This document shows positions 1-64,000 of a DNA stretch of 64,000 nucleotides, piece by piece. How positions within the stretch are numbered: the stretch's first letter is position 1; each line of letters begins with the position of its first letter. Location: sequence record OR352939.1; one strand, 5' to 3'. The notes under the pieces are model-generated. The model searched no databases. It was not told where the DNA came from and saw nothing but the letters and a program-made list of their open reading frames with translations. Both the position numbers and the translations under genes were made by a program. The stretch comes from Escherichia phage AV109.

Positions 1-90
1 AATATCGTCCATAACGAAAGGCCACCGGGCAAAATTACTTAATGCACATGACGGCCACTTAAAATTGCTTCTTATTTCTAATTCAGACAT
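1..90 (-). CDS. partial CDS (N-terminal part, continues past window start), hypothetical
   Basis: ATG at 90-88 overlapping the stop of the ORF at 83-301; frame open to window edge. Confidence 0.3.
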   Translation of the reverse strand, partial: MSELEIRSNFKWPSCALSNFARWPFVMDDI

Positions 91-301
91 CTTTAACACT
101 TATAATTTCAATATCAGCCCAATGACCGTATCCAGGTATACGGTCTTCGATAGATAAATTTCCGTCATTTTTAGGCATTTTAATTGACGTAACGTATGGT
201 TCTAGACGGTTTTCTGCATAATACGGAAAAACGTCTGTTACACGATAAGTAACTTCGATCATTTCTGTACCCAACAATTTCTGAATTAATTTCTTTAACA
301 T
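83..301 (-). CDS. hypothetical protein (72 aa)
   Basis: ORF in tightly packed minus-strand array downstream of rIII. Confidence 0.4.
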   Translation of the reverse strand: MLKKLIQKLLGTEMIEVTYRVTDVFPYYAENRLEPYVTSIKMPKNDGNLSIEDRIPGYGHWADIEIISVKDV

Positions 302-302
302 A

Positions 303-497
303 TTATCCTCGCTTTAAACATTTGATTACAGACAGTTCACCACCCATGCGAACGTCTTCAGTTCCATCGACCCATAGGACGGTGTAGGCTTCTTTAATAG
401 TAGCATTACCTAATTTAAAAGCAGGTAAAACCTTTGAAATCATACCAGGAATACCTATACCTTTTAACTGGACAGTTTGTGATAAGAATAGTTGCAT
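303..497 (-). CDS. hypothetical protein (64 aa)
   Basis: ORF abutting neighbours with overlapping stop/start. Confidence 0.35.
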   Translation of the reverse strand: MQLFLSQTVQLKGIGIPGMISKVLPAFKLGNATIKEAYTVLWVDGTEDVRMGGELSVIKCLKRG

Positions 498-784
498 TAG
501 AACCTCATCTGAAATCCGTGTGATTTAACATTACCGCCATAAATGTCAGAGGTATTGACTTCACGTGCAGCGCTAGGGTCGATGTTAATATCATGGTTGA
601 GCTTAGTGATTGCTAGGGTATCACGACCATTGACGGTACGGAATTCTACAGGGCATACCACATCTGCATAAGCCTTAATAGATTCACGAGTAGGCTGTTT
701 GTCAGCAGGAACACCTTTACCGGCTTTAGAGAAAACAACTTCACAGAAATTTTTACGAGTATCGAAATAAGTGGTCATAAACAT
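497..784 (-). CDS. hypothetical protein (95 aa)
   Basis: ORF in same operon-like array. Confidence 0.4.
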   Translation of the reverse strand: MFMTTYFDTRKNFCEVVFSKAGKGVPADKQPTRESIKAYADVVCPVEFRTVNGRDTLAITKLNHDINIDPSAAREVNTSDIYGGNVKSHGFQMRF

Positions 785-822
785 AATATTTTCCTCAAGG
801 AGGCCGAAGCCTCCATTTAAGA

Positions 823-1188
823 TTAGATATCAAACTCGTTAAGAACTACATCAAAGATTGCTTCAAGATGTTCAGGTTTAGCTCGGTTACTCAGGATATG
901 ACGAATCCAAGTTTTAACTAAGAGTTTACGATTATCACCGTTCCAACAAGGATGAGTGCCTAAATCGCGTTCACGGAAATCATCATCTAAAGCGATTTTA
1001 AAGTTGGAACCTTCCTTAGTGATTGAAAGAGTGATACCGTTTTCAAATCGCATATAAACGTAGTTAGGAGTCATGCACTGCTCGATTTCACATACTGAAC
1101 CGTTTTCATGTTTCCACAAGCAAACCATGTCGATAGAACCAGCGATACCGTTAGAAACATATTTACGTTCGAAGTTGATGTAGTTCAT
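823..1188 (-). CDS. hypothetical protein (121 aa)
   Basis: ORF with GGAGAA Shine-Dalgarno upstream of ATG 1188 and early promoter upstream. Confidence 0.5.
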   Translation of the reverse strand: MNYINFERKYVSNGIAGSIDMVCLWKHENGSVCEIEQCMTPNYVYMRFENGITLSITKEGSNFKIALDDDFRERDLGTHPCWNGDNRKLLVKTWIRHILSNRAKPEHLEAIFDVVLNEFDI

Positions 1189-1229
1189 TTTATTCTCCGG
1201 TTGTTTTATTGATTAGGTGGTACAAGTCT

Positions 1230-1258
1230 ATAGTAACACATCCTACAGGAGAGTAAAC
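1230..1258 (-). promoter_or_regulatory. T4-type early promoter (GTTTAC -35, 17 nt spacer, TACTAT -10)
   Basis: minus-strand GTTTAC at 1258-1253 and TACTAT at 1235-1230. Confidence 0.5.
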
Positions 1259-1294
1259 ATCTTTTTAAACTTTTTCTGCCCTAAACGCACAAAA

Positions 1295-1312
1295 GGGAGA
1301 CCGAAGTCTCCC
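1295..1312 (-). terminator. intrinsic terminator hairpin GGGAGAC-UUCG-GUCUCCC followed by UUUUGUG
   Basis: perfect 7-bp stem with C(UUCG)G tetraloop on minus-strand RNA, U-tract 3' of stem, just after stop of 59-aa ORF. Confidence 0.65.
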
Positions 1313-1317
1313 TAAAA

Positions 1318-1497
1318 TTATGCAACAACCTTTCCAAAACGAGAAGCATCATCTCGAAGAACTGCACGTGCTCTGCGCATGATCTTCTCAACGGTTTGAT
1401 TAATACGAGAGTTCGACCCACGCTTGTATCCAGCGCGTTTAGAGGTACCATCAACTTTCTTTTCAACTGCTTTCTTTGCTTTAGCTTGTTTTGCCAT
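1318..1497 (-). CDS. small basic protein (59 aa), hypothetical; not in ORF track
   Basis: ATG 1497-1495 to TAA 1320-1318, translated by hand: MAKQAKAKKAVEKK...; followed by terminator hairpin. Confidence 0.4.
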   Translation of the reverse strand: MAKQAKAKKAVEKKVDGTSKRAGYKRGSNSRINQTVEKIMRRARAVLRDDASRFGKVVA

Positions 1498-1660
1498 TAT
1501 AAATTCTCTTTAAATGAAAATGCAGGACTTATTGACATTGCCTGCTCAAGCCCTCAATGGGAACATAGGTTTTGGATATTTAACGACAGGATAACCATAA
1601 ACCCGTCATCATACCTACCATGACTTACACAGCTAACCTTTTGCTGACGCATGATAGCAA

Positions 1661-1909
1661 TTATTTCAAAGTAATAACAAAATGACGTACTGCTTTACGA
1701 GCTGCAGAAGCCAAAGGCTTAGCATATTTCAGTTCATCTTTTGCTTCCAGTTCAGAAGCCAAAGCTGCCTGGACCGGGTTCAGATGTTTGAAATAACGCA
1801 AGATTTCCAGTGCTTCGGCTTCAACATCAATCGACGCGCCGTAGTTTTCATGACCATTATTCCATGCGTTTCGTTGCAGTTCAAGAGCGTGTTGTAATTG
1901 TTTAATCAT
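1661..1909 (-). CDS. rIII: rIII lysis-inhibition accessory protein (82 aa)
   Basis: size and position immediately downstream of gene 31 as in T4; sequence resembles remembered T4 rIII. Confidence 0.7.
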   Translation of the reverse strand: MIKQLQHALELQRNAWNNGHENYGASIDVEAEALEILRYFKHLNPVQAALASELEAKDELKYAKPLASAARKAVRHFVITLK

Positions 1910-2025
1910 TTTAAATTCTCAATTCGAGATAATATTTAGTAGCCACGTTCGTCTGAATTTCACCTTCTTTCGACAAGTCTCTCAGTTGTAGGCTACCGCT
2001 TAGAAGAGTGTTCTCTTCATATAGT

Positions 2026-2033
2026 TATTTATA
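2026..2033 (-). promoter_or_regulatory. late promoter motif TATAAATA upstream of rIII
   Basis: exact TATAAATA on minus strand directly after gene 31 stop. Confidence 0.35.
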
Positions 2034-2366
2034 TCACTTATAAAGACACGGAATAGCTTTATAGTGGCATGTTACGAATTTCTGTTTAATTTCTTTAGGT
2101 TGTTTAAGTCCCAAAGCCACAAATGGATGTGGAACATTTCGAATTTGTCCAACTGGTAGTGGAGTCAAATCACCGACTTCAACAAAACCTTCAGGAACAT
2201 CAGGACCTACAGAATGAACTACACATAGTTCAGGAACTTCACCTTGAACACGTTTACCAATCACAAGTCCTGATTCGGTAACTTCTTCATCACCTGCTTG
2301 AGCGGGTTCAGAAACCAGAATGACATATTCACCAACAGCACGAATTGGGAGTTGTACTTCAGACAT
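2034..2366 (-). CDS. 31: gp31 co-chaperonin (GroES analogue) for capsid protein folding
   Basis: near-identical to T4 gp31 ([34 protein letters not shown]...[11 protein letters not shown]). Confidence 0.92.
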
Positions 2367-2396
2367 CTTATTTCCTTGTTGTTTGACGATAGATTA

Positions 2397-2421
2397 ATAA
2401 TACCATACTATTCGTAAAGCA
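2397..2421 (-). promoter_or_regulatory. MotA-dependent middle promoter candidate (MotA box TGCTTTA, ~12 nt, TATTAT -10) for gene 31
   Basis: minus-strand ..atatGCTTTAcgaatagtatggTATTAT.. 30 nt upstream of gene 31 ATG. Confidence 0.4.
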
Positions 2422-2423
2422 TA

Positions 2424-2732
2424 TTACATAAGAAGCAAACGTTCTACCGGAGTACCATCAACCGAAATTACTTTATCAAGGCGGAAAGAACGCCACTGAC
2501 CTAACTCGGTATCGAATGCTCGAACTGATTCACGAGGTTCAGAACGAACTTCTGTTGATGGGTTACTATTTTCATATTTGACTTCAAGTTCGTCGCGGGA
2601 AGCAAACATCGTACGAACATCACCGTTAGCCTTTTCAAATACAACACAATGAACGCCTACAGACAGAATAGTTTTAATACATTCACGAAGAACCATAGTT
2701 TCTTGTTCAGTTAAAATCATATTATTCACCAC
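2424..2732 (-). CDS. hypothetical protein (102 aa)
   Basis: ORF between cd and 31. Confidence 0.45.
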   Translation of the reverse strand: MVNNMILTEQETMVLRECIKTILSVGVHCVVFEKANGDVRTMFASRDELEVKYENSNPSTEVRSEPRESVRAFDTELGQWRSFRLDKVISVDGTPVERLLLM

Positions 2733-3303
2733 AAAAGTTTCGAATTTGTTCCCAATTCAGAGAACGAAGATTATTACGAGAGTACTGAATTACTTCAATA
2801 CCGGCTTTTTTTAGAATGTCTGCCCAATTTTCAGGAGATCGGTCATATAATTCTGCATATACAACCTTTTTAATACCTGACTGTGTAATAGCTTTAGTGC
2901 AATCAGGACATGGAGAAAGCGTCGTATACAACGTAGCACCTTCAATAGAATTACCTTTACGAGCTGCAAACAAAATTGCATTCAATTCCGCATGGATTTC
3001 GTTATTAGCAGACCATGCACTATGAGCGGCCCGATGTTCTTTAGCCAAAACAAAATTATCCACCCGTCCAAATGCTGTAGTGCCTTCTTTATGCCCAGCA
3101 ACGATGACCGGGCTTGGTTTATTCTTCAACCAACCATTTTCGGATGCATGTTCGCAACAGTTTGTACCACCTGAAGGAGAGCCATTATAACCTGTAGAAA
3201 TAATGCGTCCATCTTTTTCAATGACGGCGCCAACTTTCCATGAACAACATTTTGATTCTTGAGAAATCAGATAAGCAATCTGAAGATATGTGCTAGCTTT
3301 CAT
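2722..3303 (-). CDS. cd: dCMP deaminase
   Basis: 193 aa; cytidine/dCMP deaminase zinc motifs HAELNAI and SPCPDC; T4 cd length and position. Confidence 0.9.
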   Translation of the reverse strand: MKASTYLQIAYLISQESKCCSWKVGAVIEKDGRIISTGYNGSPSGGTNCCEHASENGWLKNKPSPVIVAGHKEGTTAFGRVDNFVLAKEHRAAHSAWSANNEIHAELNAILFAARKGNSIEGATLYTTLSPCPDCTKAITQSGIKKVVYAELYDRSPENWADILKKAGIEVIQYSRNNLRSLNWEQIRNFCGE

Positions 3304-4295
3304 TATTGAACCTTATTAATATAAGTTAACAGCTCTTTAGTTTGTTCCCAACTGATGCACGCATCGGTAATGGAAACGCCATAGGACATATTATCAGAAA
3401 TTTTTTGATTTCCTTCATGTAGGAATGATTCTATCATAATTCCTTTGACCAAATCATTAGCTGCTAAATTTTTACCAATACCAATTTGATTGCTATAATG
3501 CCCATCAGCGTTTGCATGGCTACAGTCAACCATTACATAATGATTCAGACCTACTGCCCTTGCTTTGTTAGAAGCTTCTTGAATATCAGAAGAATGATAG
3601 TTCGGGCCGTTAGTCCCGCCACGCAATACGATATGCGTATTCTGATTACCTTCAGCTTCAACAATGCCTACAGTACCATCGACGTCCATACCCATATACC
3701 GATGAGGCCGCGCGGCACTATACATCGCGTCTGTAGCTACTTTAATAGAACCATTGGTTGCGTTCTTGAAGCCTACGCACATCGGTAGACCTGAAGCAAT
3801 TTCACGATGTGTCTGACTTTCAGTCGTACGGGCGCCAATAGCAACCCATGAGAAAATACCAGAAAGATACTTAATCGTGAATGGGTCTAATACTTCAGTT
3901 GCTAATGGAAGTCCCATACGTAGAAGTTTACGACACAATGTTCGTGCAACTATAAGACCGTGGTTCATATCAAAACTTCCGTCAAGATATGGATCATTTA
4001 CAAGACCTTTCCAACCTACGGTAGTTCGAGGCTTTTCAAAATAAACGCGCATCACTAACAGAACATTAGGAAGACGAGTTTGAAGTTCAGCCAGACGTTT
4101 GCCGTATTCAACAGCAGCAATAGGGTCATGAATTGAACAAGGACCTACAACAATAAGTTTGCGTGGGTCTTCACCGTTCATAATCGAATTAACTTGTTCG
4201 CGATGAGAAGCCACTTGTGATGCGTAAGCTTCCGACAAAGGAATAATCTCAGCCAGTTCTTTTGGAGAAATAAGTTTTCTGACGACAGGTAACAT
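3303..4295 (-). CDS. 3-deoxy-D-arabino-heptulosonate-7-phosphate (DAHP) synthase, class I alpha (AroG/AroF-like)
   Basis: 330 aa with hallmark blocks LIVVGPCSIHD, MRVYFEKPRTTVGWKGL, AIGARTTESQTHRE, CVGFKN, LRGG..PNY, GVSITDACI closely matching E. coli AroG; AAGGA SD before ATG 4295. Confidence 0.85.
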   Translation of the reverse strand: MLPVVRKLISPKELAEIIPLSEAYASQVASHREQVNSIMNGEDPRKLIVVGPCSIHDPIAAVEYGKRLAELQTRLPNVLLVMRVYFEKPRTTVGWKGLVNDPYLDGSFDMNHGLIVARTLCRKLLRMGLPLATEVLDPFTIKYLSGIFSWVAIGARTTESQTHREIASGLPMCVGFKNATNGSIKVATDAMYSAARPHRYMGMDVDGTVGIVEAEGNQNTHIVLRGGTNGPNYHSSDIQEASNKARAVGLNHYVMVDCSHANADGHYSNQIGIGKNLAANDLVKGIMIESFLHEGNQKISDNMSYGVSITDACISWEQTKELLTYINKVQ

Positions 4296-4415
4296 AACAA
4301 TCCTTAGGAGATATAAACAGATTCTGATTCAACAATACCTTTAACCGGATTAGACAGGCTAAGTTGGTAGTGCTCAGATTTATGACCATTCTCGATAGTA
4401 ATGAGATAGCTCTCA

Positions 4416-4652
4416 TTATAGTGTTCCATATACTCGAGTTGCTTCAACAAGACCATCACTGCCTAATTTAAGATTAGTAATTTGGTCACCATCTTTAGGA
4501 TTAACGATTATGAGAAAAGAACGTGGAGATTCTTGAATAACTCGTAATGTTGCATCCTGGAAACGTTCAGACACTTTATTGATGAGTGCTTGAGCAAATT
4601 CTTTTACTTTAATCTGAAATTCGTGTACTGTAATTGGATTTTCACTTAGCAT
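4416..4652 (-). CDS. hypothetical protein (78 aa)
   Basis: ORF with GAGGAAA SD; early promoter upstream. Confidence 0.45.
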   Translation of the reverse strand: MLSENPITVHEFQIKVKEFAQALINKVSERFQDATLRVIQESPRSFLIIVNPKDGDQITNLKLGSDGLVEATRVYGTL

Positions 4653-4678
4653 TTCGATTTCCTCATTTTGGTAGAGTC

Positions 4679-4708
4679 ATCATAACACAACTCTACAGTG
4701 TTGTAAAC
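4679..4708 (-). promoter_or_regulatory. T4-type early promoter (GTTTAC / TATGAT)
   Basis: minus-strand GTTTAC at 4708-4703, TATGAT at 4684-4679. Confidence 0.45.
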
Positions 4709-4984
4709 TTAAATTGCAAAACATTTAATTTCTTGTGAATCGAAATCAACTTCACACTGAATTACTAGATCAGCATCAAGTCCAAACACAACAATCACAT
4801 GAGCCGAGCTGGGCAACAACGTAACAGACACAGAATCCACTTGGTCAGGCACTAGTGTATTCAAAACGTAGAGTAGTTCAGAGTGGACCTTAAGCTCAGT
4901 AGCCGTATCCAGCTTATCAAAGAAATGATTTGCGATAATCTGACTAAAAACTACCTTTACAATTTCAGAATATTTAGGGAACAT
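4709..4984 (-). CDS. hypothetical protein (91 aa)
   Basis: ORF in cd-proximal array. Confidence 0.4.
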   Translation of the reverse strand: MFPKYSEIVKVVFSQIIANHFFDKLDTATELKVHSELLYVLNTLVPDQVDSVSVTLLPSSAHVIVVFGLDADLVIQCEVDFDSQEIKCFAI

Positions 4985-4991
4985 AATTACC

Positions 4992-5216
4992 TCAGTGCAC
5001 AGTATTTACTTTAACTCGAACAACAAATCGCTCGGTTGGTTCACCGACGGGAACAAACTCTACATGATATTCACCTTTGTAACGAGTATTCAGATCATTA
5101 CGAATTCCTGCGAGTTTGTTGATTAATGTAGGACTCATATTAAGTCCCACTAGTTTACGAAGCATTTTGTATGCTTCATCTTCGATTTCATGATGTTTAT
5201 CGTACATAGTTTTCAT
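4992..5216 (-). CDS. hypothetical protein (74 aa)
   Basis: ORF in array. Confidence 0.4.
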   Translation of the reverse strand: MKTMYDKHHEIEDEAYKMLRKLVGLNMSPTLINKLAGIRNDLNTRYKGEYHVEFVPVGEPTERFVVRVKVNTVH

Positions 5217-5387
5217 TTAACCATTCAATTGCCTGGTCGACGTTATCAAATATACCGCCGTCCAAACGTTCTTCACGCTCATAGTCCATCACATCAATAC
5301 CGAACTGTCCATTTACTAAAGGCCAGGCTACAAACAAATATTCTTTATGATGTTCGATGGCCTCAATCACTTCATATAATCGTTTCA

Positions 5388-5388
<1 letters not shown>
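5197..5388 (-). CDS. hypothetical protein (63 aa)
   Basis: ORF abutting pseT stop. Confidence 0.35.
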
Positions 5389-6474
<1,086 letters not shown>

Positions 6475-6475
<1 letters not shown>

Positions 6476-6774
6476 TATTTTATTCCTAAGAAAGTTTCAA
6501 GAATACGAATGTTATGCTCGCGCCGGTCTTTATTAATTTCAGCAACATTTTTATTAATTGACGTACTTCTAACGTTTGAAGAAATAAATTTAATCATATG
6601 ACTTTTGAGTTGTTGCAAATCCAACCCTTTTTCTTTAGCAGCTTTACGAAGAGCTTTACCTGCTTCATCTAGTGCCTTTGCTGCATCTTTGTCATAATCG
6701 ACAAGTGACATTCCACGGCAGATATCAATATACTCATCAGACCGTTTGATGTAATTCTCTAGTAATGTTTTCAT
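6475..6774 (-). CDS. hypothetical protein (99 aa)
   Basis: ORF with early promoter upstream. Confidence 0.45.
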
Positions 6775-6802
6775 TTAGATTTCCTCAATTATCCATAGGA
6801 GC

Positions 6803-6832
6803 ATTATACTCTGCTCCCGAGAGTTTGTAAAC
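6803..6832 (-). promoter_or_regulatory. T4-type early promoter (GTTTAC / TATAAT); near-duplicate of promoter at 38292-38321
   Basis: minus-strand GTTTACAAACTCTCGGGAGCAGAGTATAATGCTC. Confidence 0.55.
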
Positions 6833-7056
6833 TATTTTACTAAAGATTCAATATACTCATGAAGAGCTTTAGTAGCTACTGCCCACTTATTCTGATATTC
6901 ATTTTTCAGATTAGCACGAGACTGAACTAACAAGCGGTCATTAGTCGGAGGCAAAGATTCTAATCGTTGAATCTGGCGCCCATAAATCATAGCCGCCATT
7001 TCAGATTCATAGATAAGCCCTTTAATGTATTCATGCTGTTCTTTAGTCATTGGCAT
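6832..7056 (-). CDS. hypothetical protein (74 aa)
   Basis: ORF. Confidence 0.4.
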   Translation of the reverse strand: MPMTKEQHEYIKGLIYESEMAAMIYGRQIQRLESLPPTNDRLLVQSRANLKNEYQNKWAVATKALHEYIESLVK

Positions 7057-7337
7057 TTTTCCTCTTTTAAACCACTACGATAATAACATAACATAGTCTT
7101 CTGGTCATGTACATATCTTTTTATGTCGTTTAACCAGATACGAAATTCTTGAGAGTCTTCAAATGGCATTCCAACCCATGGATTACCATCAATAACCTTT
7201 ACTTGCCATTTCTGGTTATATTCGGAAATAGGCGTAGGCCATGAAGGATGTAAAGTTTCTTTAGGGCTTAAGGGCACATCCTGGGCACATCCAGCCAAAA
7301 TGCCAATAGATAATACAACTGCGGTTAATTTAATCAT
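7047..7337 (-). CDS. outer-membrane lipoprotein, probable o-spanin (T4 PseT.2-like)
   Basis: signal peptide with lipobox ILAGC; directly downstream of a TM plus coiled-coil ORF; matches T4 spanin position between alc and pseT. Confidence 0.6.
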   Translation of the reverse strand: MIKLTAVVLSIGILAGCAQDVPLSPKETLHPSWPTPISEYNQKWQVKVIDGNPWVGMPFEDSQEFRIWLNDIKRYVHDQKTMLCYYRSGLKEEKCQ

Positions 7338-7690
7338 TCTGAGAGCTTCCTGAGGTCTTCTGCAAAGGAATCGAAGGACCTGTTGATTTGTTTTTCGACC
7401 AATCCTGGCTTACTTGCCACCACGTTCTTCTTCTTCGAATCCTGACGGAGCTTTTCATTTTCGGCCTTAAGTTGGTCAACTAAAACACGGTTCTTATAAG
7501 TCATTTCTTCGATTGACTGATATTGAACCTTGAAGTCGTCTAATACTTTAGCATTGTTTTTAGCGGTCTCTTTGACAGAAGCTAATTCAGTATTCAGCGA
7601 ATCGACTTTATGGTTCAGAAATGCTATTGTTACAGTAGCAACAACTGCAAAAGCTGCCACTACAATATATGATGCATTTACTTTAAGCAT
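7334..7690 (-). CDS. N-terminal TM plus coiled-coil protein, probable i-spanin (T4 PseT.3-like)
   Basis: hydrophobic segment IVVAAFAVVATVTIAFL followed by charged helical region; overlaps start of lipoprotein ORF. Confidence 0.6.
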   Translation of the reverse strand: MLKVNASYIVVAAFAVVATVTIAFLNHKVDSLNTELASVKETAKNNAKVLDDFKVQYQSIEEMTYKNRVLVDQLKAENEKLRQDSKKKNVVASKPGLVEKQINRSFDSFAEDLRKLSE

Positions 7691-8178
7691 GTTTGAATAA
7701 TCTCAATGATTTCGTCTCGGGATAATCCATTGATAAGAACTGTTTTAGGCCCGTCAGTTTGGATTTTGTATGATTCAAACAATACACACAACTCTTCTGC
7801 TGTATGATATGGGCTTGAGATTCCGAGACGGTTAAATTTGTCGGTAAGAGGGTCGCAAATAATATAGAATTTGATACCTGCGATATGTACGTTTGGTTGA
7901 CTAATATTAATGAACACATTAGCGTCATATTTAGTCAAATTGTTTTGAAGAAATTCTACCATAGAATTAACTGCTTCTGGCATCGCTTCGCGTTTCTCTT
8001 CAGCGTATCGGGTTGAATACTCTTTTTGTTTTACTTTCTTTTTAAGATTTTTGGCCAGTGTAACACGTAGGTCAGTAAGATAACCAACTGGACGTCCTTT
8101 CTTAAAGACCCGGATTCCGTCAGTTGTGTCTCCAAAAGCGTTTACGACCATATCGTTAGTAATCAATTGCATATTCAT
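7678..8178 (-). CDS. alc: Alc-like protein (inhibitor of transcription from cytosine-containing DNA), 166 aa
   Basis: size and position between rnlA and pseT region as in T4; start placed at ATG 8178 (MNMQLI) preceded by AGGAGA SD, not the track start 8220 which lies in the promoter. Confidence 0.55.
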   Translation of the reverse strand: MNMQLITNDMVVNAFGDTTDGIRVFKKGRPVGYLTDLRVTLAKNLKKKVKQKEYSTRYAEEKREAMPEAVNSMVEFLQNNLTKYDANVFINISQPNVHIAGIKFYIICDPLTDKFNRLGISSPYHTAEELCVLFESYKIQTDGPKTVLINGLSRDEIIEIIQTCLK

Positions 8179-8207
8179 AATTTTCTCCTCGTGTTGTTGA
8201 TAAACCC

Positions 8208-8237
8208 ATAGTATCACCATCCTTGGTGTTTGTAAAC
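8208..8237 (-). promoter_or_regulatory. T4-type early promoter (GTTTAC / TACTAT)
   Basis: minus-strand GTTTACAAACACCAAGGATGGTGATACTAT upstream of alc. Confidence 0.5.
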
Positions 8238-8239
8238 CG

Positions 8240-9373
<1,134 letters not shown>

Positions 9374-9392
9374 TCAGTTAGTTTTTTTTTAA

Positions 9393-9422
9393 ATTGTACC
9401 ACAATCCTTGTGGTATGTAAAC
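9393..9422 (-). promoter_or_regulatory. T4-type early promoter (GTTTAC / TACAAT)
   Basis: minus-strand GTTTAC at 9422-9417 and TACAAT at 9398-9393 upstream of rnlA. Confidence 0.45.
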
Positions 9423-9832
9423 TACTTTTTCTTATGTTGGATATTCCAAGGCGGGTTGAACTTTTTGATAAAAAGTGGTTCTTCAAGGTCCATTGTTGCG
9501 ATGGTCATTGAACCAAGTTCGTTGGTGACTGAAAGGTCAAAACATTGGCGGGCCCAGAATTCAACCTTTTTGCCTTGCATTAAGGCATCCAAAATCATAA
9601 GTGATTTTCTTGAATCTGAAGTCTGGTCTTTTCGATTTATGGCTGTTCGATAATAGTTAATGCGTTTCTTTAAATTCTTGGTTTTACCAATATACACAAG
9701 TTCGTCATCTATAGCAATAGCATATATAACATTTTTCTTATTAGGGGCATCAATGGTTTTAATTGTTGCATCTTCTAATAGCTCCAATTCTATATATTTA
9801 ATAAAGGAATATTCGGCGGCAATATCTTTCAT
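9422..9832 (-). CDS. denA: endonuclease II (GIY-YIG family, host DNA degradation)
   Basis: 136 aa as in T4; GIY-YIG-like VYIGKT motif; position between nrdB and rnlA. Confidence 0.8.
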   Translation of the reverse strand: MKDIAAEYSFIKYIELELLEDATIKTIDAPNKKNVIYAIAIDDELVYIGKTKNLKKRINYYRTAINRKDQTSDSRKSLMILDALMQGKKVEFWARQCFDLSVTNELGSMTIATMDLEEPLFIKKFNPPWNIQHKKK

Positions 9833-9840
9833 AATAAAGT

Positions 9841-9854
9841 GGGACCGAAGTCCC
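9841..9854 (-). other. UUCG-tetraloop hairpin (GGGAC-UUCG-GUCCC) between nrdB stop and denA start
   Basis: 5-bp GC stem with C(UUCG)G loop, 8 nt upstream of denA ATG; no clean U-tract. Confidence 0.45.
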
Positions 9855-9858
9855 GTCC

Positions 9859-10361
9859 TTAGAAATATTTTTTGTATGAATTGATTACATTTTGGTCTAC
9901 ATCATTATCAATTTGTGCGACAAGATAAGAACTGATTTCAACTTCCTGAGGAGCTGCTTGAACTAAATCAGAGTTCAGATATTCACGAATCCAAGGATAA
10001 GGATGTTTGGTCGGAGCATCAGTAATTGGACACGGCAAACCACACTGTTTCATACGAGACACAGTCAAGTAATCAACAAAAGCACACATACTCTGTGTAT
10101 TGATACCTGGACATGTACCGTCTTTAAAGAGGTGTGCAGCCCATTCCTTCTCTTGACTATTTACTTCCATAAAAATGTCAACTGCTTCTTGTTCACATTC
10201 TTTAGCAATTTGAACCCACTCATCACCATCAGTACCGGATTGAAGTTGACGGATAATGTACTGAGTACCCTTGAGATGGAGTTGTTCGTCACGAGCAATG
10301 AACTTCATAATCTTTGCATTGCCTTCCATAATTTCCATATTCTTATGGAAATTAAATGTAC
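9859..10361 (-). CDS. nrdB: ribonucleotide reductase small subunit NrdB, exon 2
   Basis: encodes ..CTFNFHKNMEIMEGNAKIMKFIARDEQLH.. C-terminal half; joins exon 1 in frame to give a 392-aa product. Confidence 0.75.
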
Positions 10362-10953
10362 CGTTATGTTCGATTGAGCTCGCTAATTCTCAACCCGTTC
10401 TCTTATGAACTGCTGCATATTACTATGCAGACCAGACTATATCACAATCCCGGAGGGATTCTCCCCATTTCGAGTCGCTTGACCCTACGTCCGAAGACTA
10501 GTCGTTGAACCTTGCTTTGCAATTGTCGCCGTGCCATCGTTTATATGTCGATGGTGATAAATCTTTCTTTTCACAATATGGACAATTCAATTGAATTCTA
10601 TTTGGATTTAATTTGCATCTGTCATTATGTTTTAGATAAAACCCAGGACCTTTACCAATGTGACCGCAGAAATCACATGTGATTTCTTTTTGTGCAGGAT
10701 GGGTTCCGTTCTTAACCATTTCTAATGTTTTTGCTGATGTTCTTCCATCAGAATCTTTAGGTATAGGCCCGTTAGCATCCATCCAAATTTTTCTATAATT
10801 CAATTGTGCATCCTCTTAAAAGTATAATCATATTTATTTTATAATATACTAATTAAAGGTGCAAGCAAAACCTTGGCTGCTAGTTTTCCTATAAAGGACT
10901 TTCCAGCAATTAAAGGAGTTTTCGATAAACGTTACCGTTTAAAGGCGCATTTT
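10362..10953 (-). ncRNA. group I self-splicing intron in nrdB (approx. boundaries)
   Basis: exon 1 frame hits a stop immediately after conserved YVSFA; exon 2 resumes conserved NrdB sequence ~590 nt downstream; proposed splice sites follow exon-U / intron-G rule and restore frame; T4 nrdB has a similar intron. Confidence 0.65.
10498..10803 (-). CDS. intron-encoded endonuclease I-TevIII-like ORF (101 aa, probably truncated)
   Basis: ORF inside nrdB intron with Cys/His zinc-finger-like motifs (CDFCGH, CPYCEK); short compared with full-length I-TevIII of RB3. Confidence 0.55.
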   Translation of the reverse strand: MNYRKIWMDANGPIPKDSDGRTSAKTLEMVKNGTHPAQKEITCDFCGHIGKGPGFYLKHNDRCKLNPNRIQLNCPYCEKKDLSPSTYKRWHGDNCKARFND

Positions 10954-11629
10954 ACGCAAAAGATACATAAAAACGAATAGCTTCCAATGCATTGATGACA
11001 TGCAAACAAAGATAAAGAGATTTCATTAGGTCTCGTTTAGCTTCGGTCTCTTGTTTAATAGCTCGGTTTAAACGAAGGTCGGCATCAGGAGATTCTTTAG
11101 CTTGTTCTACAAATTCTTTAGCATTTTCCCAATTACGAGTCTTGACTAGAACATCATCATAATATTTACCTATTGATTCAGCTCGTTTCATGATTGCTTC
11201 GTCTAATACAATCTCATCAAATACTTTGGATGGATCGGTATAAAGATTTCGCATAATATGAGTATACGAACGAGAGTGAATAGTTTCACTGAATGTCCAT
11301 GTTGCAACCCACGTATCTAATGAAGGGTCGGAAAGCAGTGCCATAAGTACCGCAGATGGGGCCCTGCCTTGGATAGAATCTAATAATGATTGATACTTAA
11401 GGTTGTTTGTAAAGATGTCCTGTTGGAACTGAGGAAGCTTATTGAACTGGGCCGAATCCAGCATCAGGTTTACTTCTTCTGGTCGCCAGAAAAACGACAA
11501 TTGCTTTTCAATAAGTTCTTCAAAAACTTTATGTCGCTGAATATCATAACGTGCGAGGCCAAGACCAGAACCAAAGAACATTGGTTCATTCAAAACATCG
11601 ACTTGTTGTGTGTTAAAAACTGTACTCAT
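10954..11629 (-). CDS. nrdB: ribonucleotide reductase small subunit NrdB, exon 1
   Basis: N-terminal 225 aa ending ..EAIRFYVSFA, matching class Ia R2. Confidence 0.8.
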
Positions 11630-11684
11630 TATATTTTCTCACTTAGTTATTAACTCATCCATGAGTAAATTATAATCAAAAGTC

Positions 11685-13949
11685 TTAAAGCTTACAAGCA
11701 GAACAATCTTCAGCTTTAGGTGTTTCTAATTCATAGTCATCTGTACCTGACCCATCACGAGTGTTATGATAGTAGAGGTTTTTTCCGCCAAAGTACCAGA
11801 AGTAAAGCAGATCGTCAAGCATTACTGACATTGGCACTTTACCTTTCTCAAATACTGCAGGGTCATAGTAAGTATTAGCAGAAGCAGATTGGCACACCCA
11901 TTTCAACATGATAGCAACTTGGGTCAAATAAGGTTTATTACCTTTCTTAGCAAGTTTCCACGCGTAGTCGTAAAGACTCATGTTATGTTCTATATTAGGA
12001 ACAACCTGTCGGAAGTTGCCTTCTTTAGATTCTTTAATACTTACAGGTCCACGAGGTGGTTCTATACCATTTGTGCTATTTGAGACTTGACTGCTTGACT
12101 CACAAGGCATGAGTGCAGACAACGTTGAGTTACGAATTCCATGTTCTTTGAGTTCAGCTCGAAGTTCTTCCCAGTCACAGACATAGTTCGGGGCTGCGAT
12201 TTGGTCAATCTTTTTATTGTACCAGTCGATAGGTAATTCGCCTCTAGACCATTTAGTGTCTGAATAATACTCACAAGGTCCTTTTTCTTTGGCGAGTTTG
12301 ATTGATGCTTTGATAAGGCCATATTGCAATCTCTCGAACAATTCATGGGTCAAATCGTTAGCGTCTTCATATGAAGCAAAGTTAGAAGCTAACCATGCAG
12401 CATAGTTCGTCACACCAACACCGAGATTTCGACGCTTTTTAGCTTTTAAAGCTTCTGGAACCGGATAATCTTGATAGTCTAACAGGTTATCAAGTGCACG
12501 TACTTGTACTTCAGCAAGTTCATTAATTTTATCTTGGTCTTGCCAATCAAATTTATCTAATACAAAAGCAGATAATGTGCATAAACCAATTTCAGCATCA
12601 GGACCATTCACATCATTAGTTGGAATAGCGATTTCACAACATAAGTTACTCTGACGAATTGGAGCTTTTTCACGAATAAACGGAGTGTAGTTATTCGTGT
12701 TATCAACAAACTGTGGATAAATTCGAGCAGTGCCAGAACGTTCAGTCATGAACAATTCAAAGAGTTCTAGTGCTTTGATTCTTTTCTTTCTGATTGTTGG
12801 GTCTTTTTCAGCTTTCTCATAAAGCTCACGGAATTTATCTTGATCTTCAAAGAACGAGTAGTATAGTTCACCTGACATTTCGTGAGGGCTAAATAAAGTA
12901 ATATAATCATTTTTACCAAGGCGTTCCATCATAAGGTCATTAATCTGAATTCCGTAGTCCATATGTCGAATACGGTTTTCATCCACGCCTTTGTTATTTT
13001 TCAGAACTAATAGGTTCTCTACTTCTAAGTGCCACATCGGATAATACGCTGTAGCAGCACCACCACGAATACCACCTTGAGAACAAGATTTTACTGCAGT
13101 TTGGAAATGTTTCCAGAATGGAATAACACCCGTATGTCGGACTTCACCCATACCGATCTTAGAACCTTCTGCACGAAGCATACCAACGTTGATACCGATA
13201 CCAGCTCGTTTAGAAATATATTCAATAATTGATGCTGAAGTTTTGTTAATAGATTTTAACGAATCACCGGCTTCAATAACTACACAACTAGAGAACTGGC
13301 GAGTCGGAGTGCGAGCACCTGCCATAATTGGAGTAGGCAATGAAACTTGATGAGTAGAAACGGCATCATAAAAACGAATAATATGTTTCAAACGGTCATG
13401 AGTTTCGTCTTGATGTAAGGCCATACCAATAGCCATGATAGCAAACTGTGGAGTTTCATAAATCTTCCCAGTTGTTTTATCTTTAACCAAGTATTTTTCT
13501 TTAAGCTGCATAGCACCAGCATAAGTCAGGTCAAAGTCTCGTTCATGTTTAATCTGTGAATCGAGATAAATGATTTCTTCTGCTGAATATTTAGACAACA
13601 ACTCAGGGTCATATTTGCCTTCATTAACACAGTAAGAAATATGGTCGATAAAAGCAGGCGGTTCAAACTGCCCATATACATCTTTACGAAGTGCAAACAT
13701 TAGCCCTTTGGCGGCGACATACTGATAATCGGGTTCTTCGACAGAAATCAAGTTAGCTGCAACTTTAATACAAATCTTCTGAATATCTTTGGTGCTCATC
13801 CCATCAACCAGATGAGTCTTAATTTCTTCATACAATTCGTATGGGTCGATTTGTGTTCCTTCACACTGCCAAGTTAATACTTGAATAATTTTCTGTGCAT
13901 CAAAATTTTGGGATACACCTGAATTTTTCACTACTTTAAAATTATACAT
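11685..13949 (-). CDS. nrdA: ribonucleotide reductase large subunit NrdA
   Basis: 754 aa, near-identical to remembered T4 NrdA, ends ..DCSACKL. Confidence 0.95.
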   Translation of the reverse strand: MYNFKVVKNSGVSQNFDAQKIIQVLTWQCEGTQIDPYELYEEIKTHLVDGMSTKDIQKICIKVAANLISVEEPDYQYVAAKGLMFALRKDVYGQFEPPAFIDHISYCVNEGKYDPELLSKYSAEEIIYLDSQIKHERDFDLTYAGAMQLKEKYLVKDKTTGKIYETPQFAIMAIGMALHQDETHDRLKHIIRFYDAVSTHQVSLPTPIMAGARTPTRQFSSCVVIEAGDSLKSINKTSASIIEYISKRAGIGINVGMLRAEGSKIGMGEVRHTGVIPFWKHFQTAVKSCSQGGIRGGAATAYYPMWHLEVENLLVLKNNKGVDENRIRHMDYGIQINDLMMERLGKNDYITLFSPHEMSGELYYSFFEDQDKFRELYEKAEKDPTIRKKRIKALELFELFMTERSGTARIYPQFVDNTNNYTPFIREKAPIRQSNLCCEIAIPTNDVNGPDAEIGLCTLSAFVLDKFDWQDQDKINELAEVQVRALDNLLDYQDYPVPEALKAKKRRNLGVGVTNYAAWLASNFASYEDANDLTHELFERLQYGLIKASIKLAKEKGPCEYYSDTKWSRGELPIDWYNKKIDQIAAPNYVCDWEELRAELKEHGIRNSTLSALMPCESSSQVSNSTNGIEPPRGPVSIKESKEGNFRQVVPNIEHNMSLYDYAWKLAKKGNKPYLTQVAIMLKWVCQSASANTYYDPAVFEKGKVPMSVMLDDLLYFWYFGGKNLYYHNTRDGSGTDDYELETPKAEDCSACKL

Positions 13950-14589
13950 AATAATTCCATGTTGGATAATTTGATGATTTTAGACGGCGTCTAACCGTTT
14001 GGGTGCTCATAGATAAAATTATTGACGCTTCATTTAATGTATCATATATTACGTCGTTTATAATTACTTTCTTTGCAAATGGATTCTTAGCTCCTATCAT
14101 AGCGTTAGAAATAGCTTGCTTAGTTGATTCTTTTAATGGGACTCCTTTAGAAATTTTTGTTTTAATTTTTATATTGTATTGTCCGCGTTTTTTACCTAAT
14201 AAAGAATTTCGTATCTTTTCTTTAGTCTCTTCAGATTTAACATGTCCTAGTTTGGAACGAGATATTTTATCTTTTGTTTTTTGGTCTAATTTTCGCCCTT
14301 TAAGCAAATCAACCATTTTTGCTCTAGCCCATCCAAATTCTTTATTATTTCTAGAACTCATTAAATTAACCGCGGTTGCTAAACCTAAATTGTTCGGATA
14401 TATTTTTAATAAAAGAAGATGAGCCAAATAATGTTCTGAATATGTTAATTTAACTAGATTGTATGACTCATTGGTGCCACCTAAACATTTTGGGATTATA
14501 TGATGCCATTCACCATCGATATCTTCAAAATTTCTTTCTTTATTTACTAAGTTTTTATATATTTTTAAATAATCCATAGTATAATCCAC
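13942..14589 (-). CDS. HNH homing endonuclease (Mob-like) with NUMOD repeats and C-terminal HTH
   Basis: HNH block WHHIIPKCLGGTNESYNLVKLT..EHYLAH; freestanding between td-side ORF and nrdA. Confidence 0.75.
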   Translation of the reverse strand: MDYTMDYLKIYKNLVNKERNFEDIDGEWHHIIPKCLGGTNESYNLVKLTYSEHYLAHLLLLKIYPNNLGLATAVNLMSSRNNKEFGWARAKMVDLLKGRKLDQKTKDKISRSKLGHVKSEETKEKIRNSLLGKKRGQYNIKIKTKISKGVPLKESTKQAISNAMIGAKNPFAKKVIINDVIYDTLNEASIILSMSTQTVRRRLKSSNYPTWNYYV

Positions 14590-14653
14590 TTTGTAGTATC
14601 AACGGGATAGTATTTATCCCGTTAATTTTATTATACACTTTTAAACTGAAGCG

Positions 14654-14908
14654 TTAATTATCCTCAGCAATAATTTCTTCGTATTCTTTAGGTGTCAAGA
14701 CCGTGATATTGAAATAAACCAACGGTTCTTTTTCCACACCGTAACCACCACAGAATTCACGATATTCATAAATTCGTTCATGTGAATAACAAATGAATCG
14801 TTCACCTTTAACTATGATTTCACTATTCGGTGAAGGGATATCTAGTTCGGTAGGATTTTTCATTTCAAAAATTGTGGTGCCATATGAATTAATAAAACGT
14901 AAAATCAT
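14654..14908 (-). CDS. hypothetical protein (84 aa)
   Basis: ORF between td and HNH gene. Confidence 0.4.
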   Translation of the reverse strand: MILRFINSYGTTIFEMKNPTELDIPSPNSEIIVKGERFICYSHERIYEYREFCGGYGVEKEPLVYFNITVLTPKEYEEIIAEDN

Positions 14909-14909
14909 T

Positions 14910-15221
14910 TTATACCGCCATTTTAGCTTTGATAGCTGGATGTGATTCGTAATTTTTAAGAACGAAATCAGAATGTGTCATCGTTCCGGTAACCCAGTCC
15001 ATTTGGATTTTTGTAGGCCAATTCTCAAAATTACTAGGCCAATTAATTTCAAGAGAACATAACTCTTTAGGTTCACGACGAAGAACTTCTTTGCATTGTT
15101 CTACATGATTGCTGTAGATATGCGTGTTGCCGCCTGAGAACACTAAATCACCTGGGATAAGGTTACACATCTTCGCTACAATATGTGTCAAGGCAGCGTA
15201 CGAGGCGATGTTGAACGGTAG
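14910..15221 (-). CDS. td: thymidylate synthase, exon 2
   Basis: encodes LPFNIASYA..HIVAKMCNLIPGD..SGGNTHIY..; exon 2 begins one codon after the intron-terminal G of AUG, as in T4. Confidence 0.9.
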   Translation of the reverse strand, partial: LPFNIASYAALTHIVAKMCNLIPGDLVFSGGNTHIYSNHVEQCKEVLRREPKELCSLEINWPSNFENWPTKIQMDWVTGTMTHSDFVLKNYESHPAIKAKMAV

Positions 15222-15368
15222 CATTATGTTCAGATAAGGTCGTTAATCTTATCCCGGAATTATATCCAGCTGCATGTCACCATGCAGAGCAGACTATATC
15301 TCCAACTTGTTAAAGCAAGTTGTCTATCGTTTCGAGTCACTTGACCCTACTCCCTAAAGGGATAGTCG

Positions 15369-16112
15369 TTAGGCATTTATGTAGAACCAATTCCACTTAT
15401 CAGATTTTACACGGTAAGTAACTAATCCTGATGAAATTTCAAAATGTCTAGCCGCATCGGCTGCACATTCAAAAATAATCCCATCGCATGAAATCTTTTT
15501 GATGTTAGCTGGCTTTTTGCCTTTCATCTTTTCAGATAGTTTAGTTTTAGTTTTTTCTGAATGTTTGTGATTAAAGAACGGGTTATTTTCACCTGAACGT
15601 TTTCGGCACTTTCCACAAGTATCGGCCGAAGATGGTATGCGAACACCGCATTTACAAAACTTGTGGTTTTCTGGATTCCATCGGCCATTTTTACTTCCGT
15701 GTTTACCATAAAGAGCTTTCCGACCATCAGGACCAAGCTTAAGCATCTTAGCTTTAACAGTTTCAGCTCGTTTCTTAGCAATTTCTTCTTTTAATGGATG
15801 ATTTGAAAGCACATCGCCAAAAGACGCATCAGCAATATTATATCCATTAATTTTAGAATTTAGCTCTTTAATCCAAAAATTTTCTCGTTCAATAATCAAA
15901 TCTTTCTCATATGGAATTTCTTCCAGTATAGAGCATTCAAAAACATTACCATGTTTATTAAAAGACCTTTGAAATTTTATAGAAGAGTGAACACCGTTTT
16001 CAAGGTCTTTAAAATGTCTCTTCCATCTTTTCTCAAAATCTTTAGCACTTCCAACATACACTTTACCGTTTAAAGTGTTTTTAATCTGATAAATTCCGCT
16101 TTTCATAAACAC
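15369..16112 (-). CDS. I-TevI: intron-encoded GIY-YIG homing endonuclease I-TevI
   Basis: near-identical to remembered T4 I-TevI (KSGIYQIKNTLN.KVYVGSAKDFEKRWKRHFKDLE ... DAARHF.ISSGLVTYRVKSDKWNWFYINA); true start probably the third codon (MKSG). Confidence 0.9.
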   Translation of the reverse strand: MFMKSGIYQIKNTLNGKVYVGSAKDFEKRWKRHFKDLENGVHSSIKFQRSFNKHGNVFECSILEEIPYEKDLIIERENFWIKELNSKINGYNIADASFGDVLSNHPLKEEIAKKRAETVKAKMLKLGPDGRKALYGKHGSKNGRWNPENHKFCKCGVRIPSSADTCGKCRKRSGENNPFFNHKHSEKTKTKLSEKMKGKKPANIKKISCDGIIFECAADAARHFEISSGLVTYRVKSDKWNWFYINA

Positions 16113-16129
16113 CTCTTTTTATATAGAAG

Positions 16130-16137
16130 TATTTATT
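16130..16137 (-). promoter_or_regulatory. variant late-promoter-like motif (AATAAATA) upstream of I-TevI
   Basis: 7/8 match to TATAAATA on minus strand inside the td intron. Confidence 0.25.
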
Positions 16138-16237
16138 AAAGGGTAGTCCTACAATTTAGCACGGGATTGTCTACTAGAGAGGTCCCCCGTTTAGATAGAT
16201 TACAAGTATAAGTCACCTTATACCTAGGCCTAAATTA

Positions 16238-16786
16238 ACCTAAGAAAACATCTACACTGCGTTGATACCATTGTAAATCAAGATGTCCATTACGCACATT
16301 AAATTGATAGAACATATGACAAGGAGGAAGAGCCATTTGATTTATTTCAGCCGGATTCCAGGCAGAAACAATTTGACGACGATCAGTTGGTAATTTTTTA
16401 ATACGGTCGATTGTTTCAACTAATTGGTCTACACCACCAAAATCACGCCATTGCTTACCATAAATAGGACCAAGTTCGCCGCTATGATATCCAAGGTCTT
16501 TTGCCTGATTTTCATAGTTGTCGTCCCAAATAGTTTTACCTTGAATAAGACTACCATGAGTACGAATACGCAAATCATTAACATTTGTAGAGCCAGACAT
16601 GAACCATAATAGCTCAGCAATACAAGCTTTCCATGCAAGCTTCTTGGTTGTTACTGCAGGAAATCCTTTAGTCAGATCCCATCGCAATTTAGTTCCGAAC
16701 AGGGCAATAGTGCCGGTACCTGTACGGTCGTCTGTTTCGTAGCCATTTTCTAGGATATCATTAATCAGGTATTGGTATTGTTTCAT
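16238..16786 (-). CDS. td: thymidylate synthase, exon 1
   Basis: 183 codons ending ..QRSVDVFLG then in-frame intron stop; exons sum to 286 aa as in T4. Confidence 0.9.
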
Positions 16787-17370
16787 TTATATACGCTCTC
16801 AGTAATTTCGGTGAGTTCATCGATTCTGTAGTAATGAGATTCTACCATAGAACGTTGAAGCATAATATCTTGAATGAAATCTTTATCAAGTTGAACGTCT
16901 GAATTAACACGACATTTCTTAATGATTTTAGTCATCACGATTTCATCAGCATAAGGCAATGCTTGTTTCAATAAAGCAGGGCCACCAATAACAGATACAT
17001 CAACATGTTCAGTAGAAAGTTTAAATGGTACGTCAGTTGCAGTGCTAAACAGGTTAATTTCACCACCCATTACCAAGGTAATAAATTCAGATTGGGTGAT
17101 ATAGAAACGCGCAAGTTCGTTGGTTTTGGTCCTAGGCAGTTCTCTGGCCATATCAGTGACAACCACATGAGTACGATCCTGGAGTAGACGAGGTAATGAT
17201 GCAAAAGTCTTAGCACCCATAACCATTACAGTGTTTTTAGTGCGAGCAACAAAGTTACTCATATCTTGTTTGATATGCTTCCATGGAAGTCCATCACCTA
17301 ATCCAAAAGCATATTCCAGTTTATCATCAACTGTTTTAGTCGGAGCGCATGCGAATACTAATTTAAGCAT
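16783..17370 (-). CDS. frd: dihydrofolate reductase
   Basis: 195 aa; near-identical to remembered T4 Frd (AFGLGDGLPW, VIGGPALL, PYADE). Confidence 0.9.
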   Translation of the reverse strand: MLKLVFACAPTKTVDDKLEYAFGLGDGLPWKHIKQDMSNFVARTKNTVMVMGAKTFASLPRLLQDRTHVVVTDMARELPRTKTNELARFYITQSEFITLVMGGEINLFSTATDVPFKLSTEHVDVSVIGGPALLKQALPYADEIVMTKIIKKCRVNSDVQLDKDFIQDIMLQRSMVESHYYRIDELTEITESVYK

Positions 17371-17373
17371 TTT

Positions 17374-17685
17374 TTATTTCCTCAGATTTTTCTTAACAAC
17401 TTTCCAATCAGCTTTAAACGATTCAACATCAGAGTGGTGAATCCAGAATCCTGCACTTTCACCATCTTCGTAGAGTGGACATCCATCGCATTCTTCGTTC
17501 CAACCCATTTCACGTAAAGCTTCTTCAGCTTGTTCAAGGAGTTCAGCGTCTTTACCAACGATGTTGAAGTACCATTTACCTCTAACTTCAGAATCTTTGA
17601 TGCTCTGGCGTTGCAATCTCATTTTATTCTCCTTCACTTTTGATTTGATAGGGCTACTATAACATAACCCTATCTGATTATACAC
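17374..17685 (-). CDS. hypothetical protein (103 aa)
   Basis: ORF between 32-side ORF and frd. Confidence 0.45.
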   Translation of the reverse strand: MYNQIGLCYSSPIKSKVKENKMRLQRQSIKDSEVRGKWYFNIVGKDAELLEQAEEALREMGWNEECDGCPLYEDGESAGFWIHHSDVESFKADWKVVKKNLRK

Positions 17686-18077
17686 TACTTTTTAAAAGTT
17701 TTTTGCAAAAGTTTGATGATTTCGTCGACGTTGGTTTCATCTACGATACAATGGATTTTTGTTACACCTAAAGTTATACCTTCGTTAGTAGGTTGAGGCT
17801 TTACTAAATCTACTTCAATAAAGTATTTGAACTCGTCAGGATAAATCTCGAAATAAGTTTCAATTTCACCACCGGCAGAACATACAGTACCGTCTTCCAT
17901 AGTTACACTTACTACGTTTGACGTATCGCTATCATAATCAGGTTCCATTCCGTTTACAACAAAACTAGGCCCATGGAGTTCAATCAATTTTAACATCTTA
18001 GCGTTATTGTGTGGTGCTTCTTGAACAAAGTCGTCTTTAAATAAAGGGTTAATGATATAAGATTTTCCGATTTCCAT
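17685..18077 (-). CDS. hypothetical protein (130 aa)
   Basis: ORF with SD GAGGAAA and early promoter upstream. Confidence 0.45.
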   Translation of the reverse strand: MEIGKSYIINPLFKDDFVQEAPHNNAKMLKLIELHGPSFVVNGMEPDYDSDTSNVVSVTMEDGTVCSAGGEIETYFEIYPDEFKYFIEVDLVKPQPTNEGITLGVTKIHCIVDETNVDEIIKLLQKTFKK

Positions 18078-18106
18078 TTTGATTTCCTCATGTTGTTGAT
18101 AGGTCT

Positions 18107-18135
18107 ATACTAACACATCCAGGGAAGAAGTAAAC
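18107..18135 (-). promoter_or_regulatory. T4-type early promoter (GTTTAC / TAGTAT)
   Basis: minus-strand GTTTAC 18135-18130, TAGTAT 18112-18107, followed by AGACCTATCAACA leader. Confidence 0.5.
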
Positions 18136-18166
18136 AACTTTTTCAGCAATTTACAGATACTCAAAA

Positions 18167-18184
18167 GGGAGACCGAAGTCTCCC
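18167..18184 (-). terminator. intrinsic terminator hairpin GGGAGAC-UUCG-GUCUCCC + UUUUGAG downstream of gene 32
   Basis: 18-nt element identical to copies at 1295-1312 and 27165-27182; 6 nt after gene 32 stop. Confidence 0.7.
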
Positions 18185-18190
18185 AATTTA

Positions 18191-19090
18191 TTATAGACCA
18201 GCTAACAGGTCATCGAGGTCGCCATCGTCAGAAGACGAGGAACTCATGAAGTCATCTTCAGTTTTTGCAGAACTAAAGGCTTCCATGTCTTTATCAAAAT
18301 CGTCAAGGTCAGAAGCAACTTTATCTGCAACAGAAGCTGCTGCGGCTGCTGCACCACCAAGAGCGGCAGTACCAAGAACTTGATTAAATTTAGTATTCAA
18401 TTCTTCAAACGATTTGAACTTATCTTTAGAAGTCATTTCAGAAAGGTCGACCATTTGTTCGAACAATTCTTTCTGGAAAGATTCATCATCAATGTTTGGA
18501 ATCGCAGATTGATTCAGGAATTTAGATTCGTCGTAGTTACTGAAACCAGAAACCTGTTTAACTTTCAGCACGAAGTTAGCACCTTCCCATGGGCAAGTTA
18601 CATCAACAGGAGTTTCACCCATTTCAGTATCGACTGCAATCATTGCATTGATTTTGTCCCAAATCTTTTTACCGAAACGATATTTGAATACTTTACCTTC
18701 ATTATCTGGAGCTTGAGGGTCTTTAACAACCAGAATATTAGCCCAATAAGAAGTTTTACGTTTCAGTTGAGAATATTCAGTTTTGTTGGTATTGTACAGG
18801 TCATTTTTACTAATGTACTGACATACAGGACAAGAGTCATAATCACCGTGTGTAGATGAACAGGTTTCAATATACCATTTGCCATTTTTCTTGAACCCGT
18901 GGTTAACAAGAATTGCAAACGGAAGTGCGTCATCTGTTTTTGCCGGCAGGAAACGAATTACCGCTTGGCCATTACCGGATGCGTCGAGTTTCAGCTTCCA
19001 TTCACCTTTATCTTCTGAAGAGAAACCTTTGTTACCATTCAGTTTAGCCATCTGAGCTGCGAGGTCTGCGGTACTTTTACGTTTAAACAT
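18191..19090 (-). CDS. 32: single-stranded DNA-binding protein gp32
   Basis: 299 aa, near-identical to remembered T4 gp32 incl. zinc site and acidic C-terminus [12 protein letters not shown]. Confidence 0.95.
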
Positions 19091-19165
19091 TTTATTTGCC
19101 TTTATTTAGATTATTAATTAAATTTTACAGTTGGTTGCTACGACACTTATACCTCGTAGCTGGTA
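19091..19165 (-). promoter_or_regulatory. gene 32 mRNA leader: A/U-rich translational operator and probable pseudoknot (autoregulation site)
   Basis: minus-strand ..CCAGCUACGAGGUAUAAGUGUCGUAGC.. (inverted repeat) followed by AAAAUUUAAUUAAUAAUCUAAAUAAAGG before ATG, resembling the T4 gene 32 operator. Confidence 0.45.
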
Positions 19166-19170
19166 TGATT

Positions 19171-19178
19171 TATTTATA
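19171..19178 (-). promoter_or_regulatory. late promoter motif TATAAATA upstream of gene 32
   Basis: exact TATAAATA on minus strand ~80 nt upstream of gene 32 ATG. Confidence 0.35.
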
Positions 19179-19207
19179 AAGTAATTTTAACACACAAGAA
19201 ATAAAGC

Positions 19208-19861
19208 TTAATACTTACATGATTTGATTGTTTCTATGAACAATTTCTTAGCAGCATTTCTATCGATTTGAAGTATTTTTCGATATGCCTTTAATTTGGT
19301 AGAATAATTTTGCCAGACTAAGTTATCGGTGAGTTCGTCGTGCTTATCTATAATATTCAAAAATGAGTCCAACAATAAGAAAGTCTCAAATGAAATTATA
19401 TTGCTTTGTAGCAATTTGAATATGTAGCTCGACTGAACGTTGCTATTATAATCAAATATCTCTTGAAGCGCACTAACTTCAACTTTCTTACTGAAATAGT
19501 AGATGTTACGTACGTCTTCAGCAAACGACTCTTTAGCTTGTTTGAGACGTCCAATATATTCCCTATAGAAAACTAATGCATCAGCGTCTGATATCTCACC
19601 AATCCATGCGTCTTGGTTAGCAACTAAGTTGCTTATGAATATCAAGGTGAGTTCCTTCAATTTATATTTCTCTGCTAGTTTTTCAAAGAAATATTTATCT
19701 CGGCGTTTTTGATACGCATTATCCGAAACACGCATGCACCAGTTATATTTGATTACGTCATACCGACCACCAAAGTGGTTTTTGCACATCAAGTATAGTT
19801 TATATACTGATTTTCCATTAATATAACGTTCTCCGTCAGGAGGCATGCGTATTTTAATCAT
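19208..19861 (-). CDS. 59: gp59 helicase-loading protein
   Basis: 217 aa, near-identical to remembered T4 gp59. Confidence 0.92.
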   Translation of the reverse strand: MIKIRMPPDGERYINGKSVYKLYLMCKNHFGGRYDVIKYNWCMRVSDNAYQKRRDKYFFEKLAEKYKLKELTLIFISNLVANQDAWIGEISDADALVFYREYIGRLKQAKESFAEDVRNIYYFSKKVEVSALQEIFDYNSNVQSSYIFKLLQSNIISFETFLLLDSFLNIIDKHDELTDNLVWQNYSTKLKAYRKILQIDRNAAKKLFIETIKSCKY

Positions 19862-20537
19862 AGTTCCATCCAGGCCATTTTGAAGATTTAAGTCTATATG
19901 TAACTAAAGACGCAGAAATATTAAAAACATTTGAAACTTCTTTACACGAGGCGTATTTTATACCATCAATAATTATAGGTTTTTGTTTTTTAATAGTTCT
20001 TTCTTTAGAATGCGGCTTTGAATTTGCTATTCTAAGAGCTTCTTTGGTTGAATCAGGCATCGGCTTATTCGTTTTTCGCCCTTTTCGGACTTTACTCAAG
20101 GCCAATTTGTGAGCTTCAGATAGTTTCTTACCCTTATTAGGTGACGGTATTTTTCTTTCTAGTCTTGTTTTAGATACTTTAGCCTTAGTCTCTTCAGATC
20201 TAGGTTTACCTAATTTAGAAAGTGAAATAGACCTTTTAGCTTCATCACTTTGTTTTTTACCAGGACCACCTTTACCACCGGGAACTAAGTTATAAGTATC
20301 ATCTCGCAAAACAAAATCTTCATTAACCAATTCTGCTTCTTTTTTATAGGCGTCCTTGTCATTATCATATTCATAAAGAATTTCGGTATAAAAATTTTTT
20401 AGTCCATATTTAGCTTTGGCCGCTAATATAGCGCGGCCTGATCCAATATACCAATCTTTCTCTTTATGTTTTTTGTGTACGCCTATATAAATTTTACCAT
20501 TTATTTTATTGGTAGTTTTATACACAACGTATTTCAT
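19854..20537 (-). CDS. GIY-YIG homing endonuclease (Seg-like) with NUMOD repeats and C-terminal HTH
   Basis: N-terminal GKIYIGV..YIGSG motif, NUMOD-like repeats, C-terminal IDGIKYASCKEVSNVFNISASLVTYRLKS like I-TevI DNA-binding tail. Confidence 0.75.
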   Translation of the reverse strand: MKYVVYKTTNKINGKIYIGVHKKHKEKDWYIGSGRAILAAKAKYGLKNFYTEILYEYDNDKDAYKKEAELVNEDFVLRDDTYNLVPGGKGGPGKKQSDEAKRSISLSKLGKPRSEETKAKVSKTRLERKIPSPNKGKKLSEAHKLALSKVRKGRKTNKPMPDSTKEALRIANSKPHSKERTIKKQKPIIIDGIKYASCKEVSNVFNISASLVTYRLKSSKWPGWNYD

Positions 20538-20872
20538 AATAAGAAATCTAACGTATTAGTTTTTTCACCACGAGCAACTGATGGGCGAAGCATGTTTTCG
20601 TCAATTGCTTCGCTTGTAATTTTTTCAACAATTCCTGTAGGAATAAATTTAGCAAATTGTGTTTCTGGAATAGAATTTTCTTCCAAGAAAGCAGTTGTTG
20701 CTTCTAAATAAGACATACCAAATTGTTCAACCATGGATTCGATAATGAATCCGTTTTCTTGTCGGTCAAGCAATTTAGCGATATCATCTTTATCGTGTTT
20801 TACTGCTAATTCTTGTTCAGATAAACCGGCCTCATCAACCGGTTTAATATCACTTAGTGAAAACTGTGTCAT
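20534..20872 (-). CDS. 33: gp33 late-transcription co-activator
   Basis: 112 aa near-identical to remembered T4 gp33. Confidence 0.92.
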   Translation of the reverse strand: MTQFSLSDIKPVDEAGLSEQELAVKHDKDDIAKLLDRQENGFIIESMVEQFGMSYLEATTAFLEENSIPETQFAKFIPTGIVEKITSEAIDENMLRPSVARGEKTNTLDFLL

Positions 20873-21119
20873 AAAGCTCGACTACCTCTTCGTTTTCAGC
20901 TTCAAATTGGTCACGAGCGTCTTTATGATAAAGAGCTAACAAACGATTAAACATTTTTCCATCGACGCCAAGCTCTTCTTTAGCACGAGTACGAATGTCT
21001 TTAATCAGTTCATTATAACCAGAAATTTTAAGTTTGTTATCGGAAGCTTCTTTGACTAGTTTAGCCAGTTCTTCACCATGCACATCTTGATTAAATTCAA
21101 CTGCTTCTTTCTTAGCCAT
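20850..21119 (-). CDS. dsbA: DsbA double-stranded DNA-binding protein (late transcription)
   Basis: 89 aa from internal ATG (MAKKEAVEF..); near-identical to remembered T4 DsbA; track start 21137 would overlap rnh. Confidence 0.8.
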   Translation of the reverse strand: MAKKEAVEFNQDVHGEELAKLVKEASDNKLKISGYNELIKDIRTRAKEELGVDGKMFNRLLALYHKDARDQFEAENEEVVELYDTVFTK

Positions 21120-21126
21120 GTTTACC

Positions 21127-22044
21127 TCAGAATTCATTAATTACACTTGTTAATTTAGAAAGACCAGATTTTACAAAGTATGAATAAATCTTGCCTTTAG
21201 GTTGTGGTTTATATGAGTTATAATACTCTATAATGGTTGAAGCAATATTATCAGGGATATAATCAAAATCAATGAGAACCAAATTTTCTTGATACCGTTT
21301 ATATTCTTCTGCACTTAATAATACTTCAGCTTGAGAACGGTCATTAGCAATTGCTTCAATAATCGTTGTTTTCATGCTCGGAGTTCGTTCACCATCAACT
21401 CTGGTAAACCAGAAGTCACCACGAACTCGAACAGATGCAACGCCGTCTTTACGGTCACCTTTAAGAATTTTAGTCATGCAATCAATTTCAGCAGAACCGT
21501 TCTTAATTTTAACCCATTTTTTCTGTGGTGGCGACCACTGTTTAACGTTAGGATATTTGTGTAATTGTGTAAAGTCACCATCTGATGCAACAATACATAC
21601 CTTATGACCGGCTAATGACAAATATTTAGTTAATACACCGATATGGTCATCCGCTTCATACTTGTCAATATCCATTACAACGTATGGCATGTATTTCTTA
21701 ATCTCATCAACAACTTGATGGAGTGCAGTAAAATATCCTTCCCAATCCCACTTTGAAGCTTCACGATCGGTTTTACGATTTTTCTTGTAATAGTAAGCAA
21801 AATCACGTCGCCAATAACCTGAAGTAGCATTATCCATACACAATACAAATTTTGTATAGCCTTGCTTACGGAACATCACTACGTTTTTACGAATTGAATT
21901 CAAGATTACATGGCGAACCATCGGAACAGTAATTTTATCGCCGTCTTCAAAGTTGTTTAATGCGGCTGCCAATGCAATGTTACTAAAGTCGGCAAGTGCA
22001 ATACCTTCTTTGTAATCTTCATCCAACATCATTTCTAAATCCAT
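21127..22044 (-). CDS. rnh: RNase H (5'-3' exonuclease / flap endonuclease)
   Basis: 305 aa near-identical to remembered T4 RNase H. Confidence 0.92.
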   Translation of the reverse strand: MDLEMMLDEDYKEGIALADFSNIALAAALNNFEDGDKITVPMVRHVILNSIRKNVVMFRKQGYTKFVLCMDNATSGYWRRDFAYYYKKNRKTDREASKWDWEGYFTALHQVVDEIKKYMPYVVMDIDKYEADDHIGVLTKYLSLAGHKVCIVASDGDFTQLHKYPNVKQWSPPQKKWVKIKNGSAEIDCMTKILKGDRKDGVASVRVRGDFWFTRVDGERTPSMKTTIIEAIANDRSQAEVLLSAEEYKRYQENLVLIDFDYIPDNIASTIIEYYNSYKPQPKGKIYSYFVKSGLSKLTSVINEF

Positions 22045-22076
22045 ATGAACCTCTTGTTCAGTTAGTCAACTTGTCT

Positions 22077-22106
22077 ATAGTAACACACTCATTTGAAAGC
22101 GTAAAC
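22077..22106 (-). promoter_or_regulatory. T4-type early promoter (GTTTAC / TACTAT) for rnh
   Basis: minus-strand GTTTAC 22106-22101 and TACTAT 22082-22077. Confidence 0.5.
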
Positions 22107-22109
22107 TGG

Positions 22110-22117
22110 TATAAATA
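22110..22117 (+). promoter_or_regulatory. late promoter TATAAATA for gene 34
   Basis: exact TATAAATA 30 nt upstream of gene 34 ATG, divergent from rnh early promoter. Confidence 0.7.
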
Positions 22118-22147
22118 AGTATTATTGAAACAATAAAGGAAAAACGA

Positions 22148-25100
22148 ATGGCCGACATCAAACGTAAGTTCAGAGCCGAAGACGGTCTGGACGCCGGTGG
22201 CGACAAGATTGTTAACGTAGCATTAGCCGACCGTACAGTAGGTACTGATGGCGTAAACGTTGACTTCCTGGTACAAGAAAACACCGTTCAAGTATATGAT
22301 TCTACACGTGGATATAACAAAGGATTTGTTGTTCTTTATGACAACCGTTTATATCAAGCAATAAATGATATCGTGTCTCCTTCCGGGGCATTTAACCTTT
22401 TACAATGGCGTGCAGTTCGTACTGATACACAATGGATAACTGTCGCTTCTGGGACTTATCAACTTTCTTCAGGTGAATCGATTTCGGTTAACACTGGTGC
22501 CGGCAATGATATGGTTTTCACGTTGCCAAATACTCCTGTTGATGGTGATACTGTTGTTTTGGCTGATATTGGTGGAAGAACCGGGACAGTTAAAGTACAG
22601 ATTAACGCGTCTGTACAGAGTATTTTAAACTTTAGAGGTGAACAAGTTCGTACGGTTTTAATGACGCGTCCGCGTTCACAACTATTGTTTGTGTTTAGTA
22701 ATCGTTTGTGGCAGATGTATATTACCGATTATGGTAAAGAATCAATCACTGTTACACCTGCGACACCATATCAAGCACAAGCAAATGATTTTATCGTTCG
22801 TCGTTTTACTAGTGCAGCACCAATCAACATTACACTTCCACGTAATGCTAACAATGGTGATATAATCAGCCTAGTCGATTTAGATAGATTAAACCCACTG
22901 TATCATACAATTGTTAAAACATTTGATGATACAACGTCTATTGGTGAAGTCGGGACTCATATTGCCGAAGGCAGAAATGACTCTGACGCGTTTTTTGTTT
23001 TTGATGCCGCAAATAGTTTATGGCGTATATGGGAAGGCGACCAGAAATCGCGTCTTCGTATTATCCGTGCGGATTCAAATATTCGTCCAAATGAAGAAGT
23101 TCTTATTTTTGGCACAAATAACGCTACAGCCGGAACTATTAATCTTACGCTGCCTTCCGGAATTTTGAGTGGTGACACTGTTAAAATTTCAATGAACTAC
23201 ATGCGTAAAGGCCAAACAGTAAAAATTAAAGCTGCCGAAGGTGATACAATTGCTTCTTCTGTCGCATTACTTCAGTTCCCTAAACGTTCTGAATATCCAC
23301 CTGATGCTCAATGGGTTTCTGTTACTGAACTAGAATTCAATGGCACTACTTCATATGTTCCTGTGTTAGAATTAGCGTATATCGAAGACACTGTTGCTGG
23401 TACACGTTATTGGGTTGTTCAACAAAACGTCCCTACAGTAGAACGTGTTGATGCTGGAACTGATGCTACACGAGCTCGTTTAGGTGTTATTGCTCTTGCT
23501 ACTCAAGCGCAAGCAAATGTTGATTTAGAGAATACTCCAGCTAAAGAAGTGGCTATTACTCCGGAAACATTGGCAAATCGTACAGCAACTGAAGCTCGAC
23601 GTGGTATCGCTAAAATTGCTACAACAGCACAAGTTAACCAGAATTCCACAGCATCATTTGTGGACGATACTATTGTTACGCCTAAAAAACTAAATGAGCG
23701 TACAGCAACTGAAACTCGTCGCGGTCTTGCTGAAATTGCTACTCAGACCGAAACCGATGCTGGTCTTGATGACACAACGATTATTACACCTAAGAAATTG
23801 CAGGCACGTCAGGGTTCTGAAACACTATCGGGTATAGTTAAATATGTATCAACTACTTCTGCTACTCCTGCTGAAACTCGTGGGGCTGCAGGCACTAACG
23901 TTTATAATAAAACCGTAAATAATTTAACTATTTCTCCTAAAGCCCTTGACCAATATAAAGCAACTTATGCTCAACAAGGTGCAGTAATTTTAGCTGTTGA
24001 AAGTGAAGTAATTGCTGGTCAATCCCAAGCAGGTTATTCTCACGCTGTAGTAACTCCTGAAACACTACATAAGAAAACTTCTACTGATGGACGTATTGGT
24101 TTAATTGAAATTGCTACGCAAGCAGAAACTAATGCTGGGACTGATTATACACGTGCAGTAACGCCTAAGACGTTAAATGATAGGAAAGCTACGGAAGGAT
24201 TATCCGGCATAGCCGAACTTGCTACGCAAGTCGAATTTGATACTGGAACTGATGATACTCGTATCTCGACTCCACTGAAAATTAAAACTCATTTTGATTC
24301 TTCTGACCGTACCAGTGTTAATTCTGATTCCGGACTTATTGAAGAAGGAACCTTGTGGAACCATTATACTCTTGATATTTCTAAAGCAAATGAAACACAA
24401 CGTGGTACACTTCGCGTAGCGACCCAGGCAGAATCTAATGCAGGAACTTTAGATGATGTTCTTATTACTCCTAAAAAGCTTTTAGGGACTAAGTCCACTG
24501 AAACGTCTGAAGGCGTAATTAAGGTTGCTACTCAGGCTGAAACTGTAACAGGAACTTCTGCTAATACTGCTGTATCTCCTAAGAATTTAAAATGGATTGT
24601 CCAGAAAGAACCAACATGGGCTGCTACTACAGCAATTCGCGGATTCGTTAAAACTTCATCCGGTTCTATTACATTCGTTGGTAATGATACAGTTGGTTCA
24701 ACACAACCTTTAGAATCATATGAGAAAAATAGCTATGCAGTATCACCATATGAATTAAACCGTGTATTAGCAAATTATTTGCCGTTAAAAGCAAAAGCTG
24801 TAGATAGTAATTTATTGGATGGTCTAGATTCATCTCAGTTCATTCGTAGGGATATTGCACAGACGGTTAATGGTTCACTAACCTTAACCCAACAAACGAA
24901 TCTGAGTGCCCCTCTTGTATCATCTAGTACTGCTACGTTTGGTGGTTCAGTTTCGGCAAATAGTACATTGACTATTTCTAATACGGGAACAGCTACTCGA
25001 CTGATTTTTGAAAAAGGACCTCAGTCCGGAACAAATCCTGCTCAAACGATGACTATCAGAGTTTGGGGAAATGAATTTGGTGGTGGTTCAGATACAACAC

Positions 25101-26023
25101 GTTCTACTGTATTTGAAGTTGGTGATGAAACATCTAATCACTTTTATTCTCAACGTAATAAAGCTGGGAATATAACGTTTAGCATTAATGGTACTGTGAT
25201 GCCAATAAATGTTAACGCTTCAGGCACGTTAAATGCGAATGGTGTAGCAACATTTGGTCGTTCAGTTACAGCCAATGGTGAATTCATTAGCAAGTCTGCA
25301 AATGCTTTTAGAGCAATAAACGGTGATTATGGATTCTTTATTCGTAATGATGCCTCTAATACCTATTTTTTGCTCACTGCAGCCGGTGATCAGACTGGTG
25401 GTTTTAATGGATTACGCCCATTATTAATTAATAATCAATCCGGTCAGATTACAATTGGTGAAGGCTTAATCATCGCCAAAGGTGTTACTATAAATTCAGG
25501 CGGTTTGACTGTTAACTCGAGAATTCGTTCTCAGGGTATTAAAACATCTGATTTATATACTCGTGCGCCAACATCTGATACTGTAGGATTCTGGTCAATC
25601 GATATTAACGATTCAGCCACTTATAACCAGTTCCCAGGTTATTTTAAAATGGTTGAAAAAACTAATGAAGTGACTGGGCTTCCATACTTAGAACGCGGCG
25701 AAGAAGTTAAATCTCCTGGTACATTGACTCAGTTTGGTAATACACTTGATTCACTTTACCAAGATTGGATTACTTATCCAACAACTCCAGAAGCACGTAC
25801 CACTCGCTGGACACGTACATGGCAGAAAACTAAAAATTCTTGGTCAAGTTTTGTTCAGGTATTTGATGGAGGTAACCCTCCTCAACCATCTGATATTGGT
25901 GCTTTACCATCTGATAATGCTACAATGGGGAATCTTACTATTCGTGATTTCTTAAGGATTGGTAATGTCCGCATTATTCCAGACCCTGTGAATAAATCTG
26001 TTAAATTCGAGTGGATTGAATAA
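22148..26023 (+). CDS. 34: long tail fibre proximal subunit gp34
   Basis: 1291 aa; N-terminus matches remembered T4 gp34; internal tandem repeat units. Confidence 0.95.
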   Translation: MADIKRKFRAEDGLDAGGDKIVNVALADRTVGTDGVNVDFLVQENTVQVYDSTRGYNKGFVVLYDNRLYQAINDIVSPSGAFNLLQWRAVRTDTQWITVASGTYQLSSGESISVNTGAGNDMVFTLPNTPVDGDTVVLADIGGRTGTVKVQINASVQSILNFRGEQVRTVLMTRPRSQLLFVFSNRLWQMYITDYGKESITVTPATPYQAQANDFIVRRFTSAAPINITLPRNANNGDIISLVDLDRLNPLYHTIVKTFDDTTSIGEVGTHIAEGRNDSDAFFVFDAANSLWRIWEGDQKSRLRIIRADSNIRPNEEVLIFGTNNATAGTINLTLPSGILSGDTVKISMNYMRKGQTVKIKAAEGDTIASSVALLQFPKRSEYPPDAQWVSVTELEFNGTTSYVPVLELAYIEDTVAGTRYWVVQQNVPTVERVDAGTDATRARLGVIALATQAQANVDLENTPAKEVAITPETLANRTATEARRGIAKIATTAQVNQNSTASFVDDTIVTPKKLNERTATETRRGLAEIATQTETDAGLDDTTIITPKKLQARQGSETLSGIVKYVSTTSATPAETRGAAGTNVYNKTVNNLTISPKALDQYKATYAQQGAVILAVESEVIAGQSQAGYSHAVVTPETLHKKTSTDGRIGLIEIATQAETNAGTDYTRAVTPKTLNDRKATEGLSGIAELATQVEFDTGTDDTRISTPLKIKTHFDSSDRTSVNSDSGLIEEGTLWNHYTLDISKANETQRGTLRVATQAESNAGTLDDVLITPKKLLGTKSTETSEGVIKVATQAETVTGTSANTAVSPKNLKWIVQKEPTWAATTAIRGFVKTSSGSITFVGNDTVGSTQPLESYEKNSYAVSPYELNRVLANYLPLKAKAVDSNLLDGLDSSQFIRRDIAQTVNGSLTLTQQTNLSAPLVSSSTATFGGSVSANSTLTISNTGTATRLIFEKGPQSGTNPAQTMTIRVWGNEFGGGSDTTRSTVFEVGDETSNHFYSQRNKAGNITFSINGTVMPINVNASGTLNANGVATFGRSVTANGEFISKSANAFRAINGDYGFFIRNDASNTYFLLTAAGDQTGGFNGLRPLLINNQSGQITIGEGLIIAKGVTINSGGLTVNSRIRSQGIKTSDLYTRAPTSDTVGFWSIDINDSATYNQFPGYFKMVEKTNEVTGLPYLERGEEVKSPGTLTQFGNTLDSLYQDWITYPTTPEARTTRWTRTWQKTKNSWSSFVQVFDGGNPPQPSDIGALPSDNATMGNLTIRDFLRIGNVRIIPDPVNKSVKFEWIE

Positions 26024-26031
26024 GAGGTATT

Positions 26032-27159
26032 ATGGAAAAATTTATGGCTAAGTTTGGACAAGGATACGTCCAAACGCCATTTTTATCGGAAAGCAATTCA
26101 GTACGATTTAAATTAAGCATAGCGGGCTCTTGCCCGCTATCAACATCTCCTGCTTATATTAAGTTCCAGGATAATCCACTTGGGTCCCAGGTTTTTTCCG
26201 TTGGATTAAACGTTCGTGTAATAAATCCTACAACGGGTGCAGTAGTTGAATCTAAGACATATAATTTCTCTACTGAAAACGACGCCACGTCAAGTGCATT
26301 TGTTACTTTCATGGACACATATGCTTCAAATTTTATATTTGCTCTTGTTACTAACGCTAAAACAAACTTTCCGCCAGAAGTTCTTGCATGGTTTAATAAA
26401 GCCGGAAGTTCTGCTATTCCATTAGCTCAACAAGTTTTAAATATAGTGGACATTTCTTATTCGGCATTTTATATTTCTGGTAAGAATGCTATAGCACTAG
26501 AACATATTAAGTATAGTAATAAGAAAACTTCAACCGACTATAGTACACCACTTGATGTTGTGTACGACACGATCGATGATATTGGTGCTACCGGCTTCCC
26601 TAGTCGTACGTACGAATCGACAGACACATTTTTATCTGCTGTTGGAGGTACTAATAACGAAATTAAAAGGATGCCTACAACATCCCTTATTACACCTCTC
26701 GCTGGGTATAAATTGAAGCCTGGAGATTTCCTTTATATGAAATTCCAACTAATGGCAGATGCTGATTTGTTAGCACAAGGGACGACACGACTTTCTATTC
26801 GTTTCTTTAAATCTCCTTCTACTTCACCTATTTCATTTAAGGATACAAACTTTGATGGGGCTGCAGGTGAATGGAAGATATATGAAGACTACATAGAAAT
26901 TCCTGCCGGTGCTGACGGGTTCACGATTTATTGTTATCGTACGGCCCCAGTCGGGCAAGGCGGATTAAGAAACGTTATATTCACTGAAGTGTCATGTAAT
27001 GGAAGCGTTTCAAAACCTGCTGAGTTTGGTATAAATGGTATTCGTGTAAATTATGTTTCAGAATCTTTAAGTGCCCCAGACATAATGACATTACCTACTC
27101 AATCTTCAACTGATACCGGTAAGGTATTTGGACAAGAATTTAAAGAAGCATCAGAATAA
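26032..27159 (+). CDS. 35: long tail fibre hinge protein gp35
   Basis: 375 aa near-identical to remembered T4 gp35. Confidence 0.92.
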   Translation: MEKFMAKFGQGYVQTPFLSESNSVRFKLSIAGSCPLSTSPAYIKFQDNPLGSQVFSVGLNVRVINPTTGAVVESKTYNFSTENDATSSAFVTFMDTYASNFIFALVTNAKTNFPPEVLAWFNKAGSSAIPLAQQVLNIVDISYSAFYISGKNAIALEHIKYSNKKTSTDYSTPLDVVYDTIDDIGATGFPSRTYESTDTFLSAVGGTNNEIKRMPTTSLITPLAGYKLKPGDFLYMKFQLMADADLLAQGTTRLSIRFFKSPSTSPISFKDTNFDGAAGEWKIYEDYIEIPAGADGFTIYCYRTAPVGQGGLRNVIFTEVSCNGSVSKPAEFGINGIRVNYVSESLSAPDIMTLPTQSSTDTGKVFGQEFKEASE

Positions 27160-27164
27160 ATTTA

Positions 27165-27182
27165 GGGAGACCGAAGTCTCCC
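27165..27182 (+). terminator. hairpin GGGAGACCGAAGTCTCCC + AUUUUUG after gene 35
   Basis: third copy of the 18-nt palindromic element, followed by T-tract and then the gene 36 late promoter. Confidence 0.55.
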
Positions 27183-27189
27183 ATTTTTG

Positions 27190-27197
27190 TATAAATA
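27190..27197 (+). promoter_or_regulatory. late promoter TATAAATA for genes 36-37-38-t
   Basis: exact TATAAATA 25 nt upstream of gene 36 ATG. Confidence 0.7.
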
Positions 27198-27221
27198 TGG
27201 TATACATATAAGGAGACAACT

Positions 27222-27884
27222 ATGGCCGATTTAAAAGCTGGTAGTACAACTGGCGGTGCTGTTATATGGCATCAAGGTAATTTCCCTTTAATGCCAGCAG
27301 GTGATGACGTCCTGTATAAAACGTTTAAACTCTATTCAGAATATAATAAACCACAAGCTGCTGATAATGATTTCGTTTCTAAAGCTAATGGTGGTACTTA
27401 CGCTGCAACTGTTCGATTTAACGAAGGCGTACATGTTCCTACTGTAGGTAGTAGTCAACAGTGTGGTGTTTATCCAGGTAACGGTGATGCAGCTACTTTT
27501 GATATGGCAAATATTGACATCGTTTCGTGGAATGGTATTGGTTTTAAGTCATCACAAGGTTCAGCAGACCGAACTGTTGTTATTAACGCTCGTAATGGTG
27601 ATATTAGTACAAAAGGCGTTGTGACAGCAGTAGGTCAAATAAGAAGTAATGCAGTTGCTCCAGTTGCAGCAAATGATCTCACAAGAAAAGATTATGTTGA
27701 TGGACGAATAAATATTGTTACGGATAACGCAAATTCCCGTGTATTGCGTTCTGGCGATACCATGACTGGTACTTTAACAGCACCAAACTTTTTCTCACAG
27801 AATCCGGCATCCGAGGCTAATCATGTTCCACGATTTGATCAAATCGTAATTAAGGATTCTGTTCAAGATTTCGGCTATTATTAA
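27222..27884 (+). CDS. 36: long tail fibre gp36 (distal hinge connector)
   Basis: 220 aa near-identical to remembered T4 gp36. Confidence 0.92.
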   Translation: MADLKAGSTTGGAVIWHQGNFPLMPAGDDVLYKTFKLYSEYNKPQAADNDFVSKANGGTYAATVRFNEGVHVPTVGSSQQCGVYPGNGDAATFDMANIDIVSWNGIGFKSSQGSADRTVVINARNGDISTKGVVTAVGQIRSNAVAPVAANDLTRKDYVDGRINIVTDNANSRVLRSGDTMTGTLTAPNFFSQNPASEANHVPRFDQIVIKDSVQDFGYY

Positions 27885-27892
27885 GAGGACTT

Positions 27893-30800
27893 ATGGCTAC
27901 ATTAAAACAGATACAATTTAAAAGAAGCAAAGTAGCAGGAGTTAATCCTACTGCAGCACAATTAGCCGAAGGCGAATTAGCGATAAACTTAAAAGATCGA
28001 ACTCTTTTTACTAAAGATGACCTCGGTAATATTATTAGCCTAGGCTTTGCTAAGGGTGGGGATATTAACGGTAATGTAACTCAAACTGGCGATTATTTAC
28101 AAAACGGCACGTATAATCTCAATGGAAATCAGTTTGTTTACGCAGGAAAATACATTGAATTTTTACCTAAAACCACTGGAAATGGCGCTTGGGCTAACCA
28201 ACATTCGAATAAAGCCCCTATCTTTACAGATTTAAGTTCAACTACTTCTGTTTCAGAATACCATCCACTGATTAAACAACGTTATAAAGATGGAACTTTT
28301 TCTGCTGGTACATTAGTAAACGAAGGTAGTTTTAAATTCCATTATATTGATGAAACCGGGACTTCAAAATACTGGACTTTTAATCGAAACGGTAATTTTC
28401 AAGTTGATTCCGGAAGTTTATTAGTATCTAATGGATATTTAGTTACTCAAAGTAATATTGAAACTAAAGCTGGTTCTTTAATTGGTCCTAAAGTTATTAC
28501 CAAAAATATCAATGTGAGTACTAAATCTTGGGACACTAATATTGATACTGCATATGATTTAGTTTCATTACCGACTTGGCACTATACTCCAACCGAAACA
28601 GATTTGGATACTAATGGTATAAACTACCTTCGTAAATTCCGCGGACATGTTTCTTCTGCTATTTTCCATGAAGTTGCTGATGCTCGTTCAGGTAAACCAC
28701 AGAATATTTCGTATTGGACGGGACGTAATGCTGAAGTTTATCAATGGTCTTATACCACAGACGGGCGTATGTCTGTTGCTAATTCGATAGGTATAGGTCT
28801 TGCTGATGTTGGTGACCAAGGACGTTATCCATTGGTTTCGTTTGGTAAAGGTATTGCAATTGGTGACAATGATACTGGTATTAAATGGGTTCGTGACGGC
28901 GTTATTGATTTGATTGCTAACGGTGTTTCGACCGGTACAATAAACAGTACTGGTGTTAATAGTACAAAGAAATTAACAGTTGGGTATAGCCGTGATTCTG
29001 GATCTACTTGGGATTATCCGAATACCAACCAGGCAATGTTCAGCGCTAGAACAGAAGTTGATGGTAATAATAACGGTGATGGTCAAACTCACATTGGTTA
29101 TAGTTCTAATGCTAAGATGTATCATTATTTCCGTGGCGCTGGCCGCATGGCCATCAGCATGGGTGAAGGTCTTATTGTCGAACCAGGAATTCTTGATATT
29201 AAAACCGGTTCAAATTCGTTAAATTTGCGTGCTGATGGTACCATCGCTTCTGTTCAAACGTTAAAACTTAATAATGGATTATATTTTAATGGTGATGGAA
29301 CTAATGCTTCTCTAATTTTTAAAGCAGCTTCAGGTATTGATGGTACTAAGCAAATTTTGTGGGAAGGCGGTACTCGTGCAGGTCAGAACAAAAGTTATGT
29401 GACCGTGAAAGCATGGGGTAACTCATTTAATGCTACTGGTGATAAAGCTCGAGAAACCGTATTTGAGGTTTCTGATGGCCAAGGTTATTATTTCTATTCT
29501 CAACGCGTAGCTCCGACCGGTTCTGAAACTACAGGCCCTGTTGTAACTCAGTTCAATGGACAGGTTAATGCTAGAGGAAGCTTAATAACCGACGGAAGTC
29601 TTAGAGTTAACGGATTAAGCACTCTAGTTGGCAACGTTACAATGAATAATGGATTGTTTGTTCAAGGCGGTTCTTCTATTACTGGACAAGTTAAAATTGG
29701 TGGAACAGCTGATGCATTAAGAATTTGGAATGCTGAATACGGTGCTATTTTCCGTCGTTCTGAAGATAAGCTTTATATTATTCCAACTCCGCAGAATGCT
29801 GGTGAATCAGGTGGTATTTCTAATTTACGTCCGTTCTATATTGCATTAAGTAATGGTAAAGTTTCTATGGATCATGATGTAGATATCGGCGGCGGCAGAT
29901 TTAAAGTAGAAGCTGCTGGAACTACGGCTGGTCAACGCATAACAGTAAATATGGCATCAGATGCTATTAGAATAAATGCTCCAACACAAGAGTCTTCTAA
30001 CTTCATTCAAGGACGTAAAGCAGATGTTCCGAAATGGTATTTAGGTATTGGCGACGGCGGCAACGTCGTTCGTATGCACAGTTACACATATTCACATGGT
30101 ATTGCATTAAACTCTGATTCTGTCGATATTACTAAACCTCTTAAAGTCGGAAATGCCCAACTAGGAACCGATGGCAATATCACGGGCGGTTCCGGTAACT
30201 TTGCTAACCTAAATACCGCATTAAACCGCAAGGTAAATTCAGGATTTGTAACATACGGTGCAACTGCCGGATGGTATAAATTCGCCACAGTAACGATGCC
30301 ACAATCTACTTCTACTGTTTCATTTACTGTAACTGGTGGTAAAGGATTTAATACTGGACTGTTTACACAGTGTGCTATAACAGAAATTGTTCTTCGTACT
30401 GGTAATGACCACCCAATAGGTTTAAACGCGGTGATGTATACCAGAACAGCTGCGGGTTTTACTGATATTGCTGTAGTTAATACCTCAGGAAATACATATG
30501 ATGTCTATGTTGAATCTGGCACTTATGCCAACCAATTAGCTTATACCTGGCATGCAGTTGATAATGCTACCGTAAAAGTTATTGGTGCTTTTGGTCCGAC
30601 TCAAGACCCGGTAGATTCTTTGCCGGTTGATTATGTTAAAGGCCAGGTAGCTAACATGCTTAACAACCTGGTAGACACAGGTAAAGTAAAACGTTATGAA
30701 GCCGATTCTGAAATAGCTATTAATAACCCAACCGGTATTCGTATCAGAAGTAACTATGATAAAACTGGTTCTGTGGCTACAATGTTACGAAATGATGGCG

Positions 30801-31666
30801 GTAGTTTTTATATTCTGTTTACAGATAAAAATGCCACCGATGGCGCAGCAACTGTTAATGGTGATTGGAATAGTAAACGTCCTTTCGCAATTAACTTAAC
30901 AACCGGCGAAGTGATAATGAATAATGGCATAGCTGTTCGCAGCGCTGCTTTATTCTATAATAGCATAAACGTCAAAGATAATGGTTCTATTAACTTTGAT
31001 AAGTCCGGTGCGAACCCAAGAAACATGCGTATATTCCACGCAGGTGATGGTACGCGAGGAAACCGCCTTGAAATTTCTGATGAAACTAACTATATTGCTT
31101 ACTTCCAAAAATTACCTGGTGGTCAAAACCAAGTTTCATTCAATAGTGCTACACTTTCTGGATTAACACAGTGCAATCAATTTGGTGTTAACACAACAAA
31201 CGCACTTGGTGGAAATAGTATAACGTTTGGTGATAATGACACCGGTATTAAGCAAAATGGCGATGGATTATTAGACATATATGCGAACAACGTGCAAGTG
31301 TTCCGTTTCCAAAACGGCGATTTGTACTCATATAAAAATATAAATGCTCCAAACGTTTATATTCGTTCTGATATTCGTTTAAAATCCAACTTTAAGCCTA
31401 TCGAAAATGCACTTGATAAAGTTGAAAAACTTAACGGTGTCATTTACGATAAAGCTGAATACATCGGTGGAGAGGCAATTGAAACTGAAGCGGGTATTGT
31501 GGCTCAAACGTTACAAGACGTTTTACCAGAAGCTGTCCGTGAAACAGAAGATAGCAAGGGTAATAAAATACTCACTGTTTCTTCTCAAGCCCAGATTGCT
31601 CTTCTGGTTGAAGCTGTGAAAACACTTTCTTCTCGTGTAAAAGAACTTGAATCTAAACTTATGTAA
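27893..31666 (+). CDS. 37: long tail fibre distal subunit gp37 with C-terminal intramolecular chaperone-like domain
   Basis: 1257 aa; N-terminal ~620 aa match remembered T4 gp37; C-terminus carries SDIRLK motif typical of self-cleaving chaperone domains (T2-type). Confidence 0.9.
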   Translation: MATLKQIQFKRSKVAGVNPTAAQLAEGELAINLKDRTLFTKDDLGNIISLGFAKGGDINGNVTQTGDYLQNGTYNLNGNQFVYAGKYIEFLPKTTGNGAWANQHSNKAPIFTDLSSTTSVSEYHPLIKQRYKDGTFSAGTLVNEGSFKFHYIDETGTSKYWTFNRNGNFQVDSGSLLVSNGYLVTQSNIETKAGSLIGPKVITKNINVSTKSWDTNIDTAYDLVSLPTWHYTPTETDLDTNGINYLRKFRGHVSSAIFHEVADARSGKPQNISYWTGRNAEVYQWSYTTDGRMSVANSIGIGLADVGDQGRYPLVSFGKGIAIGDNDTGIKWVRDGVIDLIANGVSTGTINSTGVNSTKKLTVGYSRDSGSTWDYPNTNQAMFSARTEVDGNNNGDGQTHIGYSSNAKMYHYFRGAGRMAISMGEGLIVEPGILDIKTGSNSLNLRADGTIASVQTLKLNNGLYFNGDGTNASLIFKAASGIDGTKQILWEGGTRAGQNKSYVTVKAWGNSFNATGDKARETVFEVSDGQGYYFYSQRVAPTGSETTGPVVTQFNGQVNARGSLITDGSLRVNGLSTLVGNVTMNNGLFVQGGSSITGQVKIGGTADALRIWNAEYGAIFRRSEDKLYIIPTPQNAGESGGISNLRPFYIALSNGKVSMDHDVDIGGGRFKVEAAGTTAGQRITVNMASDAIRINAPTQESSNFIQGRKADVPKWYLGIGDGGNVVRMHSYTYSHGIALNSDSVDITKPLKVGNAQLGTDGNITGGSGNFANLNTALNRKVNSGFVTYGATAGWYKFATVTMPQSTSTVSFTVTGGKGFNTGLFTQCAITEIVLRTGNDHPIGLNAVMYTRTAAGFTDIAVVNTSGNTYDVYVESGTYANQLAYTWHAVDNATVKVIGAFGPTQDPVDSLPVDYVKGQVANMLNNLVDTGKVKRYEADSEIAINNPTGIRIRSNYDKTGSVATMLRNDGGSFYILFTDKNATDGAATVNGDWNSKRPFAINLTTGEVIMNNGIAVRSAALFYNSINVKDNGSINFDKSGANPRNMRIFHAGDGTRGNRLEISDETNYIAYFQKLPGGQNQVSFNSATLSGLTQCNQFGVNTTNALGGNSITFGDNDTGIKQNGDGLLDIYANNVQVFRFQNGDLYSYKNINAPNVYIRSDIRLKSNFKPIENALDKVEKLNGVIYDKAEYIGGEAIETEAGIVAQTLQDVLPEAVRETEDSKGNKILTVSSQAQIALLVEAVKTLSSRVKELESKLM

Positions 31667-31667
31667 A

Positions 31668-31685
31668 AGAGGGCTTCGGCCCTCT
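31668..31685 (+). other. stable hairpin AGAGGGC-UUCG-GCCCUCU between genes 37 and 38
   Basis: 7-bp stem with C(UUCG)G loop immediately after gp37 stop and before gp38 SD. Confidence 0.5.
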
Positions 31686-31696
31686 AAGGATTTTTA

Positions 31697-32488
31697 ATGG
31701 CAATTGTAGGTGTTCCTGGCTGGATTGGCGAATCTGCCGTAAATGAAACTGGACAACGTTGGATGGATGCTGCAATGAAAGCAGTTCGTGTTTCAGTTCC
31801 TGGTTGGATGAGTTCAATGGCTGGGCAATCTAAAGAGATTCATTATAGCATTGGTGCTAGCAATTCTTACAATAAAGACACACTAATAAACTGGATAAAA
31901 GCCCAAGGAAGCACTCCTGTTGTTATTACTATTACAGGAAATATTGTTTCTCAATCTACCGGTGTTCCATGCTTAGATTTTCCTAGCTCATTAACTAATG
32001 CATATGTTACCTTAAATATTAATAGTGGGGTTCATGTATTAGGTCGGGGAGGAAATGGCGGAAGTAACTCTGCTGGCGGAGCAGGAGGAACTGCAATAAA
32101 TAACGGAATTGGAACTCGTTTAAGAATAAACAATAATGGTATTATTGGTGGCGGCGGAGGTGGCGGCGCTGGTGCTAGATACCATCCTTTCCCTCAAATG
32201 GATATGATATTTGGTGGCGGCGGAGGTCGTCCATTTGGCGCAGCTGGCGCAGCAGGAGGTGGCGCAGCGGCAGCATCCGCTGGTACAATTTCTGCTCCTG
32301 GTAAAGGTACTGTTTCTGGGGTTCACTATGGAGGAAATGGTGGAGATTTGGGAGCTGCTGGCAAATCTTCATATATTCAAGGTGGTACTGGAGGAACTGT
32401 TCACTCGGGTGGTGCAGCAGGTAAAGCTGTTACTGGTAATGCTCCAACTTGGACTAAAGTTGGTACAATATACGGTTCAAGAGTATAA
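31697..32488 (+). CDS. 38: gp38 tail-fibre tip adhesin (T2-type, glycine-rich motifs flanking variable segments)
   Basis: 263 aa; conserved N-terminus MAIVGVPGWIGESAVNETGQRWMDAAM, poly-Gly tracts (GGGGGGGAGA, GGGGG), C-terminal NAPTWTKVGTIYGSRV. Confidence 0.85.
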   Translation: MAIVGVPGWIGESAVNETGQRWMDAAMKAVRVSVPGWMSSMAGQSKEIHYSIGASNSYNKDTLINWIKAQGSTPVVITITGNIVSQSTGVPCLDFPSSLTNAYVTLNINSGVHVLGRGGNGGSNSAGGAGGTAINNGIGTRLRINNNGIIGGGGGGGAGARYHPFPQMDMIFGGGGGRPFGAAGAAGGGAAAASAGTISAPGKGTVSGVHYGGNGGDLGAAGKSSYIQGGTGGTVHSGGAAGKAVTGNAPTWTKVGTIYGSRV

Positions 32489-32519
32489 TTTTGAATAAAT
32501 ATCCTTAAAAGGAGGTATT

Positions 32520-33179
32520 ATGGCAACACCAAAAGTGGCATTTTCACCTAGTGATATTCTATTTGGGTTGCTAGATCGTATTTTCAAAGATAACGCTACT
32601 GGAAAGGTTTTAATGTCCCGAGTAGCGGTAATTATTCTTTTGTTCCTAATGGCACTAATATGGTACAAAGGAAGTATTTTGCTGGATTATTATGTAAGAG
32701 CTAAGTATGATACTTATACTGAAATAATCCAAAAAGAACGAGCTTTACGTTTTGAATCTGCGGCTCTAGAACAACTGCAAATAGTTCATATCTCATCTGG
32801 TGCAGATTTTAGTGCTGTGTATTCTTTCAGACCTAAAAACTTAAATTATTTTGTCGACCTTATAGCTTATGAAGGCAAACTACCTAGCACAATTTCTGAA
32901 AAGTCCCTTGGCGGATTCCCGGTGGATAAAACGGCCAATGAATATATAATTCATTTAAGTGGCCGTCATTTCTCATCTAAATCAGAATTTGCATTTTTGC
33001 CTACAAAATCTAAGACTGCCGAACTTTCTTATATGTATAGTTGTCCATACTTTAATTTGGATAACATCTATGCTGGAACTGTGACGATGTATTGGTATAA
33101 GGGGAGTAATATACTTGAGGAAGATCGCTTAGCGGCTATATGCAACCAAGCGATCCGAATACTAGGAAGGGCTAAATAA
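32520..33179 (+). CDS. t: holin T
   Basis: 219 aa near-identical to remembered T4 holin (SFSPSDILFG, one TM segment, large periplasmic domain). Confidence 0.92.
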   Translation: MATPKVAFSPSDILFGLLDRIFKDNATGKVLMSRVAVIILLFLMALIWYKGSILLDYYVRAKYDTYTEIIQKERALRFESAALEQLQIVHISSGADFSAVYSFRPKNLNYFVDLIAYEGKLPSTISEKSLGGFPVDKTANEYIIHLSGRHFSSKSEFAFLPTKSKTAELSYMYSCPYFNLDNIYAGTVTMYWYKGSNILEEDRLAAICNQAIRILGRAK

Positions 33180-33452
33180 TTAGTTGTTAGAATACATCGC
33201 TAAATGACGATAAATATTTTCAAAACCTTCATTGAATTCACTAATCAGTGTTTTCTTTTCTTCGGCAGTTAAATTTGTAATTAGTTTTCTGAACGAATTC
33301 TGATTTAACTGCCGACCATCTTTTTTAATTCCAATCTCATTCAAGAATCCGATGAAACTTGCTCGGTCTTCAACAATATCTTCCCTAGAGAATTTAATCA
33401 AAATAGAAGCAATAGTAATAATTTCACGTACGATTTCAATGTCTTTATTCAT
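33180..33452 (-). CDS. asiA: AsiA anti-sigma70 factor
   Basis: 90 aa near-identical to remembered T4 AsiA. Confidence 0.92.
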   Translation of the reverse strand: MNKDIEIVREIITIASILIKFSREDIVEDRASFIGFLNEIGIKKDGRQLNQNSFRKLITNLTAEEKKTLISEFNEGFENIYRHLAMYSNN

Positions 33453-33498
33453 AACGTTTTATTCATTCCACTTAGTTGATATGGATATAGTACCATTA

Positions 33499-33714
33499 TC
33501 AGTGTTGATTGTAAACGGCTTTTTCTACGCTTTTAACGTAATTGGTGTAGTCTTCCTGTTCGTACGAGTGTAAGGCCAAGAACGGAACTAATAGTTCATT
33601 ATAGACTAAAGCCTCACGCTCACGTTCGGCCTCTACTACGTTCTGAAGATTATGACTCATATTGTTCCTTATAACTATCAATATAGTCCTGTATGTCGAA
33701 GAACGATATTTCAT
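33499..33714 (-). CDS. hypothetical protein (71 aa; alternative start at 33660 gives 53 aa)
   Basis: ORF between asiA and upstream array. Confidence 0.35.
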   Translation of the reverse strand: MKYRSSTYRTILIVIRNNMSHNLQNVVEAEREREALVYNELLVPFLALHSYEQEDYTNYVKSVEKAVYNQH

Positions 33715-34036
33715 ATTCTAGGGCATTAAGAGCCTGTTCTTCGGTGTAGTCAGAACCAAATACAATAGTGATTTCACCTGGTTTAGAATGACTGAAATCA
33801 ACACTAAACTCAATTCTAGAGCAGACTTCATCTTCCATATCTATGATAACACTACGATACACTTCTCGGTTAACCTGATAAAGCTCTGCAAGTTCTTCAC
33901 AACGAATAACAAGTTCAGTGGCAGGATTTTCTTTGATTTTAGTAAGCATAGTCTTTACCCTTATGTTTTTGTTTACGTTTAGATTGAAGTTCTGATTTCT
34001 TTTTGTCCTTATGGACGGAAGCCTTATTGAAATCAT
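33650..34036 (-). CDS. hypothetical protein (128 aa; start uncertain)
   Basis: ORF; ATGA overlap with upstream stop at 34033-34036. Confidence 0.4.
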   Translation of the reverse strand: MISIRLPSIRTKRNQNFNLNVNKNIRVKTMLTKIKENPATELVIRCEELAELYQVNREVYRSVIIDMEDEVCSRIEFSVDFSHSKPGEITIVFGSDYTEEQALNALEYEISFFDIQDYIDSYKEQYES

Positions 34037-34251
34037 GTTTTGCTACAAGATTGTTCATAATGCTTTATAACCTCGTTTAAACATTTATCGGTAAAAGAAA
34101 ACTTTTTAGCCACAGAACATTCGATAATGTGCTCTTTCAAATCTTTAGAGTCGGTATATCCCATCTCAGTAATAAAGTGGCGAATTAAAGCTTTATTCTT
34201 ATCATTAACAGAATTAAAATAATCTGCTTTAGAATCAATTATTCTCATCAT
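34033..34251 (-). CDS. hypothetical protein (72 aa)
   Basis: ORF. Confidence 0.4.
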   Translation of the reverse strand: MMRIIDSKADYFNSVNDKNKALIRHFITEMGYTDSKDLKEHIIECSVAKKFSFTDKCLNEVIKHYEQSCSKT

Positions 34252-34516
34252 CTAATTTCCTTAATTGATATTGCAACGAGCTAATAATTTCTTCGTTCAT
34301 TTTAATATACATGTCACGCAAGAAAGGTTTTAACCCATCACGAATAATTGCTAACGTATCACCTTTACATAAATTAACCAAATAAGGATGGTCTAAAGCG
34401 TCCCAACCAGGCTGATTAGCATACATACCATAGTTTTCTTCCATCATATGATTAAGACGTTTGATATCTTGGATACGTGATTCAATAGCATCTTTCTGGA
34501 GTTGTTTAATATTCAT
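34235..34516 (-). CDS. hypothetical protein (93 aa)
   Basis: ORF in motA-asiA interval. Confidence 0.4.
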   Translation of the reverse strand: MNIKQLQKDAIESRIQDIKRLNHMMEENYGMYANQPGWDALDHPYLVNLCKGDTLAIIRDGLKPFLRDMYIKMNEEIISSLQYQLRKLDDENN

Positions 34517-34977
34517 TAATAAAGGTCCTCTGAATAAAGTTCTTTCTCACTTCCACCACGTTCAATACGTACCTGTCCAGCATACGTTGCAATAATCATT
34601 GCTTCTTCACGCGTCCAGTAATTAGAGTATTGGTCAATAAAGCCTTGGTCGTCACCACAAACTTGTTGCGAGACTAATTGAGGACCAACTATATCAAGTA
34701 CTTCAGCCATATCTTTAGAGTAATGACGAACTCCAGGAATAACTAGAGTTCCACCACTCTTCAATTTAAACCTATTAGCCGCACATACTATAACACGTTG
34801 AACTTTTTGGTCATTATTCCAATAGCACGTTTGCCAACAGATTTCAGGAACTTCATTCATTATATCATCAGCAGAATAATTATAACCGTAGGACTGGAAT
34901 TTTTCTGCTAGACTTTCAGGAGTCTCACGAGACAAGGCCAAATCTAATAGCTCTAAACGTTCTTTAAATGATTTCAT
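34516..34977 (-). CDS. hypothetical protein (153 aa)
   Basis: ORF. Confidence 0.45.
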
Positions 34978-35303
34978 TTAAACCATTCCTTAATACGTTG
35001 CCAAATAGATTTTTGTGCTTGTTTATTTACACCAATCGAACGAATAATCGGTTGTGACTGCTGATATTCTTTATAATCTTCTTTATAGATTTCGTAAGCG
35101 GCATCAACAAATGAACTGATCGCTGCCATGTAGTTTTTACGAAGGCCAAATGGAGCGTCATTATTTTCACGAATAACCGTATATTGGCCTGCTTTAATCT
35201 TTACAATTGTCCCTAAATAAGCCCCGTGGTACCAAATATCCCATCCTTCCTGAGTAGGTTCTGCACATTTACGAAGTTCGTTAATAATATTCAGCTTATT
35301 CAT
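34974..35303 (-). CDS. hypothetical protein (109 aa)
   Basis: ORF directly downstream of motA. Confidence 0.45.
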
Positions 35304-35313
35304 TATGTATTCC

Positions 35314-35946
35314 TCACAGTACGTTAGTTACAAGGGTAATGATTTCTTTGGACACATTAGGGAAGTCAATGTAAGTATATTTACCACCGATCTTAATCTT
35401 AACATCATTTTCAAGAGAAGTAAACAGCTTTGATTCAGTTTCTGACATGTTGTATGCAAAGATTCTAAGAGAACCATCTCGACGAATTTCGATCTGACGA
35501 ATACCTAGAACTCGTTTTGCAAATCGAACTTCCAAGTTACTACGGTTTTCACCGATTTCTTTAACTTCAACTTTATCTTTAATATTTTCAAAAACAAAGT
35601 TTGCTAGTTCATGCATTTCAGGAGTAACTCCACGTGCTTTTCTGGTGTTACGTTTCTGAAGAAGTTCTGGAGCATTTTCTTGAGCAAATAGGTCTGCAGC
35701 TTTTTGGATAATATCCATTGCTTCGCCTGTTGCTATAAGTCCATCACCAGATTTTTCGACTAAACCTTTCTTAATCAATACACCAATGTTAGAGTTAACA
35801 ACCGATGCATTGTATTCTGCCTCCAGAGCTTCACGGACATTGGCAGCAGTGGTGAAGTTGTTCTTAATGATATAAACCATTATTGCAGCAGTTTTTTCAT
35901 TCAGAGCGTTTTCAGAAGCTTTGATGATGTAAGTAACTTTAGACAT
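35314..35946 (-). CDS. motA: MotA middle-transcription activator
   Basis: 210 aa near-identical to remembered T4 MotA N-terminus. Confidence 0.9.
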   Translation of the reverse strand: MSKVTYIIKASENALNEKTAAIMVYIIKNNFTTAANVREALEAEYNASVVNSNIGVLIKKGLVEKSGDGLIATGEAMDIIQKAADLFAQENAPELLQKRNTRKARGVTPEMHELANFVFENIKDKVEVKEIGENRSNLEVRFAKRVLGIRQIEIRRDGSLRIFAYNMSETESKLFTSLENDVKIKIGGKYTYIDFPNVSKEIITLVTNVL

Positions 35947-35985
35947 TTTATTTCTCCAATTTGGTTGTTTTGTTTTGATAGGTCT

Positions 35986-36014
35986 ATAATATCATGTTTG
36001 AAGCATATGTAAAC
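35986..36014 (-). promoter_or_regulatory. T4-type early promoter (GTTTAC / TATTAT) for motA
   Basis: minus-strand GTTTAC 36014-36009, TATTAT 35991-35986, AGACCTATCAAAA leader. Confidence 0.5.
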
Positions 36015-36039
36015 TGTTTTGTGAGAAAAATGCACAAAA

Positions 36040-36055
36040 GGGAGCCGAAGCTCCC
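36040..36055 (-). terminator. intrinsic terminator hairpin GGGAGC-UUCG-GCUCCC + UUUUGUGCAUUUUU
   Basis: 6-bp GC stem with C(UUCG)G loop and U-tract, ~75 nt downstream of gene 52 stop. Confidence 0.65.
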
Positions 36056-36131
36056 TAATCATGTTTGTCCAACCAATACAGCCAAATCACTAGTGCAGCT
36101 ATTGCGCCGAGAAATCCTAAGGCTATGGCAC

Positions 36132-37457
36132 TCAAAGTGCCTCCAAGTCTTTAGTGTACTCTGTCACAACATCAGTAGACTTCCAATACTCATTTTCTTC
36201 TTTCTTAGCTTTAGCTTCTTCTGCTAGTTTACGTGCTTCATCGGAAGTGATATGGAAGATGTTAAGACCTACCAGTTTATCGACATGTTCTTTATACATT
36301 TCGATTTGTGCGAGCTCTTCAGTCAAAGCTTTACGAGTCTTGCCCTGAATCACAATTTCGCCGTTGATAACTTTTTTGATGAAGTGTGCCTTAGCAAAAG
36401 CCAGTTTAAATGCTTTTTCAGATTCAAGGATTTTGTTGTCAATACGTTTCTGAACGTAAGTCTTACGGACTTCAACAAAATCTTTGATTAAGTCCACTAC
36501 GTTATCGTAGACAGCTAATTTACCCTTTTCATTAATCACTGTGATGTTTTGTGAACGACGTTCGATGAGACTAAAATCTTTCATGATTTTTTCATGACGT
36601 AGCTCTTCATCATCAGGAAGCGAGTACTCTTTACGGAACTTCACCTTAAACCCAAAGCCGTGTTCACCGCAATCATCTTCCCATGAGATTAGACCTTTGT
36701 CTTCCAACGGGTCAAGAACCTTACTCACATACGTTTCACGGTCGAATTTATATGGGATTTCAGTTATCTGCATTTGAGTGCGAGATGTGAACTTATATGT
36801 TCCGTGAATCTCATAACGCCCATCAACTTCATGTACTTCACCACGGAATTCCGGGAATTCAACTTTTGGCTTAGTGACATTTTTACCTTGAAGAGCTTGT
36901 AATACAGCCTTTTTGACTGATTTAAAACTATGAGGCAGAATATTTGTTGCGTAACCGGTTGCAATACCAGAGACACCATTCAAAAGAACTGTCGGAATAA
37001 TAGGAAGATAGAATTTTGGTGGAATGTGTTCTTTATCTTCATGAGCTGGAGCATATTCAGTATCTTTATATACGTTATAGAAATTTTTACTTACACGAGC
37101 AAAAATATAACGAGATGCTGCAGCTTTTTGGACTGTTCGAGAACCAAAGTTGCCTTGACCATCTAACAGTGGATAGTTGTTGTTCCATGTGTTAGCCATC
37201 AATGCACCTGCATCTTGTGCAGAAGATTCACCATGGTGATAACCTAAATCGGCAACACCACCCGCAATTGACGCAAGTTTATGAAATTTTTCTTTATTAC
37301 CACGAGCCAAATCTAACGCACGATGGACCACAAAACGTTGAACCGGCTTAAATCCATCAATCATGTTTGGGATTGCACGGTTTTCAACGGTGTACATCGC
37401 ATATGCTAAGGCTTCGTTATCAATAATACTTTTTAGATTACGAGAATTCAATTGCAT
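36132..37457 (-). CDS. 52: DNA topoisomerase II medium subunit gp52 (GyrA-like breakage-reunion domain)
   Basis: 441 aa; matches remembered T4 gp52. Confidence 0.92.
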   Translation of the reverse strand: MQLNSRNLKSIIDNEALAYAMYTVENRAIPNMIDGFKPVQRFVVHRALDLARGNKEKFHKLASIAGGVADLGYHHGESSAQDAGALMANTWNNNYPLLDGQGNFGSRTVQKAAASRYIFARVSKNFYNVYKDTEYAPAHEDKEHIPPKFYLPIIPTVLLNGVSGIATGYATNILPHSFKSVKKAVLQALQGKNVTKPKVEFPEFRGEVHEVDGRYEIHGTYKFTSRTQMQITEIPYKFDRETYVSKVLDPLEDKGLISWEDDCGEHGFGFKVKFRKEYSLPDDEELRHEKIMKDFSLIERRSQNITVINEKGKLAVYDNVVDLIKDFVEVRKTYVQKRIDNKILESEKAFKLAFAKAHFIKKVINGEIVIQGKTRKALTEELAQIEMYKEHVDKLVGLNIFHITSDEARKLAEEAKAKKEENEYWKSTDVVTEYTKDLEAL

Positions 37458-37461
37458 ATTT

Positions 37462-37602
37462 TCACCATATTAATGAACGAATAACCATTATAACATCTGA
37501 AATGAAAAGCACTACTTGGATTAGTCCAAACGTCACACCGTAGTACAGAACCGTAAGCAACAACAAGAGCCCGAAGGCTCCTGCTAAGATTTTCTTAATC
37601 AT
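37462..37602 (-). CDS. small hydrophobic protein (46 aa), not in ORF track
   Basis: hand translation MIKKILAGAFGLLLLLTVLYYGVTFGLIQVVLFISDVIMVIRSLIW; TAATG overlap with upstream ORF. Confidence 0.35.
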   Translation of the reverse strand: MIKKILAGAFGLLLLLTVLYYGVTFGLIQVVLFISDVIMVIRSLIW

Positions 37603-37748
37603 TACTCGCCTTTTAACACGTTAAGAAGAGCTAAGACCGCTAAGGTACCTTGTGATACGGCCTGTTGAAATACTGTTGTTTCGCCTGTAACTAAAGTGTT
37701 AACGAATAAAAACGACCAACACAACAATGCAATAATCCATGCTACCAT
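37602..37748 (-). CDS. small hydrophobic protein (48 aa), not in ORF track; possibly Ac-like
   Basis: hand translation MVAWIIALLCWSFLFVNTLVTGETTVFQQAVSQGTLAVLALLNVLKGE preceded by GAGGTAATTAAA SD-like sequence. Confidence 0.35.
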   Translation of the reverse strand: MVAWIIALLCWSFLFVNTLVTGETTVFQQAVSQGTLAVLALLNVLKGE

Positions 37749-37800
37749 TTTAATTACCTCAAAAATAAATTAAAGGCCCAACTTAATAGGCCCGTATAAA

Positions 37801-38247
37801 TTAATAACTCTGCAGAATGAATTTAAAGTTATCAGCCAGAAGACGGTTCATTTCAGTGAGTGTTTGATATTCTGATGTATGGTTGCGAGTGAATGCCAGA
37901 GCCAATTGACCTTTACCGTAACCAGTGGTCAGTGGTTTCATGTTCTTAGCTGCAACAAAGATTACATCATATTCAATATTGTTAGTGCCCATGGTACGGG
38001 CTAGTTGCGAACGGCCTTGACGAATGTGAGAAAGAATTGCATCCAACCCTTGTTTAGAACGTTGACGTCCTACAAAGAATCGTGCTGCAACTTGACGCCA
38101 GTCGGATGAACCTTTAACAAAGAAGTAAAAACCTTCACGAGAACGAAACTCTTTAGAAACTTCAGAACCGTATTCACCATTACGAACTACTGCAACAACT
38201 TCACCGCCAACTGCCAGAAGGTCTTTACGAGTTAAATATTTGGACAT
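37801..38247 (-). CDS. ndd: Ndd nucleoid-disruption protein
   Basis: 148 aa; strongly matches remembered T4 Ndd ([70 protein letters not shown]). Confidence 0.85.
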
Positions 38248-38291
38248 GCTAATTTCCTCAATTGATTAATGTTTTTGTAATCCATGAGAGC

Positions 38292-38321
38292 ATTATACTC
38301 TGCTCTCAAGAGTTTGTACAA
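38292..38321 (-). promoter_or_regulatory. T4-type early promoter (TTGTAC / TATAAT) for ndd; near-duplicate of 6803-6832
   Basis: minus-strand TTGTACAAACTCTTGAGAGCAGAGTATAATGCTC. Confidence 0.5.
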
Positions 38322-38323
38322 TT

Positions 38324-38524
38324 TTATTCGGCTATATCAGAACGTTCAAAAAGCTCTTCAACAGTTAAACATTCAGTGTCATCTTCAATAAAGAATCGAG
38401 TCCAACACGTTGGGGCGATACAGTTATGAGTTTGTCCGGCGATAGAAGCTACACGAATAAGCTGCTGACCATTATTCAGAACAAATTTTTCACCAATTTC
38501 AACATCTTTAAAAAGCTTAGCCAT
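38324..38524 (-). CDS. hypothetical protein (66 aa)
   Basis: ORF with early promoter upstream. Confidence 0.4.
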   Translation of the reverse strand: MAKLFKDVEIGEKFVLNNGQQLIRVASIAGQTHNCIAPTCWTRFFIEDDTECLTVEELFERSDIAE

Positions 38525-38552
38525 TTTGTGTTCCTCATGTTTCAGTAGGACT

Positions 38553-38582
38553 ACTATACCATAATCCTACCTTGTTGTAAAC
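38553..38582 (-). promoter_or_regulatory. T4-type early promoter (GTTTAC / TATAGT)
   Basis: minus-strand GTTTAC 38582-38577, TATAGT 38558-38553. Confidence 0.5.
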
Positions 38583-38774
38583 AATTAAATTACATTAAAA
38601 TATGTTAAAGCCAACCATGTTCCAGTGAACGAACATGCAATGTAAAAACCAGTATCACAAATTGTTTTTAGTACAATAAGAAGTGCATTTTTCATAAGTA
38701 CCTCAATGCAATTGAAAATATTATACAAATCATAGGGATACTAAGCAACCATATTCCGATCCACATTTTAGAGC

Positions 38775-39038
38775 TCATATCTCAACTTCCACGAGTTCCA
38801 TATATCCTTTGTTGATAACCTCTTTAAGGTCTTTAGAAAGAATAACACCAAAATGGTCGTTCATATGTCCATTAACTAAACGAGTTATTTCGGCTTCAGA
38901 TGACATATAAGGCACGTCTGAGTCCCAATGAGATAGTCCCAAATGGGTATAAATCATCCCTTCGTCATCTGCAGTGTTGTACATTGAAACAAATTCGCCT
39001 GTTACTTTATGTTTTGCGTAGAAAAATTTAAATTTCAT
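38775..39038 (-). CDS. hypothetical protein (87 aa)
   Basis: ORF with AGAGGA SD and early promoter upstream. Confidence 0.45.
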   Translation of the reverse strand: MKFKFFYAKHKVTGEFVSMYNTADDEGMIYTHLGLSHWDSDVPYMSSEAEITRLVNGHMNDHFGVILSKDLKEVINKGYMELVEVEI

Positions 39039-39064
39039 GATGTTATCCTCTTTTAGATAGGACT

Positions 39065-39094
39065 ACTATATCATAGTCCTACTTAGTTGTAAAC
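39065..39094 (-). promoter_or_regulatory. T4-type early promoter (GTTTAC / TATAGT)
   Basis: minus-strand GTTTAC 39094-39089, TATAGT 39070-39065. Confidence 0.5.
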
Positions 39095-39106
39095 ACTTTT
39101 ATGAAA

Positions 39107-39664
39107 TTAAAGATGAAGATACCACCCGTTGTAGTTGCTCTTGCGGACGATTTTCTTTAGGTCTTCATGGTCTCCCACGAACTTTATAGAATAAGAGAAG
39201 ACGTCAGGTGAGGTTTCTTTGACATCTAATATAATAATGCAATCTGCGACTCGATGGTTCAAGAAGGGCCCTATATTGATTCCATTACCACCAGGATAAT
39301 CACCACTGTATCCTGTGGTAACCGAAATCCATTTAGAATCTATCTGGTGCGTCTTGACTTCGACACGCAACCCGCAGTATTTAGGATGAGCTAACACGTC
39401 CCATGCATACGTGTACGGGTCTTCTACGTCTTCATTACCTTTATTAACATATCCATCTAGCCAATTTGCTACTACATACTCTGCAAAGACTGCAACCTTA
39501 CAACGTCGAACAACGTCTTCTTTTATTTGACCTGGATCTTGTTTCAACGAGTACCGAGCAGTGTCAGCAATCTTCACCTTCATTTCACTAGTCAAAAACT
39601 CATTCGACAGGATAAATGTCGGAAGATTCTTCAGCCTCAACAGCCCCAAGTTCGTCTTTACCAT
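39107..39664 (-). CDS. denB: probable endonuclease IV (DenB-like), 185 aa from ATG 39664
   Basis: position adjacent to rIIB as in T4; internal ATG with AGAGGT SD gives exactly the T4 DenB length; identity not verified by sequence. Confidence 0.45.
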   Translation of the reverse strand: MVKTNLGLLRLKNLPTFILSNEFLTSEMKVKIADTARYSLKQDPGQIKEDVVRRCKVAVFAEYVVANWLDGYVNKGNEDVEDPYTYAWDVLAHPKYCGLRVEVKTHQIDSKWISVTTGYSGDYPGGNGINIGPFLNHRVADCIIILDVKETSPDVFSYSIKFVGDHEDLKKIVRKSNYNGWYLHL

Positions 39665-39887
39665 AGATACCTCTGATGTGTAGTTCGCCAAAATAAATGC
39701 GGTCACCTTCTTCAAGATATTCTGCATCTACAGGCGGAATTTCAATAACAACTTCGTCGCATTCTAACCAGCCGTAGTGTGCATCGCCCGGGTGTTTTAC
39801 CAATTTAGCACAATAAACTGATTTACACTTATGATGACCACGAAGATTAGCAATTTTGGATTCTGATACGTCAAATGGATGAATCAT
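39600..39887 (-). CDS. hypothetical protein (95 aa from ATG 39887), overlaps denB-like ORF
   Basis: AGGGG SD before ATG; 65-nt overlap with the denB-like start makes one of the two starts doubtful. Confidence 0.3.
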   Translation of the reverse strand: MIHPFDVSESKIANLRGHHKCKSVYCAKLVKHPGDAHYGWLECDEVVIEIPPVDAEYLEEGDRIYFGELHIRGIYGKDELGAVEAEESSDIYPVE

Positions 39888-39907
39888 AATTACCCCTAAA
39901 GAAAAAA

Positions 39908-39923
39908 GGGGACCGAAGTCCAC
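39908..39923 (-). terminator. hairpin GGAC-UUCG-GUCC followed by UUUUUUC after rIIB
   Basis: short GC stem with UUCG loop and U6 tract 5 nt after rIIB stop. Confidence 0.45.
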
Positions 39924-39928
39924 AATTA

Positions 39929-40855
39929 TTATTCTGCAAATAATTCAGTAACGTCTGAAATTACTTCGTAACGACAAGTACGCATCTTAGCATCGCCATA
40001 GTCAACTGGGATAGATACAACATCACGTGGATGAACTTTAACCTTAACAACTTTATCTGAGCTAGAACCGAAGTAACGAATATATGATTTAGCACAAACG
40101 TGGAGACCGCGAGAACAGGTTTGAGTATCATCGTCGTTAACTCGAGTACGAGGCATTGAAACAACTTTACCAGGCGAGTTATCAAATGTGCCGCTATAGC
40201 AATCTAAATAGTCTTTACGAACTACTTTCCATGCATAGAAATGCCCGTCTTCAGTGATTTCAATATCATTTGCAACCAAGAAGTCGAATAAACGTTGTAC
40301 AGCTTTTTCGCTTGGGTTTTCTAACAGGTTTTCAAGGAACGGCAGATAGAATTTAAAGTCTTCGCCTTTTTCCATGGAATCAATAATACGATTAACCAGT
40401 CCTGAACGAATCTCTATACCTTGATAAAATAAACTACCACCTTCAATAGTAACATTACCGTCAACAAACTTAGTAATAGCTTTCTTGATGTTAATAAGTT
40501 CGACAGCTTTACTAAGGTTTCCTGCGACCAAATTAGCTTTAATTTCTTCAAAATTTGCATGACTTGATGGGGTCGCATTGTATGCTACGCGTCCTTCAAT
40601 GATTGAAATAAATTTAGATGACGCATTCCATACGATTTCTGGACGATGACCTGTAATAATAGGTTCATCATTTTTCGGAACTTCTTCAACTTTAGAAGTC
40701 TCATCTTCGTCTTTAAAATTCTTAACAATCTTACGAAGAGTGTCAGTGGAAATATTGAAGTAATCAGCAATTTCCCGACGAGTCCATTGACCTGATTCAA
40801 CCAGTCTGTAAGCTTCTAACTGTTCTTCTTTAGACAAGCATTTAATATTGTACAT
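39929..40855 (-). CDS. rIIB: rIIB membrane-associated protein
   Basis: 308 aa; position and sequence consistent with T4 rIIB. Confidence 0.85.
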   Translation of the reverse strand: MYNIKCLSKEEQLEAYRLVESGQWTRREIADYFNISTDTLRKIVKNFKDEDETSKVEEVPKNDEPIITGHRPEIVWNASSKFISIIEGRVAYNATPSSHANFEEIKANLVAGNLSKAVELINIKKAITKFVDGNVTIEGGSLFYQGIEIRSGLVNRIIDSMEKGEDFKFYLPFLENLLENPSEKAVQRLFDFLVANDIEITEDGHFYAWKVVRKDYLDCYSGTFDNSPGKVVSMPRTRVNDDDTQTCSRGLHVCAKSYIRYFGSSSDKVVKVKVHPRDVVSIPVDYGDAKMRTCRYEVISDVTELFAE

Positions 40856-40864
40856 AATGTTTCC

Positions 40865-43078
40865 TTATTTGGCTGCTTCCACAGCCTTCATGAATTTAAC
40901 GATTTGAGCGACCTGTTCTTTTGAAAGAGTACCACGTCGTCCCATGTATTCTGACACAATATGATAATTGGTTTCGAATTCAATAACCATTTTATCATCA
41001 TTATCGTAAGCATTATCTTTAAGCTTATCGAAAATTTTAGCACACAATTCTAACTTCTTATTCAGGTCTGTATTAGTAGCACCTGCGAATCGATTCCATC
41101 CCCAACGATTATTTACTGTTGAGAGTTTTGCAAAATCTTTACTGATTTCTTTGTTTTTAGAGCTAAAATACTTACTAAGGAAGTTAAGCTCTTCATTACG
41201 AGTAATATGATTCAAATAAGGTTGAGCTCTACGACTTGGTGATACATACTCATCATAATCCGCTTTATCAATTAGCGTAATATAGTCATTAATTGATTTT
41301 TCGAACAAGCATTCTACTTCACCAAGTTTACGAACTTTCTTAGCAATCTGTGGACGAACTACAGTGAACTCTTTAATACCCGACAAATCAGCAATACGGG
41401 TCAAGAAATTGGAGTCATAGTTCAACCAACCTTTATCTGCGTCAAGACATTCAGCATTAGAACGATTACGAACTATAGCATAACCTTGGATTTCATCTGC
41501 TTCACTTGCCGGAATAAAGAGATCTTCTGATACCCAAACATCGTTTTCATTCTTAAAGAATCGATGAGCACTTGGCGATTTAGGACGAGGCTCATTAGTC
41601 CGTTTCTTGACTTCAATCCATGGCTTAACGATTTGTAAAAGCTCTGAAGTCTTGTACATGTTAATGTTGTCGCCATCAAAGATAACTTTAAGGCGTTCCA
41701 GAAGTTTCATTGCATCTTCGTCTGTAGGGTCAACGAATAGTATGCTTTTACCAAAACCGCGCGGAACTTTACCAGTTAATTTAACATCGTCTTTAGACAT
41801 TTCAATTGAATTAAGAGCTCGCATTAATGGAACGCGTCCCTTAACGTCGTCAATAACAATTTCAACATTTTTAATGTTAATGCCAATCAGACTGTTAATT
41901 GAAATAGTCGCCGATGAGCTACCACTTTCACGAATACGACGAAGACGAGGGGATTCAACTATATCGTATACTACGCCAAGATTACACCACTCAGGCCCCA
42001 TTTTAAAACGTTTGTACAACTCAGAATAAGTTAGTTGTTCTTTAGAGTATTTCAGTGATTCAATATTAGACCCGGCCTTTTCCATGTATTTACGAGCGGT
42101 ATAGCCAAGAGAATCAATTTCACGGAACACATGACGTGGGTATTTACAATCAATCCATTTCTTAGAATCTTCAGCGAACAATTTAGCATCGATTTCTGCA
42201 ACGCGTTTATGGATATTTGCTACTGTACGTTTATCAAATGACAATGCTTCACGAGACGGGGCTACATCTAGTTCACCCATAGGGAATTTAATATAAGCTG
42301 TAGTGCATCGCGTCATCATCCATGTTTGTTCTTTAATAACACTTCCGATTGGATATACAATACCACCATAAACAGCCATGATATTACCACGTTCACCCCA
42401 TGGAGCTTCCTTGGCCAAATATACATCGTCAAATTCTGGGAAGTATTTAATATCTTTAACACCACGAACTTCTGCAATATCACCTAGAGGACGCATAACA
42501 TAAGCAATTTCGGATGCGAACTTTTCAAAATCTTCTGGGTTAACAGGCACAACTACTTCAACGCCGGTCCGGTCATCAGGACCCATCTTATCTACGAAGG
42601 TTGGCTTAATCTGTGGACCCGTGTCATCTTGGTAGATTACGTAACCACGAACTTCACCGTTGTGATAAGACGTAAGGTTAAACGTATCGGTATATGCTAA
42701 TGGAGCTTTAGAGCCGAGTCCGAATCCACCAATGAAATCGTTACTCGATGTTTTAGTTGAAGCAAAATATGAGTTATAGATTCCTGGCTCTTTGTCATTA
42801 CCTCGAATGGTGAAATCACTCATACCCGGTCCAAAATCACGAACTACAAAACGTGGGTCTAAACGACCTGGAGCCTGAACAATAAACTTATCAGTGCAAC
42901 CATTAAGAATTTGCCCATCAATACAGTTTGTGATTAATTCACGTACACAAGCCAATTCTTTGTTTGTATAAAGGTCATTAGACAAAATCTTATAAACTTT
43001 GCTATTGCCTTGAATAGTAAATGCTGTGCTCTTACCGCCTGAACCAATAATCGTTTCTTTAGCCGTTTCGATAATCAT
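40865..43078 (-). CDS. rIIA: rIIA protein (GHKL-ATPase-like N-terminal domain)
   Basis: 737 aa; position upstream of rIIB; N-terminal ATPase-like motifs. Confidence 0.9.
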   Translation of the reverse strand: MIIETAKETIIGSGGKSTAFTIQGNSKVYKILSNDLYTNKELACVRELITNCIDGQILNGCTDKFIVQAPGRLDPRFVVRDFGPGMSDFTIRGNDKEPGIYNSYFASTKTSSNDFIGGFGLGSKAPLAYTDTFNLTSYHNGEVRGYVIYQDDTGPQIKPTFVDKMGPDDRTGVEVVVPVNPEDFEKFASEIAYVMRPLGDIAEVRGVKDIKYFPEFDDVYLAKEAPWGERGNIMAVYGGIVYPIGSVIKEQTWMMTRCTTAYIKFPMGELDVAPSREALSFDKRTVANIHKRVAEIDAKLFAEDSKKWIDCKYPRHVFREIDSLGYTARKYMEKAGSNIESLKYSKEQLTYSELYKRFKMGPEWCNLGVVYDIVESPRLRRIRESGSSSATISINSLIGINIKNVEIVIDDVKGRVPLMRALNSIEMSKDDVKLTGKVPRGFGKSILFVDPTDEDAMKLLERLKVIFDGDNINMYKTSELLQIVKPWIEVKKRTNEPRPKSPSAHRFFKNENDVWVSEDLFIPASEADEIQGYAIVRNRSNAECLDADKGWLNYDSNFLTRIADLSGIKEFTVVRPQIAKKVRKLGEVECLFEKSINDYITLIDKADYDEYVSPSRRAQPYLNHITRNEELNFLSKYFSSKNKEISKDFAKLSTVNNRWGWNRFAGATNTDLNKKLELCAKIFDKLKDNAYDNDDKMVIEFETNYHIVSEYMGRRGTLSKEQVAQIVKFMKAVEAAK

Positions 43079-43090
43079 GTTTTTCTCTCA

Positions 43091-43321
43091 TCACAAGTTA
43101 CGTTTAAAAATTTCTGCCACTTCGAGAAGTTCTTCTTTAGTAGCTGTGTCGGTTTGTATTTTATATCGAATTTCCTTAAAGCGTTCTTTAAAGGCTTCAG
43201 CTGATTCGATATCAAAAAATCTTTGGATAAGCCGGAATTCCCGGAGCACTGCTTTATCAAAAAGTTCCAAGTCCACGTTATATGTTCTCATAATATTCTC
43301 TTCAGTAGATTCCTGAGGCAC
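43091..43321 (-). CDS. hypothetical protein (76 aa), rIIA.1-like position
   Basis: ORF immediately upstream of rIIA. Confidence 0.4.
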   Translation of the reverse strand: MPQESTEENIMRTYNVDLELFDKAVLREFRLIQRFFDIESAEAFKERFKEIRYKIQTDTATKEELLEVAEIFKRNL

Positions 43322-43383
43322 TATTACTAAAGACCATATAATCTATCATCTTATGTGTAATAGTGCCTCAGGCGATTCAGGAT

Positions 43384-44484
43384 TTACGCTGTGAAGATTT
43401 TATCCCACATCGCAACAACTGCATCTCGATTATACTTCTTCCATACTGCTTCAGCACGTTTAACTCGAGCTTCGTATGTGTCAGTGAATTCTAATACAGC
43501 TTTTGTGTAAAGCGCAACTACTTCTTTCTTAGGAGTAGAGGAATCAATTTCTACACGCACAGTATCTGGGTCGTATTCAAATGTCGCATGAGGATAATCC
43601 TTAAAAACTAACTGGATTACAGGGACACCTTTAGAGATGGCTTCAATAGAACTATTCTCTACCGTACCTGTGTCAGGACACGTATTAATAAGTGCTTTAG
43701 CTGTTTTAAGACGTTCCATGATTTCACTATGTGGAGCATCAATAATAACAGGATACTTAGCCGGTGGTGCCCATTTACTAGGACAGTATCCTGCACCATT
43801 TTCGCCTAGTGCTTTAATCGCTTCAAGAGCAACATCAGTGCGACGCATTTTAGTGTCATAACGTTGGGCACTAATAATCAAATCAGTTGCTGGGAGAACT
43901 TCTGGCTTTTCGGTCAAACAAATAACCGGGTAGTCATCATGTTCAAATAATGGATTTTCACGCCAGTAATCATAATCAATGCTATCAGTAAGAGCTGAAG
44001 TCATATGGCAATATTTACGTTCAAATTCACGGAATGCTTTAGTAGGAGCATAGCTCTTACCACCGTATTTGTGGGTAAGAATAGTTTGTTTCCAAATTTC
44101 TACAATACCGCGAGATACAGGCTCAAATGGAGTTGCCATAAAATTTCTATGAACACTGGATAAACCGGCATCTTTAATTGCGTTAACAGTTAGTTTAGTC
44201 GGTTCCATAGTAACAACAAAATCGTATTCATGGATGCCGGCTAGTTCAACAATCTTACGAGCCATAGTATAACTCATACCTAGACTGAATTTAGTCAGAT
44301 GACCAACAGGATGATGATTAACTTTCCAGTCACCAAACGTGTCATTATCAAAGCCGATATAATCAATATCAGCACCGATGGACACAAGATATTTCAACAC
44401 ATTTAAATGTACTGCTTCAAGGCCACCTTGTACACGGTCAGGATTAAATGGGACTGCACGAGATGGGATAAACATAACTTTCAT
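43384..44484 (-). CDS. putative GT-B fold glycosyltransferase (366 aa)
   Basis: C-terminal block GTVENSSIEAISKGVPVI resembles the GT-B/GT4 E-x7-E nucleotide-sugar binding motif; located between gene 39 and rIIA. Confidence 0.45.
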   Translation of the reverse strand: MKVMFIPSRAVPFNPDRVQGGLEAVHLNVLKYLVSIGADIDYIGFDNDTFGDWKVNHHPVGHLTKFSLGMSYTMARKIVELAGIHEYDFVVTMEPTKLTVNAIKDAGLSSVHRNFMATPFEPVSRGIVEIWKQTILTHKYGGKSYAPTKAFREFERKYCHMTSALTDSIDYDYWRENPLFEHDDYPVICLTEKPEVLPATDLIISAQRYDTKMRRTDVALEAIKALGENGAGYCPSKWAPPAKYPVIIDAPHSEIMERLKTAKALINTCPDTGTVENSSIEAISKGVPVIQLVFKDYPHATFEYDPDTVRVEIDSSTPKKEVVALYTKAVLEFTDTYEARVKRAEAVWKKYNRDAVVAMWDKIFTA

Positions 44485-44510
44485 AATTAAGCCTTATTAA
44501 AATTAAAATG

Positions 44511-44528
44511 AAGCTCCCGAAGGAGCTT
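44511..44528 (-). terminator. hairpin AAGCUCC-UUCG-GGAGCUU overlapping HNH gene stop
   Basis: 7-bp stem, UUCG loop, followed by CAUUUUAAUUUU. Confidence 0.5.
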
Positions 44529-45339
44529 AGGACATCCAACACATTTTATAACCTTTGCAGGTTCTGTTAGGATTATTTAATGCTTTCAATATATTAGAAG
44601 ACCCTATATCTAAATACTCCCTTAATTCATAAAGATAGTTAAAATCAATAGTTTCACCTGTTTTTACACTTGTGATTCTTATAGGCCTTCTTTCATATTT
44701 AGATTTATACAACTCTCTAGTCTTAGCTTTAGTTTCTTCTGACCTAGGAGTGTATGGTTTAAATCCTTTTGTTTTAAATGTTTCCATTCTTGATTTAGTT
44801 ATTTTATCCTGGTGTTCTTTTGTTTTTACAGGTGCTTTTCGCCCATTCTCCCAAGATAACTTGTTGGCCTGTATTATTTTATCTATTGCTTCTTGCGTAT
44901 GAGTTTTACCATAAAATGGATTTAATTCGCCTATACGTTGTGAAGCAATATGTGACATTAATTCTCTTGTTGCTTTAGTATGTTTTTTACCTTTAAATGG
45001 ATTGCCATTTTTAGCAATCCATTCTTTCATAAATCTAGAGTGCTCTTTAGAGAATTCTTGTTTAAGCCAATCATAATCTCTAGAATTTCTAGCTCCCATG
45101 TAAAAAGCTCTAATAGCCATAAGCATAGAACGGTTCTTATGAATTTTATAAAGCAATAAATGGGCGATAAAATGCTCTCTAGGGGTCATTTTAACTAGAT
45201 TTGATTTAGCATTACTCCCACCCATAGATTTAGGCAAAATATGGTGAGTTTCAGTATAATTAGGAATAGTGCTGCGGTTTTTAGCCGCAGCGATAAGTTT
45301 ATCATAAATTTTACGATAATTCATTATCCTAGCATCCAA
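44527..45339 (-). CDS. HNH homing endonuclease (Mob-like) with NUMOD repeats
   Basis: HNH block THHILPKSMGGSNAKSNLVKMT..EHFIAH; NUMOD-like repeats; freestanding immediately downstream of gene 39. Confidence 0.75.
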   Translation of the reverse strand: MDARIMNYRKIYDKLIAAAKNRSTIPNYTETHHILPKSMGGSNAKSNLVKMTPREHFIAHLLLYKIHKNRSMLMAIRAFYMGARNSRDYDWLKQEFSKEHSRFMKEWIAKNGNPFKGKKHTKATRELMSHIASQRIGELNPFYGKTHTQEAIDKIIQANKLSWENGRKAPVKTKEHQDKITKSRMETFKTKGFKPYTPRSEETKAKTRELYKSKYERRPIRITSVKTGETIDFNYLYELREYLDIGSSNILKALNNPNRTCKGYKMCWMS

Positions 45340-47162
45340 TCTTTACGGAGTTCAGGGTCGTTACCCATGAGCATTTCAAATAGTTCTTTCCAATTTTCAG
45401 GAAGTTTAACTACGTCGTACACAGGGTTTTGAATCATTTCTTTATATTCATCCCGCTGAAGTGAGCCCAATCCCTTGATGTATCGAATACTATGCTTAGG
45501 CAGTGTATCTTTAACTTCTTCATACTCAGCTACAGTATAAAACCATTTTTGAGTTTTGCCAATTTGTGCAATAATTACAGGCGTTTTAACAAAGCGAATA
45601 CGTCCTTGTTCAAACAATTCAGGCCAATTACTAAAGAAAGCAAGCAAAGCCGGATAAATACTTCCAAGGCCGTCATGATCGGCATCGGTCATAATTGCAA
45701 TATTACGGTAGTTCGTATTCTCTGCCTTTTCACCAAGAATAAGACCCGTGATAGCACAGATATCAAAGAGCTCTTTGTTCTTCATCATATCGGCATATGA
45801 CATACCCCAGCTATTCATCACCTTACCACGTAATGGGAATCCGCCGTGTAGTTCACGGTCACGAACATCAATGAGATAACCAATTGCCGAATCACCTTCT
45901 GTTAAAAACAATGTCGTATCTGCATCTTTACCACATTGGTTAGCTTTAATATGCTTATGAACCTTAGCTTTAGTTGCCTTTTTAGCTGCTTTAGTTTCTG
46001 CAGCCTTTTCTGCTGCCAATTTACGAGCTAATGCGGCTTCAATTATAGGCATTAAAACTGCTTCAGAATTCAAAATATTTTTTGCCAATTTTTTTGTATC
46101 TAATTTAATATGCGTCCGAATTTCGCCATAAGGACTTGTTAAACGCTCTTTGGTTTGGGAATCAAAACGAAGGTTCTTCATTCCACGAACGAACATTAAG
46201 AGAGTGAGACATTCCTTGATTCGCGCTTTAGTCACGTCGATTTTATATTTGCGTTTAATAGCCGGAATTAATTCTTCGCTAATGTCGTCCATCACACATT
46301 CAATGTGATGACCACCGTTTTTGGTATGGATGTTATTCACATAAGTTAAATGACGGAAGCCATCTGGTGACCGTCCAATGGCAATAGAGCATCCGTCTTG
46401 TTCTTGAATGATGGTCTCTTCATCAAATTGTTTAGCAAACTTCTTAAAGTTACCTTGAATCTTTTTGCCATTAAATTTAAATTCAATACCAGGATAAACG
46501 ACCGCCAATGTTTGGAGCCGGTCTATAGTAATATCTTGGTATATTTTTTCAAATTGATTCATTTCAAAATGTGAGAAATCAGGAATAAACTCGACCTTAG
46601 TACCGTTGTTTTTAGACGGCTTAGATTTCCAAGAAATATTATCAGCGTTATTAGAACAATTAACGGTCAATTCATTTTTACCATCTGAAGTAGTGCCAAC
46701 AAAAGAGACAGAAAAAATATTTGTTAATGAAGAACCGACACCGTTTTGTCCACCCGTAACACGTTCTTTGTCGTCACCAAAGTTGCCACCGGCTTTTGTA
46801 CGTGTCCACGCCGCAACTGGTCCTGGAATTTCTTCTCCTTCAGGAGTAATAACTGTTTCTTGAGGAATACCTCGACCATTATCTTCAACAGTCACTTTAT
46901 TAGAATTTAAATCAATACTAACGGAAATTTTATTAGCATATTTGAAATTGGTTCGAATAGCTTCGTCTACTGAGTTGTCAATAATTTCATCAATTAATTT
47001 GAGAACACCTGCAACATATTTAACCTTTTTAAATTCACCGAATAGGAAACGTTCTTGTTCTTCATTGGCAACACTTCCAATATACATGCCAGGACGCTTC
47101 AAACAATGCTCTTTATCAGATAGCATTTCAATTTTATTATCAATCATTAGATTTTCTCTCAA
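45324..47162 (-). CDS. 39: DNA topoisomerase II large subunit gp39 (GyrB-like ATPase), unsplit
   Basis: 612 aa single ORF covering the regions that are split into genes 39 and 60 in T4; GHKL ATPase and TOPRIM motifs. Confidence 0.92.
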   Translation of the reverse strand: MRENLMIDNKIEMLSDKEHCLKRPGMYIGSVANEEQERFLFGEFKKVKYVAGVLKLIDEIIDNSVDEAIRTNFKYANKISVSIDLNSNKVTVEDNGRGIPQETVITPEGEEIPGPVAAWTRTKAGGNFGDDKERVTGGQNGVGSSLTNIFSVSFVGTTSDGKNELTVNCSNNADNISWKSKPSKNNGTKVEFIPDFSHFEMNQFEKIYQDITIDRLQTLAVVYPGIEFKFNGKKIQGNFKKFAKQFDEETIIQEQDGCSIAIGRSPDGFRHLTYVNNIHTKNGGHHIECVMDDISEELIPAIKRKYKIDVTKARIKECLTLLMFVRGMKNLRFDSQTKERLTSPYGEIRTHIKLDTKKLAKNILNSEAVLMPIIEAALARKLAAEKAAETKAAKKATKAKVHKHIKANQCGKDADTTLFLTEGDSAIGYLIDVRDRELHGGFPLRGKVMNSWGMSYADMMKNKELFDICAITGLILGEKAENTNYRNIAIMTDADHDGLGSIYPALLAFFSNWPELFEQGRIRFVKTPVIIAQIGKTQKWFYTVAEYEEVKDTLPKHSIRYIKGLGSLQRDEYKEMIQNPVYDVVKLPENWKELFEMLMGNDPELRKDWMLG

Positions 47163-47823
47163 ATTGCATGACTATATTTTTGTATGAACCTTCCGGAAAT
47201 CCACGTTTAATGCTTTCTTTAGCAAATTTCCCAACCTTTGGTTTATCCAATTCTAACCATAATTTATATAAAGCAGATTCATATTCCCATACAGGACTTT
47301 TACGATTTTTAAGCCCACACTTTATAAGCGCTTCCTTTGTATGTTTCTTATTATAAAATGGATTGTTTTTGCCACTCATTGCTTTAGAATGTTCCGGGCG
47401 CTTAATTCCATACATCGGATTAAGATCGCCTTTCTTGATAACGGATTGTAGTTCAATAGTTTCTTCAGAGTGATTGTGTCCATAAAATGGATTTAACTCT
47501 TTTGAAACATCCATACCAAAGCACCCATCGACTGTGGCATAAGACATGTTGAAAAATTTTTCAGATTTAACCACATTATGCAATTTCTGGTAATACAACT
47601 CACAAAACGTCGCTTCTTCCCGTGTATCAAATTCGCCAATAATACATGAATCAAATAAATGAGGATTATCTTTTATCTCTTTATCATAAATTTGTTTATA
47701 TTTTTTCGACTTTACCGTACCATGATAGTGATTGTTTGTATGTTTATCAAGATAAGTAGACCCTATATAAAACGGTGGCAACTTATCGCCTGTGTATATT
47801 GTTAAGTATGTTATGTATTTCAT
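47140..47823 (-). CDS. GIY-YIG homing endonuclease (Seg-like) with NUMOD repeats
   Basis: N-terminal YLTIYTG..FYIGST motif; repeated NPFYG.xHSEET / NPMYG / NPFYNKKHT modules; no obvious SD. Confidence 0.7.
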   Translation of the reverse strand: MKYITYLTIYTGDKLPPFYIGSTYLDKHTNNHYHGTVKSKKYKQIYDKEIKDNPHLFDSCIIGEFDTREEATFCELYYQKLHNVVKSEKFFNMSYATVDGCFGMDVSKELNPFYGHNHSEETIELQSVIKKGDLNPMYGIKRPEHSKAMSGKNNPFYNKKHTKEALIKCGLKNRKSPVWEYESALYKLWLELDKPKVGKFAKESIKRGFPEGSYKNIVMQFERKSND

Positions 47824-47856
47824 AAAGGTATTCTATCATCCGAAATCTAAAGCAAA

Positions 47857-47872
47857 AAGGGCCGAAGCCCTT
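47857..47872 (-). terminator. hairpin AAGGGC-UUCG-GCCCUU + UUUUG overlapping stop of upstream ORF
   Basis: 6-bp stem, UUCG loop, U-tract. Confidence 0.5.
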
Positions 47873-48293
47873 ATTTAAATTTAATTTTCTGAAGTGCATC
47901 AATTGCAGCCAAACGCCCTTGTTCACTTTTAACTGTAACGACCACATCGCCTGATACGATCACCGAACCATCAACAAATTCTATAGAGCCTTTTTTGAAA
48001 TCGACAGCTGTATCTGGTTCCGGAACTTCTTCAAAGAATTTAAATTCTGCACCATAAAGCAGAATATCACCTTGCATACTAATGATTGTACGTCCAGGTC
48101 CATCGGTTTCAGCGGCAATAATCGAAACGCCGTAACCAATCATCTCTTCCACAATAAAATCTTTGGACAATAAAGTAGTATGCAGATTAGTATTAAGACG
48201 TTTACCAGTCGTATTAAGAATTCTCAAGAAATTATCTTCCTGTCCTTTGATAATACGATATTTCTTACCAACTTCAAAACCTTTAAAAGCCAT
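47871..48293 (-). CDS. hypothetical protein (140 aa)
   Basis: ORF upstream of GIY-YIG gene. Confidence 0.45.
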   Translation of the reverse strand: MAFKGFEVGKKYRIIKGQEDNFLRILNTTGKRLNTNLHTTLLSKDFIVEEMIGYGVSIIAAETDGPGRTIISMQGDILLYGAEFKFFEEVPEPDTAVDFKKGSIEFVDGSVIVSGDVVVTVKSEQGRLAAIDALQKIKFK

Positions 48294-48295
48294 AA

Positions 48296-48475
48296 TTAAC
48301 CCTTCTTAAGTAAGTCGTAAAAACCACCGTTCACATGTTTAGGAGCAGAAACCCGACGAGTAGACAGACGATGACATTCAGGGCAAACATCGGTTTCTCG
48401 TTCAGAAATTCTTTTAATTTTTTCATATTCATGACCACAATCTTCAGATTGGCATTTATAGTCGTATAACGGCAT
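48296..48475 (-). CDS. zinc-ribbon small protein (59 aa), not in ORF track
   Basis: hand translation [42 protein letters not shown].. with two CxxC pairs; TAATG overlap with upstream ORF. Confidence 0.45.
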   Translation of the reverse strand: MPLYDYKCQSEDCGHEYEKIKRISERETDVCPECHRLSTRRVSAPKHVNGGFYDLLKKG

Positions 48476-48906
48476 TATTGTTCCTTAAAGCGAGCTTTCA
48501 ACATTTGATACAAAGACCATGCCTGGTCGTTATTTTCGATAGTAATCGTCATCACCGGAAATTCAGACAATTCGTCAAGTTCACCAGAATCTTGCTCTTC
48601 GGACTCTTGATATGGATTTCCAACTTCGTCAAAGAACTCTGCTTCATTCGTGGAGAGCCAGATAAAGTTTTCATCAAGGATATCACCGCCTGTTGCGTAT
48701 CCAACCGTGCCAGTAGATGTCACAATTTTAGTAGGACGACCAAGATGGTCAACATCTAATACTTTAAATGGTTCCATGCCAAGACGTCGTGCATAAATCC
48801 CATTATCAGTGTGGTTTTTAATAAACTCTTCTTGGGCACGTTTATCTTTAAATTGGTACCATGAGTTAACGTGGAATTTATTAGCCATTAGTAAGTTTCC
48901 TTCCAA
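48475..48906 (-). CDS. hypothetical protein (143 aa)
   Basis: ORF. Confidence 0.45.
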
Positions 48907-49115
48907 TAAGTTGTACCGTTTTCAGTGATTTCACGGAAGATACCATAGATAGGCATTTCATCGCCGAGTTTTTCGTAAACGTAAACCACTTCGGTGTAGC
49001 ATAAAAATTCGGTCCAGTTTTTCTGTACAACAACTAAATCAGGATTAAACAGAACATCTTCAAACTCATCGATGTTTGAATCAGTAGTTACGTTTTTAAT
49101 GATTTGACGTTTCAT
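48888..49115 (-). CDS. hypothetical protein (75 aa from ATG 49115)
   Basis: AGAGGAGAA SD before internal ATG; track start 49160 lies within the promoter. Confidence 0.4.
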
Positions 49116-49143
49116 AATATTCTCCTCTTGTTTTGATAGGTCT

Positions 49144-49173
49144 ATAGTATCATAGACCATAGTTGTTGTACAT
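49144..49173 (-). promoter_or_regulatory. early-promoter-like element (ATGTAC / TACTAT)
   Basis: TACTAT + AGACCTATCAAAA leader conserved; -35 is a weak match. Confidence 0.35.
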
Positions 49174-49697
49174 CATTTTAGCAAAATAAAATCAACTTGT
49201 TCTGCCAATGAACGTCTAAACATTAATTGACAACTTCCGAGGATGAAATCAGGTGCTTCATAGACCGCGATGTAGTATCCTTTAGCTTTCAAGAGTTCAA
49301 CATCCACCTGGTCATCAAACCATGCATAAACCGCATCAACACTTTCAAATCCAAAATAGAACCCTTGAGCCCAATCTTCGTTCAATTCAAATGTGTGCTC
49401 AATTCTATAGTATCTTAAGATATTTTGTTCAAGGAGTTTGTCTTCATTTACTGTAGGACGATTAGGGACATTATAGTTGTCGCCGTGATGGTAGAAGTTA
49501 CCTGAGAGTATTCCATGCTTATCAAGGAACTCCCATGTTTCTTCAGAGTTGTCGGTGCCCGACCAACCGTATGGCGAGCGAGGTTCTTTATTCCAAGAGG
49601 TTTCCCAAATTCTGACGGCTTTACCATCTTCGATAGCAATTCCTGGTAATGATTCACGTTGAGTACAAAAACTACGTTCTACGCGATAAACTAACAT
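49173..49697 (-). CDS. hypothetical protein (174 aa)
   Basis: ORF with AGAGGAGAA SD and early promoter upstream. Confidence 0.5.
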   Translation of the reverse strand: MLVYRVERSFCTQRESLPGIAIEDGKAVRIWETSWNKEPRSPYGWSGTDNSEETWEFLDKHGILSGNFYHHGDNYNVPNRPTVNEDKLLEQNILRYYRIEHTFELNEDWAQGFYFGFESVDAVYAWFDDQVDVELLKAKGYYIAVYEAPDFILGSCQLMFRRSLAEQVDFILLK

Positions 49698-49723
49698 ATT
49701 ATTCTCCTCTGGTTGATATGGTT

Positions 49724-49752
49724 ATAATATCAAAACCAAAGGAGAAGTAAAC
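49724..49752 (-). promoter_or_regulatory. T4-type early promoter (GTTTAC / TATTAT)
   Basis: minus-strand GTTTAC 49752-49747, TATTAT 49729-49724. Confidence 0.5.
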
Positions 49753-49756
49753 AATT

Positions 49757-50176
49757 TTATGCGAAAGCAGCTGGGCTATATTTTTTAATTTGGAATTCAG
49801 GAACTACCATGAACTGACCAGCGAAAACGATGTTATAAAGCTTAATACCGTCTTCTACCCAACGGTCGCTAATAAATCCGGCGATTTGCTTAGTTTTCCA
49901 CGGTGTTCCATCAGTTGCCGCAGCAATAGTGAATTCATGGTCTTTTTCAACAGAAACTGATCTGCATAGTCCCCATTTGAACGCTTTTTCTTCCGGTTCA
50001 ATGAATTGGCTTTTAACGTAACCAATGTTACCATCGGCGTCACGAACTTTAACTTCGTTACGTCCAAAAACCGGATCACTCACAGAAAGAACTTCAACCA
50101 ACTTCCCGGCAACTTTAGAGCGAGAAGCAACAGATACATATACGTAATCACCTGTAGAGAGATTTACAATATTCAT
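49757..50176 (-). CDS. hypothetical protein (139 aa), paralogue of 50186-50650
   Basis: shares RSK.AGKLVEV and C-terminal GFISD.WVEDG.KLYNIVF.G.F.VV with neighbour. Confidence 0.5.
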   Translation of the reverse strand: MNIVNLSTGDYVYVSVASRSKVAGKLVEVLSVSDPVFGRNEVKVRDADGNIGYVKSQFIEPEEKAFKWGLCRSVSVEKDHEFTIAAATDGTPWKTKQIAGFISDRWVEDGIKLYNIVFAGQFMVVPEFQIKKYSPAAFA

Positions 50177-50185
50177 AATAATTCC

Positions 50186-50650
50186 TTAAGCTTTACGAGG
50201 AGACACATAGCGAGTGATTTCAGATTCTTTAACAACTCGGAAGTCACCTAAGAATACGATATTGTATAACTTTTCACCATCTTCAACCCATTGGTCACTA
50301 ATGAAGCCACACATGGTATCAGTTGTGCTTGGATAACCGTATTCGTCGATGTAATCAAATTCTTTATCGGTTATAAATTCAACGCCTTTGCAAAGGGCCC
50401 ATTTGAACTGTGTAGTAGGCTCAACGATATCGCTTGAAGCAAAGTGGGCACTTACACGAGTTTCCAAGAATTTAGGACTTACATAGGCGAACTGAGTTTC
50501 AGTTTTTCCAGAACTAGGAATGATTCGAACTTTAACTTCATTAATACGGCCCATGCCATTAGTACGAAGTCCTACTACTTCAACCAGCTTTCCTGCAGCT
50601 TTAGAACGAGACGCTGTCGATACACGTTTAATTTCACCAATATTAATCAT
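50186..50650 (-). CDS. hypothetical protein (154 aa from ATG 50650), paralogue of 49757-50176
   Basis: internal ATG downstream of promoter; track start 50719 lies within the promoter. Confidence 0.5.
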   Translation of the reverse strand: MINIGEIKRVSTASRSKAAGKLVEVVGLRTNGMGRINEVKVRIIPSSGKTETQFAYVSPKFLETRVSAHFASSDIVEPTTQFKWALCKGVEFITDKEFDYIDEYGYPSTTDTMCGFISDQWVEDGEKLYNIVFLGDFRVVKESEITRYVSPRKA

Positions 50651-50680
50651 ATTTTTTCTCTCTTTGTTTAAATTGAATTC

Positions 50681-50710
50681 ATTATACTCCATCCATCCTT
50701 GGATGTACAA
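50681..50710 (-). promoter_or_regulatory. T4-type early promoter (TTGTAC / TATAAT) with duplicated CCAAGGATGG spacer motif
   Basis: minus-strand TTTACAACCAAGGATGG..TGTACATCCAAGGATGGAGTATAAT. Confidence 0.45.
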
Positions 50711-50742
50711 CATCTCCAACCATCCTTGGTTGTAAACTGGTT

Positions 50743-51420
50743 TTATCGCTGTTTTACACTTAACGGGTCAGGATTCTCAGGTACATCTTCAAGGCCAAGC
50801 GCATAACGCTGAGCATATTTTAACATCAAAATATCTTTAGCACAATCATGAATACTATCATGGGTAACGAATCCTTTTAGCGTACCCATCGGTAATGGAC
50901 ACATACTTAATCCTCGTGTCAACGAGTAAGCTTCGATTGCTGTACGAATATCGCGTTGTGCCCAGAATTTAACCGGTTCTAATTTATCGGTATCAATCTC
51001 TGGTTCAAGAACACCTTCATCACGATAGAGGTCACGAATCAAATCGACCAATATCGGGAAGTCAAAGCTCATACCACGGCACCACATCTGTGATTTCCAT
51101 TGGTCAACTTTATTAGCTCGGCAATAGTCTAAAAAGATTTTAATGCCTTCAAGCGTAGTGACATCGTCTTCAGACGGAGCCAAGTTTTTACGCGCTTCAG
51201 CCGATTGTTCTTTCCACCATTTCATAGTTGATTTAGCGAAAACTCGCTTCCCTTTCTGAGAAGCTAAATTAAATTTAATTCGCTTACCTCGTTGAACAAG
51301 TTCTTCAAATGATTCAACAACTTCAGGGTCGGAATTATATGCAATAACCGCAAGGTCAATAACAGCCGCTTTTGATGTATTGCCGAATGTTTCAAAATCT
51401 ATAATAACATCAGTGCTCAT
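50743..51420 (-). CDS. dexA: exonuclease A (DnaQ-like 3'-5' exonuclease)
   Basis: 225 aa; N-terminal IIDFETFG exonuclease motif; position downstream of dda as in T4. Confidence 0.85.
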   Translation of the reverse strand: MSTDVIIDFETFGNTSKAAVIDLAVIAYNSDPEVVESFEELVQRGKRIKFNLASQKGKRVFAKSTMKWWKEQSAEARKNLAPSEDDVTTLEGIKIFLDYCRANKVDQWKSQMWCRGMSFDFPILVDLIRDLYRDEGVLEPEIDTDKLEPVKFWAQRDIRTAIEAYSLTRGLSMCPLPMGTLKGFVTHDSIHDCAKDILMLKYAQRYALGLEDVPENPDPLSVKQR

Positions 51421-51429
51421 AATTTTCTC

Positions 51430-52743
51430 TCAAATAAAATGGACGTCAAAACGACCACGAGTTGTGCCGACATACAATAACTGTTTAGCTAGTTCTGAAT
51501 CGGCATAATGGATACACGGTGTATAAACAAAGGCAGTGTCAACAGACATACCCTGGGCCTTATGGAAGGTTGATACTGGTAGTGCCTTCACCTTAGTGAA
51601 CATACGTTTAGCATCCCAGAATTCGCTCCATGGAGCTTTACCACCTTTATTCCAGAATTTGTATGTTTCTGCGGTCTTAGCCAAAAACAAATTGAATTTA
51701 TAAAGCTCTTCTTCAGAAGAAATAACCTTTATATCTTCGCGGATGTATTCTTCATCATCCCCATATGTTTCTACTGTAAGATTCCAGTATCGTATCATAT
51801 ATTCGCCTGAAACACCACGTGCTTTAACGAATGTAGACGTTTCTACAGCATCTCGAATACGAACGAATTGCCCATTATTGAAAAGCATTTCGGTCATATT
51901 TTTACCATCTAGCTTATATGTCTTAGTAAACGGCTCTTGTAGAACAATGACTTCGTCTTTAATAAATGGTTTTTCTGTTTCAAGAAGTTTTCGGCGAATA
52001 ATTGAATTTAACTTGTCCACCGACTTATTTGTGAATGCCATCATTCGATTTTCAAAAAGGTCTTCAGGAGTTTTAACGACATTAAAATAGTTCGTCATAT
52101 ACGATTTAAGGTCTGTATATCCATGAACACCATGTCCGTCAACTACTTTATCGTAAATCCATTTGCCATTACGAATATCAGTTGCAACATCAATAATTGG
52201 TGCATTGCTACGTTTAACTTCTGTAAGGTTGCATTGCACAAAGTCTTTGTGAGTGAAGAAAGGACTTAGATACGCGGTTGATTCGCCTAGGTCTACCGGA
52301 CGAATCTGGCATCGGTCGCCGATTCCAATTACTGTGCACCATTTAGGGATACTAGCTAACATTATTTTAAACAGAGAACGGTCGCACATTGACGCTTCAT
52401 CAAATAACAGTACACGACACAAGGCTAAGTCGGGAACCTTTTTCTGTTCAAACAATACGTTTTCTTCGTATGTAGTTGGGTTGATTTTAAGAATGCTATG
52501 AATAGTCGATGCTTCTTGACCGGCAAGTTTGCTTAGAACCTTTTTAGCGGCATGTGTTGGTGCTGCTAAAATAATACCTGATTCTCCAGAAGAAATAAGA
52601 GCTTCAACGATAAATCTAGTAAGGGTTGTTTTACCTGTACCGGCAGGCCCATTAATAGTTACGTGATGTTTCTTTTCTTTAATAGCTTTCATAACAACGT
52701 TGAAGGCGTTTTTCTGGCCTTCAGTCAAATCATCAAATGTCAT
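51430..52743 (-). CDS. dda: Dda DNA helicase (SF1B)
   Basis: 437 aa; Walker A GPAGTGKTT; matches remembered T4 Dda. Confidence 0.92.
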   Translation of the reverse strand: MTFDDLTEGQKNAFNVVMKAIKEKKHHVTINGPAGTGKTTLTRFIVEALISSGESGIILAAPTHAAKKVLSKLAGQEASTIHSILKINPTTYEENVLFEQKKVPDLALCRVLLFDEASMCDRSLFKIMLASIPKWCTVIGIGDRCQIRPVDLGESTAYLSPFFTHKDFVQCNLTEVKRSNAPIIDVATDIRNGKWIYDKVVDGHGVHGYTDLKSYMTNYFNVVKTPEDLFENRMMAFTNKSVDKLNSIIRRKLLETEKPFIKDEVIVLQEPFTKTYKLDGKNMTEMLFNNGQFVRIRDAVETSTFVKARGVSGEYMIRYWNLTVETYGDDEEYIREDIKVISSEEELYKFNLFLAKTAETYKFWNKGGKAPWSEFWDAKRMFTKVKALPVSTFHKAQGMSVDTAFVYTPCIHYADSELAKQLLYVGTTRGRFDVHFI

Positions 52744-53051
52744 CGTAAAGTCCCTGCAATTGGAATACTAACAATACGGCCTGTGTCCAGGATTCGTTGA
52801 TACAATCTTTGTGTCTCCGCATCTAGTTTAACGTGTTTCATTTCAAGCTTATTAAACCAGAACTTACGCGGAGTTTCGACCATTCTTAGAACTCCCATTT
52901 TTAAATCTGTTTTATACTGTGTTTTCAAAGTATCGAAAACTTTATCTGCAATATCCTTTCTAAAAAATACTGCAGGACGATGCTCATCAAGTGGAACCGG
53001 GACAGTAAATCCTTCCATATCTCGATAAACTATTGCATATACATAAACCAT
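52740..53051 (-). CDS. hypothetical protein (103 aa), dda.1-like position
   Basis: ORF overlapping dda start. Confidence 0.45.
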   Translation of the reverse strand: MVYVYAIVYRDMEGFTVPVPLDEHRPAVFFRKDIADKVFDTLKTQYKTDLKMGVLRMVETPRKFWFNKLEMKHVKLDAETQRLYQRILDTGRIVSIPIAGTLR

Positions 53052-53053
53052 AA

Positions 53054-53800
53054 TTAACCTTTAATCAGTTGGAATAATGATGCGCTAAGTGGTAAGCCAC
53101 GTTTCAATTTTAATTTACCAATGAAACCAATCTTTTCAAAACGTTGCAGACCTTGGATAACTTTATCATATGTATCGAAAAGCGATTCAGCGTCAGTTAA
53201 TTTAGTTTTAGTTTTCCAGTCAGAGCCTTTAAGAAGAACGTTGAGTTTAGTAAGTTCATGGCCTTCTGCTTGATGTGAGCCATTAATGCGTGCTTTCAAA
53301 GCAACAATTCTAAGTTTAGACTCATTAGATAAAGGTTGATTTTTCATCATGTTCGCCATATGCTTAACACGGTTTTCACGTTTTGCTCGGATTTTTAAAA
53401 TAGTACCATAAACCTTTTTAATTTGGGCCCATTTCTTCTCGTCGAGATTAAGTTTCTCTACTTTACGAGCAGAAGGATTAGCGATACGTCTTGCAATAGC
53501 ATCACGTTTCTCAATAAGTTCTTCTAATGTTAAATCAGAACGAGCCGTGTTATATTTTTTCTTAACTGGGATAACATTACCTTTAATGTAGCCTATATCA
53601 TTATTAAAACGTTCTAAGGATAATTTCTCACCTTCAACAGAGTTATTAAAAGATTCACCTGAGTAAGCGCAGACCTTTTGATCAAGAATGTTTTTAAGGT
53701 AATTAAAGTCTAAGTTAAAATCCTTAGAGCGTCTCTTCGCAGAAGCTCTGGTGTGGTCAAGACGACGATTGATTTTGTTAATTTTATTATTTGATAACAT
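53054..53800 (-). CDS. hypothetical protein (248 aa), Srd-like by position
   Basis: basic protein at the T4 srd position between mod genes and dda.1; sequence identity not verified. Confidence 0.35.
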   Translation of the reverse strand: MLSNNKINKINRRLDHTRASAKRRSKDFNLDFNYLKNILDQKVCAYSGESFNNSVEGEKLSLERFNNDIGYIKGNVIPVKKKYNTARSDLTLEELIEKRDAIARRIANPSARKVEKLNLDEKKWAQIKKVYGTILKIRAKRENRVKHMANMMKNQPLSNESKLRIVALKARINGSHQAEGHELTKLNVLLKGSDWKTKTKLTDAESLFDTYDKVIQGLQRFEKIGFIGKLKLKRGLPLSASLFQLIKG

Positions 53801-53850
53801 AATATTTTCCTCTGTCTTACGGACGTTAAGGTCATTTAGCTGATAAGCTT

Positions 53851-53880
53851 ATAATATCATGCCCTCAGGTAGTGTACACT
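53851..53880 (-). promoter_or_regulatory. T4-type early promoter (GTGTAC / TATTAT)
   Basis: minus-strand GTGTAC 53880-53875, TATTAT 53856-53851. Confidence 0.45.
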
Positions 53881-53953
53881 CTTTTTTCATAAAATGCTTT
53901 AATTTTTTATGTGTTATAATGGTTCTGAGTTCCATCCGGTTATTCCAATTCAG

Positions 53954-54562
53954 TCAGTAACTGACAATAGACAGATTCCAGATTGTATAACGTCCATCTT
54001 GAATAATAGAATCTACACGCAGTGTAGTCCCTATAGGGAGCATAAATTCACATTCGTCAGATATAAGTCTAGCATTAGACCGTCTTGTCGCTTCAGGGAA
54101 AGCTCCATTGAACTCACAAGATGGCGCAGCCAGAATCATGTTAAGCATATGTTCACGGAAGTTGAAAGCAAATGGTGCATCTTTGATGCAGAACATATTA
54201 AATGTTCCGTAAAAATTATACGAAGCAAAGTTACGTGCTACACCGAACACTGGACTGAAGCTCATTACTCTGTCAAATTTAATAATACTACCAATGCCTT
54301 TATCATCAAGTGTGGCCATAGTTTTCTTAGAGATTCCACGATACATTGTCTCAGGAACAGAAGACGTCCAATTTCTACGAACGATTGAACTTAACTCCTG
54401 TTGAATACAGTCTGGCTTGTTTTCCATACACTGCCAAAGGATGCTTTGTTCATTATCGTTGAATTGACTATCAATTTCGTACTGCAATACATCTTGATAT
54501 TCGGGGTTTTGAGCACGACGAACCATTTCTTCAATTTCACACTCGTTATACGGCATAAACAT
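53954..54562 (-). CDS. Mod-like mono-ADP-ribosyltransferase (R-S-EXE type)
   Basis: 202 aa; YRG arginine, SFS serine block, ECE glutamates; paralogue of adjacent ORF; T4 modA/modB position. Confidence 0.7.
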   Translation of the reverse strand: MFMPYNECEIEEMVRRAQNPEYQDVLQYEIDSQFNDNEQSILWQCMENKPDCIQQELSSIVRRNWTSSVPETMYRGISKKTMATLDDKGIGSIIKFDRVMSFSPVFGVARNFASYNFYGTFNMFCIKDAPFAFNFREHMLNMILAAPSCEFNGAFPEATRRSNARLISDECEFMLPIGTTLRVDSIIQDGRYTIWNLSIVSY

Positions 54563-54590
54563 TTAGGTTTCTCCTGTGGTTGATAAAGGT

Positions 54591-54620
54591 ATAGTATCAT
54601 CATCGGAAGAGTTTGTACAC
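54591..54620 (-). promoter_or_regulatory. T4-type early promoter (GTGTAC / TACTAT)
   Basis: minus-strand GTGTAC 54620-54615, TACTAT 54596-54591. Confidence 0.45.
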
Positions 54621-55201
54621 TAAAAATTCAACATTTTCAAATGAATGATTTTGTATAATCGAGATAAAGGGTCATACTCTAACTCTTCAATTTTCACAAT
54701 CTCAAATCTAGAGATACCTGAAACCATGTACTCTTGTTCAGATTCAATCATATCTAGGACATCAACACGCGTTTCTTCCATAACATGCTTAGGGTTCTTT
54801 CCGGCGAGTACAATGTTAACCATGTTTTGGTAGTAATCAAAAATGAATGGAGCATTCCTGAGACTAAGAATAGTGTACGTCTGATACTCCCAACTCCCAG
54901 AGAATTGACGAGCTGTACTGAAATCAGTTGTGAACGATGTTACTCGTCCAGGAGACCAATGGCATCCAACAGAAAGAAGTGAAAGACGTTCTACTTCTTC
55001 TGGAGTTACACCACGGTAGAGTTCTACCGGTACTGTAGAAGTCATATGCTTACGAACAAGATGGTCTAATTCATAGTGGAAATCCGGGTCTTCCTTAGAA
55101 TCAGTGCAAGCCCAGAGAATGTTTTGTTCTTGGCGGGTGAATTTGCTATCAATCAGATTTGTTAGGTATTCGCGTTCTTGAAGTTCAGATTGACATGTCA
55201 T
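54620..55201 (-). CDS. Mod-like mono-ADP-ribosyltransferase (R-S-EXE type)
   Basis: 193 aa; YRG, TSFT, EQE motifs; paralogue of adjacent ORF. Confidence 0.7.
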   Translation of the reverse strand: MTCQSELQEREYLTNLIDSKFTRQEQNILWACTDSKEDPDFHYELDHLVRKHMTSTVPVELYRGVTPEEVERLSLLSVGCHWSPGRVTSFTTDFSTARQFSGSWEYQTYTILSLRNAPFIFDYYQNMVNIVLAGKNPKHVMEETRVDVLDMIESEQEYMVSGISRFEIVKIEELEYDPLSRLYKIIHLKMLNF

Positions 55202-55228
55202 GATAGACCTCCGTTTAAAGATAAGCCT

Positions 55229-55257
55229 ATCATAACACGAGAGGAGGGAATGTAAAC
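55229..55257 (-). promoter_or_regulatory. T4-type early promoter (GTTTAC / TATGAT)
   Basis: minus-strand GTTTAC 55257-55252, TATGAT 55234-55229. Confidence 0.5.
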
Positions 55258-55417
55258 TACTTTTTAAGCTTTCCTACTAAAGGACCATCAGGACCAGGTT
55301 GTTCTAACATGAATAAGGATGCTTTAAAAAGCAATGTCAACCCTTTCACCATTCGATACCATGTCTCAAAGTCTTTTTCCTTGATTTCTAGTAAGAATTT
55401 CTCTTTCAATTTATCTT

Positions 55418-55606
55418 TCATTTCCAAGGACTCCATGGTGGAGGGTCGTCATAATAAGAGGCAAGGTCTTTCAGGGCTTCAACAGGTAAACTAAAGCCAT
55501 GTCGTTGTATAATACTATCTAGTTCATCAACAAGTTCACTACGATGCACTTTAGGAGCCTCAACTTCAGGCTCGTCAAACATACTCATAAGGTCCATATT
55601 ATTCAC
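55418..55606 (-). CDS. hypothetical acidic protein (62 aa)
   Basis: ORF. Confidence 0.35.
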   Translation of the reverse strand: MNNMDLMSMFDEPEVEAPKVHRSELVDELDSIIQRHGFSLPVEALKDLASYYDDPPPWSPWK

Positions 55607-56063
55607 CTAAATAAAAACTAGGCTGCTCGGAGAATGTTTCTAGCGCTACACCTTTTGTCTTAAAAAATTTCCAAATAGCTCGTTGCAAATGGATTAAATC
55701 TGCTAATGATGTAATAAAGTATTTTTTGGCAAAATACTTATGGTCTCGCTTTTCAAACAAGTCTAAACGCTTTTCAGGATTCACATAAACTGCATTTTCC
55801 GTAGATTCATAACCTAAGTCCTTTATGCCTTCTTCAAGACTAAACGGAGAATTTTTAGAACGAGTAATAGCTCCAACTCGCTCTACACGAATTTTGTAAC
55901 CTTTAGGAATCTGCAATTTGCAGAATTCTTCTACGATATATTGCGGATTATTTAGACTTTTGTTAATGAGAATAGCTATTTCTAGTGGAGTCTTATCTTC
56001 TACTGGTATATGTTTAAACGACTTGGCTTCAAGCAAATACATTTTAAATAACATAGCATCCAT
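55599..56063 (-). CDS. hypothetical protein (154 aa)
   Basis: ORF. Confidence 0.45.
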   Translation of the reverse strand: MDAMLFKMYLLEAKSFKHIPVEDKTPLEIAILINKSLNNPQYIVEEFCKLQIPKGYKIRVERVGAITRSKNSPFSLEEGIKDLGYESTENAVYVNPEKRLDLFEKRDHKYFAKKYFITSLADLIHLQRAIWKFFKTKGVALETFSEQPSFYLGE

Positions 56064-56269
56064 TATAATTTCCTCGGTGGTTCACCCATATAAAGTTTTA
56101 CGATACGTTCGCCTTCATCTTCGACGAGCTTCTCTTCGTGTTTCTGGAATTCTTTAGCCATATTCTCTTCAAGAACATCCAGCCAATCTTCCGGACCGAC
56201 ACCATCGTCCCAGCTTTTAAACCATCTTACCACTCTGTTCATTCGCAGCTCCCTGAGCTTGAACCACAA
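56063..56269 (-). CDS. hypothetical protein (68 aa)
   Basis: ORF. Confidence 0.35.
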   Translation of the reverse strand: MWFKLRELRMNRVVRWFKSWDDGVGPEDWLDVLEENMAKEFQKHEEKLVEDEGERIVKLYMGEPPRKL

Positions 56270-56439
56270 TCAGAATAACTTGACCCAGAATCACCAGACC
56301 AAGACGGTACGTATGAATGATTATAACTTGAAGAGCTTGAAGCATTAACCTGTTTTGTTTTTGGACGAACAACTTCTTCCATCATCCCGTCACAGATATA
56401 TTCCCAACTTTTTTCGTGTGTATCAGGAATAGGCATCAT
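56239..56439 (-). CDS. hypothetical Ser-rich protein (66 aa from ATG 56439)
   Basis: internal ATG after upstream stop; track start overlaps upstream ORF. Confidence 0.35.
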   Translation of the reverse strand: MMPIPDTHEKSWEYICDGMMEEVVRPKTKQVNASSSSSYNHSYVPSWSGDSGSSYSDCGSSSGSCE

Positions 56440-56452
56440 ACCTTCGCCTGGT

Positions 56453-56680
56453 TTAACAGCAAATAACTTCTTCAGCGTCGTAAGCATTAATTGTTCCTCG
56501 AACAAAACGAACACCACCATCGCCCAAACGGATTTCGGCATTAAATTTGACGTCTTCACCATCCATCATGAATGAGTGTACGACTACATCATCGTAATAT
56601 CCAAGACCGTATTTCAACGAAACTTCTTGAGCAATCAAAGCACCTAATGTGTTATTAGGTTTAATCCAACGATTTAACAT
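56453..56680 (-). CDS. hypothetical protein (75 aa from ATG 56680)
   Basis: AGAGGAGAA SD before ATG; track start 56749 lies in promoter. Confidence 0.4.
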   Translation of the reverse strand: MLNRWIKPNNTLGALIAQEVSLKYGLGYYDDVVVHSFMMDGEDVKFNAEIRLGDGGVRFVRGTINAYDAEEVICC

Positions 56681-56708
56681 ATTGTTCTCCTCTTGAGTAA
56701 GTAAGAAT

Positions 56709-56738
56709 ATCTTAACACAGTTTTTAGTGGTTGTAAAC
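56709..56738 (-). promoter_or_regulatory. T4-type early promoter (GTTTAC / TAAGAT)
   Basis: minus-strand GTTTAC 56738-56733; weak -10. Confidence 0.4.
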
Positions 56739-56752
56739 TGTAGAAACAAAAA

Positions 56753-56774
56753 AAGGAATCCCGAAGGATTCCTT
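56753..56774 (-). terminator. intrinsic terminator hairpin AAGGAAUCC-UUCG-GGAUUCCUU + U7 after soc
   Basis: 9-bp stem, UUCG loop, long U-tract immediately downstream of soc stop. Confidence 0.7.
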
Positions 56775-56781
56775 AAATTAT

Positions 56782-57018
56782 TTAACCACTTACTGATGTA
56801 GGGGTAAACATTGCAGCGTTCTTAGTTTTCCAAGTTGCTGCATCAGAAACGACATCAGAATAAGCTGCCTTTTCTGACGGAAAGATTTGGTAATGAGAAT
56901 CTGCAATCCGATGTTCGTTTGAATAAATCTCAAACGGTACAGAAACTTCCATACCTTTGACTTCTTTGCCTTCACCAGCCGGACGTGTAAAGGTTTTGAT
57001 ATTAACGTAACCACCCAT
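56782..57018 (-). CDS. soc: small outer capsid protein Soc
   Basis: 78 aa; GYVNIKTF, HYQ.FPSEKAAYS blocks match remembered T4 Soc; late promoter upstream. Confidence 0.75.
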   Translation of the reverse strand: MGGYVNIKTFTRPAGEGKEVKGMEVSVPFEIYSNEHRIADSHYQIFPSEKAAYSDVVSDAATWKTKNAAMFTPTSVSG

Positions 57019-57049
57019 AATTAACTCCTTTGTTGTTTAATTACAGGTG

Positions 57050-57057
57050 TATTTATA
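57050..57057 (-). promoter_or_regulatory. late promoter TATAAATA for soc
   Basis: exact TATAAATA on minus strand 32 nt upstream of soc ATG. Confidence 0.65.
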
Positions 57058-57063
57058 ACTTAA

Positions 57064-57585
57064 TCAGTAACCATTATCCTGACGTTCAAAGTTGTGTTGG
57101 TTTTTCAAGTAGTAAAGTTTAAAGATTTCTTCAGCGGAAAGACCCAAACCTTGGAACATATTCAGAACAAAGTGGAGAATATCAATCATCTCGAATTTAA
57201 TTTCAAGCTGGTCTTCAGGAGACAGTTCATCGATACGACGATTACGATATTCAGCATGTTGTGCTTTCCATGGCTTCCACACAGAGCTGGCAGCTTTTTC
57301 ACCGTTGGACATACCACCGAGTGAAGTCAGCAGTTCACGGAATTCATCATCAATATAATCTTTCTGATTACGCAGCCAATCAACAACATCACCGGCAGTA
57401 GCCAATTCATCAGGATGTTTGTTATGTTCAGGCTTGTCATTTGCCAGACGAACCTGTAAAGATTTCTGCATATCAAGCATTACCTGCAGTGGGTCTTTAT
57501 CTTCGTGAATCAGAGCATTAAAATAAGCTTCTTCTGCTTTATCAACACCAGAAATAAGTTGTGAACATTCGTTAAAGTGTGCCAT
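57064..57585 (-). CDS. 56: dCTP/dCDP pyrophosphatase gp56 (MazG-like)
   Basis: 173 aa from ATG 57585 (MAHFNEC..), near-identical to remembered T4 gp56; track start 57600 is a TTG upstream. Confidence 0.88.
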   Translation of the reverse strand: MAHFNECSQLISGVDKAEEAYFNALIHEDKDPLQVMLDMQKSLQVRLANDKPEHNKHPDELATAGDVVDWLRNQKDYIDDEFRELLTSLGGMSNGEKAASSVWKPWKAQHAEYRNRRIDELSPEDQLEIKFEMIDILHFVLNMFQGLGLSAEEIFKLYYLKNQHNFERQDNGY

Positions 57586-57644
57586 TATTTTTCCTTTCAA
57601 TTCAGTATAAGAGAGTTAATTCTAACATTAATTTTATAAAGCGT

Positions 57645-57652
57645 AATAAATA
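57645..57652 (+). promoter_or_regulatory. variant late-promoter-like motif (AATAAATA) upstream of plus-strand small ORF
   Basis: 7/8 match to TATAAATA 22 nt upstream of ATG 57675; same variant as upstream of I-TevI. Confidence 0.25.
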
Positions 57653-57674
57653 ATAAGGTAACTAAGGAGATATT

Positions 57675-57872
57675 ATGTTTAAACTTCCATCGTTAATCAA
57701 CGCTATTAAAGGCAATAAAAAGAAAACTGCTATCGCTGCAATAGTTGTAGGTGGCATTATTTCATGGAACTTCGGGATTGCACCATTGTTAGTTGCCAAT
57801 GGTATTATAGTTCCTTCTGTTCCATTGGATACTGTAGTTGATTTGGCCTTTGCTATTATAGGGCTTGTTTAA
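57675..57872 (+). CDS. small hydrophobic protein (65 aa) on the opposite strand, convergent with gene 61
   Basis: strong SD AAGGAGA 6 nt before ATG; two predicted TM segments; occupies the only minus-strand gene-free gap between 56 and 61. Confidence 0.45.
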   Translation: MFKLPSLINAIKGNKKKTAIAAIVVGGIISWNFGIAPLLVANGIIVPSVPLDTVVDLAFAIIGLV

Positions 57873-58891
57873 ATCTTCGAATAACGAGATAATCTCATTT
57901 TAGCATGCAACCCACTTGAAATATTCTGTTTCATATATTCTAAAATTTCTTGTGGTGTTGCATTTTCTTTCATTACCATATCATTCACATCCTTTGAACT
58001 CCATGGAGCTCGGTCCCAGAACATGACACGTTCGCCTGCATCAACTAATCGCTTCATACGAGCTATAGTATCCGGATGCCTAGGTTCATTATCCATTACC
58101 CATACCCGGCGTTCTTTAAATGGTACCACATCTAAATCTATTGAGCCGCCTGTAATAGCGATTGCATTGGGTATGAATAAACTATCAATAGGACCTTCCA
58201 TTACCCAGACGTCCCCTTCCTTAACACGTTCAACACCATAAATTTTTGTTGCAGACTCAAACGCTTTAATAGTGATATATTTCTGAGGAGCATCTTTACG
58301 AAGTGCACGTCCTTGGAATGACTCGGCCTTCCCATCTTTATTAAAAATAGGAATCACTAAACGCGGTTCAGGAATCTCTTTCTTATACGTACCTGGTTGA
58401 ATCTTGTTGACCAATTTAGGCCATTCTAATGTGAACCATAATCTGTTCCATGATTCTTTAGGAATGCATCGAGACTTAACATATTTCACAATAGGATGCT
58501 CTTCAGGCAACTTGTCCAGACGAGAACAAGACGGCAAAGAATTTATAGTCTTTTTCTCTGGCTCCGGCTTAGCTTCAGGAACCTTTTCAATCTTTGGTTC
58601 CATTCTAGCTTTTTCTTTACGAACTTCCATTAGATATTCGCGATAAAGCTCTTCATCATACTCTTTTAAGTATCCGGAAATTGTATTGTGGTATTGACAG
58701 TTATAGCAATGTACATTACCAGGAGTACCGCCATAATACCAACCGCGAGCTTTCATTGCATCTGTCTGAGAGTCGCCACAAACTGGACATCGAAATGTTA
58801 ATTTAAATGTGCTTGAATTATTGATTTGTCTAAAACGAGGTAGGTGAGAAAACGCACGATAAGCAAATTCATTATCTATCCATTCAGCCAT
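57869..58891 (-). CDS. 61: DNA primase gp61
   Basis: 340 aa; zinc ribbon CPVCGDS..CYNC; near-identical to remembered T4 gp61. Confidence 0.93.
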   Translation of the reverse strand: MAEWIDNEFAYRAFSHLPRFRQINNSSTFKLTFRCPVCGDSQTDAMKARGWYYGGTPGNVHCYNCQYHNTISGYLKEYDEELYREYLMEVRKEKARMEPKIEKVPEAKPEPEKKTINSLPSCSRLDKLPEEHPIVKYVKSRCIPKESWNRLWFTLEWPKLVNKIQPGTYKKEIPEPRLVIPIFNKDGKAESFQGRALRKDAPQKYITIKAFESATKIYGVERVKEGDVWVMEGPIDSLFIPNAIAITGGSIDLDVVPFKERRVWVMDNEPRHPDTIARMKRLVDAGERVMFWDRAPWSSKDVNDMVMKENATPQEILEYMKQNISSGLHAKMRLSRYSKI

Positions 58892-58904
58892 AGTATTCTC
58901 CAGA

Positions 58905-58924
58905 GGCCTTAAATTAATAAGGCC
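58905..58924 (-). other. hairpin GGCCUUA-(6 nt)-UAAGGCC immediately upstream of gene 61 SD
   Basis: 7-bp inverted repeat between upstream ORF stop and gp61 RBS. Confidence 0.35.
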
Positions 58925-58930
58925 ATCTTA

Positions 58931-59425
58931 TCACAACTTATTAATATTTACTTTAATTCGCTTTCTTTTCTTGGAAGGAATTTGTTCGGGACCTTTATTT
59001 ACGACTGCACCTGTAGTTGTTCCTGATGCAATAGCTTGATGGCTGCCACCTGAATCACCAGCAACCATATCCTCAAATAAAGGGAGTTCTTTAAATATTT
59101 CTTTCTGTTGTTCTTCAGTAATGTTATAGCGTGAAGCTACAGCACTCCAAGCAGACATCATTGAGGCCATTCCATTAAGACCCGGAACAGTGCTCATCAT
59201 TCGCTTCATTGAACGAACTGAAGCATGAAAAGGTGTATAAGCCGCTTTCTCTTCAGGAGTAGAAGGACGTTTAAGAACACTTCCACGTTCATCGATGATT
59301 TTGGCTTCGTATGCTTTCCATTCGGTAAAAGGTTTTTGCATTAGTCGAATAAACTTATATGCATAAACAGAATCTATTGCAGTGTTAATAATACCCATAG
59401 GTACCTCCTGAGTATATTTAATCAA
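58931..59425 (-). CDS. hypothetical protein (164 aa)
   Basis: ORF in 41-61 island. Confidence 0.45.
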   Translation of the reverse strand: MIKYTQEVPMGIINTAIDSVYAYKFIRLMQKPFTEWKAYEAKIIDERGSVLKRPSTPEEKAAYTPFHASVRSMKRMMSTVPGLNGMASMMSAWSAVASRYNITEEQQKEIFKELPLFEDMVAGDSGGSHQAIASGTTTGAVVNKGPEQIPSKKRKRIKVNINKL

Positions 59426-59615
59426 TTACAAAGATTGCTTTGTCACCATTTATATCTGTGACTTCATATGTAGTGCCTTCATACTGTGGAATATTCCAAA
59501 TTACACCGTCATTAGCTTTTACGCTAATATGGCATTGGTGTTTTGAAACAACTTCATAATCTTCAAAACTTGTAAAAACACTAATTTTAGAACCAGTGCA
59601 AATTGCAGTAGTCAT
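59418..59615 (-). CDS. hypothetical protein (65 aa)
   Basis: ORF. Confidence 0.4.
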   Translation of the reverse strand: MTTAICTGSKISVFTSFEDYEVVSKHQCHISVKANDGVIWNIPQYEGTTYEVTDINGDKAIFVID

Positions 59616-59616
59616 T

Positions 59617-60276
59617 TTAACCTCGATTCATAAATGCATTAAATATTTGGTCATCAACAGAAATTTCTAATTCGACTTCAATTGCTTCAGCCTTTTCTTC
59701 AGGTGGTAATTCGTATCCACACACTACAATTTTTTCATCGATATCAAAATATACAGAAGCAATACGATTAATGTTATTTTCAGTTAAGTCTAAATCAACA
59801 TCAACATCTTTTTGATCTACACTTAAAGGATAACTAATACGGGTTATTTTATTATCTTTAACAAAGAGTCCACCAACATACTCTGTACTACGTTTGAAGT
59901 TTACACGTTTCCGAATTGAAAGATATGATACATCTTTACCGTGAGCTCGGCTCATAGGACATAATGAATAGCTAGAATAAGAGATGTCAAATCCTACACC
60001 TTCAATATGAGCCAACGTGTCATGATTAAACCAATTATAATCATATGCCAAATCCATTATATTGTAATATGTGAAAGGCACTGGATTAACATCATATGTT
60101 GTACCTTTAAAATCTGCCCAGGCAACGATTTCGTTATCTTTAACAATTACAAAAATTACACCAATATGGTATCCGTTATTATTTTCATTCGGCGTTATAT
60201 TATAACATTGTGCATTAGGAAATTTACCATATTTAAATGGCGCATTTTTGTGCATATAATAAATCATATTATTCAC
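59617..60276 (-). CDS. hypothetical protein (219 aa)
   Basis: ORF. Confidence 0.45.
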   Translation of the reverse strand: MNNMIYYMHKNAPFKYGKFPNAQCYNITPNENNNGYHIGVIFVIVKDNEIVAWADFKGTTYDVNPVPFTYYNIMDLAYDYNWFNHDTLAHIEGVGFDISYSSYSLCPMSRAHGKDVSYLSIRKRVNFKRSTEYVGGLFVKDNKITRISYPLSVDQKDVDVDLDLTENNINRIASVYFDIDEKIVVCGYELPPEEKAEAIEVELEISVDDQIFNAFMNRG

Positions 60277-60562
60277 CTGTGATTTCGGTTACGATATCTT
60301 TGTTATCGAAATTAGGGTCACAATACAAAACATAGTTGTACTGCATGATACCGCCAGACTTAAGTTGTTCAACAACTTTATTAACCATATTAGGACGGTC
60401 TCGTTTAGTGATGTTCATGATATCAGAGAAGATTTGTTGTTCAACATCTTCTTGATTTGCAGTCATTGACCACTCACAGAGGTCTTTATCATAACCTGCC
60501 GTAACTGGAGCCGGTGCACATGATACTGCAAGTAAGATTGCTGCCAATGATAACTTTTTCAT
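60269..60562 (-). CDS. sp: Spackle periplasmic superinfection-exclusion protein
   Basis: 97 aa with signal peptide; GYDKDLCEWSMTA..DIMNI.KRDRP..QLKSGG.MQYNYVLYCD.NF.NK matches remembered T4 Sp. Confidence 0.75.
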   Translation of the reverse strand: MKKLSLAAILLAVSCAPAPVTAGYDKDLCEWSMTANQEDVEQQIFSDIMNITKRDRPNMVNKVVEQLKSGGIMQYNYVLYCDPNFDNKDIVTEITGE

Positions 60563-60591
60563 TTTAACTCCTTAGTTGATTTGATAGGACT

Positions 60592-60621
60592 ACTATACTA
60601 TAGTCCATCTATAATGTAAAC
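60592..60621 (-). promoter_or_regulatory. T4-type early promoter (GTTTAC / TATAGT) for sp
   Basis: minus-strand GTTTAC 60621-60616, TATAGT 60597-60592. Confidence 0.5.
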
Positions 60622-60625
60622 AAGT

Positions 60626-60874
60626 TTATTCTTTTTCGCGAATAATAATTACTTGTTGAGGCTGCTGAGCAGATTTCTTTTCGGCAACGATAGACCAAAT
60701 TAAAGTTCCAATCCAACCAATCATCGTCCAGTTAAAGAGTAAAGATACAAAGAAGATTGCTGTTGTGCTTTTTGTGCCACGAATAAGTGCGATTACCCAA
60801 GGCAACATGTAAATGATGATTGAACCAATACCTGCGATTAAAACTGCTACTGAACTAGCTACGAATAATTCCAT
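60626..60874 (-). CDS. small integral membrane protein (82 aa, 2-3 TM segments)
   Basis: hydrophobic segments VAVLIAGIGSIIIYMLPWVIALI and AIFFVSLLFNWTMIGWIGTLIWSIV. Confidence 0.5.
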   Translation of the reverse strand: MELFVASSVAVLIAGIGSIIIYMLPWVIALIRGTKSTTAIFFVSLLFNWTMIGWIGTLIWSIVAEKKSAQQPQQVIIIREKE

Positions 60875-60935
60875 GTTAATTTCCTCTTGATTTGTTATGT
60901 TTATAGTATCTTATTTTAACTTTGGCGTAAACCAA

Positions 60936-61304
60936 TTAATTAAATTTGTTTAAACGTTCAATACACTGGACGTAGTTATTCGCGATTTGTTTCTGGGTAG
61001 GCTCTTTACCAGTTGTTTCAACATAGCGAATGAATGCGATTTCAGTAGCCTGTAAGCAATGTTCTTTAACGCGCTGTTCTTTTGACATAGCTACAGTATC
61101 AGAATCACGATAACGTTGAGCATGGGCATCAGCTTGAATCATTCGATTACCTACAGTAACCGGGTCTTCCACTTCAACTTTAGGTTGGTCGTACTGTTTA
61201 ACATTCGGATTGTAAATCAATTGGCCGACGTTATTAGGGATAAAGCCATGGGCACCACATCCGGTTAATCCAAATACCATTGCTAAAGCGATTAATTTTT
61301 TCAT
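60936..61304 (-). CDS. lipoprotein (122 aa)
   Basis: signal peptide with lipobox LTGC. Confidence 0.55.
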   Translation of the reverse strand: MKKLIALAMVFGLTGCGAHGFIPNNVGQLIYNPNVKQYDQPKVEVEDPVTVGNRMIQADAHAQRYRDSDTVAMSKEQRVKEHCLQATEIAFIRYVETTGKEPTQKQIANNYVQCIERLNKFN

Positions 61305-61332
61305 TTCAATTTCCTCTGTAGTTGATAGAAAG

Positions 61333-61362
61333 ATAGTAACACAGTATGTGGTGCTTGTAAAC
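61333..61362 (-). promoter_or_regulatory. T4-type early promoter (GTTTAC / TACTAT)
   Basis: minus-strand GTTTAC 61362-61357, TACTAT 61338-61333. Confidence 0.5.
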
Positions 61363-61375
61363 AGTTATTTTAAAA

Positions 61376-61564
61376 TTATCGAAAATCTGCTTCGAAAACT
61401 TTCTCGTCATTAACAAATGCTTTAACTAATGCTTTGTTCACTTCAGCAAGTTGTACCGTAACCCACTCGATTTCTTCGCGATCACCTGATAACATGATAT
61501 CTTTAGTGAACATCTCACCGCTTTTAAACCAACCGATAAAAGTAACTTTAGTTAATTTGCTCAT
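61376..61564 (-). CDS. hypothetical protein (62 aa from ATG 61564)
   Basis: ATGA overlap with upstream stop; track start 61585 overlaps upstream ORF. Confidence 0.35.
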   Translation of the reverse strand: MSKLTKVTFIGWFKSGEMFTKDIMLSGDREEIEWVTVQLAEVNKALVKAFVNDEKVFEADFR

Positions 61565-61878
61565 ATTTCCTCGCAAAATGCCCATTCAGCGTGATAAACT
61601 GTAGCGCCTTTAGTATCATTCATTTGAACTACATCTACCGGAGAAATTACTCGATAGAGACGTGGTTCACCTCCATAAGAGCGTGCTGCTCGTCCTGCAT
61701 AAATCTTTGCTAAACCGATATCTTCAGTAAAGAATACACGATCCAAGTTTTTCTTACGTCCAGTTTCAGACAGAACTCCTGTTTCTTCAGGAGGACAAAG
61801 CATGTTTTCGATGTTAGCTGAACTACTTGAACCGTGATAAAAAATCTTAAATTCTGCTTTACAATCGATGGTTTTCAT
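61561..61878 (-). CDS. hypothetical protein (105 aa)
   Basis: ORF with early promoter upstream. Confidence 0.45.
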   Translation of the reverse strand: MKTIDCKAEFKIFYHGSSSSANIENMLCPPEETGVLSETGRKKNLDRVFFTEDIGLAKIYAGRAARSYGGEPRLYRVISPVDVVQMNDTKGATVYHAEWAFCEEI

Positions 61879-61904
61879 TTTGTTCTCCAGTAGTTGATAG
61901 GTCT

Positions 61905-61933
61905 ATAATAACACAACTACTGGAGAAGTAAAC
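61905..61933 (-). promoter_or_regulatory. T4-type early promoter (GTTTAC / TATTAT)
   Basis: minus-strand GTTTAC 61933-61928, TATTAT 61910-61905, AGACCTATCAACT leader. Confidence 0.5.
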
Positions 61934-62308
61934 TTAAAAACGTAATTTAGATATATCTGCGTTGATTTCGTTTTGGTTTGCGTCGTATGCAATTAAACGA
62001 ACCGCTTTAGATGGGTCATTCAATGCATAGAAATGATGGAACATTGCTCGAACGATATCACCATTTACGAGTTCTACCTGGATAGGAGAACCTTTTTCGA
62101 GTTGGAAATGTTCATAAGCTTTGATGGTTCGTAGATAATCAAGTTTTTGATTTCCGGCTCCAACTATTTGTACGATACGTTTGCCCATGTTTTCCATACG
62201 AGATACAATAGTTTTAGGAGCAAGAATAACGTAGGTTGCCAGCGGAGAAACTACTTCAACAGTTGTGTTTTCGGTGATTGCAGTAAAAATTGCTTGAGAC
62301 ATATTCAT
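61934..62308 (-). CDS. hypothetical protein (124 aa)
   Basis: ORF with AAGAGGAAAA SD; first gene downstream of 41. Confidence 0.5.
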   Translation of the reverse strand: MNMSQAIFTAITENTTVEVVSPLATYVILAPKTIVSRMENMGKRIVQIVGAGNQKLDYLRTIKAYEHFQLEKGSPIQVELVNGDIVRAMFHHFYALNDPSKAVRLIAYDANQNEINADISKLRF

Positions 62309-62337
62309 AATGTTTTCCTCTTGGTTGGTGTAAGTAC

Positions 62338-62367
62338 ATCATATCATGCCTAGAGGAAGATGTAAAC
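62338..62367 (-). promoter_or_regulatory. T4-type early promoter (GTTTAC / TATGAT)
   Basis: minus-strand GTTTAC 62367-62362, TATGAT 62343-62338. Confidence 0.45.
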
Positions 62368-62371
62368 CCCG

Positions 62372-62393
62372 AAAGGAGACCGAAGTCTCCTTT
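62372..62393 (-). terminator. hairpin AAAGGAGAC-UUCG-GUCUCCUUU after gene 41
   Basis: 9-bp stem with UUCG loop 3 nt after gene 41 stop; variant of the repeated GGGAGACCGAAGTCTCCC element. Confidence 0.5.
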
Positions 62394-62396
62394 TTA

Positions 62397-63839
62397 TTAA
62401 AATTTTAACTCGTTGGCTAAGCTATCTAGGTCAGCACGTGTTGCTTTGGCTTTACCTACGCGTTCCGTACGATTCACCTCTGCCTGACGCATCTGAGCAC
62501 CTGCGTTTTCATTTACTGTGTTAGGTGTGTTCATGCCTTCTTGCTCAATCTCAACCCATTTCTGATTGCCTTTACGTACACCCATCAGGAATTTATTCCA
62601 CTTATTCTTATCACCATATCGTGATTTGATTTGTTTGATAAGTTGTTGTTCAGCTTGTGCAAGTTCTTCGGTTTCAATTACGGCCAACATGAAATCTGCC
62701 GTTGCTGGTAAACCTGCTGATTCTGCAATATCACTCATGTTCATGTCTGAAGCATCCCATGCTGCACGTCCTACTTGAGCTGCAGTCCATAGAACTGTTT
62801 CAGATTCTACTGCTAATGCACGAAGTTCTTCTGCGATAGCTTTAACTAATGTGTAGCTATTTTCAGTGTAAACTCTGATACGACAAGACCCACAAATACC
62901 TAAGTAATCAACCATGATTACAGATGGCACAAAGTTCTTCTTGAGTTTCAATTCATTAAGCAATGCACGGAATGTATTAGCATTAGCTCCGCCAGTAGGA
63001 TACTGTTTAACTACTAAACGTCCTAATGTGGATTTTGAACGCCATTTTTCCATCTTGGCTTTATATTCAGCATAAGATACGTTACCATCATCAATATCAT
63101 CGAGCGATACGTCAAGCATGTTTGCATCTATACGCTTAGCACAAACTTCTTCAGCCATTTCCATAGAAATATAAAGAACATTATGACCTGTTTGAAGATA
63201 ATCTGCAGCAAGTGAACAAAGGCCTAAAGATTTACCAACGTTAACACCGGCCATTAAAACATTCAGTGTACCGGTTTCAGCACCACCTTTAGTGATTTTA
63301 TTCAAAATGTTTAATTTGAACGGGACCTTACGTGCTTTGTTCAGATAAGAAAGCCAGCGTGCTTCATAGTCTTCCATCCAGTCATGTCCAACATAACTAT
63401 CGAACGAAATTGAAAGTGCTTGACGCATAATATCAGGAATAGCTCCTACGTCAGGCATTTTCTTGTTACGTTGTTCTGGAGGTAGTTCAGCATTAGACTG
63501 AATCTCAATGATTTTGGATGTAGCATTATACATCGCTTTTTGCTGGACATATTTCTCAGTTTCTTTAACCAACCATTCATGGTCTTCAGGAGTATCAGCC
63601 AATTTTTCAATTAGGTCCGAAGTTCCTTTATATTCGGCTTCAGTTAAAGAACTGTTATCTAAAGCCACCTTTAATGCATTGATAGATGGCATTGCATTAT
63701 ATTCGTTAACGTGGCTCTTTATAATTTTAAAGACATTTTTTGCCGGTCCACGCTCAAAATACTCAGAATCCATATAAGGCCAGACCTTAGAAAAATAAGC
63801 CTGGTCATATACTAGATGAGACAAAATAATTTCTACCAC
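62397..63839 (-). CDS. 41: replicative DNA helicase gp41 (DnaB-like)
   Basis: 480 aa near-identical to remembered T4 gp41; GTG start preceded by AAGGAG SD. Confidence 0.95.
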   Translation of the reverse strand: MVEIILSHLVYDQAYFSKVWPYMDSEYFERGPAKNVFKIIKSHVNEYNAMPSINALKVALDNSSLTEAEYKGTSDLIEKLADTPEDHEWLVKETEKYVQQKAMYNATSKIIEIQSNAELPPEQRNKKMPDVGAIPDIMRQALSISFDSYVGHDWMEDYEARWLSYLNKARKVPFKLNILNKITKGGAETGTLNVLMAGVNVGKSLGLCSLAADYLQTGHNVLYISMEMAEEVCAKRIDANMLDVSLDDIDDGNVSYAEYKAKMEKWRSKSTLGRLVVKQYPTGGANANTFRALLNELKLKKNFVPSVIMVDYLGICGSCRIRVYTENSYTLVKAIAEELRALAVESETVLWTAAQVGRAAWDASDMNMSDIAESAGLPATADFMLAVIETEELAQAEQQLIKQIKSRYGDKNKWNKFLMGVRKGNQKWVEIEQEGMNTPNTVNENAGAQMRQAEVNRTERVGKAKATRADLDSLANELKF

Positions 63840-63848
63840 GATAACTCC

Positions 63849-64000
63849 TTAAAAGAATTTAAATTTTTTCTTGGTTCGTTCATTAAAAGCTTGTTGTACT
63901 TGCATTGTAACACATTTTTCAACGTGTGGTGCAAGTTCTGCTTTTCTGTCCTGGTCAAGAACTGCAAAGTCCATTACGATTTTACCATCAACCCAGTCTA
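63849..64000 (-). CDS. partial CDS (C-terminal 49 codons of the gene upstream of 41), hypothetical
   Basis: frame open from window edge to TAA 63851-63849; hand translation ..DWVDGKIVMDFAVLDQDRKAELAPHVEKCVTMQVQQAFNERTKKKFKFF. Confidence 0.4.
   Translation of the reverse strand, partial: DWVDGKIVMDFAVLDQDRKAELAPHVEKCVTMQVQQAFNERTKKKFKFF

Follow-up and report, generated by a model that had tools for sequence, protein, structure and literature searches.

C(UUCG)G-capped hairpins at gene ends of the T4-like Escherichia phage AV109 very probably serve as terminators, attenuators or mRNA stability elements

The 64,000-nucleotide stretch of Escherichia phage AV109 analysed here (the window; OR352939.1) contains 13 hairpins in which a GC-rich stem carries a C(UUCG)G cap. 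These are very probably T4-like phage RNA elements that act mostly as terminators, attenuators or stability hairpins. As such they are already known, being classic T4-like terminator or mRNA-end hairpins that are annotated as terminators in close relatives. The C(UUCG)G 'CUUCGG hairpins' of T4 were reportedly described by Tuerk et al. in 1988 (PNAS 85:1364). The UUCG tetraloop itself was discovered in T4 mRNA (PMC4371310). Escherichia phage AV114, a Mosigvirus of the T4-like group, matches the window at 99.9% identity. Eleven of the hairpins had been listed in a first-pass annotation and were found at each of the sites given, while those at 799-814 and 37561-37586 are additions; shuffled sequence yields 0.7. 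A census of TTCG- or CGAA-loop hairpins with at least five Watson-Crick pairs also returned 13 in the window, compared with a mean of 0.69 and a maximum of 5 in 200 dinucleotide-preserving shuffles, but this is not the same 13, because the census includes 25519-25532 (without C-G closure) and omits 39908. A simple terminator scan of positions 1-20000 displayed no enrichment (13 found versus 11.3 expected from shuffles). The three reported identical copies of the 18-mer GGGAGACCGAAGTCTCCC, at 1295, 18167 and 27165, were borne out, with no matches in shuffles, and a near-copy at 62374 contains two mismatches that still pair. Most of the hairpins lie 1-7 nt after a stop codon.

The hairpins act as RNA elements. 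The loop is the only asymmetric part of the structure and thus the basis of a strand-bias test. Of the 21 hairpins found genome-wide in AV114, 20 carry UUCG on the sense strand (binomial p = 2e-5), as do all 46 hairpins identified at 80 gene-32 loci from other T4-like phages. At orthologous sites the stems covary, with the loop and closing C-G pair kept. Downstream of gene 32 a hairpin is present in at least 40 of 44 T4-like loci and is retained, with many different stems, down to ∼37% gp32 identity. Both sides have changed in six of the seven pairs of this stem and the closing C-G is retained in 17 of 18 sequences, although the 100% pairing is partly by construction, as the set was chosen by a hairpin finder. 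The same covariation behaviour is evident at the 35/36 site, and in T4 the corresponding junctions (30.9, soc, 37/38, rIIB, 39 and 30.7) contain hairpins too. On the same stem, nearest-neighbour energies are −12.0 kcal/mol with a UUCG loop and −12.2 kcal/mol with UUUU; these values give UUCG no advantage, so that its special stability is claimed on the basis of published experiments rather than of calculation.

The free covariation of stems at orthologous sites also weighs against the very improbable view of the hairpins as RNA operators bound by protein or as targets of a nuclease, such as RegB sites. RegB cleaves GGAG within intergenic stretches of early mRNAs (PMC3014915), and GGAG is located in the 5′ arm at 799, 1294, 18167, 27165, 36039, 37566 and 62372. 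RNA secondary structure, however, shields GGAG from RegB, and the consensus of strong sites, GGAGRAYARAA, is absent (PMC3014915). Furthermore, many of the stems lack GGAG, and the UUCG tetraloop is described as not binding protein (PMC4371310).

The proposal that the elements are intrinsic terminators or mRNA 3′-end stabilisers is supported by the sense-strand bias, the compensatory stem changes, the U-tracts and the position after stop codons. It also matches the published interpretation of T4-like hairpins (PMC4371310, PMC2988022, PMC1524935) and the GenBank annotation of phage SA79RD (OL960576.1), in which rho-independent terminators (WebGeSTer, TransTermHP) are annotated at nine orthologous sites. 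T4 terminators combine a GC stem and 4-nt loop with poly(U) (PMC2988022), an architecture that recurs in the window, and conservation is reported for the terminator that follows gene 32 and for the one in the 35/36 interval, the latter in all six genomes compared (PMC1524935). A search for transcript-end data from AV109 or its relatives found none; from these features of the sequence we infer termination and stabilisation. The expectation that a U-tract usually comes next, followed by an early promoter, holds in part. A U-tract directly follows ∼7 of the 13 hairpins, while five or six lack a proper one, and therefore 'terminator' cannot hold for all. The promoters located 3′ of hairpins comprise five of the T4-type early class (GTTTAC-N17-TAnnAT), one MotA-box middle promoter and one late promoter (TATAAATA).

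The hairpins with a U-tract (1294, 18167, 27165, 36039, 39908, 47857 and 56753) are most likely rho-independent terminators or attenuators. At 1294-1313 (minus strand, −13.6 kcal/mol) the 18-mer plus an A-U pair forms a terminator-like hairpin, 4 nt past the stop of a 30.9-like gene and followed by UUUGUGCGUUU. This junction also has a UUCG hairpin in T4, and in SA79RD a rho-independent terminator is annotated at the orthologous site. With the early promoter GTTTACT-N16-TACTAT downstream (1230-1258, minus strand), this hairpin constitutes a module resembling a PeSL (promoter-early stem-loop). The gene 32 terminator GGGAGAC-UUCG-GUCUCCC (18167-18184, minus strand, −12.0 kcal/mol) lies 6 nt past the gene 32 stop and is followed by UUUUG and the early promoter GTTTACT-N16-TAGTAT (18107-18135, minus strand); its SA79RD counterpart is an annotated terminator, whereas the T4 hairpin has a CUAGA loop. 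Between gene 52 and motA, the terminator-like hairpin AGGGAGC-UUCG-GCUCCCU (36039-36056, minus strand, −12.4 kcal/mol), again an annotated terminator in SA79RD, is followed by UUUGUGCAUUUUU and the motA early promoter GTTTACA-N16-TATTAT (35986-36014, minus strand); the T4 motA hairpin, in contrast, has a CGAG or GA loop, depending on the fold. The soc terminator AAGGAAUCC-UUCG-GGAUUCCUU (56753-56774, minus strand, −12.2 kcal/mol), followed by UUUUUGUUU and an early promoter at 56709-56738, is an annotated terminator in SA79RD; the T4 soc hairpin departs from it by one compensatory pair, C-G to A-U. The hairpin AAGGGC-UUCG-GCCCUU (47857-47872, minus strand, −8.8 kcal/mol) overlaps the stop of ORF 47871-48293, and its tail, UUUGCUUUA, runs into the MotA-box middle promoter (47830-47854); upstream of gene 39 T4 contains AAAGGCC-UUCG-GGCCUUU followed by GCUUUA.

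For two members of this group the earlier picture needs correction. The terminator between genes 35 and 36 (27165-27182, −11.1 kcal/mol) is transcribed from the plus strand, so that the unchanged DNA 18-mer gives a sense RNA loop of CGAA rather than UUCG. AUUUUUG comes next, and then the late promoter TATAAATA (27190-27197). The loop-inverted variant, with CGAA on the sense strand, was found in only five records, and the inversion is one small new point. The rIIB hairpin (39908-39923, minus strand, −5.0 kcal/mol) is present as reported, 5 nt past the rIIB stop and followed by UUUUUUCUUU, but its stem is imperfect: a G-to-U change leaves four pairs, a mismatch and one pair, compared with the perfect 6-bp GGGGAC-UUCG-GUCCCC of AV114 and SA79RD. 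T4 also has an imperfect CUUCGG hairpin after rIIB. Overall, T4 and the window have hairpins in common at the 30.9, soc, 37/38 and rIIB junctions and upstream of gene 39, with the same loop, closing pair and intercistronic position, but their stems differ and one window copy is loop-inverted.

Hairpins without a U-tract (799, 9841, 31668, 44511 and, in part, 62372) are most likely only intercistronic folding or stability elements within polycistronic mRNA. The ribosome-binding site and start codon of the next gene come almost immediately after the hairpins at 799, 9841, 31668, 39908 and 44511, of which only 39908 also bears a U-tract. Unlike typical T4-like rho-independent terminators, ∼5 window members lack a U-tract and directly precede a ribosome-binding site, and they look more like intercistronic stability hairpins than terminators. 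The hairpin GGAGGC-UUCG-GCCUCC (799-814, minus strand, −10.8 kcal/mol), absent from the earlier list, lies between a 30.7-like ORF (823-1188) and the next ORF (497-784) and is followed by UUGAGGAAAAUAUUAUG, which contains a ribosome-binding site and start; at the orthologous junction of T4, 30.7/30.6, the hairpin is GAGGGGC-UUCA-GCCCCUU. A short 5-bp C(UUCG)G hairpin (9841-9854, minus strand, −7.5 kcal/mol) lacks a proper U-tract and separates nrdB (stop at 9859) from denA (start at 9832); its sequence is identical in SA79RD, without a terminator annotation there. On the plus strand, the hairpin at 31668-31685 (−12.4 kcal/mol) is 1 nt past the gene 37 stop and is followed by AAGGAUUUUUAAUG, containing the ribosome-binding site and start of gene 38; T4 has AGAGGGGC-UUCG-GCCCUUCU at this junction. 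AAGCUCC-UUCG-GGAGCUU (44511-44528, minus strand, −10.0 kcal/mol) overlaps the stop codon of a homing-endonuclease ORF and precedes CAUUUUAAUUUU and the next gene's ribosome-binding site; in SA79RD its counterpart is an annotated terminator directly after gene 39. The gene 41 hairpin AAAGGAGAC-UUCG-GUCUCCUUU (62372-62393, minus strand, −12.1 kcal/mol), 3 nt past the gene 41 stop, has a weak U-tract and then an early promoter at 62338-62367; it too is an annotated terminator in SA79RD. The second hairpin absent from the earlier list (37561-37586, minus strand, −15.9 kcal/mol) has the core GGAGCC-UUCG-GGCUCU (37566-37581) extended by G-U pairs. It falls within the 5′ portion of the coding sequence of ORF 52.1, a small conserved ORF, and is probably an intragenic attenuator; the orthologous position in SA79RD bears a terminator annotation, and a middle promoter lies downstream of it.

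It is quite unlikely that the three identical 18-mers are recent duplicates of one element, spread by ectopic gene conversion or as a small mobile repeat, as opposed to terminators that are each maintained independently. Hairpins at different sites within a genome resemble each other more than orthologs do between genomes: GGGAGAC recurs in the window at three sites (30.9, gene 32 and 35/36), with a near match at gene 41, while in T4 AAGGACUCC is common to soc and 30.9, and AAAGGCC to a further two sites. The 27165 copy, despite belonging to a gene on the opposite strand, also points the same way along the DNA, in absolute terms, as the other two. Four other phages, however, carry the 18-mer after gene 32 as well as between genes 35 and 36, with gp32 65% and gp36 41-43% identical to those of the window; the identity is therefore old or convergent rather than recent. 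Moreover, at least 120 unrelated viral contigs, ranging in GC content from 30% to 63%, contain the exact 18-mer, compared with only five for an arm-swapped control of the same composition, an excess that points to selection for this particular hairpin. The 8 nt past the UUCG strand contain on average 6.1 T, versus 3.3 on the other strand, in 122 18-mer copies from unrelated viral contigs, and the 18-mer is therefore a generic favoured terminator. Beyond the stem the flanks have in common only a generic U-tract and promoter consensus, and neither terminal repeats nor target duplications are present.

The suggestion that the hairpins, notably the identical 18-mers, are mainly DNA recombination sites bounding exchangeable gene cassettes is unlikely, although part of it stands, as indels relative to SA79RD cluster beside hairpin-plus-promoter modules. 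Five of nine non-intron structural differences (498-777, 1184-1258, 35938-36023, 44539-45332 and 47148-47821) have a boundary within ∼110 nt of a UUCG hairpin. With 20% of gene junctions taken to be hairpin junctions, a rough binomial estimate of p is 0.02. The gene at 498-777, beside the 799-814 hairpin, is replaced in SA79RD, and the extra ORF 47148-47821, 36 nt downstream of the 47857 hairpin, is absent from it. A recombination role has been proposed for PeSLs (PMC2839356, PMC4122927). At the two junctions aligned, however, the crossovers fall in promoter, leader and start-codon repeats of 75-86 nt. Base-by-base alignment of the motA junction shows that the duplicated homology is an 86-nt promoter/leader/ATGTCTAAA stretch (35938-36023, including the motA promoter) downstream of the hairpin, which flanks the extra ORF264 of SA79RD and whose copy B is preceded by a different stem-loop. 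Overlapping BLAST matches indicate that the 75-nt stretch 1184-1258 is likewise duplicated, flanking the extra ORF215 (30.8-like) of SA79RD. The comparison of breakpoints proposed for the identical copies revealed none at 18167 or 27165, which lie within unbroken homology to SA79RD and PaulHMueller, and a 17.7-kb block common to the window and a Tequatrovirus phage ends at 10737 and 28425, neither at a hairpin. Deletion from 18-mer to 18-mer would cost essential genes, the strict bias of the loop to the sense strand is unexpected for a DNA site, and indels are tolerated in intergenic regions anyway. Crossover in these repeats, rather than in the 18-mer, agrees with the published PeSL model.

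The window matches PeSLs (Arbiol et al. 2010, PMC2839356; Comeau et al. 2014, PMC4122927), whose stem-loops terminate in reporter assays (PMC2839356), at 1294, 18167, 36039, 56753 and 62372, with the same order of stem-loop, AT-rich region, GTTTAC-N17-TAnnAT, ribosome-binding site and ATG. The MotA-box version at 47857 resembles a PmSL (promoter-middle stem-loop). As in PeSLs, adjacent ORF insertions and deletions have their crossovers in the interval from the −35 region to the start codon, but several window hairpins (after gene 32, 35/36 and gene 41) are in core regions with no indel nearby. PeSLs have been described in RB49/phi1, PST/T4 and nt-1/KVP40; the window, from a Mosigvirus, is not among these. 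In the terminator and stabiliser reading favoured here, each GC-rich stem with its unusually stable C(UUCG)G tetraloop would form in the mRNA just after the stop codon. Hairpins with a U-tract would end or damp the upstream transcription unit, and an RNA ending there would gain a 3′ hairpin resistant to 3′-5′ exonucleases. The terminator-promoter modules (five early, one middle and one late) would insulate adjacent transcription units.

The C(UUCG)G hairpins of the window form a real and statistically solid family, which is a textbook feature of T4-type phages and already known as such. The discovery of the UUCG tetraloop in T4 mRNA is reportedly to be credited, as primary reference, to Tuerk et al. 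in 1988. That T4 mRNA was where this loop was first found is also stated in later work (PMC4371310), and T4 terminators consist of a GC-rich stem with a 4-nt loop and poly(U) (PMC2988022). Hairpins were listed at 11 sites in the first-pass annotation and are present at all of them (starting at 1294, 9841, 18167, 27165, 31668, 36039, 39908, 44511, 47857, 56753 and 62372); a systematic scan revealed two further members that had been overlooked, at 799-814 and 37561-37586. The three identical 18-nt copies that it reported, of the palindrome GGGAGAC-TTCG-GTCTCCC, were all located (1295, 18167 and 27165) and were absent from shuffled sequence, with a copy at 62374 differing by two compensatory mismatches. 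Hairpins with a TTCG or CGAA loop and at least five Watson-Crick pairs numbered 13, where 200 dinucleotide-preserving shuffles averaged 0.69 with a maximum of 5, although these 13 are not identical to the 13-member family, as they include 25519-25532, which is not closed by C-G, and omit 39908. TTCG/CGAA is by far the commonest loop among the GC-rich tetraloop stems of the window.

The window aligns over its whole length with positions 32001-96000 of Escherichia phage AV114 (OR352944.1; Straboviridae, Tevenvirinae, Mosigvirus), at 99.9% identity with 28 mismatches and 13 gaps (a 3-kb piece searched by itself matched AV114 at 100%), and its gene order is that of T4. A − strand block (30.x genes, rIII, 31, cd, pseT, alc, rnlA, denA, nrdB, nrdA, td, frd, 32, 59, 33 and rnh) is followed by a + strand block (genes 34-38 and t), after which asiA, motA, 52, ndd, denB, rIIB, rIIA, 39, dexA, dda, modA/B, soc, 56, 61 and 41 lie again on the − strand.

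Folding with ViennaRNA, a check proposed in the first-pass annotation, predicted that all 13 hairpins form, with energies of −5.0 to −15.9 kcal/mol. In the rIIB terminator stem (39908-39923, −5.0 kcal/mol) a G-to-T change relative to AV114 and to SA79RD (OL960576.1), a close relative, breaks one base pair. When alternative loops were placed on the same stem UUCG scored no better than UUUU. The extra stability claimed for UUCG comes from published melting and NMR work (PMC4371310); ViennaRNA does not reproduce this experimental bonus, and the loop preference is not explicable by fold energy alone. Compared with Rfam at gathering thresholds, the whole window gave no matches, which is uninformative on the hairpins, the td and nrdB introns being likewise unflagged, while a built-in terminator scan of positions 1-20000 returned 13 sites compared with 11.3 in shuffles, too permissive to discriminate. 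A perfect 9-bp GC-rich hairpin of another kind, AUAGCGGGC-UCUU-GCCCGCUAU, lies at 26119-26140 within the 5′ part of gene 35.

As the stems are palindromic, the loop alone reveals which strand matters. In the window UUCG closed by C-G is on the sense RNA in 12 of the 13 hairpins, the exception being 27165, which presents CGAA. Across the complete AV114 genome 20 of 21 CUUCGG hairpins have their UUCG in the same strand as the neighbouring genes (p = 2e-5). At 80 gene 32 loci (277 kb) drawn from a diverse set of T4-like viral contigs 46 hairpins were sense and none antisense, and among the GC-rich tetraloops at these loci TTCG accounted for 44 of 70 and CGAA for 0 of 70. This asymmetry points to an element working in the transcript. 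A role as target of RegB was rejected, as the GGAG is shielded by secondary structure and the extended consensus is missing.

Of the 13 hairpins, 12 are intergenic or overlap a stop codon. Past gene 32 nearly all loci have a strong hairpin no more than ~25 nt from the stop codon, and this holds down to ~37% gp32 identity; the median best-hairpin score there is 23.5, compared with 12 (95th percentile 19) for control windows taken at these loci. The stems at this junction vary widely (GGGAGAC, AGAAGGAGCC, AAGGGGACC, AAAGGCUACUC, AAAGGGGUGAC and others) and are followed by a U-tract, and the loops are mostly UUCG, with some UCCG, UACG, UUUG, GAAA and the T4-type CUAGA. Among 18 distinct gene 32 hairpins two-sided changes occur at six of the seven stem pairs and the closing C-G is retained in 17, a covariation count that arises partly by construction because the sequences were picked by a hairpin finder. 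The 35/36 junction displays the same pattern of conservation and covariation, with the late promoter TATAAATA next after it. Direct scanning of T4, whose RefSeq record is without terminator features, located hairpins at six or more orthologous junctions, among them 30.9, soc, 37/38, rIIB, upstream of 39 and 30.7/30.6, the soc stems of the window and T4 being one compensatory pair apart. The annotation of SA79RD, which is ~95% identical to the window, places rho-independent terminators at nine orthologues (799, 1294, 18167, 27165, 36039, 37566, 44511, 56753 and 62372). Among six T4-like genomes, RB69 included, Nolan et al. (2006) predicted the 35/36 terminator in each and the gene 32 one in five (PMC1524935). 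The main proposal of the first-pass annotation, that the hairpins act as terminators or mRNA 3′-end stabilisers, thus appears to be right, strand bias, covariation, U-tracts and the SA79RD annotation all agreeing with it.

The signals downstream divide the family. A direct U-run follows seven hairpins (1294, 18167, 27165, 36039, 39908, 47857 and 56753), which look like intrinsic terminators or attenuators. The U-tract is absent or weak at 799, 9841, 31668, 44511, 62372 (weak tract) and the core at 37566, so that the earlier description of hairpins ‘usually’ followed by a U-tract holds for seven of the 13. At 799, 9841, 31668 and 44511 the ribosome-binding site and start codon of the next gene lie 8-25 nt on; for these four and 62372 the sequence context makes an intercistronic role in stability or folding the better fit. 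Early promoters of T4 type (GTTTAC-N16/17-TAnnAT with an AT-rich region upstream) follow 1294, 18167, 36039, 56753 and 62372; the promoter after 47857 is a MotA-box middle promoter and that after 27165 is late. A literature search for 3′-end mapping of T4 or T4-like phage transcripts found nothing usable. In RB49, stem-loops of the promoter-early stem-loop (PeSL) cassettes terminate transcription in lacZ fusions (PMC2839356). In T4 itself, 21805-21960 (past the gene 32 terminator) and 38605-38740 (upstream of motA) share an identical ~40-nt stretch of U-tract, AT-rich region and GTTTACA, indicating that whole terminator-promoter modules are repeated there too.

The hairpin at 37561-37586 is located 21-36 nt into the conserved ORF 52.1 (46 aa), in its 5′ coding part. 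The same codons in T4 form a covarying hairpin, GGGCUA-UUCAU-UAGCCC, and the annotators of SA79RD placed a terminator at this site with a middle promoter downstream. T4 mobE and segF, which have terminators within the 5′ portion of their coding sequence, provide a precedent (PMC2988022), and the ORF 52.1 hairpin may be an intragenic attenuator before a middle promoter for gene 52.

At least 120 IMG/VR stretches contain the exact 18-mer, on contigs of widely varying size with a GC content of 30-63%. In the listed stretches positions 2-6 of the tract on the UUCG strand are 78-89% T, and the 8 nt next to the 18-mer contain on average 6.1 T on this strand compared with 3.3 on the other. An arm-swapped control of identical composition, GTCTCCC-TTCG-GGGAGAC, was found in only five stretches. 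The 18-mer, whose 5′ arm has a run of G and whose 3′ arm, beside the U-tract, has a run of C, is therefore a favoured terminator design; copies are common in unrelated phages, but not at the chance frequency that the first-pass annotation named as counting against its reading. In phages with only 65% (gp32) and 41-43% (gp36) identity to the proteins of the window, this 18-mer likewise occupies the gene 32 site as well as the 35/36 site, which argues that the identity is old or convergent, not a recent duplication. A mobile short repeat (REP/MITE-like) was rejected, as beyond the stem nothing but the U-tract and promoter consensus is common to the flanks, terminal repeats and target duplications are absent, and the hairpin positions are orthologous across genera.

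The exception to the sense-strand rule, 27165-27182 between genes 35 and 36, reads GGGAGAC-CGAA-GUCUCCC on its sense (+) strand. Sense GGGAGAC-TTCG-GTCTCCC occupies this site in SA79RD, in L210 (the closest metagenomic relative) and in L231 and L233, which are distant phages; the flanks in SA79RD and L210 are as in the window, and those of L231 and L233 are similar only in a short tail and the late promoter. The CGAA version is present in five of 121 matching phage records, AV115, AV118 and G2285 being listed at 100%, and 58 of the 121 fall at 95-99% identity, those listed there at 95.6% differing by exactly the four loop positions. From these comparisons the 4-nt loop at 27165 is in a derived state, inverted within an unchanged palindrome, most likely by template switching or recombination between the arms. 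The inversion was probably cheap, as stem and U-tract are retained. It is conceivable, although we consider it unlikely, that T4-like terminator hairpins evolve in concert, one stem (here GGGAGAC/GUCUCCC) being kept or re-copied at unlinked sites through ectopic conversion or hairpin-templated switching, in which case the 27165 inversion would be a visible trace of hairpin dynamics at the DNA level.

The proposal that the identical copies act as recombination hotspots was assessed against SA79RD, from which the window differs structurally at 11 places. Two are insertions with homing-endonuclease ORFs, absent from SA79RD, that interrupt nrdB (10362-10955) and td (15222-16238) and are presumably group I introns. 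Five of the other nine have a boundary within ~110 nt of a UUCG hairpin: an ORF replacement (498-777) adjoining 799; a 30.8-like ORF present or absent (1184-1258) adjoining 1294, where SA79RD has ORF215 flanked by 75-nt promoter/leader repeats, defined by overlapping BLAST matches only; ORF264, extra in SA79RD between gene 52 and motA and adjoining 36039; a homing-endonuclease gene (44539-45332) between gene 39 and the terminator hairpin 44511; and an extra ORF (47148-47821) adjoining 47857. A rough binomial test, assuming that 20% of gene junctions are hairpin junctions, gives modest support for this clustering (p ~0.02); intergenic spacers tolerate insertions anyway. Gene 39 (45333-47147), beside the homing-endonuclease gene, is only 80% identical to SA79RD, where ~95% is usual, the kind of drop that a co-conversion tract would leave.

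Base-level alignment of the ORF264 flanks revealed a duplicated 86-nt homology running from the −35 region to ATGTCTAAA, which takes in the early promoter and leader of motA together with its first three codons (ATGTCTAAA). SA79RD has copies at 35348-35433 and 35669-35754 and the window a single one at 35938-36023; copy B has a different stem-loop ahead of the repeat. On this alignment ORF264 is a clear PeSL-type insertion or deletion, and the stretches duplicated in SA79RD match the crossover zones mapped for PeSL mini-circles (PMC2839356). The order of stem-loop, AT-rich region, sigma-70-like early promoter, ribosome-binding site and ATG at 1294, 18167, 36039, 56753 and 62372 also resembles PeSL, and 47857 is PmSL-like (promoter-middle stem-loop), with a middle promoter in place of the early one; the terminator-promoter composite is the published PeSL/PmSL architecture (PMC2839356, PMC4122927). 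Around the 18-mers at 18167 and 27165 the homology is unbroken, to SA79RD and to the Tequatrovirus phage PaulHMueller alike. As the crossovers fall in promoter/leader repeats and these two copies are unbroken, the cassette idea holds for whole terminator-promoter modules and not for the 18-mers, and the recombination reading, which is the published PeSL hypothesis, is borne out here in part.

Two further rearrangements were observed. A 17.7-kb block (10737-28425), extending from nrdB/nrdA past gene 36 into the beginning of gene 37, shows 91-97% identity to PaulHMueller and looks like an inter-genus exchange; outside it most aligned segments are ~67-83% identical, the single other exception being a short 92% stretch (1330-1660), and neither block end coincides with a hairpin. 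At 50670-50750 (−) two near-identical ~27-nt units, CAACCAAGGAUGGUUGGAG and CAUCCAAGGAUGGAUGGAG, are bounded by a GTTTAC and a TATAAT; SA79RD carries at this spot an additional segment of 530 bp that includes an ORF, and the units may be what a deletion between repeated ribosome-binding-site regions left behind.

As a discovery the family is small, since these hairpins are present in T4-like phages as conserved terminators and as components of terminator-promoter cassettes. The flip at 27165 is a small curiosity, indicating that a palindromic terminator can invert its loop without other change; together with the reuse of one stem at several sites it is a minor point that might merit comparative study. 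To the cassette-shuffling model is added the detail that crossovers in this lineage fall within the repeated promoter/leader stretches rather than within the stem-loops. The practical value lies in annotation: the 13 sites, including the overlooked intercistronic hairpin at 799 and the intragenic hairpin of ORF 52.1, would show where the transcription units of this Mosigvirus end.

Follow-up and report, generated by a model that had tools for sequence, protein, structure and literature searches.

We identified a gene for a DAHP synthase of type I-alpha in the window, a stretch of 64,000 nucleotides from Escherichia phage AV109 (OR352939.1). Its protein has an intact active site, and the site at which cellular relatives are regulated by feedback is systematically altered. 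The enzyme is very probably catalytically active, condensing PEP and erythrose-4-phosphate to DAHP, and judging by the residues that have been replaced, it is likely to be insensitive to feedback. From the association of genes across phages, we give about an even chance to the view that this enzyme supplies prephenate to a phage protein of the U32 family. We further propose, tentatively and at just short of an even chance, that DAHP synthase and chorismate mutase form a prephenate module for this U32 Fe-S enzyme, which would make 5-hydroxycytosine DNA precursors without O2.

A phage gene for type I-alpha DAHP synthase

The 330-residue ORF and all five motifs that the sequence-only reading had quoted from it were found, and the gene lies upstream of cd as described there, between cd.2 and cd (Table 1). 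Its stop codon and the start of cd overlap as TAATG. In T4, the same slot holds just cd.1, in agreement with the earlier statement that only small ORFs occur there. The protein matched Pfam DAHP_synth_1 (E = 1.3e-75), NCBIfam TIGR00034 aroFGH (429.7 bits; cut-off, 173.2), and PRK12755 (457.6 bits; cut-off, 343), and it scored below the cut-offs of the isozyme-specific models (AroH, 387.8 versus 463; AroG, 365 versus 568). The best match among solved structures was AroF (E = 2e-105). KDO8P synthase (KdsA), which forms the second branch of PF00793, was rejected as an identity because the NCBIfam matches were to DAHP synthase models only.

TABLE 1 Coordinates of the DAHP synthase gene and its surroundings in the window
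Feature	Coordinates	Strand	Evidence
cd (dCMP deaminase)	2722..3303	−	Pfam dCMP_cyt_deam_1, 92.5 bits
Junction repeat, right copy, CAATAATGAAAGCTAGCACAT	3288..3308	−	Spans DAHP synthase stop and cd start
DAHP synthase gene, phage-clade type I-alpha, 330 aa	3303..4295 (including stop codon)	−	ORF list and profile matches
Shine-Dalgarno sequence AAGGA	4301..4305	−	5 nt 5' of the DAHP synthase ATG; overlaps stop of 41-aa ORF; read from sequence
41-aa ORF, read as the 3' half of a cd.2 (DUF7320) gene of foreign origin	4304..4429	−	Pfam DUF7320 positions 44-76/78, 28.8 bits (cut-off, 27)
Junction repeat, left copy, CTATAATGAGAGCTATCTCAT	4401..4421	−	17/21 identical to right copy
cd.2 homologue, 78 aa, DUF7320; upstream neighbour, same transcription unit	4416..4652	−	Pfam DUF7320, 121.5 bits; alignment with T4 and RB69 cd.2
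Sigma-70-like promoter candidate, TTTACA, 17-nt spacer, TG TATGAT, in cd.3/cd.2 gap	4679..4707	−	Consensus scan, 10/12 matches

The AF2 model of the protein (pLDDT, 92.9) has a coil at residues 1 to 10 and contains the beta6a/beta6b hairpin of the (beta/alpha)8 barrel (strands 198 to 203 and 209 to 214). Foldseek superimposed it on the DAH7PS crystal structures 4hso, 1gg1, and 5cks with a TM score of 0.96 and an rmsd of 1.4 Å. The metal ligands Cys53, His260, Glu289, and Asp311 (AroG Cys61, His268, Glu302, and Asp326) were invariant in all phage homologues aligned. The residues that bind PEP and E4P were invariant in an alignment of 41 sequences (AroG Arg92, Lys97-Pro-Arg-Thr, Gly163-Ala-Arg165, Lys186, and Arg234; in the window protein, Arg83, KPRT, Arg156, Lys177, and Arg225). 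Family, fold, and intact active site of a type I-alpha DAHP synthase are thus established. The class proposed from the sequence holds up on profile scores, structural similarity, and catalytic residues alike, and the metal ligands, whose retention had been left to be checked by alignment, are all kept.

Compared with E. coli AroF (Tyr-sensitive; PDB 6AGM), the phage enzyme is 51% identical and has the same fold and catalytic residues, but it is 26 residues shorter and lacks the N terminus of AroF, approximately nine residues. The equivalents of AroF Gln152, Ser181, Pro151, Asp156, and Phe210 are replaced; therefore, inhibition by Tyr is unlikely.

Alteration of the feedback site

To describe the allosteric site across the clade, we compared 25 cluster representatives of the phage clade with the 98 closest cellular enzymes, using AroG numbering. 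Three positions that are nearly or fully fixed in the cellular enzymes differed in practically every phage representative: Gln151 (98/98 cellular) was Lys in 24/25, Ser180 (97/98 cellular) was Pro in 25/25, and Phe209 (98/98 cellular) was Tyr in 25/25. Likewise, Asp155 was replaced by Gly and Pro150 by Ile in 24 of the 25 phage representatives each (Asp in 96/98 and Pro in 89/98 cellular enzymes), and the N-terminal segment with Asp6/Asp7 was deleted in all 25. The earlier description of a feedback-regulated enzyme is therefore improbable, with the N-terminal segment gone and five allosteric residues replaced throughout the clade.

Feedback-resistant AroG and AroF are known to arise by the changes P150L and S180F, by changes at Q151/Q152, and by deletion of Ile11 (PMC9529685; PMC5791370). 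The positions altered in engineered enzymes (AroG P150L, S180F, and L175D; AroF Q152I and Ile11 deletion) match those altered in the phage enzyme (PMC9529685; PMC5791370). Unlike the engineered enzymes, the phage DAHP synthase combines several such changes with an N-terminal deletion, naturally and clade-wide. The gene is annotated in hundreds of phage genomes, mostly as "aldolase" or "hypothetical," and a naturally feedback-resistant DAHP synthase is a specific and cheaply testable prediction for it. Such a naturally deregulated enzyme would be of interest for the production of aromatic compounds.

The replacing residues are themselves conserved in the phage clade (Lys142, Pro171, Tyr200, Gly146, and Ile141), which could mean a new effector site at the old allosteric site rather than none. 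New conserved residues in this pocket, as a possible new binding site, would also suit a catalytically dead, decoy, or moonlighting protein, with a host regulator or a defence protein as its target, for instance; the sequence-only reading had entertained a decoy or moonlighting function. However, all metal, PEP, and E4P ligands are kept across the clade down to 55% identity, which argues for selection on catalysis, and we regard a noncatalytic role as extremely improbable.

Association with U32 and chorismate mutase in Straboviridae

By tblastn, the counts for the phage DAHP synthase fell within those for the phage U32 protein when sorted by organism name (DAHP synthase/U32: Escherichia, 124/136; Klebsiella, 25/26; Shigella, 12/14; Proteus, 7/7; Serratia, 6/7; Enterobacter, 4/4; Edwardsiella, 3/3). 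It is important to note that this nesting of DAHP synthase within U32-bearing phages is based on counts by organism name, not record by record, and is confounded by shared ancestry. In each genome with DAHP synthase that was checked individually (AV114, PEi20, EcS1, X20, CBH8, R3_1, MY742, and Marfa), U32 or the chorismate mutase that flanks it was present.

The U32 protein is strongly conserved in DAHP synthase-bearing phages inside the gene cluster for 5-hydroxycytosine/arabinosyl DNA modification, which in Straboviridae is separated from the DAHP synthase gene by ∼65 kb. The order in this cluster is U32, chorismate mutase, and ThyA homologue; 51 phage records have the chorismate mutase (Pfam CM_2, 40.9 bits; cut-off, 27) in this position, with U32 on one side and the 5-hydroxy-dCMP synthase homologue on the other. 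Mosigvirus and Marfavirus have no chorismate mutase. In AV114, a 53-aa ORF separates U32 from the ThyA homologue; it was considered as a diverged chorismate mutase and rejected, with no match in Pfam or NCBIfam. Yersinia Tegunavirus has U32 and chorismate mutase and no DAHP synthase at the cd locus. RB69 has neither DAHP synthase nor chorismate mutase, yet its DNA is fully modified when it is grown in air.

Ten cysteines are invariant in the phage U32 subfamily, including a C-x4-C-x3-C-x2-C arrangement with the potential to hold an Fe-S cluster. Its assignment to the family is based on the Pfam U32 profile (42.2 bits) and on structural matches reported previously (PMC13326640). The canonical GALCxAYSGxC segment is missing, and the subfamily is only remotely related to RlhA, TrhP, and UbiU/V, with no significant BLASTP match to E. 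coli RlhA or TrhP.

The modification pathway also offers a different partner for the enzyme. Drain of erythrose-4-phosphate could pull transketolase flux toward ribulose-5-P for nucleotides and for the UDP-arabinose used in DNA arabinosylation; Mosigvirus turns Ru5P to arabinose via a phage arabinose-5-P isomerase, and this isomerase also occurs in many phages with DAHP synthase. The two distributions disagree, however. In T4-like phages of Acinetobacter, the isomerase of the modification pathway was found in 57 records, and neither U32 nor genuine DAHP synthase was found; conversely, among ∼25 Klebsiella phage records with DAHP synthase, at most 3 have the isomerase. A link to arabinose and the pentose-phosphate pathway, which would in addition leave the chorismate mutase unexplained, is for this reason rejected as the main explanation and is very improbable.

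It is also conceivable that chorismate is wanted for other products, either folate (via pABA) for thymidylate synthesis and for the folate of the baseplate or quinones and enterobactin. T-even phages depend on folate, and the gene, whose translation is coupled to that of cd, lies among genes of nucleotide metabolism. Nevertheless, Tequatrovirus and other T4-like phages with equal folate needs do without it, the co-occurring chorismate mutase would draw chorismate away from pABA and quinones, and no pab, ubi, or ent genes were present in the annotated phage regions examined. We consider such a use quite unlikely.

DAHP synthase and U32 in independent viral lineages

Genes of the same U32 subfamily and DAHP synthases also stand side by side in viral contigs from outside the Straboviridae. 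In two of these contigs (L022 and L040), U32 is directly followed by a core-only DAHP synthase of type I-beta, and in four others (L051, L054, L055, and L065), it adjoins a fusion of DAHP synthase and chorismate mutase. In such contigs, the subfamily also adjoins genes for dCMP deaminase, thymidylate kinase, dNK, NT5C, and TAGT. For the viral type I-beta proteins, KDO8P synthase was ruled out as an identity on scores. Among 19 viral loci with a DAHP synthase-chorismate mutase fusion, the 10 kb around the fusion include U32 in 6, a CmoA-like gene in 9, and one or the other in 15.

These neighbours bear on a more general explanation, in which DAHP synthase, with chorismate mutase where present, increases the synthesis of the Phe, Tyr, and Trp that go into phage proteins once host gene expression has been shut off. 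This reading has been given for Klebsiella phage KLB31 (PMC11845039). The enzyme catalyses the step that controls flux in aromatic amino acid synthesis and has an intact catalytic site, a deregulated entry enzyme fits an amino acid role too, and about half of the viral DAHP_synth_1-family loci had neither U32 nor CmoA in the flanks examined. Feedback resistance, however, matters only when amino acids are plentiful, and the host branch enzymes are still feedback-inhibited; therefore, extra chorismate would not be turned into amino acids under those conditions. In Pfam lists and annotations of the loci examined, as distinct from a dedicated search, there was no phage gene for prephenate dehydratase, prephenate dehydrogenase, or the Trp branch. 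Moreover, amino acid supply leaves unexplained the confinement of DAHP synthase to U32-bearing Straboviridae (by organism-name counts), the placement of chorismate mutase between U32 and 5-hydroxy-dCMP synthase, and the location of DAHP synthase-chorismate mutase fusions beside U32 or CmoA genes elsewhere among phages. We judge it unlikely, although it carries some weight. The suggestion that the gene is an auxiliary metabolic gene (AMG) thus stands insofar as phages carry here a metabolic gene that came from cells and has been kept under selection, but its amino acid version accounts for the association with U32, chorismate mutase, and CmoA less well than does prephenate supply.

A proposed route from DAHP to 5-hydroxycytosine

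U32-dependent hydroxylation takes its oxygen from prephenate, and direct hydroxylation by a U32 enzyme has yet to be demonstrated (PMC10990095). RlhA, a U32 protein, requires prephenate and Fe-S for the formation of 5-hydroxycytidine (PMC5727448). In the supply of prephenate that we propose, the promoter candidate upstream of cd.2 would drive early transcription of DAHP synthase along with cd.2 and cd. With its feedback site lost or rewired, the enzyme would keep carbon entering the shikimate pathway despite plentiful Phe, Tyr, and Trp and shut host isozymes. DAHP would then be processed by host AroB to AroC, and the final conversion, yielding more prephenate, would be left to a chorismate mutase of the phage itself in most genera and to PheA/TyrA of the host in Mosigvirus. 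As O2-independent hydroxylases, enzymes of the U32 family would use up this prephenate as an oxygen donor, one molecule per reaction. The demand would be considerable: ∼63,000 cytosines per genome and a burst of 100 to 200 amount to 0.6 × 10^7 to 1.3 × 10^7 molecules. This is a sizeable share of the total Phe and Tyr demand of one cell.

In this scheme, the phage U32 would do under anaerobic conditions what the known 5-hydroxy-dCMP synthase does with O2 and flavin. In the published route, a flavin-bound ThyA homologue and O2 produce 5-hydroxy-dCMP, and the U32 protein RB69 gp50 was only guessed to be a "sugar or heterocycle reductase." We also considered that the known synthase might itself need prephenate and rejected this because the published evidence shows flavin and 18O2.

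Paired routes of this kind exist in E. coli, where TrhO/TrhP (for ho5U) and UbiI/H/F versus UbiU/V each comprise an O2/flavin and a U32/prephenate route to one product, as proposed here, and E. coli RlhA makes ho5C (5-hydroxycytidine), the base chemistry that we propose for the phage U32. The phage case would differ in having a deoxynucleotide or DNA substrate and a genome-stoichiometric demand, and its U32 belongs to a distant subfamily. A second parallel is the CmoA/CmoX carboxymethylcytosine system of Synechococcus phage S-B43, in which phage CmoA uses prephenate in a likewise genome-wide DNA modification, and for which the availability of prephenate was named an open question (PMC12783734). 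That system employs a Cx-SAM synthase, not U32 (PMC12783734), and is linked to the present case by the CmoA-like genes that adjoin viral DAHP synthase-chorismate mutase fusions. In a term search, DAHP, chorismate, and U32 did not occur in the same paper (PMC12783734). Like classical AMGs, such as the pentose-phosphate and photosynthesis genes of cyanophages, the DAHP synthase is a host-derived enzyme placed by a lytic phage at a flux-controlling step. In contrast to those, the proposed beneficiary is a cofactor-like cosubstrate for DNA hypermodification rather than bulk building blocks or energy.

That phages carry DAHP synthase genes is already known; in print, we found a phage DAHP synthase only in a one-paragraph mention as an AMG (PMC11845039). 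The mechanism of prephenate supply appears new in the accessible literature, the coverage of which was incomplete, and an earlier description is possible. The association suggests that phage shikimate-pathway genes may serve the chemistry of DNA hypermodification rather than amino acid supply. If the proposed module exists, prephenate would donate oxygen stoichiometrically across an entire viral genome, a function could be assigned to RB69 gp50, and the source of prephenate for CmoA-type phage modifications would be accounted for. The module would also explain why DAHP synthase, chorismate mutase, and U32 genes occur in phages that infect facultative anaerobes and are missing from those of Acinetobacter. 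Of relevance to phage therapy, it would show how phages with arabinosyl-5-hydroxycytosine keep their anti-restriction modification under the anoxic conditions of the gut. Should the link to U32 hold, these phages would offer a high-flux natural system in which to reconstitute prephenate-dependent hydroxylation.

Origin of the gene and its insertion at the cd locus

DAHP synthase was found in ∼200 GenBank phage records from at least 6 genera. It is absent in RB69, Tequatrovirus, and other T4-like phages, and it occupies the same slot between cd.2 and cd in Mosigvirus, Kanagawavirus, Marfavirus, Winklervirus, Bragavirus, and one Providencia phage. From one genus to another, the identity of DAHP synthase changes in step with the identities of cd, pseT, and gp31. 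In a Kimura-distance NJ tree, the phage clade was monophyletic in 30/30 bootstraps, and its sister group was AroF-like and cellular. Thus, given the shared slot in six genera, the core-gene-like divergence, and the monophyly, the donor of the gene was another phage and not the host. An ancestor shared by several Straboviridae genera probably acquired a gamma-proteobacterial enzyme of the AroF type in a single event, and the feedback site was lost or rewired later. Two low-identity "phage" DAHP synthases were set aside as cellular-looking DNA, one on the Acinetobacter MD-2021a contig, which carries cob genes, and one on a faecal scaffold (the one with informative neighbours), which carries ABC-transporter, MarR, and AroD genes.

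The segment upstream of the gene had been described as a 120-nt noncoding gap without a recognizable early promoter. The second part of this description is borne out, in that positions 4296 to 4415 contain no promoter-like site. The first is not: the segment is filled by the 41-aa ORF, which corresponds to the C-terminal half of DUF7320, begins with an ATG that overlaps the stop codon of cd.2, and is annotated as a CDS (WPK34951.1) in Escherichia phage AV114, a Mosigvirus (OR352944.1). This ORF aligned best with cd.2 of Kanagawavirus PEi20 (38%), compared with 26% for AV114's own cd.2. A recent duplication of the neighbouring cd.2 was rejected, as BLASTP gave no alignment and the ORF is nearer to cd.2 of another genus. 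By its sequence, the ORF is a recombination scar, the apparent relic of another phage's cd.2.

The candidate at 4707..4679, which is the closest sigma-70-like site upstream, is a probable early promoter for cd.2, the fragment, DAHP synthase, and cd; in T4, an early promoter is annotated at the same position, between cd.2 and cd.3. From this candidate to cd, the minus strand showed no terminator-like site. The recent insertion suggested in the sequence-only reading is half right: the gene is old in phages, being found in six genera, but at the level of Mosigvirus the locus does look like an insertion. RB69 is without exactly the 41-aa fragment and the DAHP synthase segment, which is flanked by a direct repeat with 17/21 identical nucleotides, and the blastn alignments of RB69 with AV114 overlap by 19 nt at this repeat.

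Locus and gene order

The window region matched Escherichia phage AV114 (OR352944.1; Straboviridae, Tevenvirinae, Mosigvirus) at 100% identity, with window position 1 corresponding to about position 32,002 of the AV114 record. The 330-aa ORF contains every DAHP synthase (DAHPS) motif quoted in the sequence-only reading and lies, as proposed there, between the pseT-side small ORFs and the dCMP deaminase gene cd; its stop codon overlaps the cd start (TAATG). In agreement with that reading, T4 lacks DAHPS in this slot and carries cd.1 instead. The earlier observation is real, except for the "120-nt non-coding gap." This segment holds a 41-aa ORF, annotated in GenBank, that scores above threshold against Pfam DUF7320 (the cd.2 family), over the C-terminal half of that domain. 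No promoter-like site was found in the segment, in agreement with the earlier reading. A sigma-70-like site is present farther upstream, in the gap between cd.3 and cd.2, which holds an early promoter in T4. Because this site lies upstream and no terminator-like site was found on the minus strand between it and cd, the DAHPS gene is probably part of an early transcription unit.

Features of the DAHPS locus and the modification cluster of AV114 (window positions unless marked; L012, AV114 cluster region)
Feature	Position	Strand	Remark
pseT	5388..6287	minus	First in minus-strand order, followed by three small ORFs
Sigma-70-like site	4707..4679	minus	TTTACA, 17-nt spacer, TG-TATGAT; cd.3/cd.2 gap
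cd.2	4416..4652	minus	After the three small ORFs
41-aa ORF	4304..4429	minus	Between cd.2 and DAHPS
DAHPS	3303..4295	minus	330 aa; between 41-aa ORF and cd
cd	2722..3303	minus	Directly after DAHPS
Modification cluster	AV114 record 97.4-104.0 kb		Just outside window
53-aa ORF	L012:15718-15876 (AV114 record 99,714-99,875)		Outside window
U32 gene	AV114 record 99,872..101,032 (L012:15876-17033)		Pfam Peptidase_U32, 42.2 bits

The MotA-box-like motif WWTGCTTYA occurred 26 times in the window (expected, 10 +/- 3.2; 26 reached by no shuffle). One copy, inside the DAHPS gene (3792-3800, minus strand) and ~490 nt upstream of cd, could be part of a middle promoter. The AV114 gp31 and rIII genes (window 1661-2366) were 97% and 93% identical to T4, while the adjacent cd and pseT (window 2722-6287) were only 72% and 75% identical, a pattern resembling a Tequatrovirus-like mosaic patch within a Mosigvirus. 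Two GenBank products look wrong: "1,4-alpha-glucan branching enzyme" for a 59-aa lysine-rich ORF (window 1318-1497) and "tail fibers protein" for a gene 31.1 homologue (window 2424-2732).

Enzyme identity and allosteric site

The window protein matched Pfam DAHP_synth_1 (E = 1e-75), NCBIfam TIGR00034 (the aroFGH equivalog; 429.7 bits; cut-off, 173.2), and PRK12755 (457.6 bits; cut-off, 343) and fell below the cut-offs of both the AroG- and AroH-specific models. Its closest solved relative was Escherichia coli AroF (E = 2e-105), with identities of 51% to AroF, 47% to AroG, and 44% to AroH. The metal ligands (Cys53, His260, Glu289, and Asp311) and the PEP/E4P residues (Arg83, Lys88-Pro-Arg-Thr91, Gly154-Ala-Arg156, Lys177, and Arg225) were invariant in all phage homologues aligned. 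The AlphaFold2 model (pLDDT, 92.9) superposed on type I-alpha DAH7PS crystal structures with a TM of 0.96 and an rmsd of 1.4 A. The class I-alpha assignment made earlier thus stands on profile scores, fold, and catalytic residues, all four metal ligands being kept. Based on these scores, the AroF similarity, the invariant residues, and the superposition, the protein is predicted to be a catalytically competent DAHP synthase. It is a full family member in every feature but the defining allosteric site.

We aligned 25 cluster representatives of the phage clade and the 98 closest cellular enzymes at the Phe/Tyr pocket positions of AroG/AroF.

Residues at allosteric positions (AroG numbering) in cellular and phage DAHPS
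Position	Cellular enzymes	Phage clade
Gln151	Gln 98/98	Lys 24/25
Ser180	Ser 97/98	Pro 25/25
Phe209	Phe 98/98	Tyr 25/25
Asp155	Asp 96/98	Gly 24/25
Pro150	Pro 89/98	Ile 24/25
Asp6/Asp7 segment	Asp/Asn/Glu at position 7, 98/98	Deleted 25/25

The window enzyme lacks about the first nine AroF residues, and residues 1 to 10 of its model are coil. The positions altered in the phage clade are exactly those named as feedback determinants in AroG (P150L, S180F, Gln151, and Asp155; PMC9529685) and AroF (Pro148, Gln152, and deletion of Ile11; PMC5791370). The sequence-only reading had called the enzyme feedback regulated; with these pocket residues replaced and the segment deleted across the clade, we instead predict insensitivity to aromatic amino acids. 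Since the replacement residues are themselves conserved, the rewired site may have a new effector specificity. Such predicted natural deregulation of a whole phage clade is new here.

History of the gene

A tblastn search with DAHPS matched 212 phage-collection records. We inspected three of the 13 with the lowest identity (nine "Bacteriophage sp." and four Acinetobacter MD-2021a): the neighbours were clearly cellular in two, and the third gave no clear indication. In the "Acinetobacter phage MD-2021a" contig (CAKLQF020000009.1), cobalamin genes lie alongside aroF; genes for an ABC transporter, MarR, and AroD are present on the faecal scaffold MT837410; and in MT838377, which is less informative, the neighbours are two GH25 lysozyme-family ORFs. 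Some phage-filed records are thus probably cellular DNA. All 13 were set aside as such, leaving ~199.

In Mosigvirus, Kanagawavirus, Marfavirus, Winklervirus, Bragavirus, and a Providencia phage, DAHPS lies at the same place, with cd.2 on one side and cd (or cd.1) on the other; in X20, the ORF after it is a cd.1 homologue. Tegunavirus has no DAHPS at the cd locus. DAHPS identity between genera (76, 66, 68, 59, and 58%) varies in step with the identities of cd, pseT, and gp31, and cellular homologues reach at most about 55 to 57%. In a neighbor-joining tree, the 25 phage representatives were monophyletic (30/30 bootstraps), with an AroF-like gamma-proteobacterial group as sister. The shared slot, the tracking of core genes, and this topology point to one old capture, after which the gene would have resided in phages.

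RB69, the Mosigvirus type species, lacks DAHPS, and its cd.2 abuts cd. The extra segment in AV114 (about 1.1 kb, roughly window 3306..4400) consists of the 41-aa fragment and DAHPS; on either side of it lies a copy of a direct repeat (17/21 nt) of the cd.2-stop/cd-start junction. The fragment is 38% identical to cd.2 of Kanagawavirus PEi20, versus 26% to AV114's own cd.2. Transfer of the cassette from another DAHPS-bearing phage to a Mosigvirus ancestor, through recombination at microhomology, would fit these features; so would its loss from RB69 by deletion between the repeats. Under either reading, the "gap" is a recombination scar. The recent insertion proposed earlier is supported in part: the segment is absent from RB69, and T4 and RB69 lack DAHPS, but the gene is old in phages, being monophyletic, and several other genera fill the same slot. 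The annotated RB69 cd (169 aa; locus L014:5743-6252) diverges from AV114 and T4 near its C terminus (...ILKPSWY*), suggestive of a frameshift, or of an error in sequencing the reference genome.

A possible link to DNA hypermodification

A recent study of RB69 showed that Mosigvirus DNA contains poly-arabinosylated 5-hydroxycytosine and that a ThyA homologue with bound flavin uses O2 to make 5-hydroxy-dCMP (PMC13326640). The same study noted structural similarity of RB69 gp50, within the modification cluster, to U32 "collagenase" and gave it a guessed function; a term search of it for DAHP, chorismate, prephenate, and U32 found none. The U32 family includes RlhA, TrhP, and UbiU/V. RlhA makes 5-hydroxycytidine in 23S rRNA and needs prephenate and Fe-S (PMC5727448); for UbiU/V, prephenate is the shown oxygen donor of O2-independent hydroxylation, with phenylpyruvate as the proposed product (PMC10990095). 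The phage U32 proteins are very distant from RlhA and TrhP. Their ten invariant Cys residues, including a C-terminal C-x4-C-x3-C-x2-C, are compatible with Fe-S clusters. The subfamily members (about 360 to 390 aa) lack the GALCxAYSGxC segment of E. coli U32 proteins and are 82 to 89% identical between phage genera, a conservation far above that of DAHPS or of the arabinose-5-P isomerase.

The DAHPS gene and the U32 cluster lie about 65 kb apart in Straboviridae. By organism name, in phage-collection counts confounded by shared descent, DAHPS is nested within U32: Escherichia (124 DAHPS, 136 U32), Klebsiella (25, 26), Shigella (12, 14), Serratia (6, 7), Proteus (7, 7), Enterobacter (4, 4), Edwardsiella (3, 3), and Yersinia (6 U32; not among the ten organism names listed for DAHPS). 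Arabinose-5-P isomerase is distributed otherwise (57 Acinetobacter records, at most 3 Klebsiella). T4-like phages of Acinetobacter, a strictly aerobic genus, thus possess the O2-dependent pathway but lack both U32 and a genuine DAHPS.

In 51 records, a 79-aa chorismate mutase (CM; CM_2, 40.9 bits; cut-off, 27) is encoded between U32 and the ThyA homologue; these records are from phages of Klebsiella, Serratia, Yersinia, Enterobacter, Edwardsiella, Erwinia, Pectobacterium, Shewanella, Providencia, and Morganella. CM is absent from Mosigvirus and Marfavirus; RB69 lacks both DAHPS and CM. In Mosigvirus, an unrelated 53-aa ORF sits in the place of CM, between U32 and the 5-hydroxy-dCMP synthase homologue; it was rejected as a CM, searches giving no family match.

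We propose that under anoxia, when the flavin/O2 enzyme could not work, phage U32 would hydroxylate the cytosine precursor at a cost of one prephenate per cytosine. Each genome would then need ~63,000 prephenate molecules, and a burst of 100 to 200 would need 0.6-1.3e7. T4-type phages have duplicated ribonucleotide reductases, oxic and anoxic, a precedent for such paired enzymes. Host DAHPS and CM are both feedback-throttled when aromatic amino acids are available (PMC5791370), which would be why the phage brings a feedback-blind DAHPS plus, in most genera, its own CM. Counting against the proposal are RB69, with neither DAHPS nor CM; Tegunavirus, with no DAHPS at the cd locus; the distance between DAHPS and the cluster; the remoteness of phage U32 from RlhA and TrhP; the shared descent behind the organism-name counts; and the many viral DAHPS-family loci with neither partner gene nearby. 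The DAHPS gene was already known from annotation, and an auxiliary metabolic role has been suggested in print: we found no published comment on its purpose beyond the generic hypothesis for Klebsiella phage KLB31 (PMC11845039). That DAHPS simply serves aromatic amino acid supply seems to us rather improbable, and other readings of its role less probable still. For the full chain, from deregulated DAHPS through prephenate to U32-dependent hypermodification, we consider the case evenly balanced; the likely role as prephenate supplier is new here.

Unrelated viral lineages

The phage U32 subfamily has many metagenomic relatives (45 to 58% identity). Their neighbours in large viral contigs include dCMP deaminase, thymidylate kinase, dNK, NT5C, and glycosyltransferase genes; no ThyA homologue was found by tblastn in flanks of up to 10 kb on each side. 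U32 is directly flanked by a core-only type I-beta DAHPS in two contigs, L022 (237 bits for the DAHPS model versus 63 for KDO8PS; no regulatory domain) and L040, and by a DAHPS-CM fusion in four (L051, L054, L055, and L065). Among 19 viral fusion loci, six had U32 within 10 kb, one had it elsewhere on the contig, and another nine had CmoA-like genes within 10 kb. Besides U32 proteins, CmoA is the other enzyme known to consume prephenate. Phage CmoA/CmoX carry out genome-wide DNA carboxymethylation, and the authors of that work raised the availability of prephenate as a question still to be answered (PMC12783734). In the flanking sequence covered, neither U32 nor CmoA was seen at about half of the viral DAHP_synth_1-family loci.

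In one IMG/VR contig (3300045988_142414; L086:5000-16000), a DAHPS-CM fusion is flanked by two CmoA-like genes (TIGR00740, 179 and 168 bits, just below the 193.3 cut-off), an MTA/SAH nucleosidase, and ParB-N/methyltransferase proteins; together they may supply Cx-SAM for DNA carboxymethylation as a self-sufficient unit. In two megaphage-like contigs encoding DNA polymerase III alpha (L019:7447-9086 and L023:7504-9083), dCMP deaminase lies immediately upstream of U32, mirroring the DAHPS-cd coupling in the window. In a further viral contig (L024:5777-14179), the genes on either side of U32 encode a glycosyltransferase and a TAGT-type DNA glycosyltransferase; dUTPase/DCD and UDP-galactopyranose mutase genes are close by. 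Given these glycosyltransferase neighbours, the gene set fits a hydroxylated base made by U32 and then glycosylated.

Follow-up and report, generated by a model that had tools for sequence, protein, structure and literature searches.

Primary work on the early promoters (Pe) of bacteriophage T4 is reportedly that of Liebig and Ruger 1989, Wilkens and Ruger 1994 and Miller et al. 2003. The T4 early promoters, together with those predicted in RB69, are described in Hinton 2010 (PMC2988021) and Nolan et al. 2006 (PMC1524935). A second described system is the promoter-early stem-loop (PeSL) cassette of RB49/phi1, T4/PST and KVP40/nt-1 (Arbiol et al. 2010, PMC2839356; Comeau et al. 2014, PMC4122927), for which these two papers cite precursor observations by Repoila et al. 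1994 and Mosig et al. 1998. PeSL cassettes consist of an AT-rich tract, an early promoter, a stem-loop, an SD and an ATG, and are present in many copies per genome. The third comprises the leader hairpins of T4 e, soc, 49 and I-TevI, which sequester the ribosome binding site and contain an internal promoter (Uzan and Miller 2010, PMC3014915).

The window, which is the whole stretch of 64,000 nucleotides analysed here (Escherichia phage AV109, OR352939.1), belongs to an RB69-like Mosigvirus, a T4-type phage. The nearest record is Escherichia phage AV114, and the phage is a different isolate from RB69, with approximately 97% identity in the ndd region, which was the region tested. Its repeated elements are ordinary early promoters, carried in short cassettes of promoter, stem-loop and ribosome site. 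The original prediction observed these elements correctly and read them largely correctly, but what it described was already known: the orthologous RB69 promoters have been in print since 2006 (PMC1524935), and the recombination that it proposed is the PeSL cassette-shuffling model of 2010 and 2014 (PMC2839356, PMC4122927).

More than twenty minus-strand elements of the T4 early type had been proposed, and this was borne out. The pattern GTTTAC-N16-19-TANNNT has 23 matches in the window, 21 of them on the minus strand, against a shuffled-sequence expectation of 4.27 +/- 2.26 (maximum 12). The proposed position weight matrix (PWM) scan, with a matrix built from the pattern sites, gave 24-25 minus-strand sites of 16-35 bits; on the plus strand it gave one weak match at a loose threshold and none at a stricter one. 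The sites and adjoining features are as follows.

1223-1258, minus: early promoter, -35 at 1253-1258, -10 at 1230-1235, predicted +1 at ~1223; ORF 823-1188; canonical UUCG terminator upstream at 1295-1312; no -10-enclosing hairpin in the hairpin search
4672-4708, minus: early promoter with embedded stem-loop, arms 4689-4696/4671-4678, -10 in the loop, dG -11.6, z -3.4; RB69 Pe:134561
6796-6832, minus: early promoter, family 1, first member of the pair, -35 at 6827-6832, -10 at 6803-6808, stem GGGAGC 6813-6818/GCTCCT 6797-6802; ORF 6475-6774; RB69 Pe:136687
8201-8237, minus: alc early promoter, spacer with ACCAAGGATGGT, palindrome ACCA/TGGT; RB69 Pe:138093
9386-9422, minus: rnlA early promoter, spacer hairpin CCACA-AGGAT-TGTGG; RB69 Pe:139277
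17649-17685, minus: early promoter, -35 GTGTAT, embedded 9-bp stem 17666-17674/17647-17655, dG -16.3, z -7.4
18100-18135, minus: early promoter with exact CCTATCAAC; terminator upstream at 18167-18184
22070-22106, minus: rnh early promoter, by pattern and PWM
33480-33516, minus: asiA early promoter, by pattern and PWM
35979-36014, minus: motA early promoter; terminator upstream at 36040-36055
38281-38321, minus: ndd early promoter, family 1, second member of the pair, -35 TTGTAC at 38316-38321, -10 at 38292-38297, stem 38302-38311/38281-38291, dG -13.9, z -3.75; RB69 Pe:165022
38544-38582, minus: early promoter, embedded stem GGTAGGATT/AGTCCTACT; RB69 Pe:165283
39057-39094, minus: early promoter, embedded stem GTAGGACT/AGTCCTAT; RB69 Pe:165795
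49137-49173, minus: cef early promoter, -35 ATGTAC, embedded stem GGTCT/AGACC
49702-49752, minus: early promoter of a MotB-like gene; spacer UUCUCCUUUGGUU pairs with SD-containing AACCAGAGGAGAA in read-through RNA only, dG -21.1, z -6.6
50674-50737, minus: deletion scar, partial promoter (-35 and spacer) 50711-50737 joined to complete promoter 50674-50710, which serves a second MotB-like gene
53844-53879, minus: early promoter, -35 GTGTAC, by PWM
54584-54620, minus: early promoter, -35 GTGTAC, spacer beginning AAACTCTT as in family 1; ADP-ribosyltransferase gene downstream
55222-55257, minus: early promoter; ADP-ribosyltransferase gene downstream
56702-56738, minus: early promoter; terminator upstream at 56753-56774
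60583-60621, minus: sp (spackle) early promoter, embedded stem GATGGACT/AGTCCTATC
60896-60932, minus: early promoter; ORF 60626-60874
61326-61362, minus: early promoter; ORF 60936-61304, imm region
61883-61933, minus: early promoter with exact CCTATCAAC; spacer UUCUCCAGUAGUUG pairs with SD-containing CAACUACUGGAGAA in read-through RNA only, dG -20.9, z -7.1; the T4 cef promoter has the same stem family
62315-62390, minus: terminator 62375-62390 adjoining early promoter 62331-62367, whose spacer CUUCCUCU pairs weakly with the SD AGAGGAA, z -1.9

That these are T4-type early promoters, as had been claimed, follows from their consensus, their downstream genes and their published counterparts. The consensus of the window promoters (UP-like A tract, GTTTAC, TGn, TAnnAT) agrees with that of T4-type early promoters; the UP-like tract is detected upstream, and the TGn and start-site positions are conserved. 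Orthologues of the early genes alc, rnlA, rnh, asiA, motA, ndd, cef, motB-like, mod, imm and sp lie downstream, seven sites match early promoters that Nolan et al. 2006 (PMC1524935) published for RB69, and the T4 motB promoter shares sequence identity with the window cassette promoters. An SD and start codon follow 24 of the 25 sites, with leaders of 20-23 nt in 17/24. The T4 and RB69 promoters share with those of the window the UP/-35 GTTTAC/TGn/-10 architecture, the “additional regions of consensus” and the downstream genes, and differ in nothing essential, the window phage being another isolate. In other T4-like contigs, 79 representative promoters, a set from which every match to either search pattern had been removed, conserve the TGn and start-site positions as well, and 32/79 have TATC in register. 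This IMG/VR sample was gathered around two promoter patterns and holds related genomes; clustering at 80% identity, together with dropping the pattern matches, mitigated this.

The motif downstream of the -10 had been described as invariant and as lying 2-10 nt beyond it; neither description held. Exact CCTATCAAC is found at only two promoters (18107 and 61905), with at most one mismatch at 9/25 sites and at most two at 13/25, and the motif always starts at the fourth base after the -10. In this one fixed register, TATC occupies -1 to +3 at 14/25 sites, where 0.13 are expected. The motif covers -3 to +6 relative to the predicted start and, since half of it (C-3, C-2, T-1) lies upstream of that start, it is a start-site motif and not purely transcribed. 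A preference for C at -3 to -1 was noted in RB69 by Nolan et al. (PMC1524935); for the +2 to +6 part (TCAAC) and the fixed register, no description was found in the accessible literature. An inverted repeat embedded in the promoter has part of the motif as its 3' arm, so that the motif reflects both descent and structural selection. The hairpin cannot account for the entire motif, as TATC is also present in the hairpin-less promoters 18107 and 35986.

This inverted repeat, the “stem-loop” of PeSL cassettes as published, occurs in about a third of the cassettes, and many promoters lack any hairpin. One arm is formed by the 3' half of the spacer (about -25 to -17) and the other by positions -6 to +3, which places the -10 hexamer in the loop. 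Complementarity between the two regions is -4.57 kcal/mol in native and -2.60 in chimeric promoters of the window (z -5.2, 0/5000); among 97 independent representatives z is -11.3, or -9.0 without family 1, and controls were null. Of eight hairpins tested for folding, seven have z-scores of -3.2 to -7.4, and 62338 is weaker at -1.9. As the hairpins lack a U tract and receive no call in the sense-strand terminator scan, they are not canonical intrinsic terminators. PeSL stem-loops likewise lie upstream of, within or overlapping the -10 and tolerate G-T pairs. The polyG/polyC stems of RB49, however, were shown to terminate, whereas the window stems are short (5-10 bp), sequence-diverse and without U tracts. 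The T4/PST figure legend puts stem-loops just upstream of the promoter, whereas many in the window, and that of T4 PmotB, enclose the -10.

The RNA-level reading of the hairpins rests on their mismatches and on their exclusivity with terminators. Internal stem mismatches on the sense strand are G.T in 12 cases and A.C in none (~7 independent families), and an embedded hairpin and an upstream canonical terminator exclude each other (1/20 versus 30/75, Fisher p 0.0026), an exclusivity without significance within the window alone. It is unlikely that the repeats work instead as DNA, be it as a cruciform or hairpin that pre-melts the -10, a recombinase hotspot or the site of a dimeric regulator such as the early-promoter shut-off factor. 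Their symmetry around the -10 would suit such a role, the comparison of sense and antisense energies does not distinguish the strands, the T4 shut-off mechanism has been described as unknown (PMC2988021) and Arbiol et al. speculate on a DNA-binding recombination protein (PMC2839356). Both RNA-level observations, however, speak against it, as does the presence of repeats in only about a third of promoters. Furthermore, the family-1 stem, paired in 99.1% of cells with the -10 in the loop and in 35-50% in slid registers, has three pairs with compensatory double changes (GC/CG/UA), and such free covariation argues against a sequence-specific protein site.

Two promoters, 6803 and 38292, had been called near-identical over 29 of 31 positions. 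The identity was confirmed, from the TAC of the -35 to 4 nt beyond the -10 (36/41 up to ATGGAT), but the -35 hexamers themselves differ (GTTTAC versus TTGTAC). The two are members of one cassette family, family 1, whose ~60-bp cassette precedes seven unrelated protein families or clusters in T-even phages, including T4 motB; among motB orthologues, the T4 cassette differs from that of RB69-like phages. Selection for optimal host RNA polymerase contacts could, with no copying, produce all of the likeness, given that the shared sequence is largely consensus (-35, TGn, -10, start-site positions) and that distant T4-like phages keep it. Such pure convergence was already disfavoured and is quite improbable: variance in pairwise identity among promoters is 24.3, above all 2000 column shuffles (maximum 21.4), which indicates sub-families beyond the PWM; the pair shares 24/28 non-hexamer positions, matched in only 3/5000 column shuffles; and the arbitrary 18-nt spacer AAACTCT-stem-AGAG is found in 3-4 copies per Mosigvirus genome, before seven unrelated genes.

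Deletion junctions within cassettes also speak against convergence. A recurring spacer motif was correctly reported (ACCAAGGATGG at 8217-8227 and 50720-50730, minus strand), and CCAAGGATGG is additionally found at 50693-50702 on the same strand. The supposed tandem duplication at 50690-50731 is actually a 533-bp deletion junction between two separate promoters. In RB69, motB.1, flanked by the two paralogous promoters, and ORF012c (together 533 bp) separate the halves; AV115 has one chimeric promoter at this site. The breakpoints of two independent deletion alleles fall within promoter cassettes, in line with the removal and swapping of small genes by cassette-cassette recombination in PeSL. 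Spread by duplication or recombination stands on the sub-families, the shared cassette, the differing motB cassettes and the breakpoints, less the tandem duplication and the part of the motif that reflects selection on structure. That the stem-loops are functionless by-products of, for example, palindrome-generating recombination or slippage at cassette joining is highly improbable: junctions such as the 50.7-kb scar can create repeats and many promoters are entirely hairpin-free, but compensatory double substitutions keep pairing in orthologous promoters of motB (GGGACC/GGTCCC, GGGGTC/GACCCC) and ndd (GAGAGC/GCTCTC, GGGGTC/GACCCC), which requires selection on pairing.

Sigma-70-dependent early promoters in compact cassettes, with hairpins confined to read-through RNA and cassettes that recombine, are very probably the explanation. 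For the window phage, we infer the transcription starts and any terminator or attenuator role. Each cassette comprises a UP-like tract that is first T-rich and then A-rich, GTTTAC(A) (TTTACA as the -35), a 17/18-bp spacer, a TGn extended -10, TAnnAT, the start-site motif (C-3 C-2 T-1 A+1 T+2 C+3 .. A+5) and an unstructured leader of ~22 nt before GAGG and ATG, and host RNA polymerase would start at the A 7 nt past the -10. Since the transcript from its own promoter lacks the 5' arm, hairpin formation is possible only in read-through RNA from upstream, where the hairpin may attenuate, end or stabilise upstream transcripts in the manner of the terminator hairpins that lie upstream of other cassettes. 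At 49724, 61905 and 62338 the pairing reaches the SD, so that these genes are predicted to be translated only from own-promoter transcripts. As in T4 e, soc, 49 and I-TevI, the 5' arm lies upstream of the promoter and the 3' arm over the SD, with read-through RNA folded and the proximal-promoter transcript open; there, late or middle promoters delay expression, whereas here the internal promoter is early and supplies the 5' arm from its own spacer, and translation control is putative. Because cassettes share 40-70 bp, they would recombine with one another. Recombination would place cassettes before unrelated genes, which would account for the near-identical pair 6803/38292, and between two cassettes would delete the intervening genes, leaving the 50.7-kb scar.

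Outside the tail-fibre block, almost all genes of the window lie on the minus strand, and they are orthologues of T4 early and middle genes. Over a 6-kb segment the window matches Escherichia phage AV114 (OR352944.1, genus Mosigvirus) at 100% identity. It differs from that record by small indels, the first being 1 base near 14629, with the offset reaching about 28 bases by 61.9 kb, so its source is either very closely related to AV114 or a different version of it. In the ndd region, identity between RB69 and the window is about 97%.

The pattern GTTTAC-N16-19-TANNNT is found 23 times in the window, 21 of them on the minus strand, while 4.27 +/- 2.26 matches are expected. The weight-matrix (PWM) scan proposed with the original prediction bore this out: the matrix, built from window sites, recovered 24-25 sites on the minus strand, including those with the -35 variants GTGTAC, ATGTAC and TTGTAC. 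On the plus strand it gave one weak match at a loose threshold and zero at a stricter one. A generic sigma-70 scan (TTGACA/TATAAT) of positions 44001-64000 showed no enrichment (73 found versus 68 expected), so that only the T4-type consensus picks out these sites.

Alignment of the sites on the -10 element revealed an extended -10 or TGn (T-15 in 18/20 and G-14 in 18/20) and a conserved start region, which comprises C-3 (15/20), T-1 (18/20) and A+1 (17/20), as well as T+2, C+3 and A+5. Upstream, an UP-like tract has A at -44 to -39 in 12-19 of 25 sites, and -48 to -46 is T-rich. From the spacing and the T-1/A+1 consensus, transcription is predicted to start about 7 nt after the -10. This is followed by a Shine-Dalgarno sequence (SD) and a start codon in 24/25 sites, the asiA site having no SD match. 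The leaders, from predicted start to ATG, span 20-44 nt and are strikingly uniform, with 17/24 being 20-23 nt long; they are rich in A, and folding predicts no structure in them (MFE about 0). The genes downstream have the same orientation and include alc, rnlA, rnh, asiA, motA, ndd, cef, motB-like, mod, imm and sp.

Seven of these minus-strand promoters, named by their -10 positions, coincide with early promoters (Pe) predicted in RB69:
4679 (minus strand), orthologous to Pe:134561
6803 (minus strand), P6803, orthologous to Pe:136687
8208 (minus strand), orthologous to Pe:138093
9393 (minus strand), orthologous to Pe:139277
38292 (minus strand), P38292, orthologous to Pe:165022
38553 (minus strand), orthologous to Pe:165283
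39065 (minus strand), orthologous to Pe:165795

The RB69 promoters were predicted by Nolan et al. 2006, who noted a preference for C at -3 to -1 (PMC1524935), and T4 early promoters are composed of UP, -35, TGn and -10 elements plus additional regions of consensus (Hinton 2010, PMC2988021). The window sites have the -35/-10 pattern, TGn and UP-like tract, early-gene position and orthology to catalogued promoters of this class. Their identification as T4-type early promoters is thus upheld; such promoters depend on sigma-70, and unmodified host RNA polymerase would use them as soon as infection begins. The cassette family that contains P6803 and P38292 (family 1) matches the T4 motB promoter, PmotB.

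A few further matches were seen. One, at 35396-35425 (minus strand) within the motA coding region, has a good -35/-10 match (22 bits) but lacks the start-site motif (block score -24) and is not followed by an SD or ATG; it may serve the genes downstream as an internal promoter, or else have arisen by chance. Matches at 21120-21147 and 59899-59929 (plus strand) and at 22230-22258 (minus strand) lie in coding sequence with poor -10 context and were taken as chance.

An invariant initial transcribed motif had been claimed to follow the -10 by 2-10 nt. The motif, CCTATCAAC, is real and strongly enriched, but it is neither invariant nor variably placed. It is exact at only 2 of 25 sites, has at most one mismatch at 9 and at most two at 13, and its first base is always the fourth one past the -10. 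In this register TATC is present at 14/25 window sites, compared with 0.13 expected. Outside the window, 79 representative promoters taken from further T4-like contigs keep the same positions (TATC in register in 32/79); promoters matching either search pattern had first been removed from this set. The motif straddles the predicted start, so only part of it would lie within the transcript. The consensus bases of the spacer and of the start region are complementary in a common register running from -17:-6 to -23:+1, with G-20 opposite C-3 and T-23 opposite A+1. In this register 81/175 cells are Watson-Crick pairs, versus 40-52 in slid registers. The "initial transcribed motif" thus consists in part of the 3' arm of an inverted repeat in the consensus. 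The hairpin does not explain TCAAC (+2 to +6); fixed-register pairing of these bases with the spacer (-24:+2 to -26:+4) was unsupported, with z at most 1.7.

P6803, which precedes a 99-aa ORF, and P38292, which precedes ndd, had been described as a near-identical duplicate. The 29/31 identity stands, extending from the TAC of the -35 through four bases beyond the -10 (36/41 through ATGGAT), but the -35 hexamers themselves differ. At the ribosome site, too, AATTGAGGAAAT is common to both. When columns were shuffled, which preserves the PWM and breaks linkage between positions, a pair this similar (24/28 non-hexamer positions) arose in only 3/5000 shuffles, and the variance of pairwise identities exceeded that of all 2000 column shuffles. 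The promoters thus fall into sub-families that the consensus does not account for; others are 18107/61905/49724 and 39065/38553/60592/17656.

The 65-nt core of P6803 matched 731 phage records and is found at 3-4 places per Mosigvirus genome; in T4 and RB14 it best matches the early promoter of motB. IMG/VR, searched with the exact pattern TACAAACTCT-N7-AGAGTATAAT, yielded 32 sites, and alignment of the family-1 sites from IMG/VR gives a single cassette of about 60 bp. This cassette precedes seven protein clusters, namely MotB, Ndd and five others, which are mutually unrelated at a BLASTP threshold of E<1e-4. A protein-anchored IMG/VR search with the gene downstream of P6803 found a single locus only. 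Seven variable bases and the bases following TATAAT form the family-1 stem, placing the -10 in the loop. In this stem 99.1% of cells are paired, versus 35-50% in slid registers, and both sides have changed at three pairs (at one of them, GC 14, CG 13 and UA 3). The window copies themselves show a compensatory change, GGGAGC/GCTCC versus GAGAGC/GCTCTC, and T4 PmotB has GGGACC/GGTCCC.

In about 8-10 window cassettes such a stem encloses the -10; the arms covary, and their complementarity is specific to each promoter. Each spacer (-30 to -13) pairs better with its own -6 to +3 segment (-4.57 kcal/mol) than in chimeric combinations (-2.60 kcal/mol; z -5.2, 0/5000 in the window), and control segments, either upstream or far downstream, gave null results in the window. 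Among 97 representative promoters, found with the window PWM in IMG/VR loci and sharing <80% identity, complementarity reached z -11.3, or -9.0 without family 1. Individual hairpins have folding z values of -3.2 to -7.4, promoter 62338 being weaker. Internal mismatches read on the sense strand are 12 G.T and 0 A.C (33 distinct stems, with the mismatches coming from about seven independent families), a bias that points to sense RNA as the probable folded form. Sense and antisense duplex energies of the -10 hairpin differ by -0.11 kcal/mol, which is not significant, and for long-range pairing the comparison is confounded by base composition.

At three promoters, 49724, 61905 and 62338, an anti-SD in the spacer pairs with the SD, while the transcripts from these promoters themselves are predicted to be unstructured. 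Here, read-through RNA of 49724 and 61905 folds with dG about -21 (z about -7), while the MFE of their own transcripts is 0, and pairing of the spacer with +4 to +30 has z -3.8 in the larger set. The arrangement resembles that of T4 e, soc, 49 and I-TevI, where an RBS-sequestering hairpin contains a promoter (PMC3014915). The predicted layout, in which read-through RNA would pair the SD while the promoter sits between the two arms, is found at 49724 and 61905 and more weakly at 62338.

The embedded stems are not canonical intrinsic terminators, as they have no U tract and were not called by a minus-strand terminator scan; the bases right after them are TATCAAC or ATGGAT. Separate upstream hairpins do satisfy the canonical definition of a G+C-rich stem followed by a U tract. 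UUCG terminators lie upstream of five window cassettes, and all five promoters are without an embedded hairpin. Across 95 representatives, a canonical upstream terminator and an embedded hairpin rarely occur together (1/20 versus 30/75, Fisher p 0.0026); in the window alone the anticorrelation is not significant (Spearman p 0.43). For a possible role of the embedded stems as transcription terminators or attenuators, this exclusivity is an indirect sign, set against the missing U tract. Terminators acting in the antisense direction were dismissed, given the G.T/A.C asymmetry and the distance to the T run. A RegB (GGAG) cleavage site in the family-1 loop was also rejected, as the stem variants GGGACC, GGGGTC and GAGAGC are without GGAG.

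A UUCG-tetraloop terminator stem, GGGAGACTTCGGTCTCCC or GGAGAC..GTCTCC, occurs four times (1295-1312, 18167-18184, 27165-27182 and 62375-62390), three copies being just 5' of early promoters and one between tail-fibre genes. Terminators, too, thus form repeat families.

Quantitative evidence that the embedded stem-loop is under selection thus comes from covariation, from the G.U bias and from its exclusivity with terminators, and these suggest a role at the RNA level, on read-through transcripts. A bolder and rather doubtful proposal is that the stem-loop, whose loop holds the -10 and whose 3' arm ends at the start site in about one third of T-even early promoters, is a distinct, non-terminator RNA element that marks RNA origin. 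It would be foldable only in read-through RNA, which it might single out for the formation of 3' ends or for stabilisation, for processing or for silencing of translation, and transcripts from the cassette's own promoter would stay open.

The CCAAGGATGG repeat at 50690-50731 (minus strand, near motB) had been read as a tandem duplication. Comparison with relatives shows that it is instead a deletion junction. The RB69 order is dexA - PmotB.1 - motB.1 - ORF012c - PmotB - motB, and both promoters contain CCAAGGA.GG.TGGAGTATAA. In the window, PmotB.1 up to GGAG is fused to the start of PmotB, with the loss of 533 bp. AV115 has a separate, different deletion that leaves a single chimeric promoter. 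The dexA-motB locus therefore has three allelic states (RB69, the window and AV115), with breakpoints within promoters. In addition, T4 motB has a family-1 cassette and RB69-like motB has the CCAAGGATGG cassette, so that orthologous genes carry non-orthologous promoters. With family-1 cassettes before unrelated genes and deletion junctions within cassettes, the proposal that promoters spread by duplication or recombination proved largely right. Small-gene deletion through cassette recombination was seen at this one locus; in the ndd region, no indel polymorphism was seen among Mosigviruses. The T4 cef promoter (locus L004, 1040-1130, upstream of cef) has CAGTAGTTGA...TCAACTACTG around its -10, a stem of the same family as that of window P61905 (61883-61927), which precedes another gene. 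Here, too, a cassette is shared at non-orthologous positions.

These features are of an already known kind. Promoter-early stem-loop (PeSL) cassettes were defined by Arbiol et al. 2010, with stem-loops that precede, separate or overlap the -35 and -10; G-T pairs are tolerated, and cassette-cassette recombination removes small genes (PMC2839356). Earlier T4 observations (Repoila 1994, Mosig 1998) are cited there, and in Comeau et al. 2014 the model is widened to T4/PST and takes in the ndd region (PMC4122927). The window likewise has a promoter plus stem-loop in several similar copies, the similarity running from an AT-rich tract to the SD/ATG. Orthologous sites are catalogued in the same lineage, and the original interpretation matches the published model.

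Annotation of the region also deserves comment. In the AV114 record, alc starts at an ATG at 8220-8218 (minus strand), inside the promoter spacer (aaggATGgtg) and 5' of the -10. The ATG at 8178 (minus strand) has a GAGGAG SD and gives a 166-aa product, so the deposited start is probably wrong. Separately, the annotation splits both nrdB and td into two pieces with homing-endonuclease ORFs between (9859-11629 and 14909-16785, minus strand), which implies putative group I introns; Rfam, searched with the whole window at its gathering cut-offs, returned no family, and no Intron_gpI match despite the split genes.

For annotation, cassettes show where early transcription units really lie and which start codons are the real ones, such as that of alc at 8178, and they account for differences in small-gene presence or absence among RB69-like phages in therapy collections. 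The PeSL model is confirmed in another T-even lineage, with the dexA-motB locus as a clean example. If the bolder proposal on the stem-loop is true, insulation would make each cassette and its gene a self-contained unit, which would explain the free shuffling of cassettes.
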